Shown here piece by piece: positions 1 to 64,000 of a stretch of 64,000 nucleotides of DNA; positions within the stretch are counted from its first letter, which is position 1, and each line of letters starts with the position of its first letter. The translations under genes were made by a program, and so were the position numbers. The notes beneath the pieces are model-generated. The model was not told where the DNA came from, did no database searches, and saw only the letters and a program-made list of their open reading frames with translations. Location of the stretch: positions 124,001 to 188,000 of the IMG/VR virus record IMGVR_UViG_3300047499_000113; one strand, given 5' to 3'.

Positions 1-3000
1 CTCCCGGAGAGCCTTGTGGTCCGATCGGACCCGTAGGTCCGGTTGCACCCGTGACCCCAGGAGAGCCTTGCGACCCGACCGGGCCGGTAGCACCTGTTGG
101 TCCTATGTCACCAGTCGGTCCTTGAGGACCCGTGGCCCCTGTGACGCCAGGTGAGCCCTGCTCACCTTGGGGTCCAGTTGGACCCGTGGCTCCAGTGACT
201 CCATCAGCACCGGTAGCCCCTTGCGGACCGGTTGCACCCGTCGGCCCGATATCGCCAGTCGGACCTTGAGGACCTGTAGCGCCAGTAACTCCAGGAGATC
301 CCTGATCGCCTTGCGGACCGGTTGCACCCGTGACGCCGGGAGAACCTTGCGGCCCGATGGGGCCTGTAGCACCGGTGACGCCAGGTGAGCCCTGCGGTCC
401 TGTGGCGCCGGTTGCTCCGTCAGCTCCCGTTGCTCCTTGCGGCCCAGTTGCCCCGGTAACACCCGGTGAGCCTTGAGGACCTGTTGCTCCTGTAACGCCA
501 TCTACTCCGGTGGCTCCTTGAGGCCCGGTAGCACCGGTTGGGCCAATTTCTCCAGTTGGACCCTGCGGCCCAGTGGCGCCAGTCACCCCCGGTGAGCCCT
601 GATCGCCTTGCGGACCTGTCGGTCCAGTGGTGCCTGTCACACCATCGGCGCCAGTGGCTCCTTGTGGTCCGGTAGCGCCCGTGACTCCAGGAGACCCTTG
701 TTCACCTTGCGGGCCGGTCGCGCCCGTAGCACCGTCCGCTCCGGTCGCTCCTCGAGGACCGGTGGCGCCAGTCACACCATCAAAGCCAGTAGCACCCTGC
801 GGACCAGTCGCTCCGGTAACTCCCGGGCTGCCCTGATCGCCTTGCGTACCAGTTGCTCCCGTGGGCCCAATGTCTCCCGTGGGCCCTTGCGGTCCAGTCG
901 CTCCTGTAACGCCCGGCGAACCCTGCGGACCGAAGTCTCCAGTCGGGCCCTGAGGCCCGGTGGCTCCAGTTACACCATCTGCACCGGTCGGGCCCTGCGG
1001 ACCTGTGGCGCCCGTGGGACCGATATCGCCAGTTGGACCTTGTGGGCCGGTGGCTCCAGTGACTCCGGGTGACCCCTGCTCCCCTTGAGGCCCTGTCGCG
1101 CCCGTGACTCCATCAGCGCCCGTAGGACCCTGAGGACCAGTTGCTCCAGTCGGTCCAACATCACCAGTAGGACCCTGGGGACCTGTCGCGCCCGTAACTC
1201 CGGGTGAACCCTGATCACCTTGTGGACCCGTAGCACCCGTGACGCCATCAACTCCGGTAGCCCCTTGAGGTCCGGTGGCGCCGGTAACTCCATCGACACC
1301 TGTCGCGCCCTGAGGGCCTGTCGCCCCGGTAACGCCCGGCGAGCCTTGGTCTCCTTGCGGGCCGGTGGCTCCAGTAACTCCTGGGCTACCTTGATCGCCC
1401 TGCGGGCCCGTGGGACCGGTCGCGCCTGTGACACCGTCATTGCCCTGTGGTCCAGTGGCGCCCGTGGGTCCGATGTCACCAGTAGGCCCTTGAGGTCCTG
1501 TCGCGCCCGTAACTCCAGGAGATCCCTGGTCTCCCTGAGGACCCGTAGCGCCGGTCGCGCCATCAGGTCCAGTTGCACCCGTAAAGCCATCGGCACCAGT
1601 CGGTCCCTGTGGGCCAGTAGCTCCGGTGACTCCATCGGCACCCGTAGCCCCTTGTGGGCCGGTGGCTCCGGTGATACCCGGCGAGCCTTGATCACCTTGA
1701 GGCCCAGTTGGACCGGTGGCACCCGTGGCTCCGTCTGGACCCGTGGCTCCTGTGACTCCTGGAGATCCTTGATCGCCCTGGGGTCCAGTCGCTCCCGTAA
1801 CTCCGGGGGAACCCTGCGGTCCAGTCGCTCCTGTGGGACCAATATCACCAGTTGGTCCTTGGGGTCCTGTGGAGCCAGTAACCCCATCAGCTCCCGTCGC
1901 ACCTTGCGGTCCAGTTGCTCCGGTGACTCCGGGTGAACCTTGATCGCCTTGCGGACCTGTCGGACCGGTTGCCCCATCAGGTCCTGTGGCTCCCGTCACT
2001 CCCGGAGATCCCTGCTCACCCTGAGGGCCGGTCGCTCCCGTGACGCCATCGTTCCCCTGTGGACCGGTCGCTCCGGTCACACCAGGAGAGCCCTGATCGC
2101 CATGAGGCCCGGTGGCGCCCGTGATGCCTGGCGAGCCTTGAGGTCCTGTAGCGCCAGTTGGCCCTATATCGCCTGTCGGGCCATGCGGTCCAGTTGCACC
2201 CGTAACCCCCGGACTACCCTGATCGCCTTGAGGCCCTGTCGGACCGGTCGCGCCTGTAACTCCATCGGGGCCAGTGGCTCCGGTTGGACCGATATCACCG
2301 GTTGGACCTTGAGGACCCGTAGCGCCGGTCACACCTGGCGAGCCCTGATCGCCCTGTGGACCCGTGGCACCGGTCACGCCGTCCGGACCGGTGGCGCCCG
2401 TGACTCCATCGGCACCCGTTGGGCCTTCAGGCCCTGTGGCGCCAGTAACGCCATCAACTCCGGTGGCGCCCGTGACTCCAGGCGATCCTTGATCACCCTG
2501 CGGCCCAGTCGCACCGGTGACTCCATCAACACCAGTTGCGCCTTGTGGGCCAGTAGCGCCGGTGGGCCCAATATCACCAGTCGGACCCTGCGGTCCAGTT
2601 GCACCCGTAACACCATCGGCACCCGTGGAGCCCTGAGGTCCTGTAGAGCCGGTGACTCCATCTGCTCCTGTCGGACCTTGGGGTCCAGTTGCACCTGTGA
2701 GCCCAGGGCTGCCTTGGTCCCCCTGCGGCCCGGTCGGTCCCGTGGCTCCAGTCGGACCGACATCACCGGTTGGTCCTTGAGGTCCGGTTGCGCCCGTGAC
2801 TCCTGGCGAACCCTGATCACCTTGTGGGCCGGTGGCTCCGGTAACACCGTCAGCTCCAGTTGCACCTTGAGGTCCGGTAGCGCCCGTGACTCCGTCAACA
2901 CCAGTCGGTCCCTGCGGACCTGTTGCACCAGTAACCCCAGGAGAGCCCTGATCACCTTGTGGGCCAGTCGGTCCAGTGGCGCCTGTGACTCCGTCCGATC

Positions 3001-5935
3001 CTGTCGGACCTTGTGGACCAGTTGCACCAGTGACACCATCATTGCCTTGAGGTCCAGTAGCGCCCGTGACGCCCGGCGATCCCTGATCTCCTTGCGGACC
3101 CGTGGGGCCGGTGGCTCCGGTAACACCGTCATTTCCTTGCGGCCCGGTGGCGCCAGTAACGCCGGGGCTGCCCTGATCTCCTTGCGGACCCGTTGCACCA
3201 GTAACCCCGGGAGAGCCCTGATCGCCTTGAGGCCCGGTGGCTCCAGTCGGACCTACGTCGCCGGTCGGTCCCTGCGGTCCGGTAGCCCCTGTGACACCGT
3301 CCGCACCAGTTACTCCTGGGGAACCTTGGTCACCTTGTGGGCCCGTTGCGCCAGTGACGCCAGGAGAACCCTGATCGCCTTGAGGCCCGGTGGCTCCAGT
3401 CGGACCTTGCGGGCCCGTAGATCCTGTGACCCCACCTTGCCCTGTGGCGCCTTGAGGTCCAGTGGCGCCTGTAACGCCAGGAGAACCCTGAGGTCCGGTC
3501 GCTCCGGTGACCCCAGGAGACCCCTGATCCCCTTGAGGCCCGGTCGGTCCGGTGGAACCTTCTGGACCAGTTGCACCAGTGACTCCGTCAGCTCCCGTAG
3601 CCCCTTGAGGTCCGGTCGCGCCGGTAGGCCCGATACCACCCGTAGGACCTTGAGGCCCGGTTGCACCTTCAGGACCAGTGGCCCCGGTGACTCCATCCGG
3701 ACCTGTGGCTCCAGTGACTCCAGGACTGCCTTGGTCGCCTTGCGGACCTGTGGAGCCGGTAACACCATCAGGACCTGTCGCTCCTGTGGCTCCGTCAGCT
3801 CCCGTGGCGCCTTGAGGACCTGTCGCTCCAGTGACCCCAGGCGATCCCAGATCACCTTGGGGGCCAGTAGGACCGGTGGCGCCCTGTGGCCCAGTGGCGC
3901 CCGTTACGCCATCCGCGCCCGTAACTCCTTGCGGTCCGGTAGCGCCGGTGACACCTGGACTTCCCTGATCTCCCTGAGGTCCGGTCGGCCCTGTAAATCC
4001 AATTTCTCCGGTTGGTCCTTGGGGACCAGTAGCTCCAGTGACACCCGGTGAGCCTTGTGGACCGGTCGTGCCAGTAACACCATCAGGACCCGTGGCGCCT
4101 TGTGGGCCCGTCGCTCCAATAGGACCGATGGCGCCCGTAGGACCCTGAGGCCCTGTCGCTCCGGTCACTCCAGGTGAACCCTGTTCGCCTTGAGGCCCAG
4201 TGGCTCCGGTCTCTCCTTGTGGACCAGTTGCACCTTGAGGCCCAGTCGGACCCGTGGCGCCAGTAACGGTTTGGCCTTGGGGTCCTGTCGCTCCGGTAAC
4301 TCCCGGCGATCCTTGCTCGCCTGCAGGACCAGTCGGGCCAGTTGCACCCGTAACACCGTCTGCGCCCGTGGCACCTTGAGGACCAGTAGGACCGGTGGCG
4401 CCCTGAGGACCGGTTGCACCGGTGACTCCCGGGGATCCCTGCGCACCGATAGGACCAGTCGGGCCAGTTTCACCCTGAGGCCCAGTCGGGCCAGTTTCAC
4501 CCTGAGGCCCAGTAGCTCCCGTGCTTCCAATCGGACCGGTCGCTCCCTGCGGACCAGTGGACCCCGTCACGCCAGGAGAGCCCTGAGGCCCAGTGGCGCC
4601 CGTGGGTCCGGTCGCACCCTGCGGACCGGTGGCTCCAGTTACTCCCGGGGATCCCTGTGGTCCGATTGCACCAGTTGGACCGGTGGACCCAGTGACTCCG
4701 GGAGAACCTTGAGGGCCAATCGGACCTGTAGGCCCGGTCTGTCCCTGAGAACCTGTGGGTCCGACAGATCCGGTGGGTCCAATGCTGCCAGTCGGACCCG
4801 TGGGGCCGGTGGCACCTTGAGGGCCAGTTTCACCTTGTGGACCCGTCGGTCCAGTGGGTCCCGTGTAACCGGGCCCAGTAGCGCCCTGCGGCCCAGTCGT
4901 CCCCTGCGGCCCAGTCGGACCCGTCGCGCCAGTAACTCCGTCCTGCCCAGTCGCGCCCTGAGGACCTGTCGCTCCTTGCGGACCGGTCTCTCCTTGCGCG
5001 CCAGTCGGTCCAGTGGGGCCAGTATAGCCAGGGCCCGTCGCGCCTTGCGGACCGGTCTCTCCTTGCGGTCCCGTGGGCCCGGTCGCGCCCGTGGTGCCGA
5101 CAGGTCCGGTCGGCCCAGTCGGTCCGATCTGACCTGTGGGACCTTGCGGTCCGGGAAGTCCAGTCGCGCCTCGAGGGCCAGGAGTGCCTTGGATGCCCTG
5201 CTGCCCCTGAGCGCCAGTCGCGCCGGCGGGACCCGTGGGTCCTGTTGCGCCTGTGACGCCGTCGATTCCCTGCGGCCCAGTCGAACCCTGCGGACCGGTA
5301 GACCCTTGGGATCCCGTGGGTCCAGCGACACCAGTTGGCCCGACCTGCCCAGTCGGACCCTGAGGACCCGTAGCGCCCTGCGGACCGGTCGCCCCTGTGA
5401 CCCCGGGCGAGCCCCGCGGCCCAGTCGAACCCGTGGGTCCTTGCGGACCAGTCGCTCCTTGCGGACCAGTTTCGCCCTGGGGACCGGTGGGCCCGACTGC
5501 TCCCGTGGGGCCGGTGGCACCTTGCGGGCCGGTCGTTCCGGTGACGCCGGCGGAGCCTTGCTCACCCGCCGGGCCAGTGGGACCAACTGCGCCCGTAGGA
5601 CCTTGCGGGCCGGTCGCTCCTTCAGGACCAGTCGCTCCCGTAGCACCTGGCTCACCAGCCGGACCAGTCGGTCCTGTCGCGCCAACGCCAGTCGGACCCG
5701 CAGGACCAGTTGCGCCCTGAGGACCGATGTCGCCTGTCGGACCAGCTTGTCCAGTAGGCCCTTGCGGACCGATTTGACCAGTGGGACCCGCGGGACCGGT
5801 CGCGCCCTGCGGACCGATAGGACCCGTCGCGCCAGTCCCTCCCTCGGGCCCAGTAGGACCCAACGGACCGGTGGCTCCCGTGGGGCCAGCCGGACCAGTC
5901 TGGAGGTGTCGGCCGCGAGGGTTCTCAATGCCCAT
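1..5935 (-). CDS. Giant collagen-like (Gly-X-Y) fibre protein, truncated by the left window edge (>1,978 aa)
   Basis: ATG at 5935 ([24 protein letters not shown]...), 4 nt after the stop of the upstream ORF. The same frame still reads GPQGSPG at positions 22-2. This frame is missing from the ORF track, consistent with no stop before the edge. Repeats include [17 protein letters not shown] and GPTGDIG. Confidence 0.93.
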
Positions 5936-5939
5936 CGGC

Positions 5940-7223
5940 CTACTCGCTTGATGCTGTGAGCGTAATCCCTATGGTCCCGGGTGCTCCCGGCACTCCACCT
6001 TCAGCCGCAACCAGCCTCACAGTCGTGGCGCCGCCTGGAACGACTGCCTCGATCATGAAGGTGATGGCCGCGCTCGAGGCAGGTATCGGTCCTTCTAGGT
6101 CCTGCAGGTACGTGTTTTGGAGTGAGAACGGCTGCTGCGGTGTGAAGTCCAGATCGATGAGCGTCGATTGAGCCTCGTCGGTCCCGTTGCCCCAGCGCAG
6201 CTGCAGCAGCGCGTAACCGCCCGGAGCGCCGTAAGAATAGGTCACATAGAAACAAATCTTCTTGATGCAGTCCGGGATGATGTATGGGGGCTGGTTGGTG
6301 AAGTTCCCGGACGGCGGCAAGCCCTGCGTCAGCAGGTGGATAGTGCGAGGCACCTCCACTTCGCAGCAGGACTTGGGCGGGCAGGGAGGCGTCGGCACAA
6401 CAGGAGGCGGAATAAATGGCGCACACGGAATCGGACTGCACCCGCCGCTGCCGCATGCTCCCGGACACGGCTCGCAGGTGGCAGCGTAGACGATCCTCGA
6501 GAAGAGTGGCCGAGTGGGCGTTGGGCAGTTCTGCAAGAACAGCGAGCTTTCGCACAGAACCGGCACGACGACCGAGTATGGAGCGCCAAGGTCCACGACG
6601 CTGAAACCAGCCCGCGCAGACTTCATCGGTGTCGATTGATCAGCCTGCCACTCCCACAAGCAGATGTAGTTGCCGCTGCAGAGCGAGACGAAGTATGGAG
6701 CGTAGTAGGCCCCCGTCGCGCTGCACATCGCCGGCGTGCGCGGATGGAGGCAGTTGCCGACAGTGTCGAGGATAGTGAAGAAAACCGCGAACGCGCTCTG
6801 CGGGAACCCGCTCTGGTTTTTCAGATAGAGCGTCAGGTCTTTCGGGCCGAGCGCTTGCCCGGACAGGAACGTGAACTGTCCTTGCGCCGGAATGTCGTTT
6901 GGTTGCAGTCGGCAGCGCTCATAGTCTGCCGGGTCAACGACGAAGATGAAATCCGTGTGGCATACGGTCGGGCCACCGAATTCCTGCATCACCTCCCAAA
7001 CGACTTTGTAGTTGCCGTTGGGGACGTTGGTGAACCAAGGAGCGTAGTAGCGACCAGTGCTTTGACGGATCGCCGGCAAACCGCGGCCAGAAACCTGCTG
7101 CCCGTCTCTTGCGTAGACGGTCCATTTGACTGAGGCGGCATCTTGAGCGTATCCGTTCGAGTTACTGAGGAATAACTGAAGATCGCCTCTCGACAGATTG
7201 CTTCGGACGAGAAAGGCCGCCAT
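5940..7223 (-). CDS. Probable virion/fibre-associated protein with two internal repeat domains and a Cys/Pro-rich linker
   Basis: 427-aa ORF. Duplicated unit DLxLxLxNxxG...TGxYYAPxF...GNYxxxWE, then linker CEPCPGACG...PPCPPKSCC. Directly upstream of the collagen gene. Confidence 0.6.
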
Positions 7224-7229
7224 TTACAC

Positions 7230-7619
7230 TCATGGTTGGGGGACGAAGGTGGCATTCAGTTCATTCGAAGCCGGCCCTGGCCTGGCCGGCGTCACATCGT
7301 AGGACAGAATGACCTCCTCCCCGAGAGTCGCCTCACGGAAGATGAGACGCCAGAAGCCAATGCGATCCGGGAAGAACCGCACAGAGTAGTAACCAGGTGA
7401 TCCGGCGATCTCGTTGAAATAGATCGTTCCCGCAGAGACGCCCGAGTCGGCAACATTGCTACCGTCCGCCAGAGGCCAGGGAATTGCTGTGTTGTCCGCG
7501 AAAACGGCGAGTCCGAGCGATGTGTAGCTCTCTCCCGTCACACGGTTGATGCTGCCATTGGGCATGTAGAGATCAATCTGATCACGGATCAGCTGACCTG
7601 CGGGCACTTGCCTGGCCAT
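7230..7619 (-). CDS. Probable structural protein (small beta-rich domain)
   Basis: 129 aa. GYYSVRFFPDRIGFWRL resembles the YYAP...GNY..W repeat of the downstream gene. Co-oriented in the fibre operon. Confidence 0.55.
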   Translation of the reverse strand: MARQVPAGQLIRDQIDLYMPNGSINRVTGESYTSLGLAVFADNTAIPWPLADGSNVADSGVSAGTIYFNEIAGSPGYYSVRFFPDRIGFWRLIFREATLGEEVILSYDVTPARPGPASNELNATFVPQP

Positions 7620-7669
7620 ACCTGGAGCAGGTATTGGAGCCCTAGAGTGCCTATGTTGTAGTCTCTGCG

Positions 7670-8059
7670 GTGGACCTCGAGAAGAAACTCGAAGCCCTAC
7701 GCTCTCAGTTGGCCCAGGCCGCGCAGGCTGTCGTTGACGAGTGGGAGCAGGACGAAGAGGGCATGGACGAAGAACTTGGAGGCGGTGGCGTTTGCGACCG
7801 TGTGTCCGAGGCCATGCAAGGAGTGGTGGCCGACCAGCTCGAGGGAGTGGAATTCACCGAGGGCGGCCAACCCGGCGACGACCACGCATACTTCATCGTG
7901 TACGACGAGGACGAAGCATTCGCTGTCGACATCCCGCCAAGCGTCTACGAGACTGGCGGAGGCTACAGCTGGAAGAAGCGGCAGGACGCGCAGATCGAAC
8001 CGTCAGACGTCGTCTTCTCCGAGGTCGAGCGAGATTTGGTCGCTGACTGGGAAGACTAG
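7670..8059 (+). CDS. Hypothetical acidic protein
   Basis: 129-aa ORF filling the gap. TAGTCT -10-like box 5 nt before the GTG. Confidence 0.7.
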   Translation: MDLEKKLEALRSQLAQAAQAVVDEWEQDEEGMDEELGGGGVCDRVSEAMQGVVADQLEGVEFTEGGQPGDDHAYFIVYDEDEAFAVDIPPSVYETGGGYSWKKRQDAQIEPSDVVFSEVERDLVADWED

Positions 8060-8298
8060 GGATCGAAGCAGAGCTGCTTCATGTCCATGACGTTCTTCGC
8101 GTATTCACTGGCTTTCACCAAAGCCTTGCCCGAGTAGTAGTCTTCCCTCAACTGTTTGAGGGAACCGCCCGGGTTGGTGAACACGAAGAAAACGCGAGCC
8201 CCCTGCTTGCGCCTATTCTGCATGTGGCATCCAGCCAGCTTCAGATACGCGGCCAAGTAGATGTCGTGGGTCTCAAACTTCTCTTCAAGTTCCGGCAT
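8056..8298 (-). CDS. DUF5659-like small phage protein
   Basis: N-terminal FETHDIYLAAYLKLAG and RVFFVF match the TxDxYLAAYL pattern recalled for DUF5659. Confidence 0.65.
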   Translation of the reverse strand: MPELEEKFETHDIYLAAYLKLAGCHMQNRRKQGARVFFVFTNPGGSLKQLREDYYSGKALVKASEYAKNVMDMKQLCFDP

Positions 8299-8363
8299 TT
8301 GGGTCTCAGTATGCGTCTGCGTTTCCGCACACTCTACTGAGTGAAGGGTCCCAAATGCACAGA

Positions 8364-8392
8364 CGCCCTCGCTGGAGGAGACAGCGAGGGCG
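8364..8392 (-). terminator. Stem-loop downstream of the 8404-9672 gene (putative terminator)
   Basis: 11-bp perfect inverted repeat cgccctcgctg/cagcgagggcg just after the stop. Only a weak U-tract on the minus strand. Confidence 0.5.
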
Positions 8393-8403
8393 CCGGATGC
8401 CGC

Positions 8404-9672
8404 TTACAGCGTGTAAGCGGTGTGCCCGTCGTCTTCGGTGATGAAGACCGCCGGACCTGCAGCGTAACCGAGGCGAGCCGTCGCGCCCTCGTTCGCGCCG
8501 AAGGGCGACTGGTACGGGGTTTGGGCCGGGTAACCGGGCTGGAAGTAGGACGCCGAGAGCAGCGAGAGCTTGCCCTTGGCGAACGACAGGAGCACCGGAC
8601 CCGTCTCGATGAGCTGCGGCGCGATGGCGTTCTGGATGGCCGTCGCGAGCGCGAGGAACGCACCGCTCGGCGTCGAGGCCGAGTAGCCCGTCATGTTCGC
8701 GAAGGTCGACAGGGCGCCGATCTGCGAATACGAGATGTTGAAGGACAGCGTCTCCTCGGTCCAGCCGAGCGCCGTATCCACCAGCGCCGCCGGGTTGTAG
8801 ATGACAACCGACGTTGGCGAGATGTACTGGACGATCTGCCACGTGCCGTCGTTGGAGGCGTGAGTGCCGCCCGTCAGCACCAGGTAGTGCAGCGTCGAGT
8901 TGGCCGTCATGCCCGTGAGGCCCGTGATGACCGCGGTGCCGTTGGTGCCGACCGAAGCCACGGCTGCAGCGGCGCCAGTTTGGCCCGCGATGGCCGTGAA
9001 CTGGTAGACGCCGGCGTTGGCCGAGGTGCCGATGAGCGACGAGGTGCCCGCCGCACCATTCGCCACGGGCAGACCGGACAGAGCCGACGTCGAAACGCCG
9101 AGAGCTGTCGCGAGCGTGCCGCCGAGGTGCATGTACGCGGTCGGACCCGAGTTGAGCGCGCTGACGAAGGGCGCCGGAGGCTGCGGCGACACACCCAGCG
9201 GCGGCTGAGGAACGCCGGCGTACGTCGAGGAGAACGACGCCGTCACGCTGGCGCCTGGCGCCACCGTGTTGATGCCGATCTGGCCCGAGTGCGGATCCGT
9301 GGAACCCTGCACGATCGCCGTCAGCGACTGCGCGAGCCCGTTGGCCGCGAACGCCGCGTTGAGGGCCACGGCCAGCTGCGCCGCCGTGTACGTCCCCGTC
9401 GCGATCGTCATGGTGATCGTGGGACCGCCAGACTGCACGATGGCCGTCAGGGTGTTGTTGGCACCCGTGAGCGTCAGCGGAAACGTGGCGCTGTTGCCCG
9501 GGTTGCTCAGGAACGCGTACTGATTCAGTACGCTGGTGAGCGTGGTGTTCGAGGGGAACTCGAAGTACCGGCTCTGTCCCGGCGGTTGCGAGGAGAAGTT
9601 CCTCTGCGAGGTATTCTCCACGTCGTCGAGGTAGATCCTCGAGAGGTCTTGGCGGATGAGTCCAACGCGCAT
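8404..9672 (-). CDS. Probable virion structural protein (Ala/Thr/Gly-rich, beta-rich)
   Basis: 422 aa, strong GC3 codon bias, GAGGAG RBS, composition typical of tail/fibre proteins. Confidence 0.6.
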   Translation of the reverse strand: MRVGLIRQDLSRIYLDDVENTSQRNFSSQPPGQSRYFEFPSNTTLTSVLNQYAFLSNPGNSATFPLTLTGANNTLTAIVQSGGPTITMTIATGTYTAAQLAVALNAAFAANGLAQSLTAIVQGSTDPHSGQIGINTVAPGASVTASFSSTYAGVPQPPLGVSPQPPAPFVSALNSGPTAYMHLGGTLATALGVSTSALSGLPVANGAAGTSSLIGTSANAGVYQFTAIAGQTGAAAAVASVGTNGTAVITGLTGMTANSTLHYLVLTGGTHASNDGTWQIVQYISPTSVVIYNPAALVDTALGWTEETLSFNISYSQIGALSTFANMTGYSASTPSGAFLALATAIQNAIAPQLIETGPVLLSFAKGKLSLLSASYFQPGYPAQTPYQSPFGANEGATARLGYAAGPAVFITEDDGHTAYTL

Positions 9673-9716
9673 TGTCTTCTCCTCAAACTCCTGTGCTCAT
9701 CAAAGCGTGAAGATGC

Positions 9717-10316
9717 TCAGGTCACCGTGAACACGTTGCTGAGCTTCGAATTGCTCTGGACCTGAACCATCCAGCCCGCCACGACTGGCCCACCCGTCAC
9801 CAGTGTGTTCGGCAGGACGATCGATGCGGCTGCGATGGTGCCGCCGCCTCCAGTGATGGCGGTGTCCTTGATCGTCTGCTTGGCACCGCTGAGGTTCGTC
9901 AGGATGACGTAGGTGTGGTCCGGCGTGAGCGACAGGAACGTCGCACCCGAGGCAGGACCCGAAATCGTGGTGTCGCCCACCGGCGTGTTGTGCACAGCGC
10001 CCGTGATCGAAGGACCGGCCGAAAGTCCGCCAGCGTGGGTGAAGAAGCTGACGTAGCCTTTCGCGGCGAGCTTGGTGATCACTCCGTGCGGAAGCTGCGA
10101 CTGGAGCCTGACCTCGTCCGATGGAACGAGGTCGAGATAGCCCGGCACAGTCGGATCGATGGGGTTGACGTACGGGACATAGACCGCCTGCTTCGGCGTC
10201 TGCGCGTACGTGAGATCGGTCTCGAACTGGCCCGAGGTCCGGTCGATCTTGTCGAGCAGGATGTCTCGCGGCAGCACCTGCGAGTTGATGACCCTGACGT
10301 ATGCCGGCGTTTGCAT
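9717..10316 (-). CDS. Probable virion structural protein
   Basis: 199 aa, AGGAG RBS, Thr/Gly/Val-rich C-terminal half, putative late motif upstream. Confidence 0.6.
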   Translation of the reverse strand: MQTPAYVRVINSQVLPRDILLDKIDRTSGQFETDLTYAQTPKQAVYVPYVNPIDPTVPGYLDLVPSDEVRLQSQLPHGVITKLAAKGYVSFFTHAGGLSAGPSITGAVHNTPVGDTTISGPASGATFLSLTPDHTYVILTNLSGAKQTIKDTAITGGGGTIAAASIVLPNTLVTGGPVVAGWMVQVQSNSKLSNVFTVT

Positions 10317-10354
10317 GCCTGTCTCCTACTTGACTGAAGTCGATAAAAGCTGCA

Positions 10355-11098
10355 TCAGTGCATCGGGTCGTTTCGCTGGGAGCCGATGAAGTTGAAGGGA
10401 ACCGAGGCGCCATTGCCACGAACGAAGAGTTGCGACACAGCCGGGTAAGTCGTCACCAGGTTCACGAAATCGCTCGAAAGTGTGGGGACTTGGAACTCCG
10501 GGCCCGTAGGCTCGAATGCCACGTACAGGATCGCACCGCCGTTGTTCTGGATCTGGACGTTGTTGACCTGGCAAGGCAGCTGGATCTCGAGTGAGCCGGA
10601 AAGAGCCCCCGCGTTCGGAGCACTTCCGCTGAGAAGGATCGGTCGATTGGGTGCAATTGGATACGGCAAGATAAGCATCCCGGACTCGGCCGTATTGGTC
10701 GTGCCGTCCAGATTGACCTGCTGAACGCGAAGCCAGAACGGCGTGGAGTCGCTCACACCCACGGTCGAGAAAACCGTGTTGACTTTGCCGCCTGTCATAT
10801 AGTCGGTCGGAGCGAACCTGAATCGCGTCAGATACGGCTGTCGACTCTGACTGAACTGCTCAGAGTCGCCCATGATGTTCTGCATGCCCTGCACGCTCGG
10901 CGAGGCATAGCCACCAGACACGGGCATGTTCTGGAACGTCGTGTATGCCCCATCGAAATTGGCAGCAACCTGAAAGTTGTACGAGGCCGCGTTCGCACGC
11001 GACTCCGGACTGGTCGGGGTCGTGGCATTCGGGCCCGACGTCAAGTTGATGTCGACCAGATTCGGGCGACGCCTATAGAGCGACAGATACCGTGCCAT
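10355..11098 (-). CDS. Probable virion structural protein
   Basis: 247 aa, co-oriented in the structural cluster, putative late motif upstream. Confidence 0.55.
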   Translation of the reverse strand: MARYLSLYRRRPNLVDINLTSGPNATTPTSPESRANAASYNFQVAANFDGAYTTFQNMPVSGGYASPSVQGMQNIMGDSEQFSQSRQPYLTRFRFAPTDYMTGGKVNTVFSTVGVSDSTPFWLRVQQVNLDGTTNTAESGMLILPYPIAPNRPILLSGSAPNAGALSGSLEIQLPCQVNNVQIQNNGGAILYVAFEPTGPEFQVPTLSSDFVNLVTTYPAVSQLFVRGNGASVPFNFIGSQRNDPMH

Positions 11099-11123
11099 CG
11101 CTCGGATGAGCGATAAAAAGCCG

Positions 11124-12176
11124 CTATGGAAGGTCGTACACGGTCATCACGATATATTCGTACGGATTGCTGCCAGAGTTGATGCTCACGGTAGCTGGGG
11201 TGACCGTCGTCTGCTGCCACTGGAGCTGGATCGTATGGGAGGTTCCAGGCGTGTTGGCGATCACTTGGGCCCCGCTCAAGCTCTGCGATACACCAGCGTA
11301 ATCGGTCGTGCCAGTCGCGAGGATCTTCGTCTGCGTGGCCCCGTCGAGCGAGAATCCCACCGTTGCACCGTTCTGCACGGCGTCGGAATCGTACGAATAA
11401 TCGACTTGCACCAAAATACGGGTCCCGTTGAAAGTCTGAGTCGTCGTCATCCCGCCCAGGTCCGCCAGGGGTGCATGGGACGCGAGTTGGTAGTCGAACC
11501 CGGTCGCGACCGTGTAAACGGCAAGTACCCCGCCACCATTCGTACCTGCGGGACCAGTCGGACCTTGCGGACCAGTCGGACCTTGCGGCCCACCAGAAGG
11601 ACCAGTCGGACCTTGCGGCCCTACCGGTCCTGTAGCTCCTTGAGGTCCTGTAGCTCCATTTATGCCCGCAGGACCCGTTGCGCCTTGGGGTCCAGTCAAG
11701 CCATCGACGCCAGCCGGTCCAGTCGAACCCTGGGGGCCGGTAGTGCCATCAGCACCAGTCGGTCCCTGAGGGCCTGTTGCACTAGGACCGGTTGCTCCCG
11801 CAGGACCCACAGGACCTTGGGGGCCGATGGGACCCTGAGGACCGAAACCAGGAGGTCCCTGAGGACCGGGCGGGCCTATAGGACCAATGGGTCCAGGCGG
11901 GCCCGGAACGAACTGCACAGGCGCGGCCGAGCCCTGGGCCACCAGCTGAGCGGTGAAGGAATAGGTGAATTGTCCCGGGCTCTGATTGGCACCCGTCAGA
12001 ACGATGTTTGTGATGAACGTATTCGGCGCGTTGAGCTGCGAGTAGACTGCAGCCGCATTCCCAAACACGAAACCCATCGGATCGGGCAGCGCCTGATCCG
12101 ACACCACAATGATGCCGGCCGATATGACGGCCGGATTCGAACTAGGAGTCCGATTGGCGCTGATCGTGGTGCTCAC
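11124..12176 (-). CDS. Collagen-like protein (N-domain, ~100-aa Gly-X-Y segment, beta-rich C-domain)
   Basis: [16 protein letters not shown]...[10 protein letters not shown] between non-repetitive domains. Confidence 0.85.
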
Positions 12177-12206
12177 ATCAGCACGCCGCCATAAACAGCT
12201 TGCCGC

Positions 12207-12641
12207 CTAGACGATGAGCTTGTCTTTCTTCGTCTCGGCGATCTTGGCGTCGAAGGTCGGAGCAGCCTCAAGGCCCCTGTCCTTGATGGCCTGAGACTTG
12301 GCTTCTTCCCAGGTGCCGGTCTCCTCGCCCTTGTAGTTGGGGAGTGCCTTCTTCGGCGGCCCGTACCTGTCGAGCTGGCGCTTTCCGGCGGCCTCGGCTG
12401 CCTTTTGGCGATACTGCTTGAATCTGTTGCCCTTGGACGGCCAGGAACCCGTGGGACCATCCTTCAGGACGATGTGCGGAGCGTACGGAACCCACTTGTA
12501 GTTGCAGGGGTCTCCGCACTGCACGCACGGAGGGTGCACGGCCCGCATGTCGTCCTTGATGGAGACCTCGACCTCGAAGACGGTTCGGTTTCCATCCGGG
12601 CCAAGGCACCCATCGTTGGTGCACTCGTACGTGTAGATCAT
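12207..12641 (-). CDS. FmdB-like zinc-ribbon protein
   Basis: MIYTYECTNDGC...FEV...PPCVQCG matches the Y-x-Y-x-C...C-x-x-C-G pattern of the FmdB (CxxC_CxxC_SSSS) family. Confidence 0.7.
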   Translation of the reverse strand: MIYTYECTNDGCLGPDGNRTVFEVEVSIKDDMRAVHPPCVQCGDPCNYKWVPYAPHIVLKDGPTGSWPSKGNRFKQYRQKAAEAAGKRQLDRYGPPKKALPNYKGEETGTWEEAKSQAIKDRGLEAAPTFDAKIAETKKDKLIV

Positions 12642-12649
12642 GGGCTACT

Positions 12650-14059
12650 CTACTGCTGCTCTTGCTGGCCCTGATCCTGGCCTTCCTCTTCCTCGGATTC
12701 CTCTTCCTCGGGCTCTTCCGGAGCCTCGTAGTCCGGGGTCTCCTCTTCCAGTTCGGAGAGGTCGACCTCGTACTCGGGCAATCCCTCTTCCTCCTCGAGA
12801 GCGTCCTTGACCGCCTCGTAATCCTCGGTCTCCTCCGGGATCTCGTAGTCGGGCTCCTCGGCGGGCGGCTCGTAGTCGGGCTCGAGTTCGGAAAGATCGA
12901 CTTCGTACTCCGGGAATTCCTCTTCCTCTTCGGCCTCGGGCTCTTCGGCGGCCTCCGGTTCGAGACCTCCCTCAGGCTCTTCCTCCCAATCGATTTCGAT
13001 CTCGGGGTCTTCCTCCTCGAGGTCCTCGATGGGAACTTCCGCTTCTCCCTCGAGCCTGTCCCAATCCTCGTCGACAACGTCGAGGATTTCGTCCGAATCC
13101 TTGTCCCAGTTCTCGTCGACGATCTCCTCCATGAAGTCGTCGAGTCGCTTGAGGACCGAGTATGCGTGCTTGCACAGGAAGTATTTCCTGTCGGGATCGC
13201 GAACGTCCGGCGGCGCGGCCGTGCCGAATGGCTGGCCGAGCATGTATGAGTTTTGCGATGCGTGGAACTCCGGGCCGTTGTAACGCCAGAACGGACAGTC
13301 ACATGAGAGCGCGACCTTGTCCACGTCCGACAGCGACGCTTGGACCACGCGAGCACCATGACCGCAGTTGACCGAGAACGTAAAGATCCGGCTCTTCTTG
13401 TCGTAGCTCGTGAGCGAAACGCGGCAGCTCTGCGCGTTGCGCTTGATCTTCTCGGGAACTCTCGGCTCGAGTTCTTCCGGCTTCATCGCCTGACGTCGTG
13501 CCCGCCAGGGAAGCTCCAGCAGGGCTACCAGCTGGATCGAGGAGTGCCGAATCGGCTTCTCCTTGGTCCTGTACGGATAGTCCCAATACTGGGTGATGTC
13601 GACATCTTCGACGAATGTCGTGTCGGTCGGGGTCTGGATGTTCTCGTCGTACTGATATTCCTGGTGGTGAGTGACCGAGTCGGCCTCGCCGTCCTTCGTG
13701 TCGAAGATCGATCCGGGTTCCGAGGACGGAATCGTGGGCTCGTTGTCCTCGTACTTGAACGTCTTGGTTCCGAACCAGTCGGCCTCGTTCTCGCCACCGT
13801 CACCGAGTGGAGTGGCACCGTCCGCAAAACGCCGGCGCGCAATCCGACTCGCCAGATGGCGTCGAGATGCAACCTGGATCGTCTCGACCTTGATCGGAAT
13901 GAGGAAGAGAGGCTTGAGATGATCCGGAATCGCCGCCGCGAACGAGATGATGTCGGGATACACCTCCTGGCAAAGGAACGCGTACTGCGCTGCCTCGCTC
14001 AGGATGAATCCGTGCGGGAAATCCTTCTTGTCGGACGCCTGCTGCGAGTTGCGGATCAT
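12650..14059 (-). CDS. SWIM zinc-finger protein with very acidic C-terminal tail (probable virion/internal protein)
   Basis: LSCDCPFW...LCKHAYSVL is a CxC...CxH SWIM motif. Glu-rich tail with repeated PEYEVDLSELE. Confidence 0.7.
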   Translation of the reverse strand: MIRNSQQASDKKDFPHGFILSEAAQYAFLCQEVYPDIISFAAAIPDHLKPLFLIPIKVETIQVASRRHLASRIARRRFADGATPLGDGGENEADWFGTKTFKYEDNEPTIPSSEPGSIFDTKDGEADSVTHHQEYQYDENIQTPTDTTFVEDVDITQYWDYPYRTKEKPIRHSSIQLVALLELPWRARRQAMKPEELEPRVPEKIKRNAQSCRVSLTSYDKKSRIFTFSVNCGHGARVVQASLSDVDKVALSCDCPFWRYNGPEFHASQNSYMLGQPFGTAAPPDVRDPDRKYFLCKHAYSVLKRLDDFMEEIVDENWDKDSDEILDVVDEDWDRLEGEAEVPIEDLEEEDPEIEIDWEEEPEGGLEPEAAEEPEAEEEEEFPEYEVDLSELEPDYEPPAEEPDYEIPEETEDYEAVKDALEEEEGLPEYEVDLSELEEETPDYEAPEEPEEEESEEEEGQDQGQQEQQ

Positions 14060-14454
14060 TTGTCGACCTCGTAGTCGTACTCCGGGGCCGATGCCCGCTG
14101 CTGAGGAGTAGGCTGTCGCCCGGTCCTGCGCGGAGTACGGAGCCGCACGTCCTCCAGGACGCGCTCCAACTCGTCAACCTTCTCCGGCCTCAGAACTTGT
14201 CGCAGTTCTTCGTAGTCGAACTTGTCGACTGCCATGGCAGCAGCCTGGAGAGCGCGCTCGAGCTTGAGCATGCACTCTGGCACGGCATGGATGATGTCGC
14301 CCGCCACAGCGTAGAAGTGATCTCGCTGTGGCGAGGCATGCACCAAATCCAACGCTCGGACTACGTAGCTCTTGAGTTCGTCCGCACGCAGGCGAGCATC
14401 GGATAGCTCCTCCTGAATGTAGAGACTCACATGAGCCGTACGTTTGGTGCTCAT
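14056..14454 (-). CDS. Hypothetical helical protein (probable head-associated)
   Basis: 132 aa, overlaps both neighbours by 4 nt, begins MSTKRTA. Confidence 0.65.
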   Translation of the reverse strand: MSTKRTAHVSLYIQEELSDARLRADELKSYVVRALDLVHASPQRDHFYAVAGDIIHAVPECMLKLERALQAAAMAVDKFDYEELRQVLRPEKVDELERVLEDVRLRTPRRTGRQPTPQQRASAPEYDYEVDK

Positions 14455-14963
14455 ATTTGTCTCGATGCTCGGAGCCTGAGAATGGCGTCAACTGCTGCCT
14501 GAGCCTCTTCAGGTGTCATCCAATCAGACTTCATTCGATTGCAAAAGCCGCAGCAAGAGACAACGTTTCCGATTACATATCCGACGTTGCTGTTGAGACG
14601 ATCGAGGCCACAACCTTTCTTCACCGGCTCACCAAGTTTGCCCTTGCAATAATAGCAAGGTTGACTCACCAGAATGATATATGACTCCAGAGAGAGAGTG
14701 AATTCAAGCCCACGATCTCGAGCTACCCATTTGGCTTTCTGGTATCTTCCACGAGCTGTACCGACATACTTGTGTCGACCAGCAATAGTCGCCGGTTTTT
14801 TATTGTGGCACTCGTAGCAGACATTGCTTCTTCCGTCCTTAAGACGCTTGTTTGGCCGGAAAAGCGCAAGCGGTTTGTCGAGACCACACTTGATGCAGTT
14901 TTTAGCTCTGACTTCCTCCTCGGGAGCCATAGGCATCAACTGATGAACAGTCGCCTCCGCCAT
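14451..14963 (-). CDS. HNH-type (His-Cys) homing endonuclease
   Basis: CIKCG...CYEC zinc motif, then PCYYC...GLDRLNSNVGYVIGNVVSCCGFCNRMKS. Visibly AT-richer than its flanks. Confidence 0.8.
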   Translation of the reverse strand: MAEATVHQLMPMAPEEEVRAKNCIKCGLDKPLALFRPNKRLKDGRSNVCYECHNKKPATIAGRHKYVGTARGRYQKAKWVARDRGLEFTLSLESYIILVSQPCYYCKGKLGEPVKKGCGLDRLNSNVGYVIGNVVSCCGFCNRMKSDWMTPEEAQAAVDAILRLRASRQI

Positions 14964-15003
14964 TTCGGTTTAGGCGGCCCATCAAAGTCTTGGGGCCGCC
15001 CAA

Positions 15004-16107
15004 TCAGGCGCCGAACTGCTTGGGATACGTCTTCTCGAGCATCTTGCGCATCTGGTCGCCCTCGGCGGCATAGAGAGCCTCGAGGAACTGCTGGGATGCG
15101 CCGTGCTTCTTGACGGCATCCATGCGGTCCTTGAGCTTGCCCGTGAAAGACCAATCCGCCGGGAAGTCCGGGTCGATGCGCCGGGCCATGCGGATCTTGG
15201 GCGGCAGCTTCGTGTCGATCTTGACGTCCTTGGACGTCGCCTTCACGGTCTTGCCGTTCTTGGCCGCGGCGCGCTCCGCACGGATGTTGCTTGTGTCGGC
15301 GACGCTCACGCCCTCGGCGTTGCCCATACCCCTCGAGGAATGGCGCACCTTGCCGACGACCGTGCCCTCGTTCTCGTCCCCGATCTCGACAGGGGCATTG
15401 CGGTTCATCCTGCTGGTCGTGCGGATGTTGATGCCCTCCTGCTCGGTCTCTTCGTACTGCTGACGAAGCGGAATGGCACCCGACCCGGCGATGTTGTCGA
15501 GCCGATGCTTGAGCTGCGATGCCCCAGCCGACGTCATGTCGATCTTGCCAGCATTGGCCGGCGTACGCAGGCGCGCGACAGGCGTGTAGTCCTGCTCCTC
15601 GATAGCGCCCGGATTGACGACCAGGCCGCTCGACTTCCAGCCGGTCTTCTTGGGCTGCGGCCGATTGGCGGAGGTGATCACGCGCGGTTGCGCCCGGATG
15701 TTGCGGCCACCGGGGTTGTGCATGTCGGCCCGAGCCTCGGGGCGCCTGTCGGACACGTGCATCACCGTGTCCTCGTCCATACTGTCGGTCTCCATCGAGT
15801 TGGCCTCGTGGCGCTGCACGCGTTGGAGATCCGTGTTCTTCGTCTGCGACTTGGCCACCTGGCGCGACGGCACCACCGCAGCCACGTGACCATCGATCTC
15901 GGCCTCGTCGTCGGTGAACCACCCTTGGTTGACGGACGACCGGAGGCTCGGGCCGATGGGGAGGTCCATCCCGGCGTATTTGAGCAGAGTCCCGTCGTAC
16001 TGGACCTGTTCACCCTTGTCGATGGTGACGCTGTGTGGGCCACCAAGACGAATCTTCATCTTGGCGTAAAGGGTGACGAAATCGTTGCGTTGCCAACGGA
16101 TGTCCAT
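15004..16107 (-). CDS. Hypothetical protein (probable late/virion protein)
   Basis: 367 aa with AAGGAG RBS and strong GC3 bias. Confidence 0.75.
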   Translation of the reverse strand: MDIRWQRNDFVTLYAKMKIRLGGPHSVTIDKGEQVQYDGTLLKYAGMDLPIGPSLRSSVNQGWFTDDEAEIDGHVAAVVPSRQVAKSQTKNTDLQRVQRHEANSMETDSMDEDTVMHVSDRRPEARADMHNPGGRNIRAQPRVITSANRPQPKKTGWKSSGLVVNPGAIEEQDYTPVARLRTPANAGKIDMTSAGASQLKHRLDNIAGSGAIPLRQQYEETEQEGINIRTTSRMNRNAPVEIGDENEGTVVGKVRHSSRGMGNAEGVSVADTSNIRAERAAAKNGKTVKATSKDVKIDTKLPPKIRMARRIDPDFPADWSFTGKLKDRMDAVKKHGASQQFLEALYAAEGDQMRKMLEKTYPKQFGA

Positions 16108-16170
16108 AGTGCAAACTCCTTCGGGCTTGCACTATTGTACCGAAAAATTGCGCCAGTTGTTATAAAAAGG

Positions 16171-16578
16171 CTACCGAATAACCCGGCGGGGCGGCGCGCT
16201 GGTCACCACGTCCTGGTCCGATTCCTGCGGCTTCTTCGTGCCTGGCTCGCGCCGAAGTTCCGTGATGAACTCATCGACATCATGCTTGAGGCTGCGCAGA
16301 GCGGGGACGAGCTTGTCGGGCTCCTCGGTCTTGCGCACGAACTTCATCGCTTCCTCGACGTCCTTGCCCTCGTCGGTGTCCCAAATCGACAGCTCGACGT
16401 CATCGGCGGCGATGGAAAGTATTTCTCGAGCGACGCGCTCGATGCGCTGCTGACGACACAGCGCCGAAGCGAGGAGCTTCAGGTCTTGGCGGACGAGGGT
16501 GTTGCTGGGCTGCTCACTGGCGTCGATCTTGGTTGCAATTCGACGCAGAATAGAGGCTACCTTGTCCGGCGCGAGCAT
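16171..16578 (-). CDS. Small probable internal-head protein with VAxILRxIA...PS...V..DL module
   Basis: Start chosen at ATG 16578 (MLAPDKVASILRRIA), just downstream of the putative late motif. Module shared with the 24274-25230 protein. Confidence 0.65.
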   Translation of the reverse strand: MLAPDKVASILRRIATKIDASEQPSNTLVRQDLKLLASALCRQQRIERVAREILSIAADDVELSIWDTDEGKDVEEAMKFVRKTEEPDKLVPALRSLKHDVDEFITELRREPGTKKPQESDQDVVTSAPPRRVIR

Positions 16579-16638
16579 ACTTCCCTGGGGCATAAAAACC
16601 TACGTAAATGTCTGTTCGAATAAGGTACGAGGCGGCCA

Positions 16639-18636
16639 ATGCGGAAGCGTTTCTTCAAGTTCACAATCGGGGCGGTTCTATTCGTGATGCTCCTGTTCGT
16701 GGGCTTGTGGTTGGTAGCCCCCGTTTTCGCCAAGAACAAGGCAATCGAGCGGGCCCAAGCGATGGGCCTGACAATGACTGTGAACTCCGTGAATCACTCG
16801 GACGGCGGTTACCTGTTCGAAGGGATTCACATCAGCTCCAAAGAGCTGCCCATCGAAGCCGACATCGATCAAGCGATGGCGATTGTCGATGGATCGAAGC
16901 TGCGCGCTCTGACCGTCCACGGTGGGAAGGTCGTCGTCCACGGGAGAGTGTCCGAAGTCCGCGGTCAGTGGCAATCGTGGCGAGACAAACACCACGGCAA
17001 TGGCAGTGGTGAGAAGGCCGTCATTATGGCCGACAAACTCCAGCTCACGTGGCAGGCACCATGTGGCGGAGACGATGCTTCTGCTACAGGCGTTTCGGTC
17101 AACAACACGGACCTGGTCGTGCAAGCGAGCGATGTAACCGCAAGTTGCCTCGGGTGGAAAGCCCACTCCACTGACGTGAAGGCATCTTTGCAGAGTGTGG
17201 AAATCGGCAAGCTCGAGATTACGCGTTCCGGAGCAACAGGGCCAGCAACCACGTCACCCAGGAACCTCGACACCAGAGAGTTCCCCGTGCAGGGGTCCAT
17301 TCCAAACCTGGTCGTCAGAGAGCTGAACGTCGACGACAAGCCCCACACGCTCCACGCGAAGAACCTTGTGTTCCGCGGCGATTCCGACTCTGGCGACACG
17401 GCGTACACGAAGTTCTCCTTCGACGAGATGGAGGCTGACCTTCCGAAGGTTCACAAAGTGAGTCTCGGGAAGACTGGGACCGAGGGCTGGCTGAGTGACT
17501 TGTCGTCCGGCGGATACGCGCTCTTCTCCTTCACCGTGAAGTCGGATGGAGCCCGCGGCAAAGTGCAAGGCGTCACAGGCAATCGGGTGACCCTAGGGAC
17601 AACGGAGTTGGTCCTCGCAGGAAGCCTGCCTCCGGATTCTACGTGGAAGTCACCGCATGTTCTCTTCGACGAGAGAACCCACGTGAAAGTGGAAGAGGTG
17701 CAGGTCAACTTCAAGGGTGAGTGGAAACCCGGTCGACTGCAAGCTGACGTAGAACTCCCCGACACGGACTGCCAGAAACTCCTTGACGCGGTTCCAGCGG
17801 GAATGAACCGAGCCATCATGGGTTTGAAGATGAAGGGCTCGGCGGAAATGCAGCTCCACGTCGAGAAAGACGACAACCTCGCCGAACCCGTCGTGAAGCT
17901 CCACCTGTTCGATCACTGCAAGGTCACGAGTCCGCCGGATGGGGCTGACCGAGCCACACTGCGATCGAGCTTCATGCGTGTAGTGCAAGGCCCGATGGGA
18001 GAGGGTGTCGAAATCCCTACGGGACCAAGCTCAGGCAAATGGATGCCGCTGGGCGATATGTCACCCTTCCTCGTCGATGCCATCCAAGTGACGGAGGACC
18101 CGGGCTTCTTCGGTCACTACGGATTCGAGCCGTCCGCCATCGAGAACTCGCTCAAGACGGACATTTCGCTCGGTAGGTTCGCACGGGGCGCGAGCACGGT
18201 CACCATGCAGCTCGCCAAAAACCTGTGGTTGTCGCGCGAGAAGACCATCGCCAGGAAGATCCAGGAAGCCTTCCTCACCATCTACCTCGAGCAGACGCTC
18301 TCCAAGCAAGAGATTCTGGAGACGTACTTCAACGTCGTCGAGTTTGGACCGATGGTGTACGGCATCACGGACGCGGCCAACTTCTACTTCAATACTATTC
18401 CGTCCAACCTCACACTCTCGCAGGCGCTCTTCCTGTGCTCGATTCTACCCAACCCCAAGCAGAATTGGTTCGGGGCAGACGGGCAGCTGCAACCAGGTCG
18501 GCTCAAGTGGCTACAGACGCTCATGGTCGCACTCGAGCACCGTCATCTCATCACGCAGACGCAGTATGAAGAGGGCGTGACCGAGATTCCCGTTCGAGGA
18601 ATGCCGAAGCCGGCGCGTGCACTAGCGCTTGAATGA
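16639..18636 (+). CDS. Membrane-anchored monofunctional peptidoglycan transglycosylase (GT51, MtgA-like C-terminal domain)
   Basis: N-terminal TM helix. GT51 motifs TEDPGFFGHYG, GASTVTMQLAKNL, RKIQE, KQEILETYFN and YGITDAANFYF. No transpeptidase domain. Confidence 0.92.
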   Translation: MRKRFFKFTIGAVLFVMLLFVGLWLVAPVFAKNKAIERAQAMGLTMTVNSVNHSDGGYLFEGIHISSKELPIEADIDQAMAIVDGSKLRALTVHGGKVVVHGRVSEVRGQWQSWRDKHHGNGSGEKAVIMADKLQLTWQAPCGGDDASATGVSVNNTDLVVQASDVTASCLGWKAHSTDVKASLQSVEIGKLEITRSGATGPATTSPRNLDTREFPVQGSIPNLVVRELNVDDKPHTLHAKNLVFRGDSDSGDTAYTKFSFDEMEADLPKVHKVSLGKTGTEGWLSDLSSGGYALFSFTVKSDGARGKVQGVTGNRVTLGTTELVLAGSLPPDSTWKSPHVLFDERTHVKVEEVQVNFKGEWKPGRLQADVELPDTDCQKLLDAVPAGMNRAIMGLKMKGSAEMQLHVEKDDNLAEPVVKLHLFDHCKVTSPPDGADRATLRSSFMRVVQGPMGEGVEIPTGPSSGKWMPLGDMSPFLVDAIQVTEDPGFFGHYGFEPSAIENSLKTDISLGRFARGASTVTMQLAKNLWLSREKTIARKIQEAFLTIYLEQTLSKQEILETYFNVVEFGPMVYGITDAANFYFNTIPSNLTLSQALFLCSILPNPKQNWFGADGQLQPGRLKWLQTLMVALEHRHLITQTQYEEGVTEIPVRGMPKPARALALE

Positions 18637-19317
18637 GATCTTGCTCGGCTCCTTCGCATCCTCGATGAGACTATCGAGGTATGGAAGAACGTCCTTGTTG
18701 GGCGCGAGCTTGAAGGGACCGAGCCACTTCACCTCGGCATCGTCGAGCTTCTGGATCGACTCGTCCAGATTCAGAGGGTCGACCTTCGAAATGTCGAGGA
18801 ATCCGACCTCCGTAGGGTCGGCGAGCCGCTGCCGTTCCGGCAGGAACATATTTTCGGGACCGCTCGTGAAATGGATGGCCCGGAAGACGAACGTCCAGCG
18901 AGTATTCTTCGGCACCGGATAACCAGTGCGCATCTGGAATGCAACGCTGTGGCGCGAGATCGACTTGTCGAAATCGGGCATCAGCGCGAACGCGTAGCGC
19001 TTGTTCTTCTGCCGCAGGTGAAAGTGGAACCACTCGGTGGGCTTACCCTCGGCCCACATTTTGAGGTGCTCGACGATGTTGTCCGCATCCTTCATCAGGA
19101 AGACGGGTCGCATCTCGTAGTCGGTGTCCGACTTGACGTTGTGCTTGAACCAGAGACAAGCCTCGGCGGCTCCGCTCGGAAGCTGATCGAGGCCCTCCAT
19201 CAGCTCCGCGGTCCGCTCGGGCGGGATGAGCTGCATTGGGTCTCCCACCAGCAAGGGAACGTAGCTGATGAGGACGATGGACATCCCGGGCGACTTCTCG
19301 TCCTTGGGCTTACTCAC
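18622..19317 (-). CDS. Hypothetical protein
   Basis: 231 aa. TACTTT -10-like box 5 nt before the GTG. Confidence 0.7.
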   Translation of the reverse strand: MSKPKDEKSPGMSIVLISYVPLLVGDPMQLIPPERTAELMEGLDQLPSGAAEACLWFKHNVKSDTDYEMRPVFLMKDADNIVEHLKMWAEGKPTEWFHFHLRQKNKRYAFALMPDFDKSISRHSVAFQMRTGYPVPKNTRWTFVFRAIHFTSGPENMFLPERQRLADPTEVGFLDISKVDPLNLDESIQKLDDAEVKWLGPFKLAPNKDVLPYLDSLIEDAKEPSKISFKR

Positions 19318-19355
19318 CGCGGAAAGTACGCCGCCCGGGATCTGGACTTACGCGG

Positions 19356-20471
19356 TCAGGCCGCTTCTTCGGACTTGTCCCAATCCGGCACCTCGTACAG
19401 GAGCCTCGTGCCGGCGACCAGGGAGCGATTGGCCGAGGTCGACTGAACGAAGACCGCGTACTTCTCGAAACTCACCGGCTTGAGCTTCACGTCCTCCCGG
19501 TCTTCACCCTTGCGCTCGCTCTGCGGAGGAAGCTCGAGCATTTCGCGCACTTTGGCGCCGTTGAAGATGTCGCCCGTGGACTTGTCCATGAGCACGATCT
19601 CCTTGAAGCCCTGAACGGTCTCGGCCTTCGTCAGCTCGTAAAATCCGCGACCCTTGCGGAACTCGACGCCCTGATCGCGGACGAAGTCGGCGATGCCCTG
19701 CTTCTTGTCGACGGGCAGGATTTGGAACCTGCCGGCCGGAACCGCATGCAGCGAGGCGTCGCCGGCGGCGAACGCGGGCTTGCGACCCAGCAAGATCGAG
19801 ATGATCTTGTCCAGGTTGCGGTTCATGCGCTTGTCTTCCTTCAGCTCCTTCTCGAAGCCCTGGAGCTGCTCGTCGCCACCCTGCTTGTAGCAGACGGCCA
19901 TGATGAGGTCGTTGATGGTCGCGAACTGGTCGAGCGTCAGGTAGAATCCGCCAGTCTTCTTGGCGATCTCCTCGTAGAAGCTCTTGGAGTGCTTGCGGCA
20001 GCCCGGCATCGCGTGGACGCCGTAGACGTTGATGCCCGCCTCGAGCAGGAGTCCCAGCTCGTTGCGCCAGTCGATCTTCTTCTTGTTGTCCGGATACGTC
20101 GGTCCGTGCGGGACGTCGTCGCCGATCATCACCAGGACCTTCGACTTGCCCGAGGTCCACTTGAGAGTGCGCGCCTGGTGGAGCACCAGCTCGTAGCACT
20201 CCGGGGAGTCCCCTCCGCCCGTGGGCTCCACCTTGTCGATGAAAGACGTGACCTTCTTCACGTCGTCCGTCAGATCGAGGATCTTGGTGACGTACGAACT
20301 TCCAGCGTCGCAGTAGTCACCGTGAGCGATGACTCCCATCCGGAGCCCTTCGATGTCTCCGAAAAGCCGCTTGGCGGTGTCTTTGCAGTTTCGCCTCACC
20401 TGAGTGAGGCATGGGTACATAGACCCCGTGGTGTCGAACGTCAGGACCACATCGATCGAGGATTTGCCCAT
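19356..20471 (-). CDS. von Willebrand factor A (MIDAS) domain protein
   Basis: DVVLTFDTTGSM MIDAS motif, GGGDSPECYE and VMIGDDVPH. Start at ATG 20471 has a GGGAG RBS. Confidence 0.88.
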   Translation of the reverse strand: MGKSSIDVVLTFDTTGSMYPCLTQVRRNCKDTAKRLFGDIEGLRMGVIAHGDYCDAGSSYVTKILDLTDDVKKVTSFIDKVEPTGGGDSPECYELVLHQARTLKWTSGKSKVLVMIGDDVPHGPTYPDNKKKIDWRNELGLLLEAGINVYGVHAMPGCRKHSKSFYEEIAKKTGGFYLTLDQFATINDLIMAVCYKQGGDEQLQGFEKELKEDKRMNRNLDKIISILLGRKPAFAAGDASLHAVPAGRFQILPVDKKQGIADFVRDQGVEFRKGRGFYELTKAETVQGFKEIVLMDKSTGDIFNGAKVREMLELPPQSERKGEDREDVKLKPVSFEKYAVFVQSTSANRSLVAGTRLLYEVPDWDKSEEAA

Positions 20472-20519
20472 GCGGATACTCCCTTCTTGAAAGGGAGTGT
20501 ACAGGCGCACGGTCGAGAT

Positions 20520-21290
20520 CTACGCATTCGGGGCGGCCTGGGGAGCGATGTAGGCGCTGATATCCACGCCCGAAGAGTGGGCTCCCGTGGCCAGCTGGAT
20601 GGCCGTCGAACGCGCCGTGTCAGGGTCCATGCCCTGCGTCCGAAGGAAAATATAGAGGTTGAGCCAAGCCCCGTCCGCGTGACCGAAGTAGTGGTGCGCG
20701 TAGATCCCCGGCGCCAGGCTATTGCATGGCGCGTACGGACCCATCACTAGGGTGTTGCCGTTCAGGCCGCGAAATGTGAGGGGAATAGTCAGGTTGGACG
20801 CCGGCGTCAGCATCCAGAGTACCAGCTTGAAAACTGACTCTGCTTGCTCCGGTGTAGGGACCAGGTACTTGCCGCCGGCTGCCCAAGGAGCGTTGGTGAT
20901 GATGTCCTTCCACGGACTATTCTTGGGAGCCAAGCTGGGTTCGTAAGGGTTGACAGTCTCTATTCCGACTGACGGGCCATTGTGCTGGCTCCCATGCCAC
21001 AGCTCATCGGTCAGCAAATCCCCGTGCTGGTAGATGGTGCCGTCGTAGTCGGCGATGAAGTGGACACCGAGCCCACGGCCGCCAGGATTCGACGGCGACG
21101 ACGGCATCAGGACTTGTACGGTCTCTTGCCAACTCGACGTAACAGTCTCGTGCACCACCGCTTCGGTCACGGGACCAGTACGTTTCTGGTTGACGAACCT
21201 GTAGACCGAGGGGTCGGTGAAGTTCTTCAGGCGCACACCATCGGGCCCCTCGAGCGCAACCCCGTTGACGATGACACCAGCAGCAACCAT
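20520..21290 (-). CDS. N-acetylmuramoyl-L-alanine amidase (Amidase_2-type; endolysin or virion lysin)
   Basis: AVVHET, GVHFIADYDGTIYQ, WHG...NGPSVGIE and YAHH. The ORF-track N-terminus is the antisense of the 2H gene, so the start was set at 21290. Confidence 0.82.
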   Translation of the reverse strand: MVAAGVIVNGVALEGPDGVRLKNFTDPSVYRFVNQKRTGPVTEAVVHETVTSSWQETVQVLMPSSPSNPGGRGLGVHFIADYDGTIYQHGDLLTDELWHGSQHNGPSVGIETVNPYEPSLAPKNSPWKDIITNAPWAAGGKYLVPTPEQAESVFKLVLWMLTPASNLTIPLTFRGLNGNTLVMGPYAPCNSLAPGIYAHHYFGHADGAWLNLYIFLRTQGMDPDTARSTAIQLATGAHSSGVDISAYIAPQAAPNA

Positions 21291-21332
21291 CACAGCCAAA
21301 ATGGGTATCGGACCTTTATCACGGGCGGAGAC

Positions 21333-21842
21333 GTGGCGTTCATAGGGATGCGGCTGCCATCGATCGCAGCGACCAATCTTTCGGAGATTCCCGTCCCCGG
21401 CGAAGCGACACCACTGCGTGAAATGCATGTGACGTTGGCTTTCTTGGGAAACCAAGTGCCGATGGAGCAGGTATTCCGGTCCCTCGCGTGCTGCTACCTG
21501 GTTGCGCAGGAGTACGCACCTCTCGAGCTGACTGCAGCACTGTTGATGAGCTTTCCGGCCGACCCGGAAGGGCGAATCCCGGTCATCGCTCGAATAGTGA
21601 CCCCGCAGCTCTTCGACATGAGAGCGCGTTTGGTCCAGTTGCTTGAAATGAATAAGGTGGAGTATTCCAAGCGCCACCCGCAGTACAAACCACATGTGAC
21701 GCTGTCGTACGCGCAGCAGGCAGTGCCACCGCAGAAGATCAAACCGCTACGCTGGCCGGCACAGTGGCTCACAGTGTGGGGCGGCGACGAAGCGGATCAG
21801 CTTTTCTCTGCGGAAATAGAACTCCGCGGGCAGAAACGCTGA
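21333..21842 (+). CDS. 2H phosphoesterase (LigT/ThpR or Acb1-like)
   Basis: Two HxT motifs, MHVTLAFLG and YKPHVTLSY, about 80 aa apart. Start uncertain (GTG 21333 or ATG 21348). Confidence 0.88.
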   Translation: MAFIGMRLPSIAATNLSEIPVPGEATPLREMHVTLAFLGNQVPMEQVFRSLACCYLVAQEYAPLELTAALLMSFPADPEGRIPVIARIVTPQLFDMRARLVQLLEMNKVEYSKRHPQYKPHVTLSYAQQAVPPQKIKPLRWPAQWLTVWGGDEADQLFSAEIELRGQKR

Positions 21843-21854
21843 CGCTCTTATCCC

Positions 21855-22097
21855 GTGTTGTGGCGAATGGCTGCAACAGCCAAACGCTCAGTTGCCAAGA
21901 CGATCGCCTCGATAGAGAGGCAAGGCGGCCTGCTCCTTCCGTGTGGGTGCGTGATAGGCGTGGAACTTGGCGGCATGCGAAGGCTCGTGGAAACCGTTGG
22001 ACCAGAGCCTGTGGTAGAAATCTTCCGCGACATCCAGTGCGCTATCCATCCACGTCGAATTCGCAGACGCGCGAAATCACGTCCGGCTAGTCCGTAA
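21855..22097 (+). CDS. Hypothetical small protein
   Basis: 80-aa ORF with LPCGC...C motif; start uncertain. Confidence 0.5.
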   Translation: MLWRMAATAKRSVAKTIASIERQGGLLLPCGCVIGVELGGMRRLVETVGPEPVVEIFRDIQCAIHPRRIRRRAKSRPASP

Positions 22098-22128
22098 GCT
22101 TCAGGCGTGTTGATGTAATGATCTGAAG

Positions 22129-22371
22129 ATGGGCGAGCTGAACGGGTGGACGAAACTCGGCGATAAGGTCGAGGGCAACGGCAAGTGGCGTCTTTTGAGG
22201 CACGGAGGCAAAACCTTCGATACCTTGAAGCCCAAGGGTGAGTGGCCGCCGGAGCAAGCCGAAAAGGCCACGCGCGAGTACCAGAAGCTGGCCGAAAACG
22301 TGAATATCGGCGGCTTGTGGCTTGTGGCTCCAGACGGCACAGTCGCCGCTCTCATCTTCCGCAATCGCTAG
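22129..22371 (+). CDS. Hypothetical small protein
   Basis: 80-aa ORF filling the gap with plausible codon use. Confidence 0.6.
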   Translation: MGELNGWTKLGDKVEGNGKWRLLRHGGKTFDTLKPKGEWPPEQAEKATREYQKLAENVNIGGLWLVAPDGTVAALIFRNR

Positions 22372-23081
22372 GCGTTCATCAGGTCTTCGACAAGGAATTC
22401 CTTCCAGGCTCGATGGAAGTCGTCCTCTTCGAGGAGTCCCGGAGGGATGTTCTTTTTGAGGAAAGCGACGAGTTCACCCGTGTACTTCATGCGGTGTTTC
22501 TCGCGGAACGCTTCGATGGCTTTGTCGAGCACGTGCTCGCGCTGAGCCTCCGTCCGAGCGTCGCGCACGGTCAGGTTAATGGAATCCTGCACCTTGTACA
22601 GGACTTCGTTGCTGACCATTTTGTTCAAGATCTCGAACGCCGCTTTCTTGCTCAGAAGCACCTGGATGGACACCTTGGACTTGAACGAGTCGAAGAGTCG
22701 ATCGACAACACCGGACGCGTAGTCTTGGAAGCTCTTGGCCTTGATGCGACCCTTGTGATGCGACGTCTTGATTATCGCGTAGACATGCAGGTCGGCGACG
22801 ATGCGCTTCTCCGAGTTCAAGCGCACGTCGGTCTGAACTGAAGGTGCCACGACCTGAGCGTCCGCAAGCTGACGAGCGAACACCGCAAAGTTGGGCTCGA
22901 GCTGCTCCATGTAAACGATCGATTCCGCGTCTTTGCACAGAGCTGGATAAATAAGCCGGTACGCTGTCTGCATGCGCTTGTCTGCTTGGAGAGCAAGCAC
23001 CTGCACGAGCTGCTGACGGAGATCGACCGCCGCGGCCAGGACATCAATGAACCTCTGGCGAGCGTAATCTAGTGTATGCAC
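22368..23081 (-). CDS. Hypothetical protein with C-terminal tag (AWKEFLVEDLMNA)
   Basis: 237 aa. The C-terminus matches the shared VxxVMES-type motif. Confidence 0.7.
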   Translation of the reverse strand: MHTLDYARQRFIDVLAAAVDLRQQLVQVLALQADKRMQTAYRLIYPALCKDAESIVYMEQLEPNFAVFARQLADAQVVAPSVQTDVRLNSEKRIVADLHVYAIIKTSHHKGRIKAKSFQDYASGVVDRLFDSFKSKVSIQVLLSKKAAFEILNKMVSNEVLYKVQDSINLTVRDARTEAQREHVLDKAIEAFREKHRMKYTGELVAFLKKNIPPGLLEEDDFHRAWKEFLVEDLMNA

Positions 23082-23642
23082 GATCTTCCCGAGAAGGAGT
23101 TACGCGAGACCCTACAGCAGCTACGTGATACTGAACAAGTCGTCCGGCTGGCAGTGGACGACGGCCTCGGAGAGAGCATGTTTCCTGGTCTCGTCAGTGC
23201 CATCGAGGGACGCCCAGCATCCGCCAAGGCCATTGCGAACGAGATAGGAACGGATTCTATCTTTCTCGGGATGATGCTCCAGGAGAAGACCAAGGCGCAG
23301 GTGCTCCAGATCGTGCAGCAGACTCTTGCGCGCGGGGAGAAGATCCTCGCTGACAAAGTGAAGCCCGACGACCGCGAAGAGGTCCTCGCCGGCGAGAACT
23401 TTGGCGTGGTGTTCATGCCACCAGAGCTGCTGCGCCAGCTATGGGGCCTCGGAGAGGCGGTTGTGCACTTTCAGGAAGGGAAGAGCGAATCCAAGCGCGT
23501 GGAGCCACGAGCCATCAACGTGATGATGCTCGCCGCGCAGTGGGTTCGCGACGCCAGAACACGTTGGGGACTCCCCGACAGAGTAGAGAAGGTAGAGGTG
23601 GCTCCCCTATTGAAAGAGCCGCCCATGGAGCCGCCGTTCTAG
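23076..23642 (+). CDS. Hypothetical protein
   Basis: 188 aa. TAATCT 5 nt before the ATG. Confidence 0.7.
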   Translation: MHDLPEKELRETLQQLRDTEQVVRLAVDDGLGESMFPGLVSAIEGRPASAKAIANEIGTDSIFLGMMLQEKTKAQVLQIVQQTLARGEKILADKVKPDDREEVLAGENFGVVFMPPELLRQLWGLGEAVVHFQEGKSESKRVEPRAINVMMLAAQWVRDARTRWGLPDRVEKVEVAPLLKEPPMEPPF

Positions 23643-23953
23643 TGGATCTGCATCCGAATGGGCCGCAGGTTCTGCTTGACCTGGTCCATCTTATCCTCAA
23701 GCAATTCCCGCCGATCAGTCACTTCCTCATGGTGCATAGTCACGAGCTTGAGGATGGTCTCGAGAGCAGAATATGCGCCCTCGAGGAGCTTCACGGCTCG
23801 TTGTGGGTTGTCGCGTGAGGCCGCCTGAGTGAGAAGGTCGAGCTGACGCTTCAACTGCGTAATGATTTCTTCGACTTTGTCCGACTCGATGGGCGTGTCC
23901 TCTTCGGGGTCACCAGCAGCTACACGCGCGGCGATTTGCAGGAACCGGCCCAT
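23639..23953 (-). CDS. Small helical protein with N-terminal IAARVAA motif (probable internal head protein)
   Basis: Begins MGRFLQIAARVAAGDPEED. Confidence 0.7.
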   Translation of the reverse strand: MGRFLQIAARVAAGDPEEDTPIESDKVEEIITQLKRQLDLLTQAASRDNPQRAVKLLEGAYSALETILKLVTMHHEEVTDRRELLEDKMDQVKQNLRPIRMQIH

Positions 23954-24017
23954 CGGGGTATACTACTCTTGGACACAAAGGGTCGGAAATACGACCAGGT
24001 GGATAGTATCGAGGGAC

Positions 24018-24287
24018 ATGCGCAAAATCCCCATGCTCAAGTCGGTGCCTCTGGCTCCGAAGGTGTCGGTCGGGGTGCGCCGGCTCGCCGAGGGTTTGTA
24101 CAGGGTCCTTCTCGAGGACCTGACTCAGCGCCAAGCCTCCTACTTCGAAGTTGGAACCCTGCGCGACGGCGCCCTGACAGTCGGCGCCAATCCGCGGGGC
24201 CAAGCGGCAGTCAAGATGCCGGAGTTTCCGGCGGCGATTCAGGAGCTTTCGGACTTCACGACCGTTGACACGGTCATGTCAGAATAG
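24018..24287 (+). CDS. Hypothetical protein with C-terminal tag (DFTTVDTVMSE)
   Basis: Start set at ATG 24018 (GAGG upstream) to avoid overlap with the 23953 gene. Confidence 0.6.
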   Translation: MRKIPMLKSVPLAPKVSVGVRRLAEGLYRVLLEDLTQRQASYFEVGTLRDGALTVGANPRGQAAVKMPEFPAAIQELSDFTTVDTVMSE

Positions 24288-25230
24288 CGATCACTGACTC
24301 GAGATCCGCAGTCACCGCGGCAATGGACGGGCGGGAAGCCTGCTCCACGTTGTTCGCGATGATACGCAGGATGTCGGCCACCGAAGACGGTCCAGCCGAC
24401 AGTTTCGTCTTCTTCGGGTCGAAGGTCATGCCCGTGTCTTTGAGCTGCTGCAGAAGCTCGCCCTTCTTCGAAGCTCGCTCAGCGGGCGACTTGAACATGC
24501 CCTTCGCGAGCATGTCGAGATCCGGCGGACCGAACACGCCGTCGTTCTCGTCGACCATGTGATCGTAGAACGATTCGATGGAGCTGTACGGCCCCGAAAG
24601 GTCCGCCTTCTCTTGCTCGAGCTGCTTCTCGCCCTTCTGGCGAACTTGCTGCTGCTCCTTGTACTTCTGGACCTTCTTCTGCACCGCCTTCGATTTGGAC
24701 TCGAAAGGCGGGTGAGCGACAATGTGCTGGACGAGGTCTTGGACGCCGGCGCCTACGCGTCCGAAGTCCTGCTCCTGCCCAGTGTCCTCGTCCTTGGTCC
24801 AGCTCGGATTGCCCTTCGCATCGAAGTTGATGTCGTAGGTACCGAGGTCGGTCTCCATCGAATACTTGCCCTCGCCAGACGCGCCGGGCAACTTGTGGTA
24901 ATATCCGACCTCAAGGTGGACAGTGTTGGCCTCTCCGGGCTTCGGATTGACGGCAAGGTTTCCCTTGACCAGCAGGCCACCGAGGATGCCGTTGTTGCTC
25001 AGCTCCGAGGGCTTCCCCGGGAAGGAGAAGTTCAGGCCGCTCCAGCCGAAGCCTGCAGACGGGTCTTCTCCGCGAGTGTCCCACTGCCAGTCGATGCCCG
25101 GCACGACTGCATCGACAAGTGGCCTCACGAGGTCTGAAATGGAGACCGCAGTCTCCTTGCTCATGGACACGATCTCGTCGGCCAGGCGCAGACGAGTATA
25201 CGTCGCGGCGAGTTTCTCCCAAACGGGCAT
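24274..25230 (-). CDS. Probable internal head protein with C-terminal VAxILRxIA...PS...V..DL module
   Basis: 318 aa. TAGGCTGTTTAT motif upstream. Module shared with 16171-16578. Confidence 0.7.
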   Translation of the reverse strand: MPVWEKLAATYTRLRLADEIVSMSKETAVSISDLVRPLVDAVVPGIDWQWDTRGEDPSAGFGWSGLNFSFPGKPSELSNNGILGGLLVKGNLAVNPKPGEANTVHLEVGYYHKLPGASGEGKYSMETDLGTYDINFDAKGNPSWTKDEDTGQEQDFGRVGAGVQDLVQHIVAHPPFESKSKAVQKKVQKYKEQQQVRQKGEKQLEQEKADLSGPYSSIESFYDHMVDENDGVFGPPDLDMLAKGMFKSPAERASKKGELLQQLKDTGMTFDPKKTKLSAGPSSVADILRIIANNVEQASRPSIAAVTADLESVIAILT

Positions 25231-25243
25231 ATCCCCGCAGGAG

Positions 25244-25255
25244 ATAAACAGCCTA
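25244..25255 (-). promoter_or_regulatory. Putative phage late-promoter motif TAGGCTGTTTAT (representative copy)
   Basis: Near-identical copies precede many virion genes (54643-54654, 55593-55604, 44162-44173, 12191-12202, 11113-11124 and others). Confidence 0.55.
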
Positions 25256-25789
25256 GGTCAGGTCGACGAGCTGGAAGTACCGAGACGGAACGTGGTCGGT
25301 GAGCCAGACTCCGTTGGTCGACAGGAAGAACTTGTAGCCGTCACGGAACATCTGGTCTGTCCAAATCTCGAGAACTATCGGGTTGCGACGACGCCGAGCC
25401 ACGATGAGGGCAGTCTTCACGTCCGGAGACATGTGGACGTGGTGACGCTGCATCTTCTTCAGGCCCTCTTGCTCGAGAACATCGAGGATGTCCTTCGACG
25501 TGCCGTGATACAGGCAATCCGGTGGTTCCTTCTCTTCGTACTCGAGGTCGACTTCCACCGAATGACCCTGGCAGGCACGAATGCGAGTCTTGTCCTCGTT
25601 GAATTCGAACCGCTTCTTGTTGTTGTCGCGAACGACCGCCTCGAGGTCGTCCATTGACCATTTCATCGCCGGCAGGAGCGCAGCGACTTCGACCCATCCA
25701 GCCGAATCGAGCGTGAGGCCGACGCTCTCGGGCTGATGGCGGAGCACCAGGCTCAGATGCTTGCTCTTGTGGACGAGAGGGTCTTTCAT
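25253..25789 (-). CDS. kptA: RNA 2'-phosphotransferase (KptA/Tpt1)
   Basis: SKHLSLVLRH, NNKKRF, RIRACQGHS, LYHGT, GLKKMQRHHVHMS and NGVWLTDHVP are the canonical Tpt1 motifs. Confidence 0.95.
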   Translation of the reverse strand: MKDPLVHKSKHLSLVLRHQPESVGLTLDSAGWVEVAALLPAMKWSMDDLEAVVRDNNKKRFEFNEDKTRIRACQGHSVEVDLEYEEKEPPDCLYHGTSKDILDVLEQEGLKKMQRHHVHMSPDVKTALIVARRRRNPIVLEIWTDQMFRDGYKFFLSTNGVWLTDHVPSRYFQLVDLT

Positions 25790-25825
25790 GGCGGAAAGTA
25801 CGCTCGAGCCGTTGTACCGTCGCGA
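25790..25825. promoter_or_regulatory. Back-to-back leaderless -10 promoters for kptA and the 25826 gene
   Basis: TACTTT (minus) and TACCGT (plus), each exactly 5 nt from its start codon, with no SD. Confidence 0.55.
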
Positions 25826-26149
25826 ATGACTCTCCCGCGCAAAGGCAGCCGCAGTGTCGCCGTCGATGGGCGCATGTTCCGTTGGATGCTATCGGACCCT
25901 CGTAAACGTGAGGTCGAGGGAGATCCGATGCGGACCCGATGCCTTGCCACTCTCACCGTCCAAGAAGACGTGGAGGAGCCGGGTCATGTCTTGCAGCACG
26001 AACTTTCCTGGCTCGAGCACAACTCGGTCACACCCGAAGTCGTCAGGACCGTTGTCCGGCGCGCGATGGATGCTGGTTGGAATCCGTCCTCCAAGAGCGC
26101 TTTCCGCCTCAACAATCAGCGCGTCATCGTCGAAAACATCATGACGTGA
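25826..26149 (+). CDS. Hypothetical protein with C-terminal tag (RVIVENIMT)
   Basis: Begins MTLPRKGSRSVAVDGRMFRW. TACCGT 5 nt before the ATG, divergent from kptA. Confidence 0.7.
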   Translation: MTLPRKGSRSVAVDGRMFRWMLSDPRKREVEGDPMRTRCLATLTVQEDVEEPGHVLQHELSWLEHNSVTPEVVRTVVRRAMDAGWNPSSKSAFRLNNQRVIVENIMT

Positions 26150-26170
26150 GTTTTTGTCCCGCATCTCTGT

Positions 26171-26854
26171 ATGCGGGCAAGATTCATCCAGCAGATCGGC
26201 ATTCGAGGTCAGCTACGGATCTTTTGGGACAGGGTCCGCGTCACGAAGCTCTACGAAGACGGGTACTACTCGCGCGAGCATCTCAACGACTGCCCGAAGT
26301 CGTACGGGCGTGAAGGCTCGGCAGGTATCCACAACGCCTATCACGAGCTGGGTGACAAAACCGGAACCGAAGACTACAACTGCTTCGGCAAGGTCGAAGA
26401 CTATCCGCCTGAGATGTGGCCAACAGCTTGTGCCTACTGCAACAAGCTCGTCCCGCCCAAGCAAATCCCCGTACGTGTCGGAGACGAAATCAACGACATC
26501 ACCCACCAAGTTTTCACGAGCCGGCTCTACAACAATGCCTCCGGCAGGCCCGAGCCTGGCGACGTGTATTGGGTCAGGTGGCACGAGCCCGGGAAGTGCC
26601 CGAATTGGGACAACTGCGATGGGATGCACCTTTACGGCGTGCTACCGACCGGATTCGATTGGGATATCGACGGTCGTGCGAGCAACTGCACACTGCCGAA
26701 CGACAGGCAACATCGGTGTTGGGTGCGGACGGGCTCTCCAGAAGCCGGAACGCTACACGTCGACAAGAATGGACACACCTGCGCCGCGGGCGCCGGTTCC
26801 ATCATGACGAAGGAGTGGCATGGTTTCTTGCACCACTTCGACTGGCACACATGA
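26171..26854 (+). CDS. Cys/His-rich conserved phage protein (possibly DUF6527-like)
   Basis: WDIDGRASNC...HRCWVRTG...VDKNGHTCAAGAGSI...WHGFL; probable metal binding. Confidence 0.6.
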   Translation: MRARFIQQIGIRGQLRIFWDRVRVTKLYEDGYYSREHLNDCPKSYGREGSAGIHNAYHELGDKTGTEDYNCFGKVEDYPPEMWPTACAYCNKLVPPKQIPVRVGDEINDITHQVFTSRLYNNASGRPEPGDVYWVRWHEPGKCPNWDNCDGMHLYGVLPTGFDWDIDGRASNCTLPNDRQHRCWVRTGSPEAGTLHVDKNGHTCAAGAGSIMTKEWHGFLHHFDWHT

Positions 26855-27401
26855 GACTCCGGAGTTTTCTCCGGAGGACGTTGTAGTCGGTGTGGTAGAG
26901 GAACTTTCGTCTGTTGCACCACTGGCTACCCAATCCGTGGACGGCCATCCACGCCAGCGTGGCCGCATGCTTTGAGCTTCCTTCATAGTGCCATCGTTCA
27001 TGTTTCTCGGGAACGGGATCAGGGAGAAATACCAGCCCCGCTAGGGACCACATCTTGGCGTGCTCGCTGTACCCGAGACACCGATACGTAAGAATGAAGA
27101 GCCCGCCGGCGCTCACGGCGGCGACTCTGTGACGGAACCACTTGTGGAATCCGACAGGGCTACTCGCGTCAAACCCGTGCTCGGTCACGATGGCTTTTGC
27201 GGGGCCCGTGTACATAGCTTTGTCGCCGAACTGGTGAATGTCGAGCGACTGGTGCACGACCCAATACTTCTTACCATCCGAAACGAACTTGTCGGAGACG
27301 TCCGCAATGCCCTGCAAGTCGGGCGGGCCCACGTAGGCGTATGGCGCCTCGTACACAGGGAGCGCCCCATCGGGCAGTGCTCGAAAGTAAAACCGAGGCA
27401 T
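26802..27401 (-). CDS. Hypothetical protein
   Basis: Likely start MPRFYFRALP at 27401, overlapping the upstream stop (TGATG). Confidence 0.55.
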   Translation of the reverse strand: MPRFYFRALPDGALPVYEAPYAYVGPPDLQGIADVSDKFVSDGKKYWVVHQSLDIHQFGDKAMYTGPAKAIVTEHGFDASSPVGFHKWFRHRVAAVSAGGLFILTYRCLGYSEHAKMWSLAGLVFLPDPVPEKHERWHYEGSSKHAATLAWMAVHGLGSQWCNRRKFLYHTDYNVLRRKLRSLMCASRSGARNHATPSS

Positions 27402-27790
27402 CAGTTCGGAGCACGCACCCCGAGAATCGTCGCCATGTTGCGGTATGCGAATGCAGTCGGACCGACATGCCGGGGAAAGGGCGACCGGAGACCGGCTTCG
27501 ACGAGAAACACGGCCATGTTGTTGCAGGTCCACTCGATCTGGAGTTCCACGTGACGGATCTTCCAGAATTCCGGCGTGGCGAGTTTGCCCTCATTCGCGC
27601 GACGGCGCGCGTCCTCGATGTTCCGTTGGGCCTCGTCCAGGAGCTTGAACAGCTCGTCGGGCGTCTTGTTGCGACATGACTCGAACCCCTGGATGGAGCC
27701 CTCGAGCTTGTGCGGCTGGTCTTTGTACGTCTTCTTGCACCCATCGATACCGCGACGGATCACGGCGTCGAGCGCGGCCAGATATTCCAT
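27401..27790 (-). CDS. Hypothetical protein
   Basis: ~129 aa. TAATCT 6 nt before the ATG at 27790. Confidence 0.65.
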   Translation of the reverse strand: MEYLAALDAVIRRGIDGCKKTYKDQPHKLEGSIQGFESCRNKTPDELFKLLDEAQRNIEDARRRANEGKLATPEFWKIRHVELQIEWTCNNMAVFLVEAGLRSPFPRHVGPTAFAYRNMATILGVRAPN

Positions 27791-27799
27791 CAAGAGAGA

Positions 27800-28090
27800 T
27801 TACAAGGCAGGGCCGGCGATTTCCCAACCCTTGTCGGCCTTGCGCAGGAAATGTAGCCCCTCGACGGGTACATCGTTCACGGATTCGATGCCGACCTCGA
27901 GGTCATCCTTGGTTTTGGGGATGTCGTTGGGGTAGGCGGGCTCTTTGAAGAGCTTGACTTTATGCTGACCGAGGAGACTGCGAACGTGATCGACGTTGTG
28001 CGCCTCGGCCAGAGCCTGATTGACCGTTTCGAATCCCGGCGACTGCGCGGCGACGCGAGATGCAATCGCAAAGAGCCGCTTCTGATTCAT
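27800..28090 (-). CDS. Small protein with N-terminal IASRVAA motif (probable internal head protein)
   Basis: Begins MNQKRLFAIASRVAAQ. GGGCTTCTAT motif and AGGA upstream. Confidence 0.7.
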   Translation of the reverse strand: MNQKRLFAIASRVAAQSPGFETVNQALAEAHNVDHVRSLLGQHKVKLFKEPAYPNDIPKTKDDLEVGIESVNDVPVEGLHFLRKADKGWEIAGPAL

Positions 28091-28131
28091 TTGTCCTGAT
28101 GAGGGATAGAAGCCCAAACGTAGGATCGAGA

Positions 28132-28584
28132 ATGGAACTGCTCTGCACGGCGAAATCGGCGGTGGATGGGGACAGCACGATTGAATGCCATGTCTTCATG
28201 CTCAGGGACTGGAGGATAGAGCCAGGCGCTACCCTCGAGCAACGGCGTGGTGATGAGGTCATCGCCACATGGGAACTCGTGGTGCAGACGGGCAAGAGCC
28301 TCATCCTCAAGAAGGGTACAACCCCGGCCGAGTCCATCGAGTTGGCGGATGAATTCTACGTGCAGCCGCCCGTTATCGAGCAACCGGTTACGATGCAAGC
28401 CACAATCCCTGTGCTGCTGTTCGGGGGCAAAAATTGGAAGCTCGCCTCACCCAAGAAGTGGGTGAAAGCAAACATCTCCGTCGAGGGATGTCCGCAAGTC
28501 GGCGAACTCAATATCGATGGGCAGGATTATGTAGTCATCAAGCTCGCTGAGGGCTTCGCTGCCCGTCCGCGAGCCGCCTCGTAA
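28132..28584 (+). CDS. Hypothetical protein
   Basis: Start at ATG 28132 (MELLCTAK), TAGGAT 5 nt upstream. Confidence 0.65.
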   Translation: MELLCTAKSAVDGDSTIECHVFMLRDWRIEPGATLEQRRGDEVIATWELVVQTGKSLILKKGTTPAESIELADEFYVQPPVIEQPVTMQATIPVLLFGGKNWKLASPKKWVKANISVEGCPQVGELNIDGQDYVVIKLAEGFAARPRAAS

Positions 28585-28614
28585 GTTGGGACCTATCCGG
28601 CGTACTCTTATCCC

Positions 28615-29808
28615 ATGGAGTTCTTTGCCGGCACCAGCGCGCAGCCCAGGGACTACCAGGGGCGAATCTGCAACAAGGTGCTGTCGATGCTCAACGGAAC
28701 GTGGACCGCGAAGGACGGTCACAGCCCAGGGCAGGCCAAGTCCGTCCTCATCGAGGCGCCTACCGGCTCGGGCAAGACCGTGATGGGCCTCGGGCTCGCG
28801 CAGTACGCCTTCCAGCACGGGCTGCGGGTGGGCTGGTGCGCGATGCGGCGCAACCTACTCCGGCAGGCGATCGACATGCGAGACCAGTTCGGCTTCCAGG
28901 TCCCGAACATGGCGCTGATCTCCATGTTCGAGCAGGACCCGCCGGATGATGTGGACTGGCTGTTCGTCGACGAGGCTCAGCACGACAGCACCGACAGCAT
29001 GGCGCACATCCACGCGCGTGTGAAGCCGGCGAAGGTCATCGGTCTGTCGGCTACGCCGTACCGCACGGACCGTGCGCAGCTCTCCTTCGAGCGCATCGTC
29101 AAGGACGTCGGTATCCACACCCTCATCCAAGAGGGATACCTGTCGCAGTACGACCACTACACCATCCCCAAGTATTCGCCCGAGTCGGTCGCCGAGCTGT
29201 TCCGGCGTCATCCGGACAAGTGGGGCAAGTCCGTGGCATTCTTCCTCACGATGGAGGAGTGTGAGCGTGCGCAGGCCGCTCTGAACGCAGTGGGAGTGCG
29301 CAACGAGGTGGTGTGGGGCGGTTCCAACAGGGAGGAGCAGATCGACGCCTTCCGCGAGGGAGACGTCCAGGTACTCGTCTCTATGAGCATCCTGTCCGAA
29401 GGCTTCGACGCCGAGGACATGCGGTCGGTGTTCATCCGGCCGTCGTCCCGCCTGCCGGCGGTGCAGATGGGCGGGAGGGTCCTGCGCATCTGCGAGCAGG
29501 AGCCCGTCAAGCAGATCATCCAGTGCCAGGACACCCACCACCCTTTCGTGAAGACGGCACGAGCCCGCCGGTCCTACATCCAGGTGGGGGAGAGTTTCCG
29601 GTCGCTCGCGCAGAACGAAAACGTAGACAGGATCGCCTCGGCCATGGCCCAGCAGGTTCTGCTGGCCGACGCCTCCCTGCCGCAGTTCATCTTGGACAAA
29701 TCCAAAAAGCTCCCGGGGCGTTTCGGAAGGGACGCCGAGCACGACAACGGCCGGTTCCCGGTCGCCGGCCGTAGATCTCGGAGACCCCGGCGTAGGCGTG
29801 GTGTATAA
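28615..29808 (+). CDS. Superfamily 2 (DEAD/DEAH-like) helicase
   Basis: Walker A APTGSGKT, motif II VDEAQH, motif III LSATP, motif V LSEGFD, motif VI QMGGRVLR. Confidence 0.93.
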   Translation: MEFFAGTSAQPRDYQGRICNKVLSMLNGTWTAKDGHSPGQAKSVLIEAPTGSGKTVMGLGLAQYAFQHGLRVGWCAMRRNLLRQAIDMRDQFGFQVPNMALISMFEQDPPDDVDWLFVDEAQHDSTDSMAHIHARVKPAKVIGLSATPYRTDRAQLSFERIVKDVGIHTLIQEGYLSQYDHYTIPKYSPESVAELFRRHPDKWGKSVAFFLTMEECERAQAALNAVGVRNEVVWGGSNREEQIDAFREGDVQVLVSMSILSEGFDAEDMRSVFIRPSSRLPAVQMGGRVLRICEQEPVKQIIQCQDTHHPFVKTARARRSYIQVGESFRSLAQNENVDRIASAMAQQVLLADASLPQFILDKSKKLPGRFGRDAEHDNGRFPVAGRRSRRPRRRRGV

Positions 29809-29850
29809 TCCCAGGAATTCCCCCTTCAGGGATACCCATCAGGAGGTCAC

Positions 29851-30873
29851 ATGGAAGCTTCGGTAATTCCCGAGCTGCAGTACAAGATCCTTCCCCTGGC
29901 AAAGGTGCAGGTGGAGAGCACCAACGACGAGAAGCGCCTGGCAGCCAAGGTGCGAGTCGGAACCAAGTGGTTCGCCACCACGCAGCGGTTCTGGACTTCG
30001 TTCTTCGCGAAGTTCGGGATCTCCGACTCCATCTTCAAGTATTACTCGCACCAGGAGGTCTTCGACCGCATCTGCCAGACCAAGGACGACGTGGAGCTGC
30101 GGTTCTGCACGGACGGCACGAAGGCGCTCGCCATCTCCAACCCGGCCAAGCCGCTGCTGCAGGTCGCCGAGTTCGACAAGATCGCCCGCAAGTTCCACGG
30201 CGAGAACCTGCAGTACGAGGACGGCATCATCACGAGCACGTACACGCCGAACTCCGGTGAGCACCAATTCAAGATCGGTGGCGACGCGTTCGCCAACCGC
30301 TACATGCTCGAGACCCCGATGGATGGGTACGGCAAGCCCTCCATCTACCTGTCGCTGCTGCGGCAGGTCTGCTCCAACGGCGCCGTCGCCTACGCCCCGG
30401 CCTTCCGGACAGACATCACGGTCGGCGACAACCCCAAGTACAACCTGAACCGCGCTCTGGAGTCCTTCGACTCGGACGAGGGCTACTCGGCCCTGCGGCA
30501 GCGCTTCGAGGTGGCGCAGCTCTCGCCGGCCTCCCTGTGGGAGTGCCTCAAGCTCTACAAGCGGCTGAAGGGTCTGCGCCACAAGGACGCGATGAAGGCG
30601 TTCGACAAGGTCGTTGGCGACATCTACAACCACTACGGAGTGGCGAATCTCGATGCCATTTCGGAGAAGAAGCTCCGCCTGCTGCCGGCCAAGTGCAGGG
30701 TCTACGACCTGCTGAACCTGGCGTCGGAGGTCTCCACACACCACTCGAAGGGCATGGAGGCCCGTCAGCTGGAGGCGTGGCTCGGCACGACCATCTCGGG
30801 CGAGTTCGATCTCGAAGGGACCGACACGAAGGCCATCGACTTCGAGGGCAAGCACTTGCCCGCGGCGAACTGA
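29851..30873 (+). CDS. DUF932-like phage protein
   Basis: LRQVCSNGAV motif, AGGAGG RBS, extended -10 (TGTATAAT) at ~29802-29809. Confidence 0.65.
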   Translation: MEASVIPELQYKILPLAKVQVESTNDEKRLAAKVRVGTKWFATTQRFWTSFFAKFGISDSIFKYYSHQEVFDRICQTKDDVELRFCTDGTKALAISNPAKPLLQVAEFDKIARKFHGENLQYEDGIITSTYTPNSGEHQFKIGGDAFANRYMLETPMDGYGKPSIYLSLLRQVCSNGAVAYAPAFRTDITVGDNPKYNLNRALESFDSDEGYSALRQRFEVAQLSPASLWECLKLYKRLKGLRHKDAMKAFDKVVGDIYNHYGVANLDAISEKKLRLLPAKCRVYDLLNLASEVSTHHSKGMEARQLEAWLGTTISGEFDLEGTDTKAIDFEGKHLPAAN

Positions 30874-30883
30874 CCTGGTACGG

Positions 30884-30917
30884 TGAGGGCGGGTTCCGGA
30901 AATCGGACCCGCCCTCA
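30884..30917. terminator. Strong stem-loop after the DUF932-like gene
   Basis: 11-bp perfect stem tgagggcgggt/acccgccctca, no clear U-tract. Confidence 0.5.
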
Positions 30918-31111
30918 GTGTATTCCCCTGTGCAGGAGGACTGCCATGATGATCGTCCTCTGCGCGTGACGTGTTCACGCGCGGATGAGCACGCCACGCT
31001 CTTGAGTAGGCTTCGCCAGCCTCTTCCTGTCCCGCGGGCGTATTCGAGCGGACCACGACCGCAAGGTCCGTCATCATATCGCCCGCTCCGCCGGACTCGT
31101 GTAGCGGCTGG

Positions 31112-31393
31112 GTGGCTGTCATGGCAGGTAGAGATAGGAAAGCGCGTGAGCGGAAGCTCCGGCGCTCGAAGAAGACTGATCGTAAGTTGGCCCAAAAGGC
31201 TTTGTACGAGCAGTGGAAGAAGGAAGGTCGGAACACCAAAAGCAAGCGCGTGAAACTCCGGGCGAAGATGCTGAAGAAAAAGCAGATTCGCACGAGGAAT
31301 CACGCGACTGGCCCGTGCGGAAACATCGGTTGCAAGCGCTGCAATCCGATCCCGCAAAACCTCGTCACCCCGACCTTTCTCCACTCCCACTGA
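31112..31393 (+). CDS. Small Arg/Lys-rich protein with C-terminal Cys cluster
   Basis: MAGRDRKARERKLRRSKK...H.TGPCGNIGCKRC; ATG alternative at 31121. Confidence 0.65.
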   Translation: MAVMAGRDRKARERKLRRSKKTDRKLAQKALYEQWKKEGRNTKSKRVKLRAKMLKKKQIRTRNHATGPCGNIGCKRCNPIPQNLVTPTFLHSH

Positions 31394-31398
31394 GGAGA

Positions 31399-31434
31399 GA
31401 CGGCCCCGCTGGTGGAAACGCTGGCGGGGCCGTC
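31399..31434. terminator. Stem-loop after the basic protein gene
   Basis: 11-bp stem gacggccccgc/gcggggccgtc. Confidence 0.5.
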
Positions 31435-31502
31435 GCATGTTCGGGCACAGATCTCGCAGCGCGCACCCGCGAGCGGCTGATCCGCTCGGAAAGGTGGCTA
31501 TC

Positions 31503-31790
31503 ATGGCAACGCAACAGACTCAGGAGAAAGCGGAAACGAGGCGTATGTCGCGCGGCGAAATCGTGTCGCAACTCGAGGACTTGGGTAAATCAGGGGACCA
31601 CGAGGATGTGATGAACGCCGCGAAGCGGGCGATCGAAGTGGCCGAGAAGCAGGGAGCGGACGATCCGTACGAGATCGCGGTATCCTTCCTCAACGCCGCT
31701 GCAGTCGTCGTGCCCGGGACCAAGACCATCTGGACGGAGCGTCGTCTCCGCGAGTTCGTCGATCTCGGTGTCAAGCGGCCGGGTCTCTAA
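31503..31790 (+). CDS. Hypothetical protein
   Basis: Begins MATQQTQEKAE with AAGGTGG upstream; followed by a hairpin. Confidence 0.6.
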   Translation: MATQQTQEKAETRRMSRGEIVSQLEDLGKSGDHEDVMNAAKRAIEVAEKQGADDPYEIAVSFLNAAAVVVPGTKTIWTERRLREFVDLGVKRPGL

Positions 31791-31903
31791 CCGTCCTGCT
31801 CCGCTCCGACCCGACCGGGATTGGGCCTGGTCGGGTCGGGCTGTGCGGGGAAACGTGCATCCGAGGCAGTTTTGCGATCAGACTACGGAGGAGATTCGGT
31901 TCT

Positions 31904-32122
31904 ATGACCTGCTGCCCCCGATGCGGCTTGGAAACGCCAGACCTCCATCATCTTCATGATGACTGCATTCGTGATTTACGCAGATGCCACGAGGTAGCCA
32001 AGCGCGCACTCCTGAAGATACACGCCATCGCCAAAAAACTTCATACAGAGCCCAGCAGTTTTGGCTCAAGTGAAAAACTCGTGGAGGATGCTCTGCACGA
32101 TTTGAACATCACATGTCCGTAA
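31904..32122 (+). CDS. Small hypothetical protein with CPRCG motif
   Basis: 72 aa, GGAGGAG RBS upstream. Confidence 0.5.
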   Translation: MTCCPRCGLETPDLHHLHDDCIRDLRRCHEVAKRALLKIHAIAKKLHTEPSSFGSSEKLVEDALHDLNITCP

Positions 32123-32134
32123 AGCCAAATACGA

Positions 32135-32170
32135 CTGAGCCCCGGTATCCCTTGCGGGGCCGGGGCTCAG
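32135..32170 (-). terminator. Rho-independent terminator of the capsid operon
   Basis: 11-bp stem ctgagccccgg/ccggggctcag, 20 nt after the capsid stop, followed on the minus strand by tcgtatttggcttt. Confidence 0.7.
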
Positions 32171-32190
32171 AAGGCCGTCAGGCGCTAAGG

Positions 32191-33081
32191 TCAGCGCGCG
32201 ACGATCAGGCGCACCAGGCCGCGGGGGTTGTACGCCCCGATGCCAAGGTTCTCGAACATTGAGAAACCTATTGTCCGCTCCTCGGGGTTGTCGGCCGAGA
32301 GAACCGTCAGCTCCGTGCGGACCGGGATGCGACCGAAGTGCTCCGGCTCACACGTGATGTAGACGACGCCGGCGGCGACGAGGCGGCTGACGATGAACTG
32401 GGCGTTCCAGCCCGTCGCCATCATGCCCGTCTTCCACAGCGTGGCCTGGCTCTCGATGTCGAGCACGTCGCGCCCGAACTTGCGGATGTCCGCGTAGTCG
32501 GTCGCGTTCATGTAGACGCGAGCGACGCGGAGGTCCTGCCGCTCGATCTCGGCGAACGCGTCCGCGAGAACGGCCGGAGAGATCGGAGCGATGACGGGGA
32601 CGTCGGGGTTGGTCTGCCCCGGCAGCTCGTCGAAGCCGTTGACGGCGAGCGCGTCCATGATGGAGAAGACGCGGTCGTCTTCTGCCGCCTGGACCTGCGC
32701 CTTGCCGAGGTCCTGCATACGCTTGAGGAGGTCGTACCGACGCTCCTTGATCTGCGTGAGCGGGGCCTTGGGCAGGGCGGCGATCTCGAAGAGCGGGAAG
32801 ATCACGCGCCGCGGCTTCATGACCGCGGTGATGCTCTCGCCCTCCTCACCGATGACGTACGCGGTGACATCCGGATCCTTGTCGTAGATCGGGAGAGCAC
32901 CGTCGGGCAGCTGCTCGACCAGGAAGGTCTTGCGACCCACGGACGAGTAGTCGCGCCGCTCGCGGAGCGGCTGGATCATGGACGCCGCGAGGCGCTTGCG
33001 ACCAGCCGAAGAGCCGATGAACTTGTCGACGACCTGCTCCTTGATCGTGTTGTCGACAACCTGAACGCCGAAGGGATTCAT
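32191..33081 (-). CDS. Major capsid protein (short HK97-fold type)
   Basis: 296 aa, extreme GC3 bias, terminator downstream, last in the protease-scaffold-decoration order. GRKRLAASMIQPLR...DY...GRK.FLVEQLPDGA.P.YD resembles, from memory, capsids of Bxz1/Myrna-like large myoviruses. Confidence 0.85.
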   Translation of the reverse strand: MNPFGVQVVDNTIKEQVVDKFIGSSAGRKRLAASMIQPLRERRDYSSVGRKTFLVEQLPDGALPIYDKDPDVTAYVIGEEGESITAVMKPRRVIFPLFEIAALPKAPLTQIKERRYDLLKRMQDLGKAQVQAAEDDRVFSIMDALAVNGFDELPGQTNPDVPVIAPISPAVLADAFAEIERQDLRVARVYMNATDYADIRKFGRDVLDIESQATLWKTGMMATGWNAQFIVSRLVAAGVVYITCEPEHFGRIPVRTELTVLSADNPEERTIGFSMFENLGIGAYNPRGLVRLIVAR

Positions 33082-33109
33082 GGTATTTGCCTTTCGTCCT
33101 TTCTTCGGC

Positions 33110-33808
33110 TCAGGCCACGTTCAGCTCGAGGAACATCTCGGAGCTGGTGGCATCGGGTTGAGCGAGCAGTGTGCCCAAGCGGGTCACATCCGGCTCCATG
33201 GGGGTTCCGGCCGTACCGCTTCCGAGCGCGGCAGCGTGGATCCACTGCGCCTCGTACGAATCGGTCCAGTCGTTGGTGAGGTAGCCGTTGACCGAAGCGT
33301 AGAGCTTCTGGCCGGGGCTGTAGACGAGGGCGGTGCCGACGACGCCACCCGAGGTGGACATGCCGGTTCCGGCGACGAACGAGTTCGTCGTCTGCTTCGC
33401 GGTCTCGTACAGCTTGTTGCCGCACGTACCGCCGCGCAGGAACGGTCCCTTGCCCGACGCCGGGCCCGGGGTGTTCTCGTACGCGTTGCCCGCCGCGTCG
33501 TTGATGAAGAGGCCCAGCGGCCTCGTATTCACGACGTAGGCGCTCGAAACGAGCACAGCGCCTCCGACCGTGTTCTCGCCAATGTCGGGCCGAACGAAAG
33601 CGACCGACCCACCGAGAACGCCCTTCTTGACGTTCACCGGAATGGTGGTCGAGACCGCGCCGGCCGTGGTGACGACATTGGGGTTGTTCTGCGTGAATCC
33701 GTCAGGGCTCAAGGACGGGATGGTGTCCTTGAACAGGCTGTACAGGATACGCAGCGCGCTGGTGCTCAGCTTGAAGTCACCAGATGCTTGGCCGCCAATC
33801 GATCCCAT
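33110..33808 (-). CDS. Capsid decoration/minor capsid protein
   Basis: 232 aa, Gly/Thr-rich, immediately upstream of the capsid gene. PLGLFINDA.GN.YEN.PG.ASGK...YET motif. Confidence 0.65.
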   Translation of the reverse strand: MGSIGGQASGDFKLSTSALRILYSLFKDTIPSLSPDGFTQNNPNVVTTAGAVSTTIPVNVKKGVLGGSVAFVRPDIGENTVGGAVLVSSAYVVNTRPLGLFINDAAGNAYENTPGPASGKGPFLRGGTCGNKLYETAKQTTNSFVAGTGMSTSGGVVGTALVYSPGQKLYASVNGYLTNDWTDSYEAQWIHAAALGSGTAGTPMEPDVTRLGTLLAQPDATSSEMFLELNVA

Positions 33809-34021
33809 GGTTGCTCCAGTCTCCGTTGACGCTCAGGTCCGACTAAGTACGCATCTCTCCGAAACCGTGGCTTCAGTCCGGTTGCCCGCGAAGCCGTCCA
33901 ATTTCTTCAATCTGCTTTCCTGTCTTTCCCTTTCGTCTCCAAAGATGCTGTGGTTTGTCTGCGTATCCTTTATTTGTATCTCTGCAATTAGGAGCTTATC
34001 GCTCCAATTGCTGAAATTGCA

Positions 34022-35488
34022 TCACGGACGGTCCCAGAGGTTCTCCAGGGCCTGGTCGACCGACGCGGGCTTGCCGCGCTGGACCTGACCGATCTTCTTG
34101 GCGCCCTTCACGGAAGCCGTGCGGCCGACCGAGAAGTTGCCCATCTCGCGAGCGTGCTGCTCCTGCTCCGCAGCCTTGATCTGGCGCTGAGCCTGAACTT
34201 CCTCGTTGTCGCCGAAGAGGTTGTCCAGCTCGTCGCCATGCGAGGCCACGGCAGCCGCCGTGACGCCAGCCGGAGTCGCCTGGAGTTCGTCCTCCTCGTC
34301 GAAGGAGATGTCGGGCTGCGCACCCGTCGCGGTCGCCATCACCGGAGCGACAGGAGCCGCCGGTGCGGGAGCCGCCTCGAAGAGGGCCTGGAGGTCGTCG
34401 CCCGCGGGCACGCCCTGCTGACCCATCTCCTCCTTCAGCATCTGATCGAGCATCTGAAGCTCGGCAGGCGGAAGGTCGCCGCCCATGTGCGGCATGCCCA
34501 TCTCCTGCTGCTCCTCCTGCTCCTGGCCCTGCTGTTGCTGCTGGCCCATCATCGGATGCTGTGCCTGCTGCTCCTGCTGGCCCATCATCTGCTGCTGACC
34601 CTGCTGTTGCTGCTGGCCACGTTGCTGCTGCTGGCCCTGCTGCTCCTGCTGGGACTGCTGCTGCTGACCCTGCTGTTGCTGCTGCTGGGAGGTCTTGCCC
34701 TGCTGCTGCTCCTCCTCTTCCTCTTGCTGCTGCGCGACGCGAGCCGCAGCAACCTGCTTGAGGACAGACTTGAGGGTCGGGTCGTCGATCGTCATGATCG
34801 TCGACGCCAGCTGCTCGAGGGCCCGGTCAGCCGCCGACTCGCCGATGAGGAGAGCCGCAAGCTTGGTGCACGCCATCGCGCGGCGCGTCTTGTTCTCCGG
34901 CGTCAGCGCGTCGGGAGACACGGCGTCGAGGGCGCGGAGGGTCGAGACGACGACGCGGTCGGGCATCCCCATGAAGCCCATCGCCACTTCCTCGACGATC
35001 TTGTCGTTCGAGGTGCGCAGCATGGCACGGGTGATGCGCTCGACTGCCTTGGCCTTCTGCTCGGCCATGGCGCGCGGGTCAGCCGCAGTGGCAGGACGAC
35101 CAGCCGCCTCGTAGGTGCGACCAGCCTTCTCGCCCTGGGACTTGCCGGACGTGTTGCCCGAGAACGTCCCGGTGCCGTCCGGCTTGACGTTGTCGTACGT
35201 CCCCTTGCCCGAGTGCCAGTTGTCGGAGTCCTTGTGCTTGAAGGTGTTGTCGCGGAACTCGGCGAAGTTCAGCTCGTTCCGCTTGACGTGACCGCCCTCG
35301 TACTCCGCCTCGACATCACCGTAGCCGTGCCAGGACTCGGCCCAGCTGTCCGGGTCGCCCGACTCGTAGTCGGTCGGCTTGGGATCCGGGTGCTCCTGGT
35401 TCATCTTGTAGATGTCGGCTTGGCGTTGCGTCGCCGCCTGACGCGAGGTCGCGGCACCGTTGCCCTGCCAGGTGGAACGCGTACGCAT
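34022..35488 (-). CDS. Probable scaffolding protein with poly-Gln/Glu tract
   Basis: Sits between protease and decoration/capsid genes. AGGAG RBS before ATG 35488. Helical, low-complexity, ends ALENLWDRP. Confidence 0.65.
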   Translation of the reverse strand: MRTRSTWQGNGAATSRQAATQRQADIYKMNQEHPDPKPTDYESGDPDSWAESWHGYGDVEAEYEGGHVKRNELNFAEFRDNTFKHKDSDNWHSGKGTYDNVKPDGTGTFSGNTSGKSQGEKAGRTYEAAGRPATAADPRAMAEQKAKAVERITRAMLRTSNDKIVEEVAMGFMGMPDRVVVSTLRALDAVSPDALTPENKTRRAMACTKLAALLIGESAADRALEQLASTIMTIDDPTLKSVLKQVAAARVAQQQEEEEEQQQGKTSQQQQQQGQQQQSQQEQQGQQQQRGQQQQQGQQQMMGQQEQQAQHPMMGQQQQQGQEQEEQQEMGMPHMGGDLPPAELQMLDQMLKEEMGQQGVPAGDDLQALFEAAPAPAAPVAPVMATATGAQPDISFDEEDELQATPAGVTAAAVASHGDELDNLFGDNEEVQAQRQIKAAEQEQHAREMGNFSVGRTASVKGAKKIGQVQRGKPASVDQALENLWDRP

Positions 35489-35525
35489 GTGGGAGTCTCC
35501 TGCTTCTTGGTCTTCTATCAAGGTC

Positions 35526-38330
35526 CTAAAAATTGACTGACGCGATCCGACCCTTCCACTCGAGGAACCTGCGCTCCTGAGCGGTCAGCTCCCTACCAAC
35601 CTTCATCTTGCACGCAGCAATGAATGAGTTGGTTGTCGGGTAGCTGCTGGAAGGACCGGCTTGCATCACTGCTTTGTAGAGACTCGGCGGGTAGTTCCGG
35701 TCTCGGCATCGATCCTCGATCCATGAAAGGATTATCAGTTCACGAGGCGTCATGTTGGCGCGACGAATCGCTGCGATCCCGCCTTCGTGAACGGTCTTGT
35801 AAGCTTTCTCTGCCCACTGCACGAGACGCGGCGAAGAGCCGAACTTCTTGCGCAGAATGCGAGTGAAGTCCTGGCTCGAACGCACGAGACTGTCGTTGCC
35901 AGCCTCGAGATTGGCAGGCATTGGAGTCGCAGTGCCGACGTCCTCGGGTTTGGGAGCGAGCTTCTCCTCGAGCTTGTTGGTGATGCTGGTGAGCAATTGC
36001 TCTGTAATTTTATCCAGCATCCCATCAATTTTATCGGGCTTTGCCTTTGCCGGCTTGCTCGGCTCCTTGCCGCCCTGGTCCTGCTCGCCCTGACCGCCCT
36101 GACCTTGGTCCTGACCGCCCTGCTCTTCGGCTTGGTCAGCGCCGCCGCCTTGTTGCGACTCGTCCGCACCGCCCTGCTGGCCGCCCTGTCCGCCCTGGTC
36201 CTGACCGCCGAACACGTCGTCGAACGACTGCTCTTCCTGGCCCTGCTGGGCGCGGCGCTGCACGGAGGCGGCCTTCTTGATGCCGTCCATCTCCGGGATT
36301 TGCTGCCGCAGTTCGTAGACGTACTTGGACGCTTGCATCTGCGACGAGACGGCGCTCGCGTCCGGGTTCAGGATGTTGCGCCGCACAGCTCCACGAAACG
36401 CCGGGTTGCGGACCCACGACGCCTCGATGAACTGGTTGGAGTTGGGAACTGAAACGTGACCGATGACTTCAGCGAGGATTTGCTCTCGCCCAGTCTCGTC
36501 GATGAACGTTGAGAGCTTGCCATCGTAGAGGACGCACGGGCAAAGCTGCGCATCGTCCGCGGCCACGTTGCCGCACTTCGTGCAAGCAGTGAACAGCGAA
36601 ATGCAATTCGAAACTCCGACGCCGTTGGCGACGTAAGAGTGATCCCCGTCGACTTGGAGGTCATATACGAATCCCTGGTACTCGGAACGGACGACCTTCT
36701 TGATCTCCGAGTAGACGTACTTGTCGGTGATCCAGCGGCTGTTGCGACCCGCTTGAGTAGACTTGATCCCGGCGAGCGCAGACCGCACCTTGACCGACGG
36801 AACTCGGACCACGTCCGAATTGCGAAGTTTGATCTGGTAGTCCACGCCGGCCGCACCATGGAGCAGCCTTGTCCCCGGTCTCTCCACGGCAGAGAAGGTC
36901 GGGACTATCCCGCAGCGAGCTGCAAGCTGCATGTACTGATGGGCGAGCTTCAGGTTGCGGGTGCTGAGGAAGACATTCTTTGTCCCACGCTTGCTCGTCG
37001 AAACGCACCCATCGGAGTCGATGAGGCCCGACAAGAACGCCATTTGGTGTTCCCGCGGCCAGCTCATGATAGTCTTGCCGATAAGTTTTTCGGACGAGTT
37101 CCTGCCGGAAACGTGGGAGTCCACGAGCCTGCGGAAGGCTCGAGAAGTGTTCGTAATATAAGCCGCACCTCGGCGACTCGAACGGGACGTGCTTTGGGGC
37201 TTGATGGGCGCACCTCCGACAGCCATATGATATTCGCGCGCAGCCCAAGCTACTTGGTCGAGTGAGCGAATAGCATCTTCGACGATCTCGGGGTGAGACT
37301 CGTCCAGGCAGAACCCAACGCCAACCGTGGAGTCGTGCGTGTACTCGAACTTCCAGCCATCCCCAACCCAAAGCCCGAGAAGACGAGCTTCGGTAAGGGA
37401 AACGTCCGCTTCCAGGGTGTCCTGGGAGATGGGGAAAGCGAGGAAGTCCCCGACGCGCGCAGTCCCGGCTTCGGCGTAGTCGAACGCGTAGTCCTTCTCC
37501 ACAACACGAGGCTTGGATTTGTGGCCGCAGCCGCTGCGAGTTCGGACCATATCCAACGTCTCGCGGCGGACGATGTAGTAGTTGTGATTATCGGTCGAGG
37601 TGACAGGAGGAAGCCCGACCGCCTTGATAGTCTGAACATTCCAACGATTCTCGCGGATCTGCAGGTTGTCGACGCGCCGGGAATTCCCCTTCTGCGTCAT
37701 GACCTCCATACCCGGGCGGACGTCCTCGATGTTTATCGGACTGCCGTCCGACAGGTAAACGAGGGTTCCAGGGACATGGCAGCCCATGCTCAGGCCCGTG
37801 ATGGCGCCCGAGAGGATGTCCGACACGAGCTGGTTGTGCTTGCGGTCGGTCGCGACGAGGATGTCGATGTAGCAGCTGTTGCCGAGATCACGCGCGATGG
37901 CGTCGACGATGAAGCCCTTCGACAGCTCGGGGAGCTGGATGTGCTCGAGGTAGTTGTGCGCGCCGATGAAGGTCCGGTAGGTCGCCAGAAGGAGCGAACG
38001 CTCCCACGCATCACCGTTGTTGTTGATGATGTTGTGGCACTCGGGCTTGATGCGGAACTCAGGCCACCGGACGTCGATCTGGCAGCCGCGGTTCATCAGC
38101 CGGCCGGTCTTGACACCCTTAGGGGCGTAGGTGTCGACCGAAGCGACGATGGTCGCATGCGACAGCAGGTACTGCTTCGGGTCGCACTTGCGCAGGATCG
38201 TCTTGGCCGTGCGGTGCACGAAGTCCTTCGGAACTGCGCCCTCGTGCTGGTCGCGCAGCTCTTCCATCCACTCGTCGAAGGCGATGTTCCGACGAGAAAC
38301 GATGGCGTGGGCGTACCTTCTCTTGGCCAT
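35526..38330 (-). CDS. Prohead maturation protease interrupted by an intein
   Basis: NNNGDAW...TFIG..NYLEH...KG.IVDA...ILVATD...LSMG|C, then a CTKCG zinc motif and FIEASWVRNPAF. Position fits the head operon. Confidence 0.8.
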   Translation of the reverse strand: MAKRRYAHAIVSRRNIAFDEWMEELRDQHEGAVPKDFVHRTAKTILRKCDPKQYLLSHATIVASVDTYAPKGVKTGRLMNRGCQIDVRWPEFRIKPECHNIINNNGDAWERSLLLATYRTFIGAHNYLEHIQLPELSKGFIVDAIARDLGNSCYIDILVATDRKHNQLVSDILSGAITGLSMGCHVPGTLVYLSDGSPINIEDVRPGMEVMTQKGNSRRVDNLQIRENRWNVQTIKAVGLPPVTSTDNHNYYIVRRETLDMVRTRSGCGHKSKPRVVEKDYAFDYAEAGTARVGDFLAFPISQDTLEADVSLTEARLLGLWVGDGWKFEYTHDSTVGVGFCLDESHPEIVEDAIRSLDQVAWAAREYHMAVGGAPIKPQSTSRSSRRGAAYITNTSRAFRRLVDSHVSGRNSSEKLIGKTIMSWPREHQMAFLSGLIDSDGCVSTSKRGTKNVFLSTRNLKLAHQYMQLAARCGIVPTFSAVERPGTRLLHGAAGVDYQIKLRNSDVVRVPSVKVRSALAGIKSTQAGRNSRWITDKYVYSEIKKVVRSEYQGFVYDLQVDGDHSYVANGVGVSNCISLFTACTKCGNVAADDAQLCPCVLYDGKLSTFIDETGREQILAEVIGHVSVPNSNQFIEASWVRNPAFRGAVRRNILNPDASAVSSQMQASKYVYELRQQIPEMDGIKKAASVQRRAQQGQEEQSFDDVFGGQDQGGQGGQQGGADESQQGGGADQAEEQGGQDQGQGGQGEQDQGGKEPSKPAKAKPDKIDGMLDKITEQLLTSITNKLEEKLAPKPEDVGTATPMPANLEAGNDSLVRSSQDFTRILRKKFGSSPRLVQWAEKAYKTVHEGGIAAIRRANMTPRELIILSWIEDRCRDRNYPPSLYKAVMQAGPSSSYPTTNSFIAACKMKVGRELTAQERRFLEWKGRIASVNF
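36606..37781 (-). mobile_element. Intein with LAGLIDADG homing endonuclease (392 aa)
   Basis: Starts CHVPGTLVYLSDG. Block B TSTDNHNYY. LAGLIDADG motifs LLGLWVGDG and FLSGLIDSDG. Ends VYDLQVDGDHSYVANGVGVSN, followed by +1 Cys. Confidence 0.93.
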
Positions 38331-38407
38331 AGGTCCTCGCCCAAGCTGGGCTATAGAAGCTCTGGCACGTTACCGTAAATTGGCCTCCCTCGAGCGTACC
38401 AAGTGGT

Positions 38408-38929
38408 ATGAATACCCCGGCTGCGATCGCTCTCATCGCCGACGTCGAGGTGGTGAAAGTAGAGGTGACGCTCTCCCTGAGCGGGATAGAGAAGAACACC
38501 CCGCTCATCGAGTGTCTCTGGCCACGCGTCACATTCTCGTGCCGGGGCAAGCAGAAGGTGCATCCCTTCACTTACTGGCGCGAGATGATGGAGACCAAAA
38601 AGGACGACCCGAACTTCAAGTACCACACGATGGATGACTTGGTCTTCCTCACAGCGGGTCTCCGGCCCGTCAAGAGGCCATACGTTCTGGCCGATGCCGC
38701 CGAGGCGAAGGCCAAGATGTGCTACAAGAAGATCCAGCAGAAGCTCGCGCAGGCCACGCAGAAGAAGTCCTTCCAGGAGAGGCACCGCAAGCTGATGCGC
38801 AAGATCGAGCGAGCCGCAGGCAAGAAGGCCATCCGAGACCTGCTGCTCAGTCTCCCGCACCGGCTCGAGAAGCGCGACGTCGTGGAAGCCTGGCACGAGG
38901 CGGTTGTCCACAAGGTGATGGAGAGCTAA
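38408..38929 (+). CDS. Hypothetical protein with C-terminal tag (AWHEAVVHKVMES)
   Basis: 173 aa, opposite-strand insertion in the head operon. Confidence 0.75.
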   Translation: MNTPAAIALIADVEVVKVEVTLSLSGIEKNTPLIECLWPRVTFSCRGKQKVHPFTYWREMMETKKDDPNFKYHTMDDLVFLTAGLRPVKRPYVLADAAEAKAKMCYKKIQQKLAQATQKKSFQERHRKLMRKIERAAGKKAIRDLLLSLPHRLEKRDVVEAWHEAVVHKVMES

Positions 38930-38943
38930 TTGTAAGCTCGAGC

Positions 38944-39138
38944 GTGCCGCTCTTCCGCAACTCGCTCGATTACATAGCGCCTGGACAGCTCGTGACGTTT
39001 GGAGGCGACGGGATCTACAAGGTGCTCAAGTGCGAGCCGGACGCGAGTAGACTAATCCCGGGCTTCAAACAGTGGCGGCTGCAGCTCGTCGCTCCGACCG
39101 AAGACGAGGTCGTCGTCTACGAGATCATGGAGAGCTGA
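38944..39138 (+). CDS. Small hypothetical protein with C-terminal tag (DEVVVYEIMES)
   Basis: GTG start 5 nt after TAAGCT; 64 aa, MPLFRNSLDYIAPGQ... Confidence 0.65.
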   Translation: MPLFRNSLDYIAPGQLVTFGGDGIYKVLKCEPDASRLIPGFKQWRLQLVAPTEDEVVVYEIMES

Positions 39139-40113
39139 TCAGCGGCCGGTCAGCTTGTAGATGACGGGCAGAAGCTTCGGCCGCAGAGCCGGACGAGCGT
39201 GTGCGTACCGGATGAAGATGCGCGCAGCCTTGATCTTGGCCGCGGCGAGTTCTGCCCGCTCCTCGTGAAGGAACGGCTTGACCTGGTTGAACAGCTCCTT
39301 GAGGAGCTTGACCGTCTTGCCCTCATCACCGGCGGCCTCCTGGAGGGACTCGCCGTACTGCGAGACGAGCATGCTGAGCTGCTCGGGAGAAGGCTTCTTG
39401 CCCTCCGGCTTCTTCTCCGGCTTCATCCCCTCTTCGGTGATCTCGATCTTTGGAGCCGGCTCGAGGAGATGCTCGCGGATGCCCTTCGCGAGGTTCTTGC
39501 CCTTGCGAATGAGGACTTCGACCTTCTTGAGGATGTCCTGGATGAGGCGCTTGTTCGGCTTGCGACGGGCCTCTTCCATCTCGGCCAGGATCTTCTCGAC
39601 GCCACCGAAATACGCGGCGTTCTCCTTGGCCTCCTCGTTGATGTAGTGCTCAGGATCCGCCCACTCACGCTTTCCCTCGATGAACTCGTCCATCGCGGAC
39701 TCGTCCATTTGGTACGACGGAGCGTTGGCCTTCATGTCTTCGGCCTGCTCCTCGAGCTTCTTCTGCGTGGGCTTGAAGACGTCCTTGAACTTCTTGAAGA
39801 AATCCTTGATGCCCGCGGTCGTCGAAACCTTCTTGAGCATCTGGCGGAGTTCTTCTTCCTCCGCCTCGGCCGCGTCCTCGAAGAACTTCGCGAATTCCTT
39901 CGCGTCCTCGGTGTCGAGCATCTTGAGCGCGTCTTCGAGTTCGTCCTTGAGGGACTCAAGGACAGTGATGCTGTTCTCGAGGCTCTGCTCCCACTTCTTG
40001 GCGCCCGGATTGATGACGGCAATCGCCTGGCGCTCCAGCTCGTAGCCGAGCAGAGGGTTGTACTGGCCAATTTGACGCGCCAGCTTCACCCGGCGCCATA
40101 CGGCGCGACTCAT
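39139..40113 (-). CDS. Probable internal head protein (helical, Glu/Lys-rich) with RxAHAxPxxRPxLLP module
   Basis: Start at ATG 40113 (MSRAVWRRVKLA), overlapping the upstream stop. Confidence 0.7.
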   Translation of the reverse strand: MSRAVWRRVKLARQIGQYNPLLGYELERQAIAVINPGAKKWEQSLENSITVLESLKDELEDALKMLDTEDAKEFAKFFEDAAEAEEEELRQMLKKVSTTAGIKDFFKKFKDVFKPTQKKLEEQAEDMKANAPSYQMDESAMDEFIEGKREWADPEHYINEEAKENAAYFGGVEKILAEMEEARRKPNKRLIQDILKKVEVLIRKGKNLAKGIREHLLEPAPKIEITEEGMKPEKKPEGKKPSPEQLSMLVSQYGESLQEAAGDEGKTVKLLKELFNQVKPFLHEERAELAAAKIKAARIFIRYAHARPALRPKLLPVIYKLTGR

Positions 40114-40823
40114 CGGCTGATGTCCTTGGGATGGATGGCGAACCCGCATCCCTTGCAGAGCATCACACGGCCACCGTGCCGGTAGACACGCGGCTTCAGG
40201 AGACCGTGGCAGCGCGGGCAAGAGAGCTTGCCGGTCTGCTTCTCCTTCTGCGTCGTCTTGTAACGGCGCTTCGGGTCCTTCCAGTACAGAGCGAGCCTGC
40301 GGCCCAGCTCGTACAGGTTGGCGATTGTGATACGTACAGCCTCTTGGCCATACTCCGGACCGAACACCTTCGCCATGCGCTGGAAGGCTTCGATCTCGGG
40401 AATCTCGCAGTGCCACGCCTCACACGCCGCGCGCCACAGAGGCAGGGTGTGCTGCTCGTACCGATCGACGATGCGAGCTGCCAGAGAAGTCGAGGCGGTG
40501 AGCGACTTGCGCCATTTCTCGTCCGCCTTGACCACTTCGGGCGAGTTGATGTTGCGCGCCATCTCGTGAGTCGAGTAGATCTGATCGGCCGACATGGGCG
40601 GCACGAACGAATCGCTCACGTCCTTGACCAGCTCGGTAGGCGAGATCTCTTCCTCGCCCCACGGCCACTGCACGTGGACTTTGCCCGAGTCCGGACTGGA
40701 GTAGATGACACGCCCAACGTAGGGAGAGAGGACGAAGTCGCGGTACCCGGCCTTCCGGACTATATCGCCGCTCTTGAACTCCCTAGCGATGAGTGAATCA
40801 TCTACGAATGCAGTCCTGAACAT
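40110..40823 (-). CDS. Head-region protein with C-terminal C4 zinc ribbon
   Basis: Begins MFRTAF; CPRCHG...LCKGCG. Confidence 0.7.
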   Translation of the reverse strand: MFRTAFVDDSLIAREFKSGDIVRKAGYRDFVLSPYVGRVIYSSPDSGKVHVQWPWGEEEISPTELVKDVSDSFVPPMSADQIYSTHEMARNINSPEVVKADEKWRKSLTASTSLAARIVDRYEQHTLPLWRAACEAWHCEIPEIEAFQRMAKVFGPEYGQEAVRITIANLYELGRRLALYWKDPKRRYKTTQKEKQTGKLSCPRCHGLLKPRVYRHGGRVMLCKGCGFAIHPKDISR

Positions 40824-40875
40824 GGCTCCCTCGCATTGGGCGCCTAGCCCGGAGAAGATTAGGCGCCGAGTGGCT

Positions 40876-41424
40876 TCAGGGAGCCCAGGTCTTGCCGGCC
40901 GTCTTTGCCGGTGCGGCCGGACGCGCGGGACCCGAGCCGATGGCGGTGCTCTTGCCAGCCGGACCCTTCTCCCACGACGGCTGCTTCTTCGTGCCGCCGG
41001 CGTACTCGTTCAGGTCGCGCACCTGGAACTCGTCGCGGTCGGCAACGCTCGAGGAGATGTCGGCGTCGTACGTCTCCATGTCCTTCGTCGAGTTGTAGCC
41101 GTGCGGAGCCTTGTGCATGTACGGCTCGTCGGTGTCCGTCGTGATCGGCTTGATCGGGTTCTCGAAGGTCTTCATGTACTCTTCGTCGGAGTCACGCTGG
41201 ACGACCTTGGCCTGGATCAGCCTCGACGCACGCTTCTGCAGGTTCTCCTTGCCGAAAACGGCAATCTCGAACTTGTCAGCGAACGTGTCGATGTCGCGGT
41301 TGATGGCGCTCGCGAGACGCGGATCGATCTTGCCGGCCTTGGCAAGACCGTCCAGCTGCTCGGCGGTCGAGTCCAGGGTGTGAAGAACCCTGTTGGCGAT
41401 CTGCTTTTGCTGAGGGGTCGGCAT
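40876..41424 (-). CDS. Probable internal head protein
   Basis: 182 aa, GGAG RBS, strong codon bias, KRAS motif. Confidence 0.7.
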   Translation of the reverse strand: MPTPQQKQIANRVLHTLDSTAEQLDGLAKAGKIDPRLASAINRDIDTFADKFEIAVFGKENLQKRASRLIQAKVVQRDSDEEYMKTFENPIKPITTDTDEPYMHKAPHGYNSTKDMETYDADISSSVADRDEFQVRDLNEYAGGTKKQPSWEKGPAGKSTAIGSGPARPAAPAKTAGKTWAP

Positions 41425-41475
41425 GTCTATCTCCGGGTCTGTTCTACAGAACTATGAAAACTGTATCAACCCAAC

Positions 41476-44139
41476 CTACCACTTGATGTCGGATGGGTCG
41501 ATGGTGACGGCTGCCTTCTTCTTGCCGAAGGGAGGCGCCTTCTTGCCGCCAAACGGCGGGGCCTTCTTGCCACCGAACGGGGGCTTCTTGCCGCCCTTGC
41601 CGCCCTTGGCCTTGTCGCCGCCCTTCGCGAAGGGATTGGGCTTGTCGCCCTTCTTGCCCTTCTTCTTGGCCTTGTCCTTCTTGCGCTGCTCCTTCTTCTT
41701 CTTTTTCTTGCCGGCGGCGAGGATGATCGGCAGGAGCACCGGGCGGGCCTCCGGGTTGGCATGCGCGAGGCGAACGAGCGTGCTCATCGCCACCACGACG
41801 CTGCCGGTCTTGACGCCCTTGGCAGCCTGCTCGGCCTCCGAGAAGAGCGCGTCCATGCCCTCCATGAACTTCTCGATGTCGTTCTCCTGGAAGAGCTTCT
41901 TGGCTTCCGCCTTCTGCTTGTCGAGGAACGCCTTGACCTGCTCCTCGTCCATATCCTCGAGCGGCTCGAGGTCCATGATGGCGCCGGTCTGCTGCTCCTG
42001 ACCCTGCTGTTGCTGCTGACCCTGCTGTTGCTGTTGCTCTTGGGCAACGCGGGCAGTGCGGCCGGACGCGGTCTTCTTCAGAAGTTCGTCCATCTCCGTC
42101 AGACCATCGACGAAGTCCTCGATAGACTGCGCGTCGACGACCTGCTTGAGGTGGTTCTTGAGATCCTTGATGTCGACCTTGCCCTCGACAAAGTCGTCCA
42201 TGTCTTTGTCGTGGATCTGGCTCTGCTGCTGTTGCTGGCCCTGGACAGGGCCGCCAGCGGCCGGCGGAGGAGGCGGAGGAGCCATGCCGGGCGGGCCAGC
42301 CTCGGGCATGCACTGCTCGCCCTGCTGTTGCTGCTGACCCTGCTGCTCCTGCGAGCACATCTCCTGCTGCGAGTGGTGGGAGCCTTCCTGCTGCTCCTCT
42401 TCCTGCTCTTCCTCCTGCTGGGAGGTCTTGCCCTGCTGCTCCTCTTCCTCCTGCTGTTGCTCTTGCTGCTGAGCAACCATGGAGCGAAGGTTCTTCACGA
42501 TCTCGAGCGCCGCACGAGGGTCCGTCTTCCGCAGGTTGCTCGCAACCCGCAGGATGTTTTGGTAGTGGACATTGCTCATGGCGGAAGCTCTCCTCGATTT
42601 CGTGCTGTCGTCGTTCGTGATCAGGGTCTCAGAAAACACGTCAACCTTGTCGCCCATCAGGCGAGCAAGCAGCATGTTGTACGTCTCGCCGTCGATCTTG
42701 CCCTGGTAGAGATTGCTGTCGGCCAGGTGGATCGACAGGTCAAGCGCGGCGCGGAACGGTGCATCTTTGGCACCTGACTCCCACTCGAACTTGAGCCAAT
42801 CCTCCTGAAGCAGGTCCTTGGCGTGGGCAACGATGGAGTCGTAGTGCTCCTTGCCGAAGTACCGCTTGTCGATCGACTGGTATCCCTTGTACGGCCCGTT
42901 GGTCGGGTCGCCCTGCTGACGGACACCGTGATAGGTTGCAGTCTTCTGGCCCATAGCCTTACCTCGGAGGGCTCCATAAGAAGTTGCTGCACTCCTGTAC
43001 CCCTCGACCATCTTCTTGAGGGGCTCCGGAGCTTTCTTGAAGTCGTCCCCGAAGAAGCTCTCTATCCCATCGACAAATTCCCCAGGGTCGAAGACAGGGT
43101 CATCATCGTCCTTGAAGAACGACTTGAGGCTCTTCTGGACCTCGTCGTAGTATTCGCTGGCAGTGATGGTCTCGGGGTCGTCGTCTCCCTTGGCGAACTC
43201 GTGAATGGCCTTCTCCCACGATTTCATGAAGGTGGAGACAGCCAGGAGCTTCTGCATCTCGCCGTAGACCCGCTCGGTCTCCTTGTCGATATCGGCGACA
43301 AGATCTGCGGCATCCACCCGGATGGGATTGTCAAGTAGGGATCTGTAGGCGGCAACGAGGGTGGCAAGCTCGGTCCTGTCCTCCAGACTCTCCTCGCTGA
43401 TCTTGCCTTCGCTGGCCTCCTTGAGAACGTCCTCGAGGAGATTGGCACCTTTCTTCTTGTTGCCGGCCTCTCGAAGAGCTGTGGCTTTGATCGATGCCGG
43501 AGCCTTGAGGCTCTTGACCGACTCTTGGAGGGCTGCCAGCACGCCCGCCCGAGTAGCCCAATTGTTGGGCTTGTCGTTCGGCCACAGTGCCGCCACTTCG
43601 GCAGCGATTTCAGCTGGAGTACCTTTGAACTTCGTGTTCGCGGTCTTCTCGTAAATGCCGATGAGTTTCTTCATCCGGCCGACGAGGTCTTTCTGCGCGT
43701 CGAGCATCACCTTGTGCTGGTTGCCCTTGCCCTTTCCGGGCTTGCCGACCTTCGCCAGAGCCACTTGCGCGTAGTTCTTGCGGGCAAAGTCGTCGAACGC
43801 GTCCTGCAATTTCATCGATTGCAGGCCCAAGAGATGACTGAACTTATTGATCAGGCGATGAGCTTCCTCGCCCGGACCCGCGGGAGGCTGATGGCCTTCT
43901 TCCTCCTCTGTATCTGCCGCGACACGGGCCGCGATGTAGAAGAGTCGCGACGCCTGCGTCTTGCGCGACAGGTCCTTGTCAGTGGTTTCCTTGTCCGTGT
44001 GGTCCTTCATCCGGCGCCGGCGATTGTCATGCTTCGGCGCCCCACGACCCTTCGGCTTCCTACTCGGAGCAGGTTCCTTGTCGATCAGGCGTTCAATTTG
44101 CCTGTCGTCCTTCTCGGCAGGGGTCAGATCCGTGGGCAT
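41476..44139 (-). CDS. Large probable internal head protein (IAARVAA, poly-Gln, RLAHANP module, Lys-rich KKxPPFG repeats)
   Basis: 887 aa directly after the portal; multiple (K/R)xA motifs. Confidence 0.75.
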   Translation of the reverse strand: MPTDLTPAEKDDRQIERLIDKEPAPSRKPKGRGAPKHDNRRRRMKDHTDKETTDKDLSRKTQASRLFYIAARVAADTEEEEGHQPPAGPGEEAHRLINKFSHLLGLQSMKLQDAFDDFARKNYAQVALAKVGKPGKGKGNQHKVMLDAQKDLVGRMKKLIGIYEKTANTKFKGTPAEIAAEVAALWPNDKPNNWATRAGVLAALQESVKSLKAPASIKATALREAGNKKKGANLLEDVLKEASEGKISEESLEDRTELATLVAAYRSLLDNPIRVDAADLVADIDKETERVYGEMQKLLAVSTFMKSWEKAIHEFAKGDDDPETITASEYYDEVQKSLKSFFKDDDDPVFDPGEFVDGIESFFGDDFKKAPEPLKKMVEGYRSAATSYGALRGKAMGQKTATYHGVRQQGDPTNGPYKGYQSIDKRYFGKEHYDSIVAHAKDLLQEDWLKFEWESGAKDAPFRAALDLSIHLADSNLYQGKIDGETYNMLLARLMGDKVDVFSETLITNDDSTKSRRASAMSNVHYQNILRVASNLRKTDPRAALEIVKNLRSMVAQQQEQQQEEEEQQGKTSQQEEEQEEEQQEGSHHSQQEMCSQEQQGQQQQQGEQCMPEAGPPGMAPPPPPPAAGGPVQGQQQQQSQIHDKDMDDFVEGKVDIKDLKNHLKQVVDAQSIEDFVDGLTEMDELLKKTASGRTARVAQEQQQQQGQQQQQGQEQQTGAIMDLEPLEDMDEEQVKAFLDKQKAEAKKLFQENDIEKFMEGMDALFSEAEQAAKGVKTGSVVVAMSTLVRLAHANPEARPVLLPIILAAGKKKKKKEQRKKDKAKKKGKKGDKPNPFAKGGDKAKGGKGGKKPPFGGKKAPPFGGKKAPPFGKKKAAVTIDPSDIKW

Positions 44140-44177
44140 GCAAGCTCTGCCTAGACGGCTTATGGAAAGCCTACCGA

Positions 44178-45971
44178 CTACTTCTCGCCCTCACCGCCGC
44201 CGAACCTGTCGCCCTTCTTCTTGGATAGTTTCAGTCCGGCAGCCGTGGCGACCTTCTCGAGGATATCAGTCTCCTCGAGGGCTTCCTCACCAGCCTTGGT
44301 CATGACGGTGCGCAGGAATTCATTGAAGTTGGCGTCATTCGGCGTGAACATATCGCGCTTGAGCTGCGCCAAAGTCTCGTCTGCGTCGATGTTGAGCAGC
44401 TCGAGGATGAACGAAATCGGCAACGACCCCTTGTTGTAGAGGTTGAACATGAAGTCCTGCAGCTCCGAGTTGTCACGCAGCGCAAGGCGCGTGAACTGGA
44501 GCTTGGGGTAAAGCAGGACTCGGTTGCCGTAGTCGTCCTCCTCCCAAAACCCCTTCTTCTCGGCGACCGGAGCAAACAAATAATCCTCGACGAATTGCGC
44601 GAGCGTCTCGCGATACAGCAGGTACATCGTGTTCATCACGTCGAGATGAATACGCTCGCCTGAATAAGTCGACTCTCCGGTGAGCATCGACTCGGTGATG
44701 CGCAGACCGATGAACAGAAGCTTGTTGGTGATTTCGTACTCGGTTCCGAGATCGAGGAGACGGTCGCGCGAGCCGACCTCGTCCCAGTGGACCTCGAAGT
44801 TCATGATGATGCTGAAGTCGGGGTCGATGAGCGCCTGGTCGATCTGGTCGCGCAGGTTCTCGACGTCCGGCTCCGACATCTTGTCGGCCCAAATGACGCG
44901 CTTGGGCGTCATCGCGCGCGATGCAATGGACGTCTGCGCCTGGCGCAGCTTGTCCTGATAGAGCAGAGTCCGCAGGCAGCGCTCGAGAATCGAGATGCCG
45001 CGGTCGTCGTAGGATGACTTCTTGTGCGTCAGGTGATAGCAGAAGGACGAGCACAGGAAGTCGTCATAGGGCGACGTGTTGAGCGGGATGGGCTGCCCGC
45101 TCAGGAGATTCTCACGGATCTGCTCCGGGATGTCCTCGGCAATCCGTGCAGACTCATCATCGTGCTGCTCTTGCGCCTTCATGACGACGATTCGGTCCTT
45201 CTCGGACGGAATCAGTTCCATCTTGGCGCGATTGGTATACTGGAAAACCTCGAGCTTGACCTGCTCCGGTGGAAGAATCTGGAGGCGCTCCCAGCCCCGG
45301 TAATTCTTGGCGACGTGCTCTCGAATGGCCTTGACTCGCTCGGTCTCGGGCTTGAGCGACTTCTTGCGTTCAATCTTGGTCTTCGCGCGGCCGGCGTAGT
45401 CAACCTCTCCAACTTCCTCTTCCTTGACGTCCGAGATCATCTCTTCGGTGATCTCTTCAGTCAGGTCGTGGTCCTCACAGAAGATGAAGACGTTGCCGTG
45501 CAGCCAGTATTCGTGCGTGGCATCGTAGAGCGTCTGGAACAGGCGAACCCGCTTGCACATCTGCTCGTAGAAGTGCAGGATGCGCTTGTTGCGGTCCAGA
45601 TCCTTGCCTTTCGGGAGCGAAAGACGGATCTTGGACATCGGCACATCGGTGTGAAAGTCGATGGCCGCGCCGACGATGGGGTGCGTGACGTACCAGAACC
45701 GAAACAGCTCGCGCTTTTCGCGCTCGGACTGCGGCAGCTCGAGGAAGTCGGTAGAAAGCTGCGGGCTGTAGAAGGCGGAGTCCGCGTTCGATATGGCTCC
45801 GCCGCCAGCATTGCCGAAGGTACCGCCGTACGCGGCGACACGGATGGACTGCGCCTGCTCCCGGCGAGCGAGCCTCTCGAGCTTCGTCAGCTTCTGTTTG
45901 GAGCCATTCTGCTGGTCAACAGAGTTGACCGGCATCGGGGGAGTGACTCCAACTTTCGGTTTCTTCGCCAT
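44178..45971 (-). CDS. Portal protein
   Basis: 597 aa after TerL. FWY..HPIVGAAIDFH...P, RG.SIL.R....L.Y.DKLR.AQ and YP.L.F..L.L.D are patterns of large-phage portals. Confidence 0.82.
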   Translation of the reverse strand: MAKKPKVGVTPPMPVNSVDQQNGSKQKLTKLERLARREQAQSIRVAAYGGTFGNAGGGAISNADSAFYSPQLSTDFLELPQSEREKRELFRFWYVTHPIVGAAIDFHTDVPMSKIRLSLPKGKDLDRNKRILHFYEQMCKRVRLFQTLYDATHEYWLHGNVFIFCEDHDLTEEITEEMISDVKEEEVGEVDYAGRAKTKIERKKSLKPETERVKAIREHVAKNYRGWERLQILPPEQVKLEVFQYTNRAKMELIPSEKDRIVVMKAQEQHDDESARIAEDIPEQIRENLLSGQPIPLNTSPYDDFLCSSFCYHLTHKKSSYDDRGISILERCLRTLLYQDKLRQAQTSIASRAMTPKRVIWADKMSEPDVENLRDQIDQALIDPDFSIIMNFEVHWDEVGSRDRLLDLGTEYEITNKLLFIGLRITESMLTGESTYSGERIHLDVMNTMYLLYRETLAQFVEDYLFAPVAEKKGFWEEDDYGNRVLLYPKLQFTRLALRDNSELQDFMFNLYNKGSLPISFILELLNIDADETLAQLKRDMFTPNDANFNEFLRTVMTKAGEEALEETDILEKVATAAGLKLSKKKGDRFGGGEGEK

Positions 45972-46005
45972 GAGGTCGCTCTCGCACAGCCTTCAAAAAG
46001 GCCAA

Positions 46006-46473
46006 CTACCCGGTCTTCCGCTTCCTGGCCTCTGCCGCCTTTGCCGCCTCCGCCATCTTCCTGAGCTGCTCTCGGACTTCGAGGGGATCCCGCGTGACGC
46101 CGGGAAGGTTGGGATCCAGAACTTCGCGCTTGGCCGCTTCGATGTGACGGACCGAGCGTTCTGATTGCTTTACCAGCTGCGACAGGAAGAACTTGACCCC
46201 AGCCACGCCCTTGAGAGATGCCTGAATGCCGATCCGGCGGCCGACGCGTAGGGACCGAAGCGGCTGACTAGTGTCCAGGTCGTGCAGAAGCTTGAGATGC
46301 TCCTGAATAATCTCATCGAGCGCCGGCGTCAGCTTAGCGATTTTCTCTCGGATGAGCGTATGACGCTTCGAAACCTGATCGACCTCTTGAAGACGGTCCT
46401 GCTGCTCCCGTTCCGAAAGCTCCGGAATGGGTATCACGGCAGGCGCCTGGCCGACCTTGGGCATACCTAACAC
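46006..46473 (-). CDS. Hypothetical coiled-coil protein
   Basis: 155 aa between TerL and portal. Confidence 0.6.
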   Translation of the reverse strand: MLGMPKVGQAPAVIPIPELSEREQQDRLQEVDQVSKRHTLIREKIAKLTPALDEIIQEHLKLLHDLDTSQPLRSLRVGRRIGIQASLKGVAGVKFFLSQLVKQSERSVRHIEAAKREVLDPNLPGVTRDPLEVREQLRKMAEAAKAAEARKRKTG

Positions 46474-46733
46474 TACTTGGCGCGTGCCACCCTGGAAGCG
46501 ATGCTAGCAAGGCGACGGTTGTTGACGAATGCGTCAATTGCATCCTCGATGATCTTGACGCATCCCATGTCGCCACCCATGAGACGTTCCCAGGAGCCTC
46601 CGCGGGCCGCGTAGTCGTGGAATATCTTGACGAAGTCCTCGTTGGAGAGTTTGGTATCCGGCCCGTACACGTGATCCGTGATCTGCCGCACGATCTTGTA
46701 GGCAGTCGTGTCCTTGACGCCGGGCTCTTTCAT
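46473..46733 (-). CDS. Small protein with C-terminal IASRVA motif
   Basis: Ends NRRLASIASRVARAK. Confidence 0.65.
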   Translation of the reverse strand: MKEPGVKDTTAYKIVRQITDHVYGPDTKLSNEDFVKIFHDYAARGGSWERLMGGDMGCVKIIEDAIDAFVNNRRLASIASRVARAK

Positions 46734-46757
46734 CTAGTCTAGTCGACGATTAGGGCT

Positions 46758-48707
46758 TCAGCGGGGTCTTGTCCGTGGGACACGTCGCATGGACGCTCCG
46801 CCTCCGTGCATGCGGTCCCGCATCCGGTGATAGTGATGATACCCGTACGTCGGCACCCGTGACGAAGGCGCCGGGGCGAGGATCGTTCCGGCCGTCAGGA
46901 GGGACGGGTTGTCCTTGACATACTCGTTGGCAAGTGCGACCGAACGGACGAGGGCGTCCGACTGGTCGTCGTGCTTGCCCGCGATCTTTGGCGCCTCGAC
47001 GATGATGATGTTCTTTCCACCCGACGTCGACTGCAGCTCAAGCAGCTCGGAGATGAGCGGGGAATGCTTGCTGCCGTCCCACAGTTTGGTCTCGTCAGCC
47101 TGAGGAATCGGGTAGTCGTACAAGGCGAGCTGTTTGTAGTACATGCTCATCTTGAACCCGTGATACATCTGCGACGAGTCCATAGTCGAGAAGTTGCGCT
47201 GCTCGAATTGGATGAGATGGCGCTTGTGCAGCACTTGTTCGAAGATGGGGCCCGCCCACTGGTCGAACACTCCCTTGATGATGTAGAACCTTCTCGAGAG
47301 TGCGAAGAACCAATCAGCAATGGCTTCGATGTCGAGCCTCGCCTGATCCTGGAGAGTCATGGCGTACGGCACCATCGGCGACGGCAAGTGAGGATTGCAC
47401 TCCGCCCATTTCTTCTTCGGATACCACACCTCGTGGTAAGCCAGCTCTATCCTGCCCGAGTTGACACGAGTCAGAGCGATGGCGGTGCCGTCGCCCGAGA
47501 GACCGAAGTCGACGCCCGCCCAGTGGGGCTCGCGCGGAATGCCAACTTGCTTGGGCCGCAGGTCGGGAACGATGCAAGCCTGAAGGTCCCGGGCGTCCTC
47601 GATGAAACCGCGGACGCGGTCCGAGAACTGAGCGCCGTGCTCCGTCATGAAGCCAGCGGGATCCTTGGCGTACTCCTCCTCGTAGTAGCTCTTGGGAAGG
47701 TCCGGGCGGATTTCCCACGTCGGCGCCTGGATCATGAGCATGTTGCGCGACTCGGGTCCGCCCGTCAGGCTCATCTCGTACTGCTTGTAGAAGAAACCCT
47801 CTCGCGCGTCGGGCGACGAGATGAGAATCATGCGGCCTTCGGTATCACCGACCGCCTTGCGGGTCTTCTTGTCCTTCTTGGCGAACTGCGCGATGGAGGG
47901 CTTGATGGCCTTGTACACGCGTTCGGCCGAGCTTTTGCCGTTGTCGACGAAGAATGCGATCTCGTCGAGAATTGCGCAAATGATACCACGACCGCGGAGA
48001 CCCTTGGCGATGGATGATTTGAACGTCGCCGTAATGGTGCCCTTGCCCTCAGGGCCGAACTTCTTGCGGTCATTTTCCGTTCGGAAGCGCAAGAACGTTT
48101 GCGTGTCGTGCGCCACTGACGACTTGAAGTAGTCGATGGCCTGGATGTGGCCCTGGATGTCGTTGTAGACGATCGACGCCTGCTCTTTGTCGTTCGCGAT
48201 GTCGAGGATACGAATTTCGGAGCCCGGCGGCATGCCGTAGTAAGCCTGCGGGTGCCCGCGCTTGAGGAGCTTGTACAGCTCGTACGCCGCGAAGACGGCC
48301 GAGAGCGCGCTCTTACCAGAACGGCGGCCGAGGATGAGGACCAGCTCGCGGCGCTCTCTCCCGTCCTGCTCGCGGATGTTGCATCGCTTGTTGTCGAACA
48401 GGTACTGAAGGTATTCCTTCTCGGTCAGTTCGAGCTTGATCGCGTCGCCGTACCTGTCGGTGATCTTGATGCACTTCTCGGTGTCGTCGAGCGGGATGTT
48501 GTAGTACAGCTTGATGATGAAGCGCTGCGCGGGGAAAAGCCCGTCCGGGAAGAGCTTGAACCGGTCGATGAATTCGAGAATATTGAGGAACTCAACATCG
48601 CCTTCAGTGTCCGACTTCTGCTGACTGCCTTGCTTCCGCTTCCTGGCGATGAAGCCAGACACCTCTGCAGTCAGCTCGCTCTTGAATACAGGCTCGCGCG
48701 TCGGCAT
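46758..48707 (-). CDS. terL: Terminase large subunit
   Basis: Walker A LGRRSGKS, Walker B ILDEIAFF, motif III ISSP, RNase H-like GVDFG...HDDQSDA. Confidence 0.93.
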   Translation of the reverse strand: MPTREPVFKSELTAEVSGFIARKRKQGSQQKSDTEGDVEFLNILEFIDRFKLFPDGLFPAQRFIIKLYYNIPLDDTEKCIKITDRYGDAIKLELTEKEYLQYLFDNKRCNIREQDGRERRELVLILGRRSGKSALSAVFAAYELYKLLKRGHPQAYYGMPPGSEIRILDIANDKEQASIVYNDIQGHIQAIDYFKSSVAHDTQTFLRFRTENDRKKFGPEGKGTITATFKSSIAKGLRGRGIICAILDEIAFFVDNGKSSAERVYKAIKPSIAQFAKKDKKTRKAVGDTEGRMILISSPDAREGFFYKQYEMSLTGGPESRNMLMIQAPTWEIRPDLPKSYYEEEYAKDPAGFMTEHGAQFSDRVRGFIEDARDLQACIVPDLRPKQVGIPREPHWAGVDFGLSGDGTAIALTRVNSGRIELAYHEVWYPKKKWAECNPHLPSPMVPYAMTLQDQARLDIEAIADWFFALSRRFYIIKGVFDQWAGPIFEQVLHKRHLIQFEQRNFSTMDSSQMYHGFKMSMYYKQLALYDYPIPQADETKLWDGSKHSPLISELLELQSTSGGKNIIIVEAPKIAGKHDDQSDALVRSVALANEYVKDNPSLLTAGTILAPAPSSRVPTYGYHHYHRMRDRMHGGGASMRRVPRTRPR

Positions 48708-48709
48708 GA

Positions 48710-49309
48710 TTACACCGCTTCCGAAATGCGCTTCTCCCACTCGGCCATGTCAGCCTCTATCTGTCGAAAGACCAGGTCGATGTCGTTGTCGGCAACGCCG
48801 GCTTTCTGCATGGCCTCGTGAATGAACTCGAGCCATTGGTGGATGACCTTCTTGAACTCCGGGCTCCTGAAGTCCATCCGCTCTTGGCGGTTGTTCTCCT
48901 GGCGCTTGAGAAGCACATCGGCCAGGTTCCGGAGCATGGAGATGCGGGCGATAGTGTGCTGGACGGTGGGCTTGCCCTCCTTGGTAGCCTTGCGACGTTC
49001 GAATTTGAGGTGGGCGAGTTCTTCAGTGATCTCCTGGATGGCCAGTTCGATCATCTCGCCAGTGGCGCCACGGCGCGTAGCCGCTTGCACCAGTTCCTGG
49101 CGCCTGACGTAGTCCTCGCGCTCCCGAAGCTCCTGCTCGGCTGCTTTCGGGTCGATGACTTCCGGGGTCGGAACGTTCCCGCTCGGGCCGACGATGACCC
49201 CGCTCATGCCGATTTCGCCGGTGTTGATCTTCTTCCCACCGGGGAGGACGAGAAGTTTGCCTTTAGGCTCGTCCTTCTTGTCTTTGTCCTTGTCCTCGGT
49301 GTCGTCCAT
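48710..49309 (-). CDS. Probable terminase small subunit
   Basis: 199-aa helical protein abutting TerL; assigned by position only. Confidence 0.5.
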   Translation of the reverse strand: MDDTEDKDKDKKDEPKGKLLVLPGGKKINTGEIGMSGVIVGPSGNVPTPEVIDPKAAEQELREREDYVRRQELVQAATRRGATGEMIELAIQEITEELAHLKFERRKATKEGKPTVQHTIARISMLRNLADVLLKRQENNRQERMDFRSPEFKKVIHQWLEFIHEAMQKAGVADNDIDLVFRQIEADMAEWEKRISEAV

Positions 49310-49323
49310 ACAGGAACTTTACT

Positions 49324-51369
49324 TCAGCCATCGAGCGACGGGCCACCAATTGTAATCTCGGGGCCCTTCGCGCGAACCTTCGGAGGCTCGACGACCAACT
49401 CGTTGGCCAGTTCGAACGTCTCGACGGGGTTTTCGACTGGAGCGGCCTGCACGACAGGGAGCTTGCGCTTGGCAGCAACTGCTGCCTGACGGACTTGAGT
49501 GGGAACCTGACGGATCAGGGACTTGGCGTACTTGGAGCACCATCCCGGGGCCGTCTGGAGCATGCACCCGGTGCACCCGTCCGAAGCCAGGACGTGCGGA
49601 GCGCCGCGCTTGCGGAACGCCTGGGACCCGACGTTGCACCCCTTGCCGTAGTCGCGGTAGGCGGTCGGGTCGATGAAGAAAACGCCCTGGACGCCGTCGT
49701 CCTTGGCCGCCCGACGTCCCACCTCCGGTACCTGGGTCAGGTCGTCTCGAGAGTACCGCTGGAGGATGGCCGCTTGCAGAGGCTTGCCCGACAGGCCCGT
49801 GTTCATCAGGTGCGAAATCGTGCGACGCACCTCCTCCGGATCCATCTGCGCGACCGCCACCTCAGCCCGACCGGGCTGGAGGGTCTTGATGGTGGCCTGG
49901 ACGCCGGAGTATTGATGCACCTGCTCGTCCGCCGGCGGAATCGGGTTGTGCAGGTTCACGTAAGCGACCGCAGTCGCCCAGCTCTTGATGGAGGCCGACC
50001 GCGCGTTGGCGTTCTGGACTTCTGTCGTCGTCAGTCGGTGCTGCAGAGCTGCACGCTGCAGTGCGAGCAGGAACGTCTCCTTACTGATGGGCTGCTTCTT
50101 GCTCACGATCTTCGTGTACTTGCAGATCTGAGCACATGCGCCGTCCGGAGCGCCCTTGCAGTGCGTGCACGTAGCCGAGCGCCGAATCACGTAGTCGAGA
50201 TGCAGGTCACGCGGATCGATGCCGAGACCGGCTTGGTTCGACTGTCCGTCAGCTGCCAGCTGATGCATCAGGTTCAGCGTGTTGTTGCACCCCTCGAGAG
50301 CGTCCATGTCGAGGTACGTCTTGCCGAGGATTCCGTACTCGGCAACGAGACCGGCGATCTCCGGGTCTTGAGAAGCGGCGAGAACCTGCAGGTCAGCGTC
50401 GCCCTTCATCATCCGCGCCGCGTACTTGAGGAAGCCCGGCGACGGCATCGACTCGACCGGAGCCGAGAACTTGCGGTGCCAGAAGGCATCGTAGTCGGCC
50501 TGCGTCGGCTGGGCCTTGGGCACCGGCTGCTGCGTCTGGACGGTGAGGACACCCTCCGCTCGAGCAGCGATCGGAGTCTTCAGAAACGCAGCACGCAGGA
50601 TTTCCTTGTACTCGCGTGCACTCGCAGGGAGTCCGTTGGCCATCCGGCCCACCGGAACGGGACCGTCCAGACGCTTCTCGCTGGCGAGCGTGGGTGCGTA
50701 GTGAGCCACGACCTTGGCCGTGTATGGAACTTCGGCCACGACGCGCTTGCCGCCGAACGTCTTGCAAATGCCCGTCTTCTGGCAATCGCATCCGCTCGAG
50801 TTGTCGCACCCTCCAAGCACGAACAGAGCGTTCCTGCTCACGGCACGAGCGAACTGGCGCTCCTTCGGATCCTTGCACGCTCGAGGGAAGTAAGAGGCGT
50901 TGATATAGACGTTGCCGAGAAGGCCGCGCTCCGCGATGACTTCGTTGATGGCGTCCTTGGCGCGGCGAATGTCGCCGATGCCGAACTCCGACTGCAGGCG
51001 ACCTGCAATCGTGTTGTTGTCCATCCCCATCATCACCATCTTGGCGACGCGATTCCGGATGGGGGCCGTCTGGTCAGTGGGGGCCGTCTGACCGTAGTCC
51101 TGGCTCAACGGATTGCGGTTGACGATGGTGTGTGGCTTGAGCGGAACGAGCTGCGGGACGTTGAGCGAGCCCTCTTTCGTGTCCGAAATGAGTGCCTTCT
51201 GGAACTCCGGAATGATGTCGAGGTTCTGCTTGGGAAGAGCCTCGGCTGCCCGATAGTCCGCTTCGTCGACCGCGAGCCAGCTCAGGTCAGACACACCCTG
51301 GTTGTGAAGGATCTTGGTCAGATCCCCAAGACCAGAGGTTCCACTGAGATCGGGCAGTTTCTTAGCCAT
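49324..51369 (-). CDS. Large hypothetical head-region protein with three Cys clusters
   Basis: 681 aa. Three repeated units of G..G...y.D/N followed by Cys clusters (CDC...C; CTHC...C; CTGC...WC). Confidence 0.7.
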   Translation of the reverse strand: MAKKLPDLSGTSGLGDLTKILHNQGVSDLSWLAVDEADYRAAEALPKQNLDIIPEFQKALISDTKEGSLNVPQLVPLKPHTIVNRNPLSQDYGQTAPTDQTAPIRNRVAKMVMMGMDNNTIAGRLQSEFGIGDIRRAKDAINEVIAERGLLGNVYINASYFPRACKDPKERQFARAVSRNALFVLGGCDNSSGCDCQKTGICKTFGGKRVVAEVPYTAKVVAHYAPTLASEKRLDGPVPVGRMANGLPASAREYKEILRAAFLKTPIAARAEGVLTVQTQQPVPKAQPTQADYDAFWHRKFSAPVESMPSPGFLKYAARMMKGDADLQVLAASQDPEIAGLVAEYGILGKTYLDMDALEGCNNTLNLMHQLAADGQSNQAGLGIDPRDLHLDYVIRRSATCTHCKGAPDGACAQICKYTKIVSKKQPISKETFLLALQRAALQHRLTTTEVQNANARSASIKSWATAVAYVNLHNPIPPADEQVHQYSGVQATIKTLQPGRAEVAVAQMDPEEVRRTISHLMNTGLSGKPLQAAILQRYSRDDLTQVPEVGRRAAKDDGVQGVFFIDPTAYRDYGKGCNVGSQAFRKRGAPHVLASDGCTGCMLQTAPGWCSKYAKSLIRQVPTQVRQAAVAAKRKLPVVQAAPVENPVETFELANELVVEPPKVRAKGPEITIGGPSLDG

Positions 51370-51378
51370 GACCGTTGA

Positions 51379-52986
51379 TTACTCCCGCTCTTTTACGGGC
51401 TCGGACTTCATTCCTTTGAGCCACTCGTCGTGAGACATGCAGGATTGGCCGCTCTCTCGACAGCTCTTACAGTAAGCTTCGTAGGCGGTCTTGGTCGACT
51501 CCTTCATGGCGTCGTCGTAGCATTTCTCGGCTTCCTTGACGCTACCGTCACTGGCGATCCGGTCCATGTCGATGAGAGCGCGAGTCAGATTCGCCGCGAG
51601 TCGGCGGAGGACGCCGGCGACTTCGGGCTGCAGCACGTATCGGCACTCGAGATCGATGAGCTTGTTGCGGACCCTGGCCACCGTGGTGTTGCCAGCCGTC
51701 GACGCCGCACGCGCCACCGGGAACTCGTCGAGCACGTCTTTGACGAAGACGTTGTGCGAGAGTTTGAGGCACCGGATGATGTCCGATGACAGATATTGCG
51801 GCAGACCACGCGACTGCAGGAATGCCAGCACATGCCGCTTGGTCAGACCCTTCTTGCCGGCTTCCTTGAGGAAGTCCTTCGTCAGGGCCACGACCTGGTT
51901 GATGTTGGTTGCCTGCCTCGAGTTCATCGAAAGTCCTCCGGACGCAAACATGGTAACCCTATCACCGGTCACATCGGCACCAGGGAGCTGGGTTCCACCG
52001 TCCTGGTTGTCACTCCTGTCAAAGTTTATGTTCTCATCAAAGTCTGTTGCAGGAAACCCGTACGGACCCGATACGTCCTCGATCTCCTTGCCGGAAAGCC
52101 AGTTGCCGAGACTCTGGAGAAAATCGTCCATCGTCTCTTCGTTCTTCATCACCGTGGGAAGCGCAGAATCGGAAACTTTTTCCTTTTGACTTGTGTAGGC
52201 GCCGCTGTCCTGGGTGGGCGCCACATAGTCAGTGAAAAGAGCCCGCCTGCTCGACCCGGTATGACCGGGGTGCATATAATCGTAGTAGTCAGTCCGCGCC
52301 GCAGGATTATCACCATCGACAGGAAGCTCCGAGTGCTCTTCGGAAACTTTCTTGCCTTTGGGCCTGATGGCGCCAGGATCACGACCGTCGACGCCCTGCT
52401 CCTGCGGAAGCGTCGTAGCTTCCGCTACGGTCTCCACTCGAGCGTCGTAGACGTCGGTCTTCGGATGGAAGTGCTGGATGTTGGCGTCCTGGTCGCCCGG
52501 AACGAGGCCCACAGCAATGAAGCCGCGGTGCATGAGGGTCCCGAGACGTCCATCGTCACCGTCCGGATAGATTAGACTCCGGTCTGGATTGAAGACGTTG
52601 GCCGGCTGAGCATCTCCAATGGGAGGCTCGTGCTCGCAGTCCTCGTCGCAGACGTGGTCCGGCGGCAGAACGCCATTCGGAAGAGGTCCGAGGCGCATTG
52701 TCATCTCGGACACTGGTGATGTGTCGACCGACACTGGATAGCTGACAGTGCGGCTCTCCGGCTCGTTCGGATACGAGAGCCACTCCTCATCACCGGCCCC
52801 GTTGCCGGGGACCTCGATCTGCGATGACTTGGTGGCGTCGTCTGGCAGCGTGCGGCCTGCAGGCTCGTGCGCCTCAGAGTTCTCCCCGTGATCCCCTTCT
52901 TCGTCTCGCTGGGAATCGTAGGTCCCGATGCCCCAAGTATCGACTTGCTTGGGGAGGGTGCTCTCTGTGGGGAGTGTAGACGGCAT
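51379..52986 (-). CDS. Acidic probable internal head protein
   Basis: ATG at 52986 overlaps the upstream TGA; RQA/RAAS/RIAS motifs. Confidence 0.7.
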   Translation of the reverse strand: MPSTLPTESTLPKQVDTWGIGTYDSQRDEEGDHGENSEAHEPAGRTLPDDATKSSQIEVPGNGAGDEEWLSYPNEPESRTVSYPVSVDTSPVSEMTMRLGPLPNGVLPPDHVCDEDCEHEPPIGDAQPANVFNPDRSLIYPDGDDGRLGTLMHRGFIAVGLVPGDQDANIQHFHPKTDVYDARVETVAEATTLPQEQGVDGRDPGAIRPKGKKVSEEHSELPVDGDNPAARTDYYDYMHPGHTGSSRRALFTDYVAPTQDSGAYTSQKEKVSDSALPTVMKNEETMDDFLQSLGNWLSGKEIEDVSGPYGFPATDFDENINFDRSDNQDGGTQLPGADVTGDRVTMFASGGLSMNSRQATNINQVVALTKDFLKEAGKKGLTKRHVLAFLQSRGLPQYLSSDIIRCLKLSHNVFVKDVLDEFPVARAASTAGNTTVARVRNKLIDLECRYVLQPEVAGVLRRLAANLTRALIDMDRIASDGSVKEAEKCYDDAMKESTKTAYEAYCKSCRESGQSCMSHDEWLKGMKSEPVKERE

Positions 52987-54338
52987 CAGAACTGCGTCTC
53001 CCACAGGTTCGGAATTTCGAGCTTCGGCTTCTTGGGATTCAGGCCCGGCGGCGGGTCAGGCTGCGAATGCTCGCGCAGCCACTTGAGGTCTTCCTCGTTC
53101 ATTCCAAGCGCGTAGTAATCGAGATTTTTGCTGTTGTCGGCGCCCGGGAGCCACGAGTAGGTCTGCGGGAGAGCGGCCACCTTCGTGGCTACCGAGTTCA
53201 GGTCGACGCTCTCTGCGCTCTCCGTGTACGGGTCGCCGAGTCCCGTAGTGCCATCGAGCATCGCATCGTAGCCTTCCGGGAGCTGCTTCTCGGTGTTGAC
53301 GCCGCTGTCGAGTGCTTCCCCAGTGGGATCGTCCGAACCGTATTGCTCGTCGCCATTGAAGCCACCCTCACCCGGACCGATGTGCTCGATGCGGGGACCA
53401 GGCAGGCTGTCCGGATCCACCGATGAGTCCGCGACGCGAGTCGACGCCGTACGCATCTCGTACGCGCGCATTAGATGGGCAATGGCCGAAGCGTAATTGC
53501 CCTGCTCCGGCGTCGTGGTGTGCATCACCATTTCGACGGGGCTTTGGCCCTCGTGCTGTTCGCCCGTACCGCCCGGGAGTTGCGAGCCCTGCTCGCCGGG
53601 CTCCTCGGACTTCTTCTTTTTCTCGAGGATCTTCTTGTCGCGCTTGGCCGTGTCAGCGTAGCTGGAGAGCTGCATCTGGCCGTCGCCGCTGGCGTCGTTG
53701 TCCTCGGACGAACCCTCGTCACCCCAGCCATCGTTGTCGCCGTTGTCGGTCTCGTCGCTCTCGACCTGCGGGTTCATCTCGTCGGCGTTCGGGTTCTCGA
53801 CAGGCTCGTCGAAGGTTTCCTCGGGGTTCTCCTCCTGGAATTCCTCCTCGACAAAGCCGGCCGGATTCTGCTTGACCTCTTCGGTCTGGTCCAGAATCTC
53901 CTCGGCGGGCCCGGACTCTCCGGCGCCCTGCCAATGCGGAGCGTTGATTTCGTCGTCGACAGTATCGGTGAAGGACGAAAGCACCTCCGCCGCCTGCGCG
54001 AGCGACTGGCGCATGTCCTTGATGTTCTGGATATAACCACGGCCACCGAGCAGTCCGTCCGGGCTGATCTGCGCGGACGGCATCTTGGAGAAGAGCCGGA
54101 AGGCCGCCATGGCGTAGCTCTGAGCACGCTGGCTGGCCCACAAGATCTTGGCAAGTTCTCGCAGCGCCTCGGGAGTCCACTGGAAGTCCTGAACGCGGAT
54201 GTCGCGCCGGATCGGACCGGTGTCCTTGACGAACTCGATCTTGCCGGCCGTCCTGACTTGCGGCTTGCCGCGCACTCCGGCCACACGCATGGCGTGGCGA
54301 ATGAGGACACCAGCGGCGATTCGAGAAAGGCGGTCCAT
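52986..54338 (-). CDS. Acidic probable internal head protein
   Basis: Begins MDRLSRIAA...MRVA...VRTA; also RTAS, RVA and KVA motifs. Confidence 0.72.
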   Translation of the reverse strand: MDRLSRIAAGVLIRHAMRVAGVRGKPQVRTAGKIEFVKDTGPIRRDIRVQDFQWTPEALRELAKILWASQRAQSYAMAAFRLFSKMPSAQISPDGLLGGRGYIQNIKDMRQSLAQAAEVLSSFTDTVDDEINAPHWQGAGESGPAEEILDQTEEVKQNPAGFVEEEFQEENPEETFDEPVENPNADEMNPQVESDETDNGDNDGWGDEGSSEDNDASGDGQMQLSSYADTAKRDKKILEKKKKSEEPGEQGSQLPGGTGEQHEGQSPVEMVMHTTTPEQGNYASAIAHLMRAYEMRTASTRVADSSVDPDSLPGPRIEHIGPGEGGFNGDEQYGSDDPTGEALDSGVNTEKQLPEGYDAMLDGTTGLGDPYTESAESVDLNSVATKVAALPQTYSWLPGADNSKNLDYYALGMNEEDLKWLREHSQPDPPPGLNPKKPKLEIPNLWETQF

Positions 54339-54347
54339 GGAGACCTC

Positions 54348-54617
54348 TCAGCCCTTCACAGGACCGTTGTCGTCGTCGACCAGGCGCTCGATGTAGAAGC
54401 CCTTGTCGTCCTTGCCCAGGTGCCAAAAGTCCTGTTGCGACAAGTGCACCAATTGGTCTTCGGCGACGAGTTGGAAACCGGCCAGCTGACCGGCATTGGC
54501 GATGCGAATCCTGCCGACAGGCGCCGCGCTCGCCTTCCGCACCACGGGCTTCGAGGTGAAGAAGTCGTCGATTGAGCTGGAGGAGAAACGCAGGTCTTCG
54601 ATCTTAGGCGCAGGCAT
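54348..54617 (-). CDS. Small head-region protein
   Basis: 89 aa. TAGGCTGTTCAT motif upstream. Confidence 0.7.
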   Translation of the reverse strand: MPAPKIEDLRFSSSSIDDFFTSKPVVRKASAAPVGRIRIANAGQLAGFQLVAEDQLVHLSQQDFWHLGKDDKGFYIERLVDDDNGPVKG

Positions 54618-54668
54618 GTCTCACCCTTTGCAAGGCATGCCAATGAACAGCCTAGGAGTGTCCGAGGG

Positions 54669-55577
54669 TCAGCTGACGACCAACTGCACCTGGACGTTGA
54701 CCGGAGTAACCGTGGGGTTCGGGGACGAGATTTGAAGTATCTCGAAGTAGGTTCCCGGCACCTGAGGTATCCCCGCCGACCAGAGCGAGAGAGTGACGAT
54801 AGTCGACTGGCCCCCAGCCAGGCCGCTGACGGTGGGCGGGTTGAAGGCGAGCCAGGGGCTGTTGTTCTGCACCTTGGCAACCGTCGCGTTCAGGATAGAC
54901 GACGTCGGCCCGGTGTTCGTGATCGTCAGCTGCTGCGATCCGCTGTTCGCGGCCGTCAGCAGGGTCCAGGTGAGCTGGATGACGGCAGGCTGGGCCGAGA
55001 TGACCGGCGGCGGAAGCACCGTGACGTTGACAGTCAGCGGAATGACCGTCGGCGTGGCGCGATTATCCTGCAGGTTGACCGTGCCGACGTAAGGCGCCTG
55101 CTGGGCGACCAGAATCGTCGGATCCAGAATGACAGAAAACTGTCCCGTCTGGTTCTGACCAATCCCCGGGATAGTCACCGGGGAGGCCGAAAGCCAAGGC
55201 ACTGTTGGGGTCGCCGTGGCAGTCATAAAAGACCCGAAGGCGCCGGCGTTGATGATATTGACCGCCCCAACGAGAGACGCCGCGTCGCCTTGCGTGACAG
55301 TGATATTGAACGATGTCTGCTGACCCGCGACGAGCGCCAGAAGAGGCGCGAGCTGCTGCTGCAGCTGCGTCATTGAACCGGCCATCTCTTGGACGACGTC
55401 GCCGGGGATCGGAACGTCGACGCCATCCGTGTAGCGGCCAAACGGCGTCTGGATGTCGCAGACGTAGTATTGCTGCGAAGCTCCTTGAACGTTGCTGGCC
55501 GAAACAGTCCAGTACCAAGTCCCGCCAACCGAGATCTTGCTGAACCGGAAGCCGCCCGAGGCTACGTTGGAGCCCAT
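54669..55577 (-). CDS. Virion surface protein with two BACON/Ig-like repeats
   Basis: Two units I.N.G...S.......PWL...P..v.Gl..gQ....tv......Y...l.i. TAGGCTTCCCAT motif upstream. Confidence 0.65.
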   Translation of the reverse strand: MGSNVASGGFRFSKISVGGTWYWTVSASNVQGASQQYYVCDIQTPFGRYTDGVDVPIPGDVVQEMAGSMTQLQQQLAPLLALVAGQQTSFNITVTQGDAASLVGAVNIINAGAFGSFMTATATPTVPWLSASPVTIPGIGQNQTGQFSVILDPTILVAQQAPYVGTVNLQDNRATPTVIPLTVNVTVLPPPVISAQPAVIQLTWTLLTAANSGSQQLTITNTGPTSSILNATVAKVQNNSPWLAFNPPTVSGLAGGQSTIVTLSLWSAGIPQVPGTYFEILQISSPNPTVTPVNVQVQLVVS

Positions 55578-55601
55578 CGCCAAGGAGCGACCATGGGAAG
55601 C

Positions 55602-55817
55602 CTACCAAATGTCTCGGCCGCTCATCGACGGAGCGTCGAACACCTCGGAATAGAAGCGCTCGAGGTCGTGAAGAAACCCTCGAGTGGCGCGGTTGAGAGA
55701 TCGCCGGTATCGGCGGTTGGCGATCCTTTTGTCTTGGCGTTTGGAAAGGATGCTGTAGTTCACCCAGCGACGAGCCCGTTTGCAGCTGTACTGCACAGCA
55801 GGTAGGACGGTGATCAT
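55602..55817 (-). CDS. Small Arg-rich protein
   Basis: 71 aa, AGGAGG RBS, SKRQDKRIANRRYRR, ends RDIW. Confidence 0.65.
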   Translation of the reverse strand: MITVLPAVQYSCKRARRWVNYSILSKRQDKRIANRRYRRSLNRATRGFLHDLERFYSEVFDAPSMSGRDIW

Positions 55818-55873
55818 GGTCAGAACCTCCTAAAGTCCTGACATGATCGCCTCCTTTCGCGCGTCGAAGTGCA

Positions 55874-56329
55874 TCAGCTCTCCATTACCTCAAAGACTTC
55901 TTCGTGAACTTGTCTCAAAAGAAGGCCCTTGCAGGCCCAGGTCCCGAACTTCTTCCACTTCGGCCGGTGCGTGTAGCCATGCATCCAGCGTTTCTTGGCG
56001 TTGAACGGAACCTCTATGCTCTTGACAGTAATGCAAAGATGTTTCGGACTCACCTCAACGGTCAACTTCCCGTGCCGATGGCTCGTGCCGCGGTTCACAG
56101 CTATCAGGTCGAATGTGATTTCGACGGCACCAGGCAAGTAATTGCTGCTGAGGGTGCCTGGCTGAACTTGGAAATATCGAGAAAGATAGAACGCCCCAAT
56201 CACAGACACGATGGATGGACGAGCCCACTCGCAAGCCGCAGGCAATTCCTTTGGTAGCAGGTCCGCAGGCTGGAGCACTTGCTCCGTCATCTGCTGAGCC
56301 TCATCCACTGTGAAAAGGTGGGTCTTCAC
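55874..56329 (-). CDS. Hypothetical protein with C-terminal tag (HEEVFEVMES)
   Basis: 151 aa, AT-richer than its flanks. Confidence 0.65.
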   Translation of the reverse strand: MKTHLFTVDEAQQMTEQVLQPADLLPKELPAACEWARPSIVSVIGAFYLSRYFQVQPGTLSSNYLPGAVEITFDLIAVNRGTSHRHGKLTVEVSPKHLCITVKSIEVPFNAKKRWMHGYTHRPKWKKFGTWACKGLLLRQVHEEVFEVMES

Positions 56330-56369
56330 GCCGCTATTCTTGGGGTCAAGTTGCCGCTATTCTTGGGGT
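56330..56369. repeat. 17-bp direct repeat gccgctattcttggggt x2
   Basis: Copies at 56330-56346 and 56353-56369, directly upstream of the 56329 start. Confidence 0.85.
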
Positions 56370-56510
56370 ATTAGGTCGCTCCCGCAGCCTGAGCCCGGGA
56401 ATAGAGAGTCGTAACGACTCTTAGCAACATCCCTTTGGATTGATGTCGTCATCGCGGCTTCACGTGCACGGTGCCTCGGGACAGTGAGATTACACCGTCG
56501 TCGGGCAGAC

Positions 56511-56702
56511 CTACGATTCGTGGACTTGGCGGGCGACGCGAACGATGTATTCTTCCGTAGGTGGCGGGCCTGCGAGTGGTCCCATCCTCGCACCGCACCT
56601 CTTGCAGACGCGGACGAGCGCGGCCATCGAAGGGTTGCCGGACTTGCGGCGCTCCGTTTTGGGGAGCTTCTGCCACTCGTGGCCAAAGTTACGCGCCGTC
56701 AC
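56511..56702 (-). CDS. Small zinc-finger-like protein with C-terminal tag (VRVARQVHES)
   Basis: GTG 56702 with GGGGAG RBS; 63 aa, HEW...CKRCG. Confidence 0.6.
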   Translation of the reverse strand: MTARNFGHEWQKLPKTERRKSGNPSMAALVRVCKRCGARMGPLAGPPPTEEYIVRVARQVHES

Positions 56703-57591
56703 TGGGTAGCTCCCCGGCAAGCACTCGTTCGAACCGTTCCCGATTGTAGTTGATGGCAATGAAAGTGCTCGAGTCGTCTGATAGGCGACTGCCCCACTCA
56801 CCCTTATCTCGGTAGAGCTGGACTCGAGCAAATTCGCAGATTCCGGGATCGATGGTGGACATGGCGGCGAGTGGGTCGTGGAACGCTTTGCCTTTCGGGT
56901 TTTTCCCAAGATATTTCGCCATCCCTTCTCGCATGAGAGCAAAGCCCGGGTTCGGATTCTCGACTCGCATCATGCGCTCGTGTGTCGCCGGATCGTAGAT
57001 GACGCCGTGGCACACGTTCTTGGAGACCAGGTGTCGCTTGAGCACAGACGGGCTCTCGAGCACGTGTTTGGCCGCCGGGACGTCGCCGTTGAGGTTGTAA
57101 GTCGCACACGTCTCTCGGCCACGGAACTTCTCGAGTCTGTACTGCTCAGGCACGACGCTATCGCCGGCGAAACCGCCTTGAATGAACATGCTCGGAATGA
57201 TGACGCCGGCGCCGAGCGCCGCCGAGATGTTGCTCAAAGCCGCTCCCGTGATGACTGTCGTGTTGGGGTGACTGTGGAAGACGTCCTGCAGCACGCAGGA
57301 TCCGGTCCCATCAGGAGACTTGGGAGGGATAGGCCCAAGCCAGTCGTAATGGAAGCTCGAGACGCAGTCCTTCGGATGGTTCGGGCGCGCGGAACCAATA
57401 GAGGTGTTCTTGTGATCGAGCCGGTCGAGAACGTACCGGACAAGTCCAACCTGCGCTCTCGAACCTGGAGTGACAGTCACCGCGCGCAGAATGACCCCGG
57501 GATGCGTGCACAGCAGGCACAGAGCCATCACATCATCAGGGTCACTTGTTTCCATATCAAAAGCTATGTTCAAGCGCATCGGAAACTCCAA
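56689..57591 (-). CDS. Nucleoside hydrolase (IU-NH family)
   Basis: N-terminal FDMETSDPDDVMAL (DxDxxxDD-like), TGAALSN, YNLNGD and FHDPLAA. Confidence 0.85.
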   Translation of the reverse strand: MEFPMRLNIAFDMETSDPDDVMALCLLCTHPGVILRAVTVTPGSRAQVGLVRYVLDRLDHKNTSIGSARPNHPKDCVSSFHYDWLGPIPPKSPDGTGSCVLQDVFHSHPNTTVITGAALSNISAALGAGVIIPSMFIQGGFAGDSVVPEQYRLEKFRGRETCATYNLNGDVPAAKHVLESPSVLKRHLVSKNVCHGVIYDPATHERMMRVENPNPGFALMREGMAKYLGKNPKGKAFHDPLAAMSTIDPGICEFARVQLYRDKGEWGSRLSDDSSTFIAINYNRERFERVLAGELPSDGA

Positions 57592-57614
57592 TAGTTCGAG
57601 CGTACAATACGTGC

Positions 57615-57866
57615 ATGCCCAACTACCAGATCGAAATGCTCTGGCGCTGCGTTTGCAACGCCAAACAAGTCAACAAGGGCTTGTCCCGGCATTGCAGTAG
57701 TTGTGGGCGTCCGAAGGGCCCCGACATGGAGGAGTTCTTCCCGGATGATATAAGTATCCGGGCTGCCCTCCGGCGTGGAAATCTTGCCGTAGTCACTCGA
57801 TGGGGACGATTGCAGCGTCGCCGCGGTCACGAAACTGCGGAAGTGACACTTCGTGCAGGATGTTGA
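57615..57866 (+). CDS. Short zinc-ribbon ORF, possibly a truncated gene remnant
   Basis: IEMLWRCVC...NKG..RHCSSCGRP. TACAAT 6 nt before the ATG. The 3' end overlaps the convergent sigma-like gene. Confidence 0.4.
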   Translation: MPNYQIEMLWRCVCNAKQVNKGLSRHCSSCGRPKGPDMEEFFPDDISIRAALRRGNLAVVTRWGRLQRRRGHETAEVTLRAGC

Positions 57867-58566
57867 AGTGCTTGTCCGAAATGGCGAAGAACACGGTCCA
57901 ATACTTGCCGTACTTGGAGTTCTTGACCGCGTCCTCGAGTTCGTGCTCGGCCGCTTCGACTTCGTCCTGAGAACGACCCTGCTTGCGCATCATCTGCACT
58001 TGGACCTGCTTCTCGCGAGCCTCCTCGGCGATGAGGTCCTTAATGCGTTGAAGAGCGCGGAAGAAACGATGACGGACCCGGCCTTGGGTCAGGTTCATCT
58101 GCTTGGCGATCTCTGACTGGCATGTAGTCTCGTACATGCGCCAGAGAATCTCCCTGTCCTGATCACAGAACTTGGGCCCAAGTTCCAGCTCGAACAGCTC
58201 CTCGTCCAACTCGGGAATGGTGCGGAGGAATTGAATGCGCTTGATGCCGCGGTGAAGACGATAACTCACGGCCGCCTGGGTGATGCGGAACAACTTGGCT
58301 ATCTGTTCCTGCTTCATCTTGTCGTGGTGATACAGACGGATGAGATCCGCCTCGCGCGGCGGGATCCTATCCAGGTACGGCGCCACGGCGGCGAAATCGA
58401 GTGACCGGCTCTCGGCTTTCAGCTCCTCTTCGGGCTCCGGCGCGAGTTGCGCTTCGATCAGCTCGTCGAGGTCTTGTTCGGTGTCGGCGTCGTAGCCGAG
58501 CCTATCTTTGGTGCTGTAGCGAGAAGAGAGATTACTCGGATCCTGGATCAGGATATGGGATGACAT
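57793..58566 (-). CDS. Sigma-70 region-4-like protein with tandem HTH domains
   Basis: PPREADLIRLY...KQEQIAKLFRITQAAVSYRLHRG and DQDREIL...CQSEIAKQMNLTQGRVRHRFFRA. Confidence 0.75.
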   Translation of the reverse strand: MSSHILIQDPSNLSSRYSTKDRLGYDADTEQDLDELIEAQLAPEPEEELKAESRSLDFAAVAPYLDRIPPREADLIRLYHHDKMKQEQIAKLFRITQAAVSYRLHRGIKRIQFLRTIPELDEELFELELGPKFCDQDREILWRMYETTCQSEIAKQMNLTQGRVRHRFFRALQRIKDLIAEEAREKQVQVQMMRKQGRSQDEVEAAEHELEDAVKNSKYGKYWTVFFAISDKHFNILHEVSLPQFRDRGDAAIVPIE

Positions 58567-58583
58567 TTGGCTCCGACCGTGGC

Positions 58584-58671
58584 GACCCGTGAGGATCGGC
58601 AGTTTCCCGAGTATGCGTATTTGTCTGAGGACCCGTGCGGGTCAACGGAGTATACGTATTGGTCTGCGTAT
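58584..58671. repeat. Imperfect tandem repeat upstream of the sigma-like gene
   Basis: gagtatgcgtatttgtctg (58609-58627) and gagtatacgtattggtctg (58648-58666), each preceded by gacccgtgMggRtc. Confidence 0.7.
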
Positions 58672-58736
58672 AACGGCGGAGCCGGTGCTTCCCGGCACGC
58701 TAATGACACACTACCAGATGAATCTTTTGTCTGGAA

Positions 58737-59774
58737 TCAGATACCTTCGAGCCAGCTCTCGAGAGGCACCTGACCATCGCCAACGGCTGCCGGCGGGCGG
58801 AAGGGACCGAAGTCCAGACCCGAGATAAGTAGGTCTTCCCGACAGATGTCGACTGCCAATTGGTAGTCCTTCTTACCGGGTTGGAGGCTCGAGGAGAGGT
58901 CCAGGTCGTCCTGGAGACCCACGAGCCTCCAGTTCATCTCTATACGGGCTCGGTGCTCGAGGGTCTTGGTCCGTTCGCCGTTGCTGAAGCTGGTCAGGCC
59001 CGAGGCGAACACATCTTCCACGGTGGGAAGATGGCACACAGTCATAGCTGTCTTCTTGCGCAGTAGCGGTACGCCGGGGATGCTGTCCGAGTTGTCGCCG
59101 CAAAGCGACTTGAACATCCGCACCTGGCCGCAAGGGACCTTGGGGTGTTTCCCCTTGAGGAGTCGACCCCACACCTCGGCGGACGCCGCGGCATCAACGA
59201 ACCGTTGCTCCTTCGAGCCCGGACGGAACATCACCACACGCGGATCTGTCAGGAGTTGGAAGAAGTCCTTGTCGTCCGACACGACGATGCGGACGGAGTC
59301 CGGATGCTGCTTGCAGAAGCTGGCGATGAGGTCGTCGGCTTCCTCCGCATGATTGTGGTAGACGTCGCACCCGAGGAGTTGCAAGATATGTGACAGGACG
59401 GCGATGTCACTCTCGGCCTCGAAACCGTCGCGGAGCCGGAGTGGGATCTTGACCGTCTCTTCACCGAAGAGCTTGAGATCGTGCTTGGTGTCCTCGCGCT
59501 TGATCTTGTACGTGGGATCGAGCGCTCGCCGGCGCACGGGTGCCCCGTCGAAGAAGATGGATACAGACGTGAACGGCTGCATCTCATAGAGCCAAGAACA
59601 CAGGAACGTAAGGAACCCGTAGATGATGCCGGTCGGATACCCTTTCGGGCCACTCATCAGCGGCCTGCCATCTTTGAGACGGCCTTCGACGAAGACGTAA
59701 AATGCTCGCTGCAGGACGTTATTCCCGTCCACCACGACGTGGCGTTTGGTCTCCGCTCCTCCGATGTGCCTCAC
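58737..59774 (-). CDS. 5'-3' exonuclease/flap endonuclease (PolI N-terminal-like)
   Basis: VVVDGNN...RAF, FFDG, YK..R, EEADDLIAS, VSDDKDFFQL and LCGDNSDSIPGV. Confidence 0.93.
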   Translation of the reverse strand: MRHIGGAETKRHVVVDGNNVLQRAFYVFVEGRLKDGRPLMSGPKGYPTGIIYGFLTFLCSWLYEMQPFTSVSIFFDGAPVRRRALDPTYKIKREDTKHDLKLFGEETVKIPLRLRDGFEAESDIAVLSHILQLLGCDVYHNHAEEADDLIASFCKQHPDSVRIVVSDDKDFFQLLTDPRVVMFRPGSKEQRFVDAAASAEVWGRLLKGKHPKVPCGQVRMFKSLCGDNSDSIPGVPLLRKKTAMTVCHLPTVEDVFASGLTSFSNGERTKTLEHRARIEMNWRLVGLQDDLDLSSSLQPGKKDYQLAVDICREDLLISGLDFGPFRPPAAVGDGQVPLESWLEGI

Positions 59775-60382
59775 GTGTCGTCCTTCTGCAAATACGAGGC
59801 TGGAAAGTCCATGAAGATGCCGCCTCCCTTGATGGAGCGCAGGTTCACGAATACCTGGACTTTCTCACCGTCGTCGTAGATCATCGCGACGCGACCGGGG
59901 AGTCCCTTGTAGCTACCCTTGGTGATTTTGACGCGCTGGTCTTCCTTGAACCTCGAGGCCGTAACTTTCAGGTCCTGCATGCCGTTGCGCATGTGAGACA
60001 GGTCCTTGTCGGTCAAGAGTGAATAGACTCGCTTCTTCTCACCATTGACCGAGCTGAGACTGCTCAGCACCATGTTGAAGTAGTTGGTCTCGGCGAGTTT
60101 GTGGTAACTGACGCCAGGTTCGTACTGCACGAAGACGTAGCCTTCGGAGTACCAGGTAGTCAGAGAGTCATCAATCCCCTTCTGGTTGATGGCCGGGACG
60201 AAGACGTCCAGATCGTTTCGAGCAAGGATCTGATGAGCAGATCGAATGATCAGCTGGATATTCTTCTCCCGCTCCCCAAGGGCCGTCAGCTGCACGACCA
60301 CCCACTGAGAGACGGGTGGCGGAGCAGCGGGCGGAATCGATGCTTTCTTATTCTTGACCTTTGATCCTTTGGAGGAAGCCAC
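59771..60382 (-). CDS. NusG-like transcription elongation/antitermination factor
   Basis: NGN-like WVVVQL...VFVP...GYVFV and KOW motif FKEDQRVKITKGSYKGLPGRV. GTG 60382 has an AAGGAG RBS. Confidence 0.8.
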   Translation of the reverse strand: MASSKGSKVKNKKASIPPAAPPPVSQWVVVQLTALGEREKNIQLIIRSAHQILARNDLDVFVPAINQKGIDDSLTTWYSEGYVFVQYEPGVSYHKLAETNYFNMVLSSLSSVNGEKKRVYSLLTDKDLSHMRNGMQDLKVTASRFKEDQRVKITKGSYKGLPGRVAMIYDDGEKVQVFVNLRSIKGGGIFMDFPASYLQKDDT

Positions 60383-61769
60383 GCGCGAACTCCTTTGGCG
60401 CCATCGGATGGAGATCCTTATCCAACCGTACGTCCGGAGCGCTGGTCGGACCCGTGGCAATCGGGGCCCCACGGCTTCCTTTCTCGAGCTTGTCGTCCAC
60501 TGAGGTGAGCTTTTCGGCCGGAGTGAAGCTCACTCCGTCGATTTCGAGTGCTTTCGGCTTGACGATACGACGTGGAGGCTCCGCCTTGACCTCCGGTTTG
60601 GGCTCGGGAGCCTTCGGAGCCGGTGCAGGCTGGGGAGGGGCCTGCTGGACGGGCGCTGCCTGCGGAGGGGCAGCCTGGGGCGCCGGCGTAGGCGGCGTTG
60701 GAGGCGTTGAGAGCCGCTTCTCCCAGTCGGCCGGCAGAGGAGTGGTAGCGGCAGGAAGATTGGGGATGGCCTCAAACAAGATGGCCTCGACGTCGGCGGC
60801 GCCGGGTTTGTCGAGCTGACCGAGGGCTTTCGCCACAGCGAGCCACGCCGGTCCACGCGTCGCGTACAGCGATGCGGGCACCATCAGGGTCGGCTTCGCC
60901 CCGACACTCGCCCGCACGGCGCTGGTGACCACTTGGATCGTGGTGTCGCGCACCCAGGACGGTCCTTCTGTGTCGAGAAGCTCAGAAATAGCGCTCAGCG
61001 CCACCTTCGGGTCGGACGATAGTCCTTCGAGCGCGGCGACCAGCTTCTCTGTCGCCCCGAGCCTGAAGTATGTCCTGACGTCGTCGACTGTGATAGGCCC
61101 CGCCGACGACAGCATCTCGAGGGCAGTTAGACACGTGCGCGGGCAGTTAGACTGCGCCTGCATGATCAGCTGAAGTGCGTCGTCAGGCGCTTGAATGGAC
61201 TCGGCCTCGCAGACACGATGCAGGTGTCCAAGCAAAACGTCCACGGGCGGCGCAGAGACGGGAAACTCCGTCATCCTGTCGCGCAACGGCCCCTGGATTT
61301 TGTGAGGCTCCGTAGTGCACAGGATGACGAGCATTCGCCGATCTTCGATGCTCTTGAGGAGAGCATCTTGGGCCTGCTTCGTCAGACGCTGCGCTTCGTC
61401 TAGGATGAAAACAGACGGCTTGCCGTTGAGATTCCCGTAGTCGAGTTCCGACACGATGGTACGCATATGCTCGACCGAGCCCTGCGTAGCGGCATCGAAT
61501 TCCTCGAAACTTTCCGCGCTTTCCTGACGCACGCCGAGACATGCGTTGCATACGCCGCAGGGCTCACCGTCCTGCAAATCGTTGCAGACTACAGCGCACG
61601 CCACAATGCGCGCGAGCGAGGTTTTGCCGCAGCCCTTCGGGCCCCCGAACATCAGTGACCGCTCGCCGAGCTTTCCGCCACGACTGAGCTGATGAAGGAG
61701 CTGTACGACAGCTTTGTTCCCCAAGATATCGGCGAACTTCTTGGGTCTGTACTTGAGGTCAAGAGCCAT
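60348..61769 (-). CDS. dnaX: DNA polymerase III gamma/tau-like clamp loader subunit
   Basis: LKYRPKKFADILG, GPKGCGKTSLARI, PCGVCNAC, EFDAA, FILDEAQRL...ALLK.IE, then a Pro-rich linker. Confidence 0.9.
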   Translation of the reverse strand: MALDLKYRPKKFADILGNKAVVQLLHQLSRGGKLGERSLMFGGPKGCGKTSLARIVACAVVCNDLQDGEPCGVCNACLGVRQESAESFEEFDAATQGSVEHMRTIVSELDYGNLNGKPSVFILDEAQRLTKQAQDALLKSIEDRRMLVILCTTEPHKIQGPLRDRMTEFPVSAPPVDVLLGHLHRVCEAESIQAPDDALQLIMQAQSNCPRTCLTALEMLSSAGPITVDDVRTYFRLGATEKLVAALEGLSSDPKVALSAISELLDTEGPSWVRDTTIQVVTSAVRASVGAKPTLMVPASLYATRGPAWLAVAKALGQLDKPGAADVEAILFEAIPNLPAATTPLPADWEKRLSTPPTPPTPAPQAAPPQAAPVQQAPPQPAPAPKAPEPKPEVKAEPPRRIVKPKALEIDGVSFTPAEKLTSVDDKLEKGSRGAPIATGPTSAPDVRLDKDLHPMAPKEFARGFLQRIKGQE

Positions 61770-61790
61770 CGCGCTTATATTACAGCGCGA

Positions 61791-61997
61791 CTAGTTCAAC
61801 CCGTGCGGCCTCGCAGTTTGCATCGTTATGGACTGGCGCCAATAGGCTTCCGCCTCGGCTCGCTCGTTCTCACATAAGTCAGCCCAGGCTTCTTTGAGCT
61901 GCTCGTCGATGCTGTTGACCTTCGCTTCGGCGGAAGAGGGAGACAAGCCCCGTAGTTGGTCTACGAGGTCCTTGTACCGGCGAAGAGCTTCGGACAC
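61791..61997 (-). CDS. Small hypothetical protein
   Basis: 68-aa helical ORF in the operon. Confidence 0.5.
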   Translation of the reverse strand: MSEALRRYKDLVDQLRGLSPSSAEAKVNSIDEQLKEAWADLCENERAEAEAYWRQSITMQTARPHGLN

Positions 61998-61998
61998 T

Positions 61999-62517
61999 TC
62001 ATTTGCCCTTTAGACTGTCGCCGAGTGCTGCCAGGTCTGTGTTCCACTTGCCGTGGCGTGCTGCAATTTCCGGGAATTCCTGCACTTGAGGTGGCCTCAA
62101 TCGGTACTTGTACTCGCCCGTGGTCTCGTCCTCGATGGCGACGCATCTGGCAAGCAGATGGTCGACCAGGGCAGTACGTTGATTCGGCTGCAAGCCGTTC
62201 CAGACATCGAGGGCGACCGTCAGTACGTAGTCAGCACCTTCATCTCCGGCCTTTTGAGCGAGGTGCTTTTCGGTGGGATTGGCCTTCCGGATAGTGCCCG
62301 GAACGGGAGTGCCTGCCGCTTTGGACGCACGATTGCGGCACAAGCAGAGGATGTGAGCGTTCACAAGCTCGTGGTAATACTTCGGCACGAGCTTTTGAAC
62401 TATCTCGAAGACCGACTCCGAGTCCGCGATGATGAGCGGTTCGGGGGCCGCCTTTTGCTTCTTGTCCCGTACGGCGTCGTTCTCATTGGATCGTTCTGCA
62501 GTTTGCACGGTCACCAT
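61999..62517 (-). CDS. Phage metallopeptidase-like protein with degenerate zincin motif
   Basis: DY.L....D.W..L...QR.ALVDHLLARC...PQVQEF.EI..RHG.W matches the putative phage metallopeptidase pattern, but HExxH reads HLLAR. Confidence 0.65.
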   Translation of the reverse strand: MVTVQTAERSNENDAVRDKKQKAAPEPLIIADSESVFEIVQKLVPKYYHELVNAHILCLCRNRASKAAGTPVPGTIRKANPTEKHLAQKAGDEGADYVLTVALDVWNGLQPNQRTALVDHLLARCVAIEDETTGEYKYRLRPPQVQEFPEIAARHGKWNTDLAALGDSLKGK

Positions 62518-63314
62518 CAGATCACTCCCGCGAGTGCCCGTTTGAAGTGAGCCCGGAACCGGTCGTCGCCGACTCGTTTCCAGTAGTCACCCGGGTCTTT
62601 GTCCTTGGGTTGTAGGCAGGGATATTTTACGTTTAAGACCTCGAATTCGTTGCTGAATCGCTCGGTGAAGCCAGTGACACCTTTCCTGCCTGCTTCATCC
62701 ATATCGAGAATGAGGACAATTCGACGGGCGAACCTCCGCAAGAAGCGCAATTGAGATTTGCTGACACCGCTGGTCGTAAGTCCAAGGATGTTCGGAGCGA
62801 TAAGTCGCTCGCAGATCTGATGGTCACCGGGCCCTTCCACAAGAATTGCAGTCCGCGTCGACCAAACCGCAGCTATGTTGGCGGGATTGCAGAAGAAGAA
62901 ACCCTCGGGTCTGCGATGCAGAGCGAACGTGTCGTATTCTTTGCGGTCCAAGTGGCGAATTTGGAAGCCAACATGGACACCCGAATACGAAGTCAGCGGG
63001 AAAACTACGCTGCCGCGAATGCGACGCCCTTGGAATTGCGTCTTCGGGCCGTTTTCTTCCACAGCCTCCCACGTCGAAGACCAGTTCCGGAAGTGGCACG
63101 AATCGCACCACAGGTGCTTCTTCTCGCGGTCAGAGCACTGCGCTCCATGGCCGCGATCTAATGACGAGTCCACCGCATAATCCTCGGCGGTGTAGCCGAG
63201 GCGATGCTCGAACATCTGCGCTTCCGAAATCCCGCGGCCCTGGAGATAGCTCTTGGCATCATCGGACTGCATCAATCCGTGGTATGCCCAGTCCAGAAAT
63301 GCGTCGACATCCAT
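62517..63314 (-). CDS. DnaG-like primase (TOPRIM)
   Basis: AKSYLQGRGI...RLGY, VVFPL...GFQIR, ILVEGPGD, LILDMDEAGRKG and KDPGDY. Confidence 0.88.
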   Translation of the reverse strand: MDVDAFLDWAYHGLMQSDDAKSYLQGRGISEAQMFEHRLGYTAEDYAVDSSLDRGHGAQCSDREKKHLWCDSCHFRNWSSTWEAVEENGPKTQFQGRRIRGSVVFPLTSYSGVHVGFQIRHLDRKEYDTFALHRRPEGFFFCNPANIAAVWSTRTAILVEGPGDHQICERLIAPNILGLTTSGVSKSQLRFLRRFARRIVLILDMDEAGRKGVTGFTERFSNEFEVLNVKYPCLQPKDKDPGDYWKRVGDDRFRAHFKRALAGVI

Positions 63315-63315
63315 C

Positions 63316-63915
63316 TCAGTCAGGCGGGCAGAAAGCCAACCCGTTCCGGACGTTATGTACCAGAATACTCGAGCGACCGCCCACGAACTGAGTGTACATG
63401 CCGACGAAGTCCGGCCGTGAGCAGAACACCGGAAACTCGACCTTGGACGGTGTCACGCGGCAGACTTTGCAGAACACGCCGTCCACCAGGTCCTTGCCGG
63501 CGGCCTTGTTGAAGGCCGTGACGGCTTTACCCTCAGGAGCTAGTACCATGTGCGGCTGGGACTTCATGCCTGATGCTTTCTGTACGTAGCTAAAAGCCGC
63601 ATGAAGTTGTTTCTTGCCGCGAAAGATGTTCGGCCAGTTCTCCTTGACGGCAAGCTCGTACGCCGACTTCATCAGGTCGCCGATGAGTTCGTCGATTCTA
63701 TCCGAGTCGTACTTGAAAACGCCGCTACGAAGCTTGCCGTCCTGCGTGAGCTTGCGCGACACGAGGAAGCGCTTCTCGGGCACATCCATGCCCGAGCCAC
63801 TGATGACTGCAGGCACAAATGCTGGCTTGGCTGGCGTCTCTATCCAAAGCGGGACTGCTTGGATGTTGGCGCGCGAGCGGTGCAGGTCATGGTCAAGAAG
63901 CCGGAGGAGAATCAT
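63316..63915 (-). CDS. Hypothetical protein
   Basis: 199 aa. TACGAT 7 nt before the ATG. First gene of the primase operon. Confidence 0.7.
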   Translation of the reverse strand: MILLRLLDHDLHRSRANIQAVPLWIETPAKPAFVPAVISGSGMDVPEKRFLVSRKLTQDGKLRSGVFKYDSDRIDELIGDLMKSAYELAVKENWPNIFRGKKQLHAAFSYVQKASGMKSQPHMVLAPEGKAVTAFNKAAGKDLVDGVFCKVCRVTPSKVEFPVFCSRPDFVGMYTQFVGGRSSILVHNVRNGLAFCPPD

Positions 63916-64000
63916 CTTTCTGATCGTACCACAAATTCGACGTCAACTCGGGCGGCGGGAGTTGCGGGAGAGCAGGAATTGGCTTCCAGAATTTGGACTG

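Follow-up and report, generated by a model that had tools for sequence, protein, structure and literature searches.

A megaphage gene encoding a GT51 peptidoglycan glycosyltransferase fused to a predicted AsmA-like lipid-groove domain

Phages are known for enzymes that cut peptidoglycan, and the presence of a gene for a peptidoglycan chain-building enzyme in a viral genome raises the question of whether such a gene is intact, whether it truly belongs to the phage, and what it might do there. We investigated one such gene in a 64,000-nt window (positions 124,001 to 188,000) of the 240,015-bp IMG/VR virus record IMGVR_UViG_3300047499_000113. A preliminary description made from the sequence alone had noted GT51 motifs including the catalytic Glu of TED, a TM anchor and a ~450-aa extracytoplasmic region, and these observations are confirmed. 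The features of the window referred to below are as follows, with positions numbered within the window.

16629-16632 (+), GAGG Shine-Dalgarno, 6 nt before the ATG at 16639
16639-18636 (+), whole gene, open from ATG to TAA, encoding a 665-aa AsmA-like (predicted)/GT51 fusion protein
16639-16761 (+), residues 1-41, basic N-terminus (MRKRFFK) followed by a membrane-spanning helix, predicted N-in signal anchor
16768-18021 (+), residues 44-461, predicted all-beta AsmA-like (repeating beta-groove, bridge-like lipid-transfer) domain
18031-18588 (+), residues 465-650, GT51 peptidoglycan glycosyltransferase domain
18094-18096 (+), codon of E486, the motif-1 catalytic Glu (TED)
18265-18267 (+), codon of E543, the second Glu in motif 3 (RKIQE)
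12207-16107 (-), conserved upstream block on the opposite strand, with genes of 144, 469 (SWIM zinc finger), 132 and 367 aa, interrupted here by an endonuclease VII gene at 14451-14963
20520-21695 (-), Amidase_2 (N-acetylmuramoyl-L-alanine amidase), probably the endolysin, with the real start probably near residue 140-145 of this ORF
44178-48740 (-), portal (44178-45971) and large terminase (TerL, 46758-48740) genes
60348-61769, clamp loader gene

The identity of the C-terminal domain was first examined by profile search. Pfam Transgly PF00912 matches residues 465-608 with an E-value of 2.1e-45 and 154.8 bits against a cut-off of 27. Alignment to the GT domain of Aquifex PBP1a (3nb6, E 3e-29) places T485-E486-D487 in motif 1 (E486-D487..F490..H493.G495), GASTVTMQLAKN in motif 2 and R539-K540..E543 in motif 3. 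Among 131 family members, E486 is conserved in 131, E543 in 129, and D487, G495, G517, S519, T520, Q524, N528, R539 and K540 in all 131. Motif 2 reads STVTMQ instead of STITQQ, with M in 130 of 131 members, and the effect of this substitution is unknown. Selection on the gene is strongly purifying, with a dN/dS of 0.07 against the 94%-identical orthologue, 0.11 for the N-domain and 0.03 for the GT51 domain. Promoter and terminator scans around the gene were at chance level, and no RNA run holds the locus.

In order to characterize the fold of the whole protein, we predicted its structure with AF2. A first model based on a 7-sequence alignment was poor (pLDDT 59), whereas the model based on 131 sequences was of high confidence (pLDDT 93.4, pTM 0.83). 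The GT51 domain of the model matches 3nb6, 3d3h and 2oqo by Foldseek (TM 0.83-0.85, rmsd 2.4-2.6 Å) and MtgA by VIA-align (Z 19.8), in agreement with the lysozyme-like helical GT51 fold. Compared with the monofunctional glycosyltransferases (MtgA of S. aureus and E. coli) and the GT domain of class A PBPs (Aquifex PBP1a, E. coli PBP1b), the protein has the same catalytic fold, with a TM of 0.84 to Aquifex PBP1a, at 33-36% identity, the same five motifs and both catalytic Glu, and, as in MtgA, no transpeptidase module. It is nevertheless not an MtgA equivalog, since it scores 138.3 bits against the TIGR02070 cut-off of 182.65 and, at 665 aa, carries an extra 420-residue domain absent from the ~240-aa single-domain architecture. 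GT51 enzymes normally have their membrane helix right next to the catalytic domain, whereas here the only hydrophobic helix, at residues ~3-29, lies ~440 residues away from the GT domain, and access to lipid II is thus not self-evident. The N-terminus reads MRKRFFKF followed by a ~22-residue hydrophobic stretch (Kyte-Doolittle 1.73), the model shows a helix at residues 2-41, and the positive-inside N-terminus together with a Cys pair, C378 and C427, invariant in the 131 members, is consistent with a periplasmic location of the remainder.

The preliminary description had not recognised what the long N-terminal region resembles, and this changes the mechanistic picture. In the model, strands run from residue 44 to 461, and Foldseek matched this domain to LPD-3 (probability 1.0), Vps13-N (0.99), Atg2-N (0.99) and TamB (0.82). 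VIA-align gave a Z of 11.9 to LPD-3 over 297 residues, about 3 Z units above the generic beta-barrel background. ESM Atlas neighbours are all AsmA-family, and BFVD gave chorein-N proteins. At the sequence level the support is weaker: the hit of the window protein to DUF748 is far below threshold (13.2 bits against 50) and it does not reach any Pfam threshold of the clan, although, among 33 family members, 10 hit DUF748 (best E 8e-6), 2 hit YdbH-like and 2 hit YhdP. Like AsmA, TamB, YhdP, YdbH and the eukaryotic VPS13, ATG2 and BLTP1/LPD-3 proteins, the protein has an N-terminal membrane helix followed directly by a predicted long curved beta-sheet groove, but the groove is much shorter, ~420 residues or about three repeating-beta-groove units against 600-1300 residues in the bacterial proteins, and it ends in an enzyme domain rather than an outer-membrane contact region.

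These similarities raise the possibility that the main job of the protein is lipid transport, for example supplying outer-membrane lipid for an enlarging cell, with the GT51 module mainly binding glycan strands or lipid II as a tether rather than polymerising. Indeed, AsmA proteins transfer glycerophospholipids in vitro (PMC13542527). However, the near invariance of both catalytic Glu and the other motif residues, and the lowest dN/dS being found in the GT51 part, fit catalysis and not mere binding, and with about three repeat units and no C-terminal outer-membrane contact element the groove may be too short to reach the outer membrane. We regard this explanation as very unlikely.

We next asked whether the gene is phage-borne or whether it could be an ordinary host gene on an assembly chimera or on a bacterial, for example myxobacterial, contig misclassified as viral. 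In favour of the latter, the nearest cellular family is found in Myxococcota, the GC content of the window varies from 57 to 69%, and IMG/VR labels one related record a 'provirus'. The data exclude it. Portal (PHROGs E 2e-26), TerL (E 3e-26) and clamp loader genes lie on the same contig, and the gene sits at the same place next to the same phage genes in relatives at 94, 48, 44 and 40% identity, as well as in a further subclade. The upstream block, whose products are predicted to be soluble, with no TM segments found, and are of unknown function, accompanies the GT51 gene in 14-15 of 45 related loci. Independent low-coverage moss-metagenome contigs with zero mismatches bridge both gene junctions, and one run, possibly the source sample, holds the whole stretch in a 111.5-kb contig. 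The high-GC stretch at 1-6000 is a collagen-repeat ORF and not host DNA.

To determine how widely the gene occurs in phages, we searched viral sequence collections. A near-identity DNA search of 20 kb against 50,697 phage records gave only one 640-bp match, to Virus Rctr197k under the VWA gene, and nothing matched the GT51 gene. A tblastn search of the N-domain against the same records gave no match, whereas the GT51 domain matched 57 records, among them bacterial contigs filed as phage and short unannotated fragments. One plausible phage record, the 274-kb Microcystis phage MaAM05 (MW495066.1), carries a gene annotated 'mtgA' that encodes an ordinary bifunctional class A PBP (GT51 plus transpeptidase, 731 aa) without an AsmA-like domain; it is flanked by glyS and gatD and may be host-derived DNA. 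A first scan of IMG/VR with narrow N-domain patterns found only the identical copy, but family-wide patterns found 41 loci (one the identical copy), most on contigs of 130-619 kb, and of the 40 where a GT51 frame was extracted, 36 have their best match in the phage branch. The TerL of four of these phages, of 435-619 kb, is 42-62% identical to that of the window, and two of them are complete genomes of 435-436 kb with direct terminal repeats. Each of these four near-complete or complete genomes has exactly one PF00912 and no PF00905, and no PF00905, YkuD or SLT was found in the 240-kb record. The gene is nevertheless dispensable in some relatives, as a related 485-kb phage (LR745208.1, TerL 44% identical) has no GT51.

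The preliminary description had proposed, tentatively, that the long-N-terminus monofunctional architecture resembles Myxococcota proteins and is a clue to the host. The resemblance is supported. An N-domain profile finds 499 proteins at E<=1e-3, many of which share the architecture; the window protein carries the features of this undescribed family, namely the TM helix, the N-domain with C378/C427 and the GPxxxW linker, and a GT51 domain with the STxxMQ signature. The top 14 GTDB genome hits that extend into the N-domain are all titled Myxococcota/Deltaproteobacteria, the 15th is a 2.3-kb 'Geobacter' MAG contig, and 181 of 301 sampled genomes of the phylum match, often with 2-4 matches per genome. 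These uncharacterised 'transglycosylase domain-containing proteins' (750-900 aa, e.g. NOU27668.1 of a Polyangiaceae MAG) are chromosomal, ~100-200 residues longer, and homologous over the full length, with an ESM Atlas model TM of 0.76 over 599 residues, and they form one clade with the phage proteins relative to other GT51 domains. As a host clue, however, the resemblance is weak: the phage copies form a separate branch (SH-aLRT 99), phage-borne wherever we checked, are only 26-30% identical to the cellular ones, and sit on viral contigs with GC from 36 to 69%. The direction of transfer is also unresolved. The free GT51-domain tree nested the phage clade inside Myxococcota, but the AU test did not reject Myxococcota monophyly (p 0.68) and the constrained tree even had the better likelihood.

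A pairing with the amidase 2 kb away had also been suggested. Although this is the only Amidase_2 in the 240-kb record, an amidase lies within +/-6-10 kb in only 4 of 45 related loci, and the pairing is not backed by conserved linkage. This bears on the possibility that the protein is a lysis-timing or wall-subversion device, in which an unregulated polymerase without a transpeptidase makes uncross-linked strands and drains lipid II by futile cycling, weakening the wall or cooperating with the amidase endolysin. The absence of a transpeptidase from the record and from the four relatives, and the amidase nearby in this genome, would agree with such a role, and several phage lysis proteins appear to act on the lipid II pathway. 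On the other hand, a 420-residue groove domain under purifying selection is more than a simple lipid II sink would need, and the chromosomal Myxococcota homologues argue that the fold is not inherently toxic. We consider this role unlikely. Superinfection exclusion or entry-wound repair, in which an active enzyme thickens or patches the sacculus so that later phages cannot penetrate, is likewise doubtful. It would fit a membrane-anchored periplasmic polymerase made by the phage, and a jumbo-phage review names peptidoglycan modification as a route to block rival phages (PMC7824862), but nothing in the neighbourhood links the gene to known exclusion genes.

Taken together, these data show that the ORF is a real, selectively maintained gene of a huge phage with an estimated genome of ~430 kb, encoding a predicted type-II membrane protein with a short basic cytoplasmic tail, one membrane helix, a predicted ~420-residue periplasmic AsmA-like beta-groove and a C-terminal monofunctional GT51 glycosyltransferase. 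With moderate confidence, we infer that the enzyme is probably an active glycan polymerase: after Sec-dependent insertion into the host inner membrane during infection, the GT51 domain would polymerise lipid II into glycan strands, which host transpeptidases cross-link. This would give the phage a wall polymerase of its own, keeping the sacculus intact or letting it grow during a long infection that must house very large virions. The groove domain probably positions the polymerase away from the membrane, handles the undecaprenyl-linked substrate, or both.

A more speculative possibility, which we consider unlikely on present evidence although it is not excluded, is that the fusion is a groove-fed, off-membrane peptidoglycan polymerase. 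The AsmA-like groove would lift undecaprenyl-linked lipid II, or the growing lipid-linked chain, out of the inner membrane and deliver it to a GT51 domain held several nanometres away at the level of the sacculus, and megaphages would use it to build or enlarge the host wall independently of the host's regulated synthases. If so, bridge-like lipid-transfer folds would have a role in polyprenol-linked glycan handling, and phages of this lineage would actively construct cell wall.

A survey of 103 viral genomes found no GT51 (PMC3541169), and neither a 224-genome jumbo-phage comparison (PMC7824862) nor a 2026 review (PMC13282480) mentions a biosynthetic transglycosylase; we found no published description of a phage GT51, of an AsmA-GT51 fusion or of huge-phage peptidoglycan synthesis, and no published function for the Myxococcota proteins. 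The gene is a good marker for this phage lineage, and a few short contigs binned into 'Synergistetes' and 'Geobacter' MAGs that carry it may be phage fragments. The fusion of a predicted bridge-like lipid-transfer fold to a probable lipid II polymerase is also undescribed for bacteria, and it offers a testable idea about how polyprenol-linked substrates might be handled away from the membrane, as well as a function-finding handle for a large uncharacterised Myxococcota protein family. In the phages themselves, a probable wall polymerase is a conserved, strongly constrained gene across a lineage of the largest known phages, which points to active maintenance or remodelling of the host envelope as part of the megaphage lifestyle.

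The gene lies in a single open frame of 665 codons, with a GAGG 6 nt before the ATG, and its setting was defined by the following features, listed by window position.

2-5935 (-), running off the window start: giant ORF of at least 1978 aa made almost entirely of collagen Gly-X-Y repeats (Pfam Collagen E 2.5e-282, 11 stretches), probably a fibre or whisker protein
14451-14963 (-): endonuclease VII / HNH-type gene
16639-18636 (+): GT51 gene
19356-20510 (-): VWA-domain gene, containing at 19818-20458 the only DNA-level match to a deposited phage
20520-21695 (-): Amidase_2 gene, the only one in the record and probably the endolysin
25253-25789 (-): Tpt1/KptA RNA 2'-phosphotransferase gene (Pfam E 4e-50)

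Pfam places a Transgly (GT51) domain at residues 465-608 of the encoded protein with an E-value of 2.1e-45, 154.8 bits against a threshold of 27. NCBIfam scores the protein like the GT module of PBP1a and MtgA but below every equivalog cut-off, and PHROGs gives only a weak hit to an unnamed family. Alignment to the solved Aquifex PBP1a GT domain (E 3e-29) lines up T485-E486-D487...F490..H493.G495, which is motif 1 with the catalytic Glu, G517-A-S-T-V-T-M-Q-L-A-K-N, which is motif 2, and R539-K-I-Q-E543, which is motif 3 with the second Glu. The N-terminus is MRKRFFKF followed by about 22 hydrophobic residues, and this predicts an N-in anchor with the rest of the protein outside the cytoplasm. 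The observation in the preliminary description, of intact GT51 motifs with the catalytic Glu, a transmembrane anchor and a long extracytoplasmic region, is therefore correct in every particular.

In order to establish whether the gene belongs to a phage or to a host chimera, we examined its genomic context. The window is bases 124001-188000 of a 240,015-bp IMG/VR virus record that CheckV rates 56% complete, implying a genome near 430 kb, and it also holds a portal, a large terminase, a clamp loader and an endonuclease VII. The 67-69% GC of the first 6 kb is explained by the collagen-repeat ORF. No tRNA or tmRNA gene was found by ARAGORN in the window or in the whole 240-kb record, which is unusual for a phage of this size, although the record is only ~56% complete. 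The single DNA-level match to a deposited phage, within the VWA-domain gene, has 74.7% identity to Virus Rctr197k (KX853510.1, from a nitrate-dependent methane-oxidising enrichment), under a 'conserved hypothetical protein'. An identical copy of the GT51 gene sits on a second IMG/VR contig of 111 kb, and full-length relatives at 94, 48, 44 and 40% identity lie on contigs of 180 kb, 12 kb and 183 kb, and on 16 contigs of up to 439 kb. In all of them the gene follows the same opposite-strand block of about 144, 470, 130 and 360-aa genes, and two further subclades show the same block. The endonuclease VII gene sits inside this otherwise conserved four-gene block and is found at that place in only one other related locus, as expected of a mobile nuclease insertion. 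In relatives, the Tpt1/KptA gene travels with a 2',5'-RNA-ligase / LigT / Acb1-like gene (14632-15204 in L002, the contig with the 94% orthologue, and 14571-15056 in a second relative, L085), which suggests an RNA repair or anti-defence module.

The locus occurs in moss metagenomes from seven studies and, in independent low-coverage runs, error-free contigs bridge both the upstream junction (16463-17753) and the downstream junction (17977-19357) of the gene. Against the 94% orthologue, dN/dS is 0.07 overall, 0.11 for the N-domain and 0.03 for GT51. The data thus show a phage gene, and the alternatives of a host chimera or of a decayed enzyme do not hold.

To further characterize the long N-terminal region, we ran a profile of the N-domain alone against 1.84 billion representatives and found 499 proteins at E<=1e-3, many of which have the same layout of membrane helix, N-domain and C-terminal GT51. 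With 131 of them as the alignment, AlphaFold2 gave a confident model (pLDDT 93.4, pTM 0.83) with a helix at 2-41, continuous beta-strands from 44 to 461 and the GT51 domain at 465-650. Foldseek matches the N-domain of the model to LPD-3/BLTP1 (prob 1.0), Vps13-N (0.99), Atg2-N (0.99), TamB (0.82) and LptD. A Foldseek-independent aligner puts LPD-3 first among non-GT51 hits (Z 11.9, 297 residues), about 3 Z units above a background of generic beta-barrels, with Vps13 and ATG2A near Z 8. At the sequence level, 10 of 33 family members hit Pfam DUF748 (best 8e-6) and others hit YdbH-like and YhdP, all of the AsmA clan, although the window protein itself does not reach any Pfam threshold of that clan. 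ESM Atlas feature neighbours, with GT51 clusters excluded, are all AsmA, DUF748, YhdP or TamB clusters, and the viral structure library returns the chorein-N (VPS13-like) proteins of giant viruses. Together with the model itself, we take these as five concordant lines of evidence for a repeating-beta-groove, bridge-like lipid-transfer fold, and by predicted fold the N-domain is AsmA-like. Two cysteines, C378 and C427, are invariant in all 131 sequences, and we infer that this fits a periplasmic disulfide.

A full-length tree of 144 rows (quick search, LG+G4) splits the family into two groups at SH-aLRT 99. Group B has 102 rows of 700-860 aa with high-GC composition and contains all 14 named Myxococcota sequences, whereas group A has 42 rows of 607-683 aa with composition ranging from very low to high GC and contains the window protein and every sequence whose context we inspected, all of those contexts being phage-like. 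In one genome per GTDB species, the 14 best matches that extend into the N-domain are all titled Polyangiaceae, Polyangiales, Myxococcales or Deltaproteobacteria, and the 15th is a 2.3-kb contig of a 'Geobacter' MAG. The N-domain profile matches 181 of 301 sampled genomes of that phylum, often with 2-4 matches each, but in the phylum of a Vicinamibacteraceae genome it gives only 4 weak partial hits in 121 genomes. GT51 motif 2 reads ST(V/I)(T/S)MQ in 130 of 131 members of the fusion family (position 523 of the window protein), where canonical enzymes have STITQQ, and this is a family signature of unknown catalytic meaning.

In IMG/VR, a family-wide scan found 41 loci, most on contigs of 130-619 kb. 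A GT51 frame was extracted from 40 of them; the encoded proteins are mostly 540-730 aa, 36 have their best match in group A, and locus GC runs from 0.36 to 0.69. Four of these records carry a terminase 42-62% identical to that of the window, namely two complete genomes with terminal repeats (436 and 435 kb), one of 619 kb and one of 529 kb, and each has exactly one GT51 and no PBP-type transpeptidase. The 529-kb relative is labelled 'provirus' by IMG/VR and has a second terminase-like frame with two in-frame TGA codons. The window's own record, as far as it is complete, also lacks PF00905, YkuD and SLT domains. One related 485-kb uncultured phage (LR745208.1), which has the closest deposited terminase (TerL 44% identical), lacks any GT51; the gene is therefore a widely but not universally kept gene of a megaphage lineage. 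Many 'phage' records with PBP genes are bacterial contigs filed as phage (for example 'Acinetobacter phage MD-2021a' and Salmonella WGS contigs) and, conversely, 2-3 kb MAG contigs carrying the phage-type fusion gene (OPZ34992.1 and L019) are binned into 'Synergistetes' and 'Geobacter' MAGs and may be phage fragments.

We also sought to investigate the origin of the gene. Rooted with ordinary GT51 domains, the fusion family is one clade (SH-aLRT 78), and the free tree nests the phage branch inside Myxococcota. However, an AU test does not reject a monophyletic Myxococcota branch (p 0.68) and the constrained tree had the better likelihood, and neither the direction nor the date of transfer is settled. 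The preliminary description had taken the resemblance to Myxococcota proteins as a tentative host clue, but the phage copies are only 26-30% identical to the cellular ones and occur in phages of very different GC content, and the resemblance therefore says little about the present host of this phage. The habitat is moss-associated.

By its catalytic domain the protein is a GT51 member, but it is neither an MtgA equivalog nor a class A PBP. In the literature searched, no paper was found that describes a phage biosynthetic transglycosylase, an AsmA-GT51 fusion or peptidoglycan synthesis genes in huge phages; a 2012 CAZy survey found GT51 in 0 of 103 viruses (PMC3541169), and neither a 224-genome jumbo-phage comparison (PMC7824862) nor a 2026 review (PMC13282480) mentions one. 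The only cultured-phage record with a plausible GT51 carries an ordinary bifunctional PBP next to glyS and gatD. The catalytic family is thus a known one, whereas the architecture is undescribed in the literature searched and the conserved viral setting is unexpected.

The preliminary description had also proposed a pairing with the nearby amidase. The first ~140 codons of the amidase ORF look non-coding (Cys/His/Arg-rich) and the likely start is near residue 140-145, which would give a Gly/Ala-rich, weakly hydrophobic N-terminus (AVMVAAGVIVNGVALEG) like that of signal-anchor-release endolysins. The amidase accompanies the GT51 gene in only 4 of 45 related loci, whereas the upstream four-gene block does so in 14-15, and a functional pairing is therefore not supported. 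Overall, the interpretation given in the preliminary description is only partly supported by our data.

The groove domain is the unusual element of the protein. In canonical GT51 enzymes the membrane helix abuts the catalytic domain, whereas here about three groove units separate them; assuming roughly 2.5-3 nm per unit, as is probably usual for RBG proteins, the separation would be several nanometres. The part of the N-domain nearest the GT51 (residues ~345-468) is the best conserved across distant relatives, and the groove may therefore position the enzyme at the level of the wall, or carry the undecaprenyl-linked substrate to it, although this is speculation.

The features described here define a membrane-anchored, extracytoplasmic, monofunctional GT51 whose catalytic residues are conserved across 131 sequences (E486 in 131/131, E543 in 129/131), with the strongest constraint on the catalytic domain. 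Other roles can be envisaged, such as superinfection exclusion or repair, lysis timing by lipid II drain, or lipid transport with GT51 as a tether, but the conserved catalytic residues argue against the tether idea. We infer that the protein is inserted into the host inner membrane during infection and polymerises lipid II into glycan strands, which host transpeptidases cross-link. No phage transpeptidase was found in the incomplete record or in the four relatives examined. Such polymerisation would give the phage a wall polymerase independent of host synthesis and regulation, and the most likely benefit for a phage with a ~430-kb genome and a presumably long cycle is keeping the sacculus intact, or allowing it to expand, until assembly is complete.

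What the first reader, a model, noticed from the sequence alone, without database searches (positions are those of the whole stretch)
22368..56702. Family of unrelated small proteins sharing a C-terminal VxxVMES tag: candidate undescribed modular effector/adaptor system
Seen: seven scattered ORFs on both strands, with no visible N-terminal similarity, end in the same motif right at the stop. 22368-23081 WKEFLVEDLMNA*; 24018-24287 DFTTVDTVMSE*; 25826-26149 QRVIVENIMT*; 38408-38929 WHEAVVHKVMES*; 38944-39138 DEVVVYEIMES*; 55874-56329 VHEEVFEVMES*; 56511-56702 IVRVARQVHES*. Consensus: hydrophobic-[VA]-x-x-[VIL]-[MH]-[ESNT]-(S/A/E)-COOH, an amphipathic helix with a free C-terminus. None of the recognised enzymes or structural proteins here carries it, and two members (25826, 38944) have leaderless -10 promoters, suggesting early expression. 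Inference: variable target-binding domains are grafted onto a common docking tail. The tail could recruit a shared hub such as a host AAA+ protease (as the SspB C-terminal peptide docks ClpX), a phage scaffold or an export system, giving a toolkit for neutralising host proteins.
Basis: partly seen in the sequence, partly recalled or inferred. Interest (0 to 1): 0.92.

Follow-up and report, generated by a model that had tools for sequence, protein, structure and literature searches.

The report
Shared C-terminal helix tag, huge phages
In one clade of uncultivated huge phages, more than twenty otherwise unrelated proteins end in the same short helix (…V-x-x-V-M-E-S-stop), which most likely docks them to one common partner; that partner and its purpose are still unknown.

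Summary
The window is part of a 240-kb uncultivated phage contig. ATGGAGAGCTRA occurs three times, each time as the in-frame end of a long ORF. ORF 25826 is a possible one-residue-shorter variant, and 24018 is doubtful.

The tag is selected at the protein level. Relatives with GC 0.31-0.65 keep the residues while the codons vary (Ser as TCN or AGC, all three stop codons). In families A, D and E it is the best-conserved segment. About 1 Mb of related contigs holds 45 distinct tagged ORFs. They fall into 26 BLAST clusters once the tag is removed. They include a core gene of the head module, a His/Cys3 zinc-ribbon family, a DHHA1 phosphoesterase and a Tad2-like (Thoeris anti-defence) protein. Two more distant relatives lack the tag in the 50 kb sampled from each.

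Consensus: h-x3-[C/W]-x-E-x-h-[V/A]-x-x-[V/I]-[M/H]-[E/D]-[S/T]-COOH, an acidic amphipathic helix.

Best reading: a clade-specific docking or sorting helix for one common partner, probably phage-encoded, possibly for virion packaging. The partner was not identified.

The parts
38408..38929 (+). Family A: 173-aa core gene lying antisense inside the head/structural block, ending ...EAWHEAVVHKVMES. The tag is the last ~12-18 codons (about 38876-38926).
   Evidence: Syntenic orthologues are only 18-27% identical in distant relatives, yet they keep ...[VI][MH][ED][ST/L/R] (A1, A3). The AF2 model has pLDDT 84.6, with the C-terminal helix at residues 155-172. No PDB fold match and no Pfam hit.
38944..39138 (+). 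Family C: 64-aa ORF directly downstream of A, ending ...EDEVVVYEIMES.
   Evidence: Coding-like GC3 of 0.80. An ORF in the same position in L050 (11543-11725) ends ...ELVFRIMES. Absent from L006, where the neighbouring genes abut.
55874..56329 (-). Family D: 151-aa ORF ending ...QVHEEVFEVMES, inside an insert (55584-57792) that L006 lacks.
   Evidence: Homologues are 51-67% identical overall, with EEVFEVMES invariant (A6).
56511..56702 (-). Family B member: small His/Cys zinc-ribbon-like protein ending ...EEYIVRVARQVHES. It lacks the third Cys.
   Evidence: It aligns with the H-[DE]-W ... CxxCG ... C-x-E...VMES family. A profile search of 1.84 billion representatives found 12 members, of which the 11 sequences examined all carry the tag or a close variant (VTEI, VHEC, IHDS) at the C-terminus. 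The AF2 model shows three strands plus a C-terminal helix starting at the last Cys.
22368..23081 (-). Family E: 237-aa protein ending ...DDFHRAWKEFLVEDLMNA (W-type tag).
   Evidence: It aligns over 14 residues with the A tag. The last ~40 residues are the most conserved part of the family. Distant homologues end ADVMEEGVR or ADVMEDS (A5).
25826..26149 (+). Possible variant member ending ...RVIVENIMT, one residue shorter than the consensus.
   Evidence: It matches V..[VIL]M near the stop. The PSSM gives 9.6 bits only when shifted by one residue. No homologues were examined.
24018..24287 (+). Doubtful member ending ...TVDTVMSE.
   Evidence: It has V(-7), V(-4) and M(-3), but S-E instead of E-S. 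It does not score with the PSSM. No homologues were examined.

Best explanation
The tag is a clade-specific C-terminal recognition helix of about 12-16 residues, acidic and amphipathic. Its hydrophobic positions are -16, -12, -8/-7 and -4/-3, and it ends [M/H]-[E/D]-[S/T]-COOH. It has been kept, or acquired independently, on many unrelated accessory proteins and on one core head-module protein of a lineage of huge phages.

Its most likely job is to dock all these proteins to one common partner that co-evolves with the clade, and is therefore probably phage-encoded. This would make it a sorting or recruitment signal. My preferred sub-hypothesis (about 0.25) is targeting to the assembling head, so that pre-made accessory or counter-defence proteins are packaged and delivered with the DNA. 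The precedents are the T4 internal proteins and the P1 Dar proteins.

Shown: the motif, its enrichment, selection at the protein level, its spread over unrelated families, and its restriction to the clade.
Inferred: that a common partner exists.
Speculative: the partner's identity and the packaging role.
For: - Enrichment at C-termini far above the internal frequency of the same pattern.
- Residues are conserved while codons vary: Ser as TCT/AGC/TCG/TCC/TCA, Val as four codons, and all three stops, across GC 0.31-0.65.
- The tag is the best-conserved segment of families A, D and E.
- There are 45 distinct tagged ORFs in 26 BLAST clusters once the tag is removed. They cover different folds: a DHHA1 enzyme, a Tad2-like domain, His/Cys3 zinc ribbons and an alpha/beta-plus-helical protein. 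Independent self-association would not hold the same sequence across families.
- The tag is absent from 50 kb each of two more distant relatives. There the A-like ORF ends ...VREVFNR.
- For packaging specifically: family A is a core gene inside the head block, and tagged small genes sit directly after the major capsid gene (L050) or the portal gene (L012, L019, L033, L036, L037).
- Two carriers have plausible counter-defence domains.
Against: - No partner was identified, and no complex prediction could be run.
- AF2 places the helix as a structured part of families A and B. In family B it begins at a zinc ligand. It may therefore be partly buried rather than a free tail.
- In family E, distant homologues carry 2-4 extra residues after the motif, so a free carboxylate at a fixed distance is not absolute.
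- Some family B members end VTEV or VTEI.
- Many tagged genes lie antisense to the late structural genes, which does not obviously fit late expression.
- The scaffold-position gene (33110-33808) lacks the tag.
- Only parts of each genome were sampled.
Confidence: 0.55

Rival explanations
1. The tag is an intrinsic structural or oligomerisation helix. It either completes each protein's own fold (a treble-clef-like helix in the zinc ribbons, a helical bundle in family A) or drives self-assembly or mutual co-assembly of tagged proteins. No separate hub is involved. The shared sequence would reflect common descent of a small C-terminal module spread by recombination.
For: AF2 predicts a confident helix in both modelled families. 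In family B the helix starts at the conserved last Cys (A4). Many small members belong to one zinc-ribbon superfamily. W-type members share about 20 residues, D-h-x-x-x-W-x-[ED].... The register is not absolute in family E.
Against: Independent folding or homo-oligomerisation does not explain why -4 to -1 stay [VI]-M-[ED]-[ST] across at least 20 families with different folds while the rest diverges beyond detection. It also does not explain termination right after the motif. An acidic residue plus the carboxylate at a helix C-terminus is not a stabilising design. Carriers include DHHA1 and Tad2-like domains that are not tagged elsewhere.
Confidence: 0.2
2. One reading: the tag docks proteins to a host hub such as a ClpX, ClpA or ClpC N-domain, Lon or FtsH. 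It would act as an adaptor-type tail or as a degron that times the removal of accessory proteins.
For: The location is strictly C-terminal, and the carriers are small accessory proteins. C-terminal peptides are a common currency of bacterial AAA+ proteases (established knowledge).
Against: From memory, and not tested here, the tag resembles no known class: ssrA-like LAA, MuA-like basic tails, the SspB LRVVK tail, or non-polar Tsp/FtsH tails. The tag ends polar and acidic. The clade spans GC 0.31-0.65, hence probably many host phyla. The next-closest phages lack the tag, which is odd for a universal host hub. A core head-module protein carries it.
Confidence: 0.1
3. The tag is a nucleic-acid-level element at gene ends: a Shine-Dalgarno sequence (GGAG within ATGGAG) for a coupled downstream gene, a promoter or terminator element, or a recombination site.
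For: The three window copies are identical at ATGGAGAGC, although AGC makes up only 0.19 of Ser codons. GGAG lies inside the motif.
Against: Across relatives Ser is TCT/TCG/TCC/TCA/AGC, Glu is GAG/GAA, Asp replaces Glu, Val uses four codons and all three stops occur. Conserved positions extend to -7, -8 and -12 at the amino-acid level. 39138 is followed by a convergent gene. 55874 is followed by a separate AAGGAGG site. 38929 lies 19 nt from the next start.
Confidence: 0.03

Closest known systems
T4 capsid-targeting sequence (CTS) of the internal proteins IPI, IPII and IPIII (T4 head reviews PMC3012670 and PMC9958956, listed but not read here; this comparison rests on my own knowledge)
   Same: A short shared peptide on otherwise unrelated, fast-evolving accessory proteins of a large phage, at least one of which (IPI*) is a counter-defence protein. 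It recruits them to one phage-encoded structure.
   Different: The CTS is N-terminal, about 10 residues long, and is removed by the prohead protease after L/I-x-E. The tag here is C-terminal and helical, and nothing shows packaging or cleavage.
Encapsulin cargo-loading peptides
   Same: A C-terminal tag on unrelated cargo enzymes that binds the inside of an HK97-fold shell. Cargo genes often lie next to the shell gene. In L050, two or three tagged genes directly follow the major capsid gene.
   Different: Encapsulin tags are extended Gly/Ser-rich peptides (LxIGSLK-like, from memory) on flexible linkers. The tag here is an acidic amphipathic helix joined directly to the fold, and its sequence is unrelated.
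Sliding-clamp-binding tails of T4 gp43, gp33 and gp55, and PIP or QL[SD]LF motifs
   Same: Unrelated phage proteins share a C-terminal tail that docks to one phage-encoded hub.
   Different: The consensus is unrelated. This phage's own FEN ends in a PIP-like QVPLESWL, so the clamp motif appears to be a different one. The tagged proteins are not replication proteins.
SspB C-terminal ClpX-binding peptide, HbYX, and EEVD/TPR-type C-terminal docking peptides
   Same: The same concept of a free C-terminal peptide recognised by a hub.
   Different: No sequence resemblance. Those hubs are cellular, whereas this tag is confined to one phage clade.
P1 Dar anti-restriction proteins packaged in the head (PMC12810830, PMC9024508; both listed by the paper searches, not read here)
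   Same: Counter-defence proteins delivered from the capsid, with incorporation tied to head morphogenesis.
   Different: No shared linear C-terminal motif is described for them. The relation here is only functional analogy.

Membership tests
T4-type capsid-targeting sequence | N-terminal position, about 10 residues, ending in a prohead-protease site (L/I-x-E) | tested here: not met
   The motif is at the extreme C-terminus in all members. [VI]-M-E resembles L/I-x-E, but only one residue follows it.
T4-type capsid-targeting sequence | Carriers are present inside proheads or virions | not testable with these tools
   There is no isolate or proteome for this clade. The cultured relative Tunturi_5 lacks the tag in its first 50 kb.
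Encapsulin cargo-loading peptide | C-terminal tag on unrelated cargo proteins | tested here: met
   26 BLAST clusters carry it.
Encapsulin cargo-loading peptide | Gly/Ser-rich extended consensus on a flexible linker | tested here: not met
   The tag is a helix of period about 3.6 with consensus [C/W]xExh[VA]xx[VI]M[ED][ST].
Encapsulin cargo-loading peptide | Cargo gene lies adjacent to the HK97-fold shell gene | tested here: inconclusive
   True for 2-3 small genes in L050, but not in the window.
Clamp-binding motif (QL[SD]LF or PIP box) | Q-x-x-[LIM]-x-x-[FYW]-[FYWL] or QL[SD]LF consensus | tested here: not met
   The tag has no Gln or aromatic pair. The FEN at 58737-59774 carries a separate PIP-like end.
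AAA+ protease degron or SspB-type docking tail | Non-polar or basic C-terminal consensus (LAA, RRKKAI, LRVVK) | tested here: not met
   The tag ends [ED]-[ST], and the net charge of the last 12 residues is 0 to -5 in 21 of 23 families. The reference consensuses are recalled from memory.
AAA+ protease degron or SspB-type docking tail | Tag-dependent binding or degradation | not testable with these tools
   This needs an experiment.
Shine-Dalgarno / translational-coupling element | Conservation at the nucleotide level, with a downstream start 5-10 nt away | tested here: not met
Zinc ribbon / treble-clef-like finger (family B bodies only) | Conserved His/Cys ligands, with a CxxC knuckle on a beta-hairpin and a ligand at the start of a helix | tested here: inconclusive
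   H17, C38, C41 and C60 are invariant or nearly invariant (A4). AF2 gives strands plus a helix starting at C60. Pfam gives only sub-threshold zf-tcix and L37e hits. No PDB match has E<0.001. The window's own member lacks the third Cys.
Tad2-like / DUF2829 (PF11195), carrier in L051 only | Pfam score above the gathering threshold | tested here: met
   35.7 bits against a cut-off of 25, E 1.3e-8. Anti-Thoeris activity was not tested.

The most novel reading that the evidence does not exclude
A previously undescribed protein-sorting code in a lineage of huge phages. A C-terminal helix ending V-M-E-S marks roughly 5-15% of the proteome, including counter-defence modules. A phage-encoded receptor reads it, for example the capsid interior or core, or the conserved tagged protein A itself. 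The tagged proteins are thereby loaded into the virion and injected ahead of gene expression. If so, the tag would be a ready-made handle for finding new injected effectors in metagenomes and for loading foreign cargo.
Probability: 0.25. Interest if true: 0.85.

Novelty: new variant of a known kind. Interest (0 to 1): 0.68.

Why it matters
Shared terminal peptides are how cells and viruses sort proteins, as with signal peptides, the T4 CTS, encapsulin tags and clamp-binding tails. A new one would help in three ways.

- It would assign a common fate to dozens of 'hypothetical' proteins of huge phages. These proteins are otherwise opaque to homology searches.
- It would give a simple sequence rule for harvesting accessory and counter-defence candidates from metagenomes. 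Two carriers already have a Tad2-like or a DHHA1 domain.
- It would point to an unknown receptor in a lineage with genomes up to 436 kb.

The question is directly testable with synthetic genes, by comparing tag-bearing and tag-deleted proteins in pull-downs.

Tried and rejected
- DNA-level explanations (Shine-Dalgarno, terminator, repeat): rejected on codon variation and downstream context.
- Chance: rejected.
- Hidden homology between the window's members: BLASTP found nothing outside the tag.
- Pfam and PHROGs on the window's members: no family. The only hit was a weak 'anti-repressor' PHROG match for 22368.
- Tag-restricted word search in 5.8 billion proteins: it returned only close orthologues of 38408. 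A tag-only profile tops out near 30 bits locally.
- Fold searches with both AF2 models against the PDB: no match with E<0.001.
- PDB sequence searches with the neighbouring large proteins: only the intein was found.
- Anchor 24274-25230 in IMG/VR: self only.
- Walking the 240-kb contig: the first look-up failed on a wrong start. The second showed that giant genes make walking too costly.
- Host inference from MAG bins: the phyla are inconsistent, which suggests mis-binning.
- The major capsid protein's internal segment resembling the tag: treated as chance.
- Co-variation of tag variants within one genome: too few tagged genes per locus. The only hint is that L051 favours a terminal Thr in 5 of its 6 strong tags.
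Full report
**What the window is.** It is a 64-kb stretch (contig positions 124004-188003) of a 240,015-bp IMG/VR contig of an uncultivated phage.
- Recognisable genes include the large terminase (46758-48740), portal (44178-45971), an HK97-type major capsid protein (32191-33081) and a helicase.
- Others are an RNA 2'-phosphotransferase, a clamp loader, a FEN-type exonuclease and a protein with two sigma-70 region-4 domains.
- Megablast of 34000-54000 found nothing in the GenBank phage collection.
- By portal protein, the nearest GenBank records are an unannotated 485-kb uncultured phage (47% identity), Tunturiibacter phage Tunturi_5 (38%) and Bacillus phage G (28%).
- Scans with the terminase, portal, helicase, sigma-4 protein and capsid protein retrieved about 80 loci of one clade. 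Portal identity across these is 63-92%, contigs reach 436 kb, and GC ranges from 0.31 to 0.65.

**Checking the observation.**
- ATGGAGAGC occurs three times in 128 kb of both strands, each time followed by an in-frame stop.
- In six-frame translation the pattern V..[VIL]M occurs 23 times. Twelve of these fall in long ORFs, and six of those twelve sit one or two residues from the stop.
- [VI]M[ED][ST] at the C-terminus of ORFs of at least 60 codons: 3 against 0.02 expected in the window, and 13 against 0.16 in relatives.
- A 10-residue matrix applied to 25 loci that played no part in its construction gave 11 hits against 0.72 expected.

**Protein level or DNA level.** The orthologue of 38408 is syntenic in relatives and only 18-27% identical in the distant ones.
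- It still ends VAQEIMES, VAEKIMES, LAESVMDS, AVRHVMET or VVRSVMES. In one sub-lineage it ends VVADVHDR or VVQDVHDL.
- Over 41 distinct tag-coding sequences, Ser(-1) is TCT 8, AGC 7, TCG 6, TCC 3 and TCA 2.
- In the same set, Val(-4) uses four codons, Glu is GAG or GAA or is replaced by Asp, and all three stops are used.
- This rules out a Shine-Dalgarno, terminator or recombination-site explanation. So does the downstream context of the three window copies.
- The three identical AGC codons in the window are mildly unusual, since AGC is 0.19 of Ser codons. They remain unexplained.

**Anatomy of the tag.** Using one representative per family (23 families):
- hydrophobic residues occupy -16 (0.74), -12 (0.83), -8 (0.78), -7 (0.96), -4 (0.96) and -3 (0.87);
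- -12 is Cys (9) or Trp (4);
- -10 is often Glu;
- -3 is Met (19) or His (2);
- -2 is Glu or Asp (19);
- -1 is Ser or Thr (21);
- net charge of the last 12 residues is negative in 20 of the 23.

The spacing is that of an amphipathic helix. AF2 predicts such a helix in family A (residues 155-172, model pLDDT 84.6) and in family B (residues 60-70, starting at the last conserved Cys).

**Who carries it.** In about 1 Mb of clade sequence there are 45 non-identical tagged ORFs. They fall into 26 BLAST clusters once the last 14 residues are removed.
- Family A (38408) is a core gene that lies antisense within the head block.
- Family B is a small (58-157 aa) H-[DE]-W ... CxxCG ... C-x-E ... VMES zinc-ribbon-like family.
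- A profile search of 1.84 billion representative proteins found only 12 family B members at E<0.001. The 11 whose sequences I examined all end in the tag or a close variant. Two further members found in the loci end VTEV and VTEI. Family B genes often sit directly after the portal gene.
- Families C (38944), D (55874) and E (22368) are unrelated to these and to each other. In D and E the tag is the most conserved segment (A5, A6).
- In L050, whose capsid protein is 97.6% identical, two or three tagged small genes directly follow the capsid gene.
- In L051, six strongly tagged genes cluster within 19 kb. They include a DHHA1-domain phosphoesterase and a protein with a Tad2-like (Thoeris anti-defence 2) domain above Pfam's threshold.
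- No recognised structural or replication protein in the window has the tag.
- The FEN ends in a PIP-like QVPLESWL, so the clamp-binding motif appears to be a different one.

**Limits of the clade.** The first 50 kb of Tunturi_5 has a best C-terminal score of 0.3 bits. The 50 kb around the portal of LR745208 has a best score of 2.5 bits. In LR745208 an A-like ORF ends ...VWDKGGLKRVREVFNR. The tag therefore seems confined to the narrower clade.

**Interpretation.** Several lines argue for a common reader of the tag rather than independent structural roles:
- near-identical last four residues on proteins of different folds;
- termination right after them;
- strongest conservation at the tag within families;
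- restriction to one phage lineage that probably infects very different hosts.

Packaging into the head is attractive for three reasons: a core head-module protein carries the tag, tagged genes cluster next to the capsid and portal genes, and some carriers look like counter-defence proteins. T4 internal proteins and P1 Dar are the precedents. This remains conjecture.

Against a simple 'free tail' model:
- the helix is predicted as structured and, in family B, anchored by a zinc ligand;
- distant family E homologues extend 2-4 residues past the motif.

The structural or co-assembly rival therefore keeps appreciable weight.

**Novelty.** I found no Pfam, PHROG or PDB counterpart for the tag or for families A-E. 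Two literature searches returned only the known N-terminal T4 CTS and P1 Dar work. The kind of thing, a shared terminal docking or sorting peptide, is known. This motif, its clade and its unknown receptor appear undescribed.

Noticed in passing
window 1-5938 (- strand): This stretch is the 3' part of a 2295-aa gene, followed upstream by another gene of at least 1567 aa (called genes in L082). That explains the GC of 0.67-0.69 and the strong AT skew here. The long + strand ORFs in this region are antisense artefacts.
   Followed up: partly
window 35526-38330 (- strand): A 934-aa conserved protein of unknown function carries a LAGLIDADG-type intein at about residues 429-576. Its counterpart ORF in L050 is only 549 codons, stop to stop, with 357 residues aligning. 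That suggests an intein-free allele.
   Followed up: partly
window 58737-59774 and 60348-61769 (- strand): The FEN / 5'-3' exonuclease ends in a PIP-box-like QVPLESWLEGI. A clamp-loader AAA+ gene lies next to it. The phage therefore probably has its own clamp system with a motif distinct from the VMES tag.
   Followed up: partly
window 57793-58566 (- strand): A protein with two sigma-70 region-4 domains and no region 2. It is 56-84% identical across the clade. It may be an unusual transcription factor and is a candidate hub.
   Followed up: no
window 55584-57792: This segment is absent from L006, where the flanking genes are adjacent. It holds two tagged ORFs (D and B) and an inosine-uridine nucleoside hydrolase, so it is a variable accessory island.
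   Followed up: partly
window 32191-33081, residues 121-144 of the capsid protein: The internal segment RMQDLGKAQVQAAEDDRVFSIMDA weakly resembles the W-type tag of family A orthologues (E 0.08 in a small local database). It is almost invariant in relatives. This is probably chance.
   Followed up: partly
window 38918-38929, 39127-39138, 55874-55885: All three MES tags in this genome use the same codons, ATG GAG AGC, although AGC is only 0.19 of Ser codons. This may hint at recent intragenomic copying of the tag-coding end.
   Followed up: no
L083-L091 (genome contigs): Contigs of this phage clade are binned into MAGs of unrelated phyla: Kerfeldbacteria, Anaerolineaceae, Methylobacter, Altiarchaeales, Lysinibacter, Legionellales and Nitrospirae. 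This is evidently mis-binning, so it gives no host information.
   Followed up: no
   Followed up: no

What the first reader, a model, noticed from the sequence alone, without database searches (positions are those of the whole stretch)
23639..54338. Shared IAxRVA helix and (K/R)-x-A motifs: candidate capsid-targeting and protease-cleavage signal for internal head proteins
Seen: RFLQIAARVAA (23953, N-terminus), RLFAIASRVAA (28090, N-terminus), RLFYIAARVAA (887-aa protein), RLASIASRVAR (46473-46733, C-terminus), RLSRIAA...MRVA (54338), LASRIARRRFA (SWIM protein), QVAAARVAQ (scaffold). RTA/KTA/RQA/RVA/KVA/RRA recur at domain junctions of head-region proteins, including the portal (IRVAA) and the protease itself (KKAASVQRRAQ) just before its acidic Gln-rich tail. 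Established: T4 (I/L-x-E) and phiKZ (S/A/G-x-E) prohead proteases cut many internal proteins at short motifs, and T4 uses an N-terminal capsid-targeting sequence. Inference: this phage uses a basic-x-Ala equivalent, and isolated accessory genes carrying it are packaged cargo injected into the host.
Basis: partly seen in the sequence, partly recalled or inferred. Interest (0 to 1): 0.8.

Follow-up and report, generated by a model that had tools for sequence, protein, structure and literature searches.

The report
Shared terminal tag on phage proteins
An uncultivated jumbo phage puts the same 11-residue helix (R-L/F-x-x-I-A-A/S-R-V-A-A) at the ends of at least eight otherwise unrelated proteins, which looks most like an address tag that loads proteins into the forming capsid, although no experiment yet shows this.

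Summary
Four near-identical copies of R[LF]xxIA[AS]RVA lie exactly where stated (0 expected in 500 shuffles). Their codons differ, so selection acts on the peptide. Three more N-terminal copies lie elsewhere on the same 240-kb contig. Orthologues show that the split 450-aa N-terminus is a degenerate copy. With the tag removed, the carriers share no similarity. Orthologues keep variant tags at the same positions. A 427-kb relative has a tandem array of small acidic ORFs beside the capsid gene, each starting MN[LF]S[KR]IASRIAA.

Generic (K/R)-x-A is near background (249 vs 220±13). A narrower motif, [KR][TVI]A[SA], is enriched (15 vs 5.2; 0/1000). It is conserved at junctions in the scaffold (RTAS, 30 residues from the C-terminus), portal N-terminus, protease C-terminus and three other head-module proteins. 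The tag ends in this motif.

Best reading (about 0.5): a T4-CTS-like prohead-targeting tag with a built-in maturation site. Nothing shows packaging or cleavage. A second, longer tag (LIRLAHxNPxLRxxLLPLL) is multi-copy in related huge phages and is absent from Pfam and PHROGs.

The parts
23915..23947 (-). Tag copy 1 (RFLQIAARVAA), residues 3-13 of the 104-aa acidic protein (gene 23639-23953)
   Evidence: A stop lies 5 codons upstream, so the N-terminal position is forced. Five homologues at 65-91% identity keep the tag, followed by a variable Pro/acidic linker.
28046..28078 (-). Tag copy 2 (RLFAIASRVAA), residues 5-15 from the ATG at 28090 of a ~96-aa protein (ORF 27800-28117)
   Evidence: The orthologue in L172 starts MDQKRLFAIAARIAG.
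43915..43947 (-). Tag copy 3 (RLFYIAARVAA), residues 65-75 of the 887-aa protein F887 (gene 41476-44139, immediately downstream of the portal), after a conserved basic N-terminal segment
   Evidence: Orthologues keep sL..IA[AL][RK][VI] at the same place, followed by a linker of variable length.
46482..46514 (-). Tag copy 4 (RLASIASRVAR) at the C-terminus of the 86-aa protein F86 (gene 46473-46733, between the large terminase and the portal)
   Evidence: 14 of 27 orthologues end in R.L.[KR][IVM]A.[RK][IVL][AS]. The AF2 model (pLDDT 90.6) places the tag at the end of a long C-terminal helix, residues 56-85.
54276..54332 (-). Degenerate, split tag (RLSRIAA-GVLIRHAM-RVAG) at the N-terminus of the 450-aa protein F450 (gene 52986-54338)
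   Evidence: Orthologues have a contiguous N-terminal tag, alignment A2 consensus DLxKIAxRVAxxSGxVRTAGKIEF. AF2 gives a helix at residues 3-20 followed by a disordered stretch (low confidence).
40054..40113 (-). Degenerate tag-like N-terminus (MSRAVWRRVKLARQIGQYNP) of F425 (ORF 39139-40416, likely start at the ATG at 40113)
   Evidence: Orthologues read LLRIAARLEATDPLL or KLMEIASRVSSSNPIL at this position.
34112..34123 (-). R-T-A-S in the 499-aa scaffold-like protein (gene 34022-35521), 30 residues from its C-terminus. Candidate maturation site ahead of the conserved tail GAKKIGQV...LENLWDRP
   Evidence: R[TVI]AS is kept in about 55 orthologues while the flanks vary and carry indels. Motif statistics.
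45831..45845 (-). I-R-V-A-A at portal residues 43-47 (gene 44178-45971). It ends a conserved N-terminal helix and precedes a variable Gly-rich linker and the portal core
   Evidence: S[IV]R[VILM]A[AS] is conserved in about 25 orthologues. Distant portals (LR745208, phage G) align only from residue ~67.
35538..35552 (-). G-R-I-A-S, 3 residues from the C-terminus of the putative prohead protease
   Evidence: KG[RK]IAS is conserved in about 50 orthologues of the subclade and replaced by KGRLYAL in the more distant clade.
54243..54254 (-). R-T-A-G in F450 (residues 29-32), in a predicted unstructured stretch between the tag helix and the helical domain
   Evidence: These are invariant columns R29 T30 A31 G32 in A2. 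AF2 disorder over residues 21-55 (low confidence).
53430..53453 (-). R-T-A-S-T-R-V-A in F450 (residues 296-303), a double basic-x-Ala element in a disordered region
   Evidence: orthologues: RTASSRTADSS, RLASNRRADSS.
42052..42075 (-). K-T-A-S-G-R-T-A in F887 (residues 689-696)
   Evidence: KKTA[SAG] is conserved in orthologues.
42934..42945 (-). K-T-A-T in F887 (residues 399-402), at the start of the conserved central domain ([KR]TAxYHG)
   Evidence: In short orthologues it follows the tag by only 15-25 residues.
40894..40905 (-). K-T-A-G, 5 residues from the C-terminus of the 182-aa protein (gene 40876-41424)
   Evidence: Orthologues read PRTASIKTWAP, PRTASAGKTWAP, PKTASKPAKTW.
41710..41784 (-). 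Second shared motif (LVRLAHANPEARPVLLP) near the C-terminus of F887, followed by a Lys-rich tail
39142..39216 (-). Second shared motif (FIRYAHARPALRPKLLP) at the C-terminus of F425
35526..38330 (-). Putative prohead protease (934 aa), interrupted by an intein (36606-37781) directly after the conserved SMG serine motif
   Evidence: Weak PHROG protease hit. Homology to Tunturi_5 gp331, annotated 'head maturation protease'. Pfam LAGLIDADG, Hint and intein domains. Invariant His and SMG in alignment A3.
32191..33081 (-). Major capsid protein (296 aa, phrog_2522). It is the most conserved head protein and so a candidate receptor for the tag
   Evidence: 89-94% identity to relatives that keep the tag core, against 34-51% for the scaffold.

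Best explanation
The R-[L/F]-x-x-I-A-[A/S]-R-[V/I]-A-[A/S] peptide is a portable, short amphipathic docking helix. Its conserved face is L, I, A, V, A, with an i/i+4 Ala pair and two Arg residues.

This jumbo-phage lineage attaches it to the N-terminus, and occasionally the C-terminus or a flexible N-terminal region, of a varied set of proteins. I propose that it addresses them to one common, highly conserved receptor in the assembling prohead. The receptor could be the capsid-protein interior, the protease or the portal.

Conserved head-module proteins (F450, F887, F86, F425) and lineage-specific small acidic accessory proteins all use the tag. The tag ends in R-[V/I]-A-[A/S]. This is the same basic-[T/V/I]-Ala-[Ser/Ala] element that is conserved at module junctions of the scaffold, portal, protease and other head-module proteins. 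That element is therefore the likely recognition site of the prohead protease, which would cut after Ala and release the cargo from its anchor. This parallels T4, whose capsid targeting sequence ends in the gp21 site.

Shown: the motif is real, is selected at the peptide level, is portable, is conserved, and is concentrated in and next to the head module. Inferred: the receptor, the packaging, the cleavage, and any injection into the host.
For: Motif enrichment and peptide-level selection.

Across all of IMG/VR the exact DNA pattern gives 40 stretches. Five sites lie on this one 240-kb contig, and the same sites recur on a second contig that carries identical head proteins. Most other hits are off-frame.

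There are three further N-terminal carriers outside the window. With the tags removed, no pair of carriers is similar (all E > 0.02).

Tags are kept at orthologous positions in F86, F887, F450, F425 and the 104-aa family. A tandem array of 6-7 small ORFs, each starting M(M)N[LF]S[KR]IASRIAA, lies directly downstream of the capsid gene in L222.

The PSSM finds 51 distinct contexts against 5-6 for reversed or shuffled matrices in 2.6 Mb, with 19 N-terminal and 11 C-terminal.

The tag core stays nearly constant between genomes whose capsid protein is 89-94% identical while the scaffold is 34-51% identical.

[KR][TVI]A[SA] is enriched. It is conserved in the scaffold C-terminal region, the portal N-terminus, the protease C-terminus, the 182-aa protein, F450 and F887.

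T4 precedent for a 10-residue CTS that ends in the protease site and is shared by divergent internal proteins: PMC9026906.
Against: There are no virion proteomics, N-terminomics or structures for this lineage. The cultured relatives (phage G, Tunturi_5) lack the tag in the 40-kb head regions examined, so there is no experimental anchor.

The tagged small proteins are acidic (pI 4.0-5.6 for most). T4 internal proteins are basic, and acidic proteins are awkward companions for packed DNA.

Some carriers lie far from the head module, at contig positions ~30 kb and ~100 kb, among unannotated genes.

Within-genome co-variation of the tags between families is weak (combined p about 0.05).

The protease assignment rests on weak homology, with no Pfam or PDB hit. 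There is no conserved residue right after the tag. R-x-A-A/S is also a common helix pattern, and part of its enrichment comes from the tag itself.
Confidence: 0.5

Rival explanations
1. The tag is an assembly or oligomerisation helix that knits scaffold-like proteins into the prohead core, either tag-to-tag or tag-to-scaffold. The small acidic tagged proteins are transient scaffold or chaperone components that leave at maturation. They are not injected cargo, and no cleavage at the tag is needed.
For: The AxxxA-type small-residue face favours close helix-helix packing (direct reading of the sequence). F425, F887, the scaffold and the protease share Q/E-rich low-complexity segments typical of scaffolds. 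The tagged small proteins are acidic, as scaffolds are. F425 and F887 also carry a helix-Pro-helix motif at or near the C-terminus, which resembles the coat-binding ends of scaffolds.
Against: It is unclear why a hyper-variable tandem array of unrelated small proteins would all be scaffold parts. Such variability is typical of host-interaction cargo. The tag ends in the motif that also marks the scaffold, portal and protease junctions.
Confidence: 0.2
2. The tag docks its carriers onto a partner that has nothing to do with the capsid. Candidates are a host protein (RNA polymerase, ribosome, a defence protein), a phage-encoded hub or compartment, or the protease acting as a regulator.
For: Carriers occur in at least three separate genome regions. 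The neighbouring genes there have no structural annotation. None of the carriers has any known domain.
Against: Four conserved carriers are encoded between the terminase, portal, protease and capsid genes. Arrays of tagged ORFs abut the capsid gene. The motif is absent from all other viral contigs in frame, which argues against a widely conserved host target.
Confidence: 0.2
3. The tag is a degradation or turnover signal read by a Clp or Lon-type protease, used to time the life of accessory proteins.
For: It is a terminal, short, basic-hydrophobic peptide. Phage G-type phages encode ClpXP (PMC12484599).
Against: The same peptide also works internally (F887) and at a C-terminus (F86). It sits on conserved, presumably stable, head-module proteins. 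It does not resemble the known ClpX N- or C-motifs beyond general character (my own knowledge, not tested). No Clp genes were seen in the window.
Confidence: 0.06
4. It is a chance or compositional effect of an Arg/Ala-rich proteome, or just the conserved N-terminus of one paralogous family.
For: The genome is 60% G+C, and Ala, Leu and Arg are the commonest residues.
Against: 0 of 500 shuffles reach even one copy of the strict motif. Reversed and shuffled PSSM controls give 5-6 hits against 51. The carriers are unrelated once the tag is removed. The tag is conserved in orthologues with different codons.
Confidence: 0.02

Closest known systems
[quoted passage not shown]
   Same: It is a ~10-residue N-terminal peptide shared by small, otherwise divergent proteins. 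The carrier genes are variable between related phages. The peptide ends in the prohead protease's recognition motif. The carriers are encoded with or near the head genes.
   Different: There is no sequence resemblance (MKTYQEFIAE and L/I-x-E in T4, against R-L-x-x-I-A-A-R-V-A-A here). The capsid-protein and protease lineages differ (phage-G-like, not T4-like). Here the tag also occurs C-terminally and internally, and on conserved head-module proteins. The carriers are acidic rather than basic. Packaging and cleavage are untested here.
Encapsulin cargo-loading (targeting) peptides
   Same: They are short terminal peptides, N- or C-terminal, that address unrelated cargo proteins to the lumen of an HK97-fold shell. 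They are portable between proteins.
   Different: The consensus differs (Gly/Ser/Leu-rich extended peptides, from my own knowledge, against a basic amphipathic helix here). Encapsulins have no protease step and no portal or DNA. Binding to the capsid protein is only one of several candidate receptors here.
Herpesvirus scaffold maturation (M) site, (V/L/I)-x-A|S about 25 residues from the scaffold C-terminus, cut by assemblin. Phage prohead proteases are homologous to the herpesvirus protease (Cheng et al. 2004, cited in PMC10052503)
   Same: The scaffold-like protein here has a conserved R-[T/V/I]-A-S about 30 residues from its C-terminus, ahead of a highly conserved tail. The putative protease has the His-then-Ser order with about 55 residues between them.
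   Different: P3 is basic here. Cleavage has not been shown. The protease has no detectable sequence match to solved assemblin or gp21 structures.
phiKZ and SPN3US prohead protease propeptides (PMC10052503, PMC5694885)
   Same: These are jumbo phages in which many head and ejection proteins carry N-terminal propeptides that are removed at a short consensus motif.
   Different: Those sites end in Glu (S/A/G-x-E). No shared targeting helix has been described for them. The phage lineage is different.
P22-type scaffolding protein C-terminal helix-loop-helix that binds coat protein (compare with the second motif, LIRLAHxNPxLRxxLLPLL)
   Same: It is a basic helix-turn-helix at the C-terminus of helical, acidic, scaffold-like proteins (F425, F887).
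   Different: In related huge phages the same module is mostly N-terminal and sits on many different proteins, which is unlike any described scaffold. There is no sequence similarity, and the comparison rests on my own knowledge.

Membership tests
T4-type capsid targeting sequence | A short N-terminal peptide shared by otherwise unrelated or divergent small proteins | tested here: met
   At least 5 N-terminal carriers in this phage and an array of 6-7 in L222. There is no similarity once the tag is removed.
T4-type capsid targeting sequence | The peptide ends in the prohead protease's cleavage consensus and is removed on maturation | tested here: inconclusive
   The tag ends in R-[VI]-A-[AS]. 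This matches the motif conserved in the scaffold, portal and protease. No cleavage data exist.
T4-type capsid targeting sequence | Sequence relationship to the T4 CTS and the gp21 L/I-x-E site | tested here: not met
   Direct comparison of the motif with the CTS and cleavage logo described in PMC9026906 shows no resemblance.
T4-type capsid targeting sequence | The peptide is sufficient to load a foreign protein into the head, and the carriers are present in virions | not testable with these tools
   This needs tag-GFP packaging and virion mass spectrometry.
Encapsulin cargo-loading peptide | A terminal peptide on diverse cargo that binds the lumen of an HK97-fold shell protein | tested here: inconclusive
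   Terminal and portable: met. The capsid protein belongs to a major-head-protein family (phrog_2522).
Encapsulin cargo-loading peptide | The characteristic Gly/Ser/Leu-rich consensus | tested here: not met
   The tag consensus is a basic amphipathic helix.
Assemblin/HK97/T4-type prohead serine protease with a short cleavage motif | Protease family membership by sequence or structure | tested here: inconclusive
   Only a weak PHROG hit (E 4.5e-4) and homology to an annotated protease. No Pfam hit. No PDB hit with a profile. There is an invariant His and an SMG serine motif about 55 residues apart.
Assemblin/HK97/T4-type prohead serine protease with a short cleavage motif | A short motif recurring at junctions of the scaffold, portal, protease and internal proteins | tested here: met
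   [KR][TVI]A[SA]: 15 against 5.2 expected (0/1000). It is conserved in orthologues amid variable flanks.
Assemblin/HK97/T4-type prohead serine protease with a short cleavage motif | Actual cleavage at those sites | not testable with these tools
   This needs N-terminomics or in vitro cleavage.

The most novel reading that the evidence does not exclude
A large clade of uncultivated huge phages runs a modular cargo-addressing system. It has two related terminal tags: the 11-residue IAxRVA helix in this subclade, and a ~28-residue M-x-x-LRSKLIRLAHxNPxLRxxLLPLLK module in the LR745208-like subclade, with up to 11 copies per genome. These tags load dozens of otherwise unrelated, fast-evolving accessory proteins into the capsid for co-injection with the DNA. 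An assemblin-like protease that cuts after basic-[T/V/I]-Ala releases them.
Probability: 0.3. Interest if true: 0.8.

Novelty: new variant of a known kind. Interest (0 to 1): 0.66.

Why it matters
If the tag is a loading signal, it gives a sequence-only way to list the packaged, possibly injected, proteins of a large group of huge phages that nobody has cultivated. It points to hyper-variable arrays of small acidic proteins as candidate host-takeover or anti-defence cargo. It would supply a second portable capsid-loading tag after T4's CTS, for a different capsid lineage, which could be used to load foreign proteins. It also gives a concrete, testable cleavage motif (R/K-[T/V/I]-A|S/A) for a protease family with no characterised member. 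Even if the receptor turns out to be something else, one short peptide shared by unrelated proteins, conserved across many genomes and absent from Pfam, PHROGs and the searched literature, is a clear handle on the unknown biology of these phages.

Tried and rejected
**A DNA-level repeat** as the cause. Rejected because the codons differ between copies.

**Close nucleotide relatives in GenBank phages.** None were found. Only protein-level relatives exist: LR745208, Tunturi_5 and phage G.

**The tag in those three relatives.** It is absent from their 40-kb head regions.

**Paralogy.** Rejected.

**Other IMG/VR pattern hits as independent carriers.** Most are antisense or off-frame inside longer ORFs.

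**Within-genome co-variation of tags between families**, as evidence for a common receptor. The signal is weak (combined p 0.05; only the F86-F450 pair reaches 0.02).

**Function from domains.** Pfam and PHROGs find nothing for any carrier. The ESM Atlas gave no usable lead.

**Function from fold.** The F86 model is confident, but no PDB fold matched. The F450 model is poor.

**Protease family.** No PDB or Pfam match.

**Orthologues of the 318-aa and 205-aa neighbours.** Only the phage itself was found, so those regions are lineage-specific.

**Phage G multi-omics paper.** It has no cleavage-site information.

**Literature search for the motif strings.** No paper.

**Complex prediction of tag plus candidate receptors.** It could not be run with the tools on hand.

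Full report
**Context.** The window is part of an uncultivated jumbo phage. Its portal and neighbouring genes are 100% identical to IMGVR_UViG_3300047499_000113 (240 kb). The window corresponds to about contig 124,001-188,000.

The head module lies on the minus strand. In order it holds:
- F450 (52986-54338);
- proteins of 541, 681 and 199 aa;
- the large terminase (46758-48740);
- F86 (46473-46733);
- a 155-aa protein;
- the portal (44178-45971);
- F887 (41476-44139);
- a 182-aa protein;
- F425 (39139-40416);
- a putative prohead protease interrupted by an intein (35526-38330);
- a 499-aa scaffold-like protein (34022-35521);
- a 232-aa protein;
- the major capsid protein (32191-33081).

The capsid protein is 75% identical to that of LR745208.1 (485 kb, metagenomic), 46% to Tunturiibacter phage Tunturi_5 and 36% to Bacillus phage G. 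IMG/VR holds at least 483 relatives of this capsid protein.

**The observation.** Every quoted peptide is present (re-translated).

Four copies match R[LF]xxIA[AS]RVA exactly:
- the N-terminus of a 104-aa protein;
- the N-terminus of a ~96-aa protein (ATG at 28090);
- residues 65-75 of F887;
- the C-terminus of F86.

Per-protein shuffles of the 71 predicted proteins never produce a single copy (0 of 500). A position matrix finds 4 at >=15 bits against 0.03 expected. The four copies use different codons for the same residues, so the constraint is on the peptide and not on DNA or RNA.

**More copies in the same phage.** I scanned all of IMG/VR for the back-translated pattern R-[L/F]-x-x-I-A-[A/S]-R-V-A-A. 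It returned 40 stretches.
- Five sites are on this one contig. The same sites recur on a second contig that carries identical head proteins.
- Most other hits lie antisense or off-frame within longer ORFs.
- Two of the five sites are outside the window. One is a 205-aa protein starting MELSRLLRIAARVAAT. The other is a ~102-aa protein starting MRLESIAARVAAS.
- A third, looser copy starts a ~226-aa protein next to the latter (MSTRDMSLLSLAARVAS).

With the tags cut off, no two of the sixteen carriers compared resemble each other (all E > 0.02). The tag is therefore a portable module and not the conserved end of a paralogous family.

**Conservation in relatives.** In 35 loci fetched with the portal (70-100% identical), each family keeps the tag at its own position:

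| Family | Position | What orthologues show |
|---|---|---|
| F86 | C-terminus | 14 of 27 orthologues end in R.L.[KR][IVM]A.[RK][IVL][AS] |
| F887 | ~residue 65-80, after a very conserved basic N-terminus | sL..IA[AL][RK][VI], followed by a linker of variable length |
| F450 | N-terminus | Start with the tag; consensus DLxKIAxRVAxxSGxVRTAGKIEF. The window's split version is a degenerate copy |
| F425 | N-terminus | LLRIAARLEATDPLL-type |
| 104-aa protein | N-terminus | Five homologues (65-91% identity) keep the tag, then a variable Pro/acidic linker, then a conserved helical body |

The clearest case is a 427-kb relative (L222; capsid protein 89% identical). It has a tandem array of six to seven small ORFs immediately downstream of its capsid gene. 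Each starts M(M)N[LF]S[KR]IASRIAA, often with a stop codon one or two codons upstream. The proteins are otherwise unrelated and strongly acidic.

Over 2.6 Mb of related loci the tag matrix finds 51 distinct contexts, against 5-6 for reversed or column-shuffled matrices. Nineteen are N-terminal and 11 are C-terminal. About half of the 51 were used to build the matrix, so the excess among new contexts is about 27 against 5-6.

The tag is not seen in the LR745208-like subclade (capsid protein about 75% identical), in Tunturi_5 or in phage G, within the regions examined.

**Physical character.** The conserved positions (R1, L2, I5, A6, R8, V9, A10) fall on one face of a helix, with an Ala-x-x-x-Ala pair suited to tight helix packing (direct reading of the sequence).
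- The F86 family model is confident (pLDDT 90.6). The tag forms the free end of a long C-terminal helix. No solved structure shares the fold.
- The F450 model is poor (pLDDT 49.8). It predicts an N-terminal helix over the tag, followed by an unstructured but invariant stretch, RTAGxIEFxxDxGPxRRD.

**The cleavage-motif part.** Generic [KR]-x-A is barely above shuffles (249 against 220 +/- 13). Split by the middle residue, only Thr and Val stand out, and only in head-module proteins (10 against 3.9 and 12 against 5.1).

All six [KR]TA[SGT] in the 71 proteins fall in four head-module proteins: the scaffold, the 182-aa protein, F887 and F450. Three of these proteins share [KR]TAS.[KR].A (3 against 0.01 expected). 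This pattern was defined post hoc.

[KR][TVI]A[SA] occurs 15 times against 5.15 +/- 2.2 (0 of 1000 shuffles). Three of the 15 are tags.

Orthologue alignments are more telling:
- In about 55 scaffolds, R-[T/V/I]-A-S is nearly constant about 30 residues from the C-terminus. Its flanks vary and carry indels. It precedes a conserved tail, GAKKlGxV...LExLWdRP.
- The portal has S-[IV]-R-[VILM]-A-[AS] at residues 42-47. This ends a conserved N-terminal helix, and a variable Gly-rich linker follows. More distant portals align only from residue ~67.
- The protease ends in KG[RK]IAS plus 1-3 residues in the whole subclade.
- The 182-aa protein ends in [KR]-[TQS]-A-[SG]...KTWAP.
- F450 and F887 keep RTAG, RTASxRxA, KTAxYHG and KKTA[SAG].

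These are the classes of protein that prohead proteases process in other phages. The site near the scaffold C-terminus parallels the herpesvirus M-site, (V/L/I)-x-A|S (my own knowledge; the homology of phage and herpesvirus proteases is cited in PMC10052503). The tag itself ends in R-[V/I]-A-[A/S].

The capsid protein N-arm also has GR[KR][RKH][LI]A[AS]S. That stretch is invariant even in Tunturi_5 and is likely structural.

No result here shows cleavage.

**Which receptor?** The tag core stays almost the same between genomes in which head proteins have diverged by very different amounts:

| Protein | Identity between genomes |
|---|---|
| Capsid protein | 89-94% |
| Protease catalytic part | 73-86% |
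| Portal | 72-84% |
| Scaffold | 34-51% |

By inference, the receptor is one of the first three. Co-variation of the tags across families within genomes is weak (combined p about 0.05) and does not settle this.

**Interpretation.** The best-supported reading is a prohead-targeting tag with a built-in maturation site, functionally like the T4 capsid targeting sequence. That sequence is a 10-residue propeptide shared by divergent internal proteins. It targets them to the scaffolding core, and gp21 removes it (PMC9026906). I give this about 0.5.

The rivals are:
- a core-assembly helix without cargo delivery;
- a docking helix for a non-capsid partner;
- a degron;
- chance, which the controls exclude.

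Points against the leading reading:
- There are no proteomic data.
- The tag is absent from the cultured relatives.
- The small carriers are acidic: pI 4.0-5.6 for most, against a median of 8.1 for small proteins of the window.
- Some carriers sit in distant, unannotated regions.
- The protease assignment is weak.

**A second tag (outside the original finding).** F887 (residues ~786-806, before a Lys-rich tail) and F425 (C-terminus) share L[IV]R[LY]AHxxPxxRPxLLP.

An IMG/VR-wide scan for IRLAHxNPxLR gave 66 stretches, almost all on huge-phage contigs, with several copies per contig. Of 74 in-frame matches, 60 have a Met within 14 residues upstream. The consensus is M-x-x-LRSK[LV]IRLAHxNPxLRxxLLPLLK, and it sits on proteins of about 80-460 aa.

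LR745208.1 holds 11 places, and no other GenBank phage record holds any. Neither Pfam nor PHROGs models this motif.

The F425 N-terminus (LLRIAARLEATDPLL...) and a third element in F887 (ILRVASNLRKTDPRAA) look intermediate between the two tags. The short tag may therefore be a trimmed relative of the longer helix-Pro-helix module. This is an inference only.

**Novelty.** No paper in the searchable library contains either motif string, and no curated family covers the carriers. The concept of a terminal loading tag plus a protease site is known from T4, and more loosely from encapsulins and herpesvirus scaffolds. The sequence, the lineage, the dual N- and C-terminal use and the breadth of carriers are new. 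I therefore rate it a new variant of a known kind.

Noticed in passing
window 41710-41784(-) and 39142-39216(-); L002 18740 and 26367; L248-L313: A second shared motif, L[IV]R[LY]AHxxPxxRxxLLP, occurs near the C-terminus of F887 and at the C-terminus of F425. In related huge phages it is a ~28-residue N-terminal module (M-x-x-LRSKLIRLAHxNPxLRxxLLPLLK) on many different proteins. 60 of 74 matches are N-terminal, there are several copies per contig, and LR745208.1 has 11 places. It is not in Pfam or PHROGs and is in no other GenBank phage.
   Followed up: partly
window 36606-37781(-) within 35526-38330: The putative prohead protease carries an intein with a LAGLIDADG homing endonuclease. It is inserted directly after the conserved SMG serine motif (SMG|C...SN|C). 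Relatives (LR745208, Tunturi_5, phage G) lack it.
   Followed up: partly
L222 8295-11129 (+), IMGVR_UViG_3300028920_000001: A tandem array of 6-7 small, strongly acidic (pI 4.0-4.6), mutually unrelated ORFs lies directly downstream of the capsid gene. Each starts with the tag M(M)N[LF]S[KR]IASRIAA. These are candidate packaged or host-interaction proteins.
   Followed up: partly
window 34022-35521, 41476-44139, 35526-38330 (all minus strand): The scaffold-like protein, F887 and the protease share Gln/Glu(/Gly)-rich low-complexity segments. The scaffold and F887 share near-identical short DNA stretches (17-49 nt at 90-100% identity) and the peptide EEEQQ(Q)GKTSQQ.
   Followed up: no
window 42508-42576(-): F887 residues ~522-544 (YQNILRVASNLRKTDPRAA...IVKNLRS) form a third conserved helix-x-DP-helix element. 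It is intermediate in form between the short tag and the longer motif, and is conserved in about 25 orthologues.
   Followed up: no
window 1-6000: The first ~6 kb have 67-69% G+C against about 60% for the rest. Their ORFs show high GC1 (0.75-0.81), which suggests a region of different origin or composition.
   Followed up: no
window 25253-25789(-): An RNA 2'-phosphotransferase (Tpt1/KptA-like, phrog_5470, E 2e-62) lies between the two small tagged genes, in a region with no orthologues in other IMG/VR contigs.
   Followed up: no
window 44178-45971(-), residues 1-66: The portal has a ~47-residue N-terminal extension (…LTKLEKLARREQAQSIRVAA) plus a Gly-rich linker. Both are conserved in the subclade but absent from the alignable part of the LR745208 and phage G portals. 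This may be a propeptide.
   Followed up: partly
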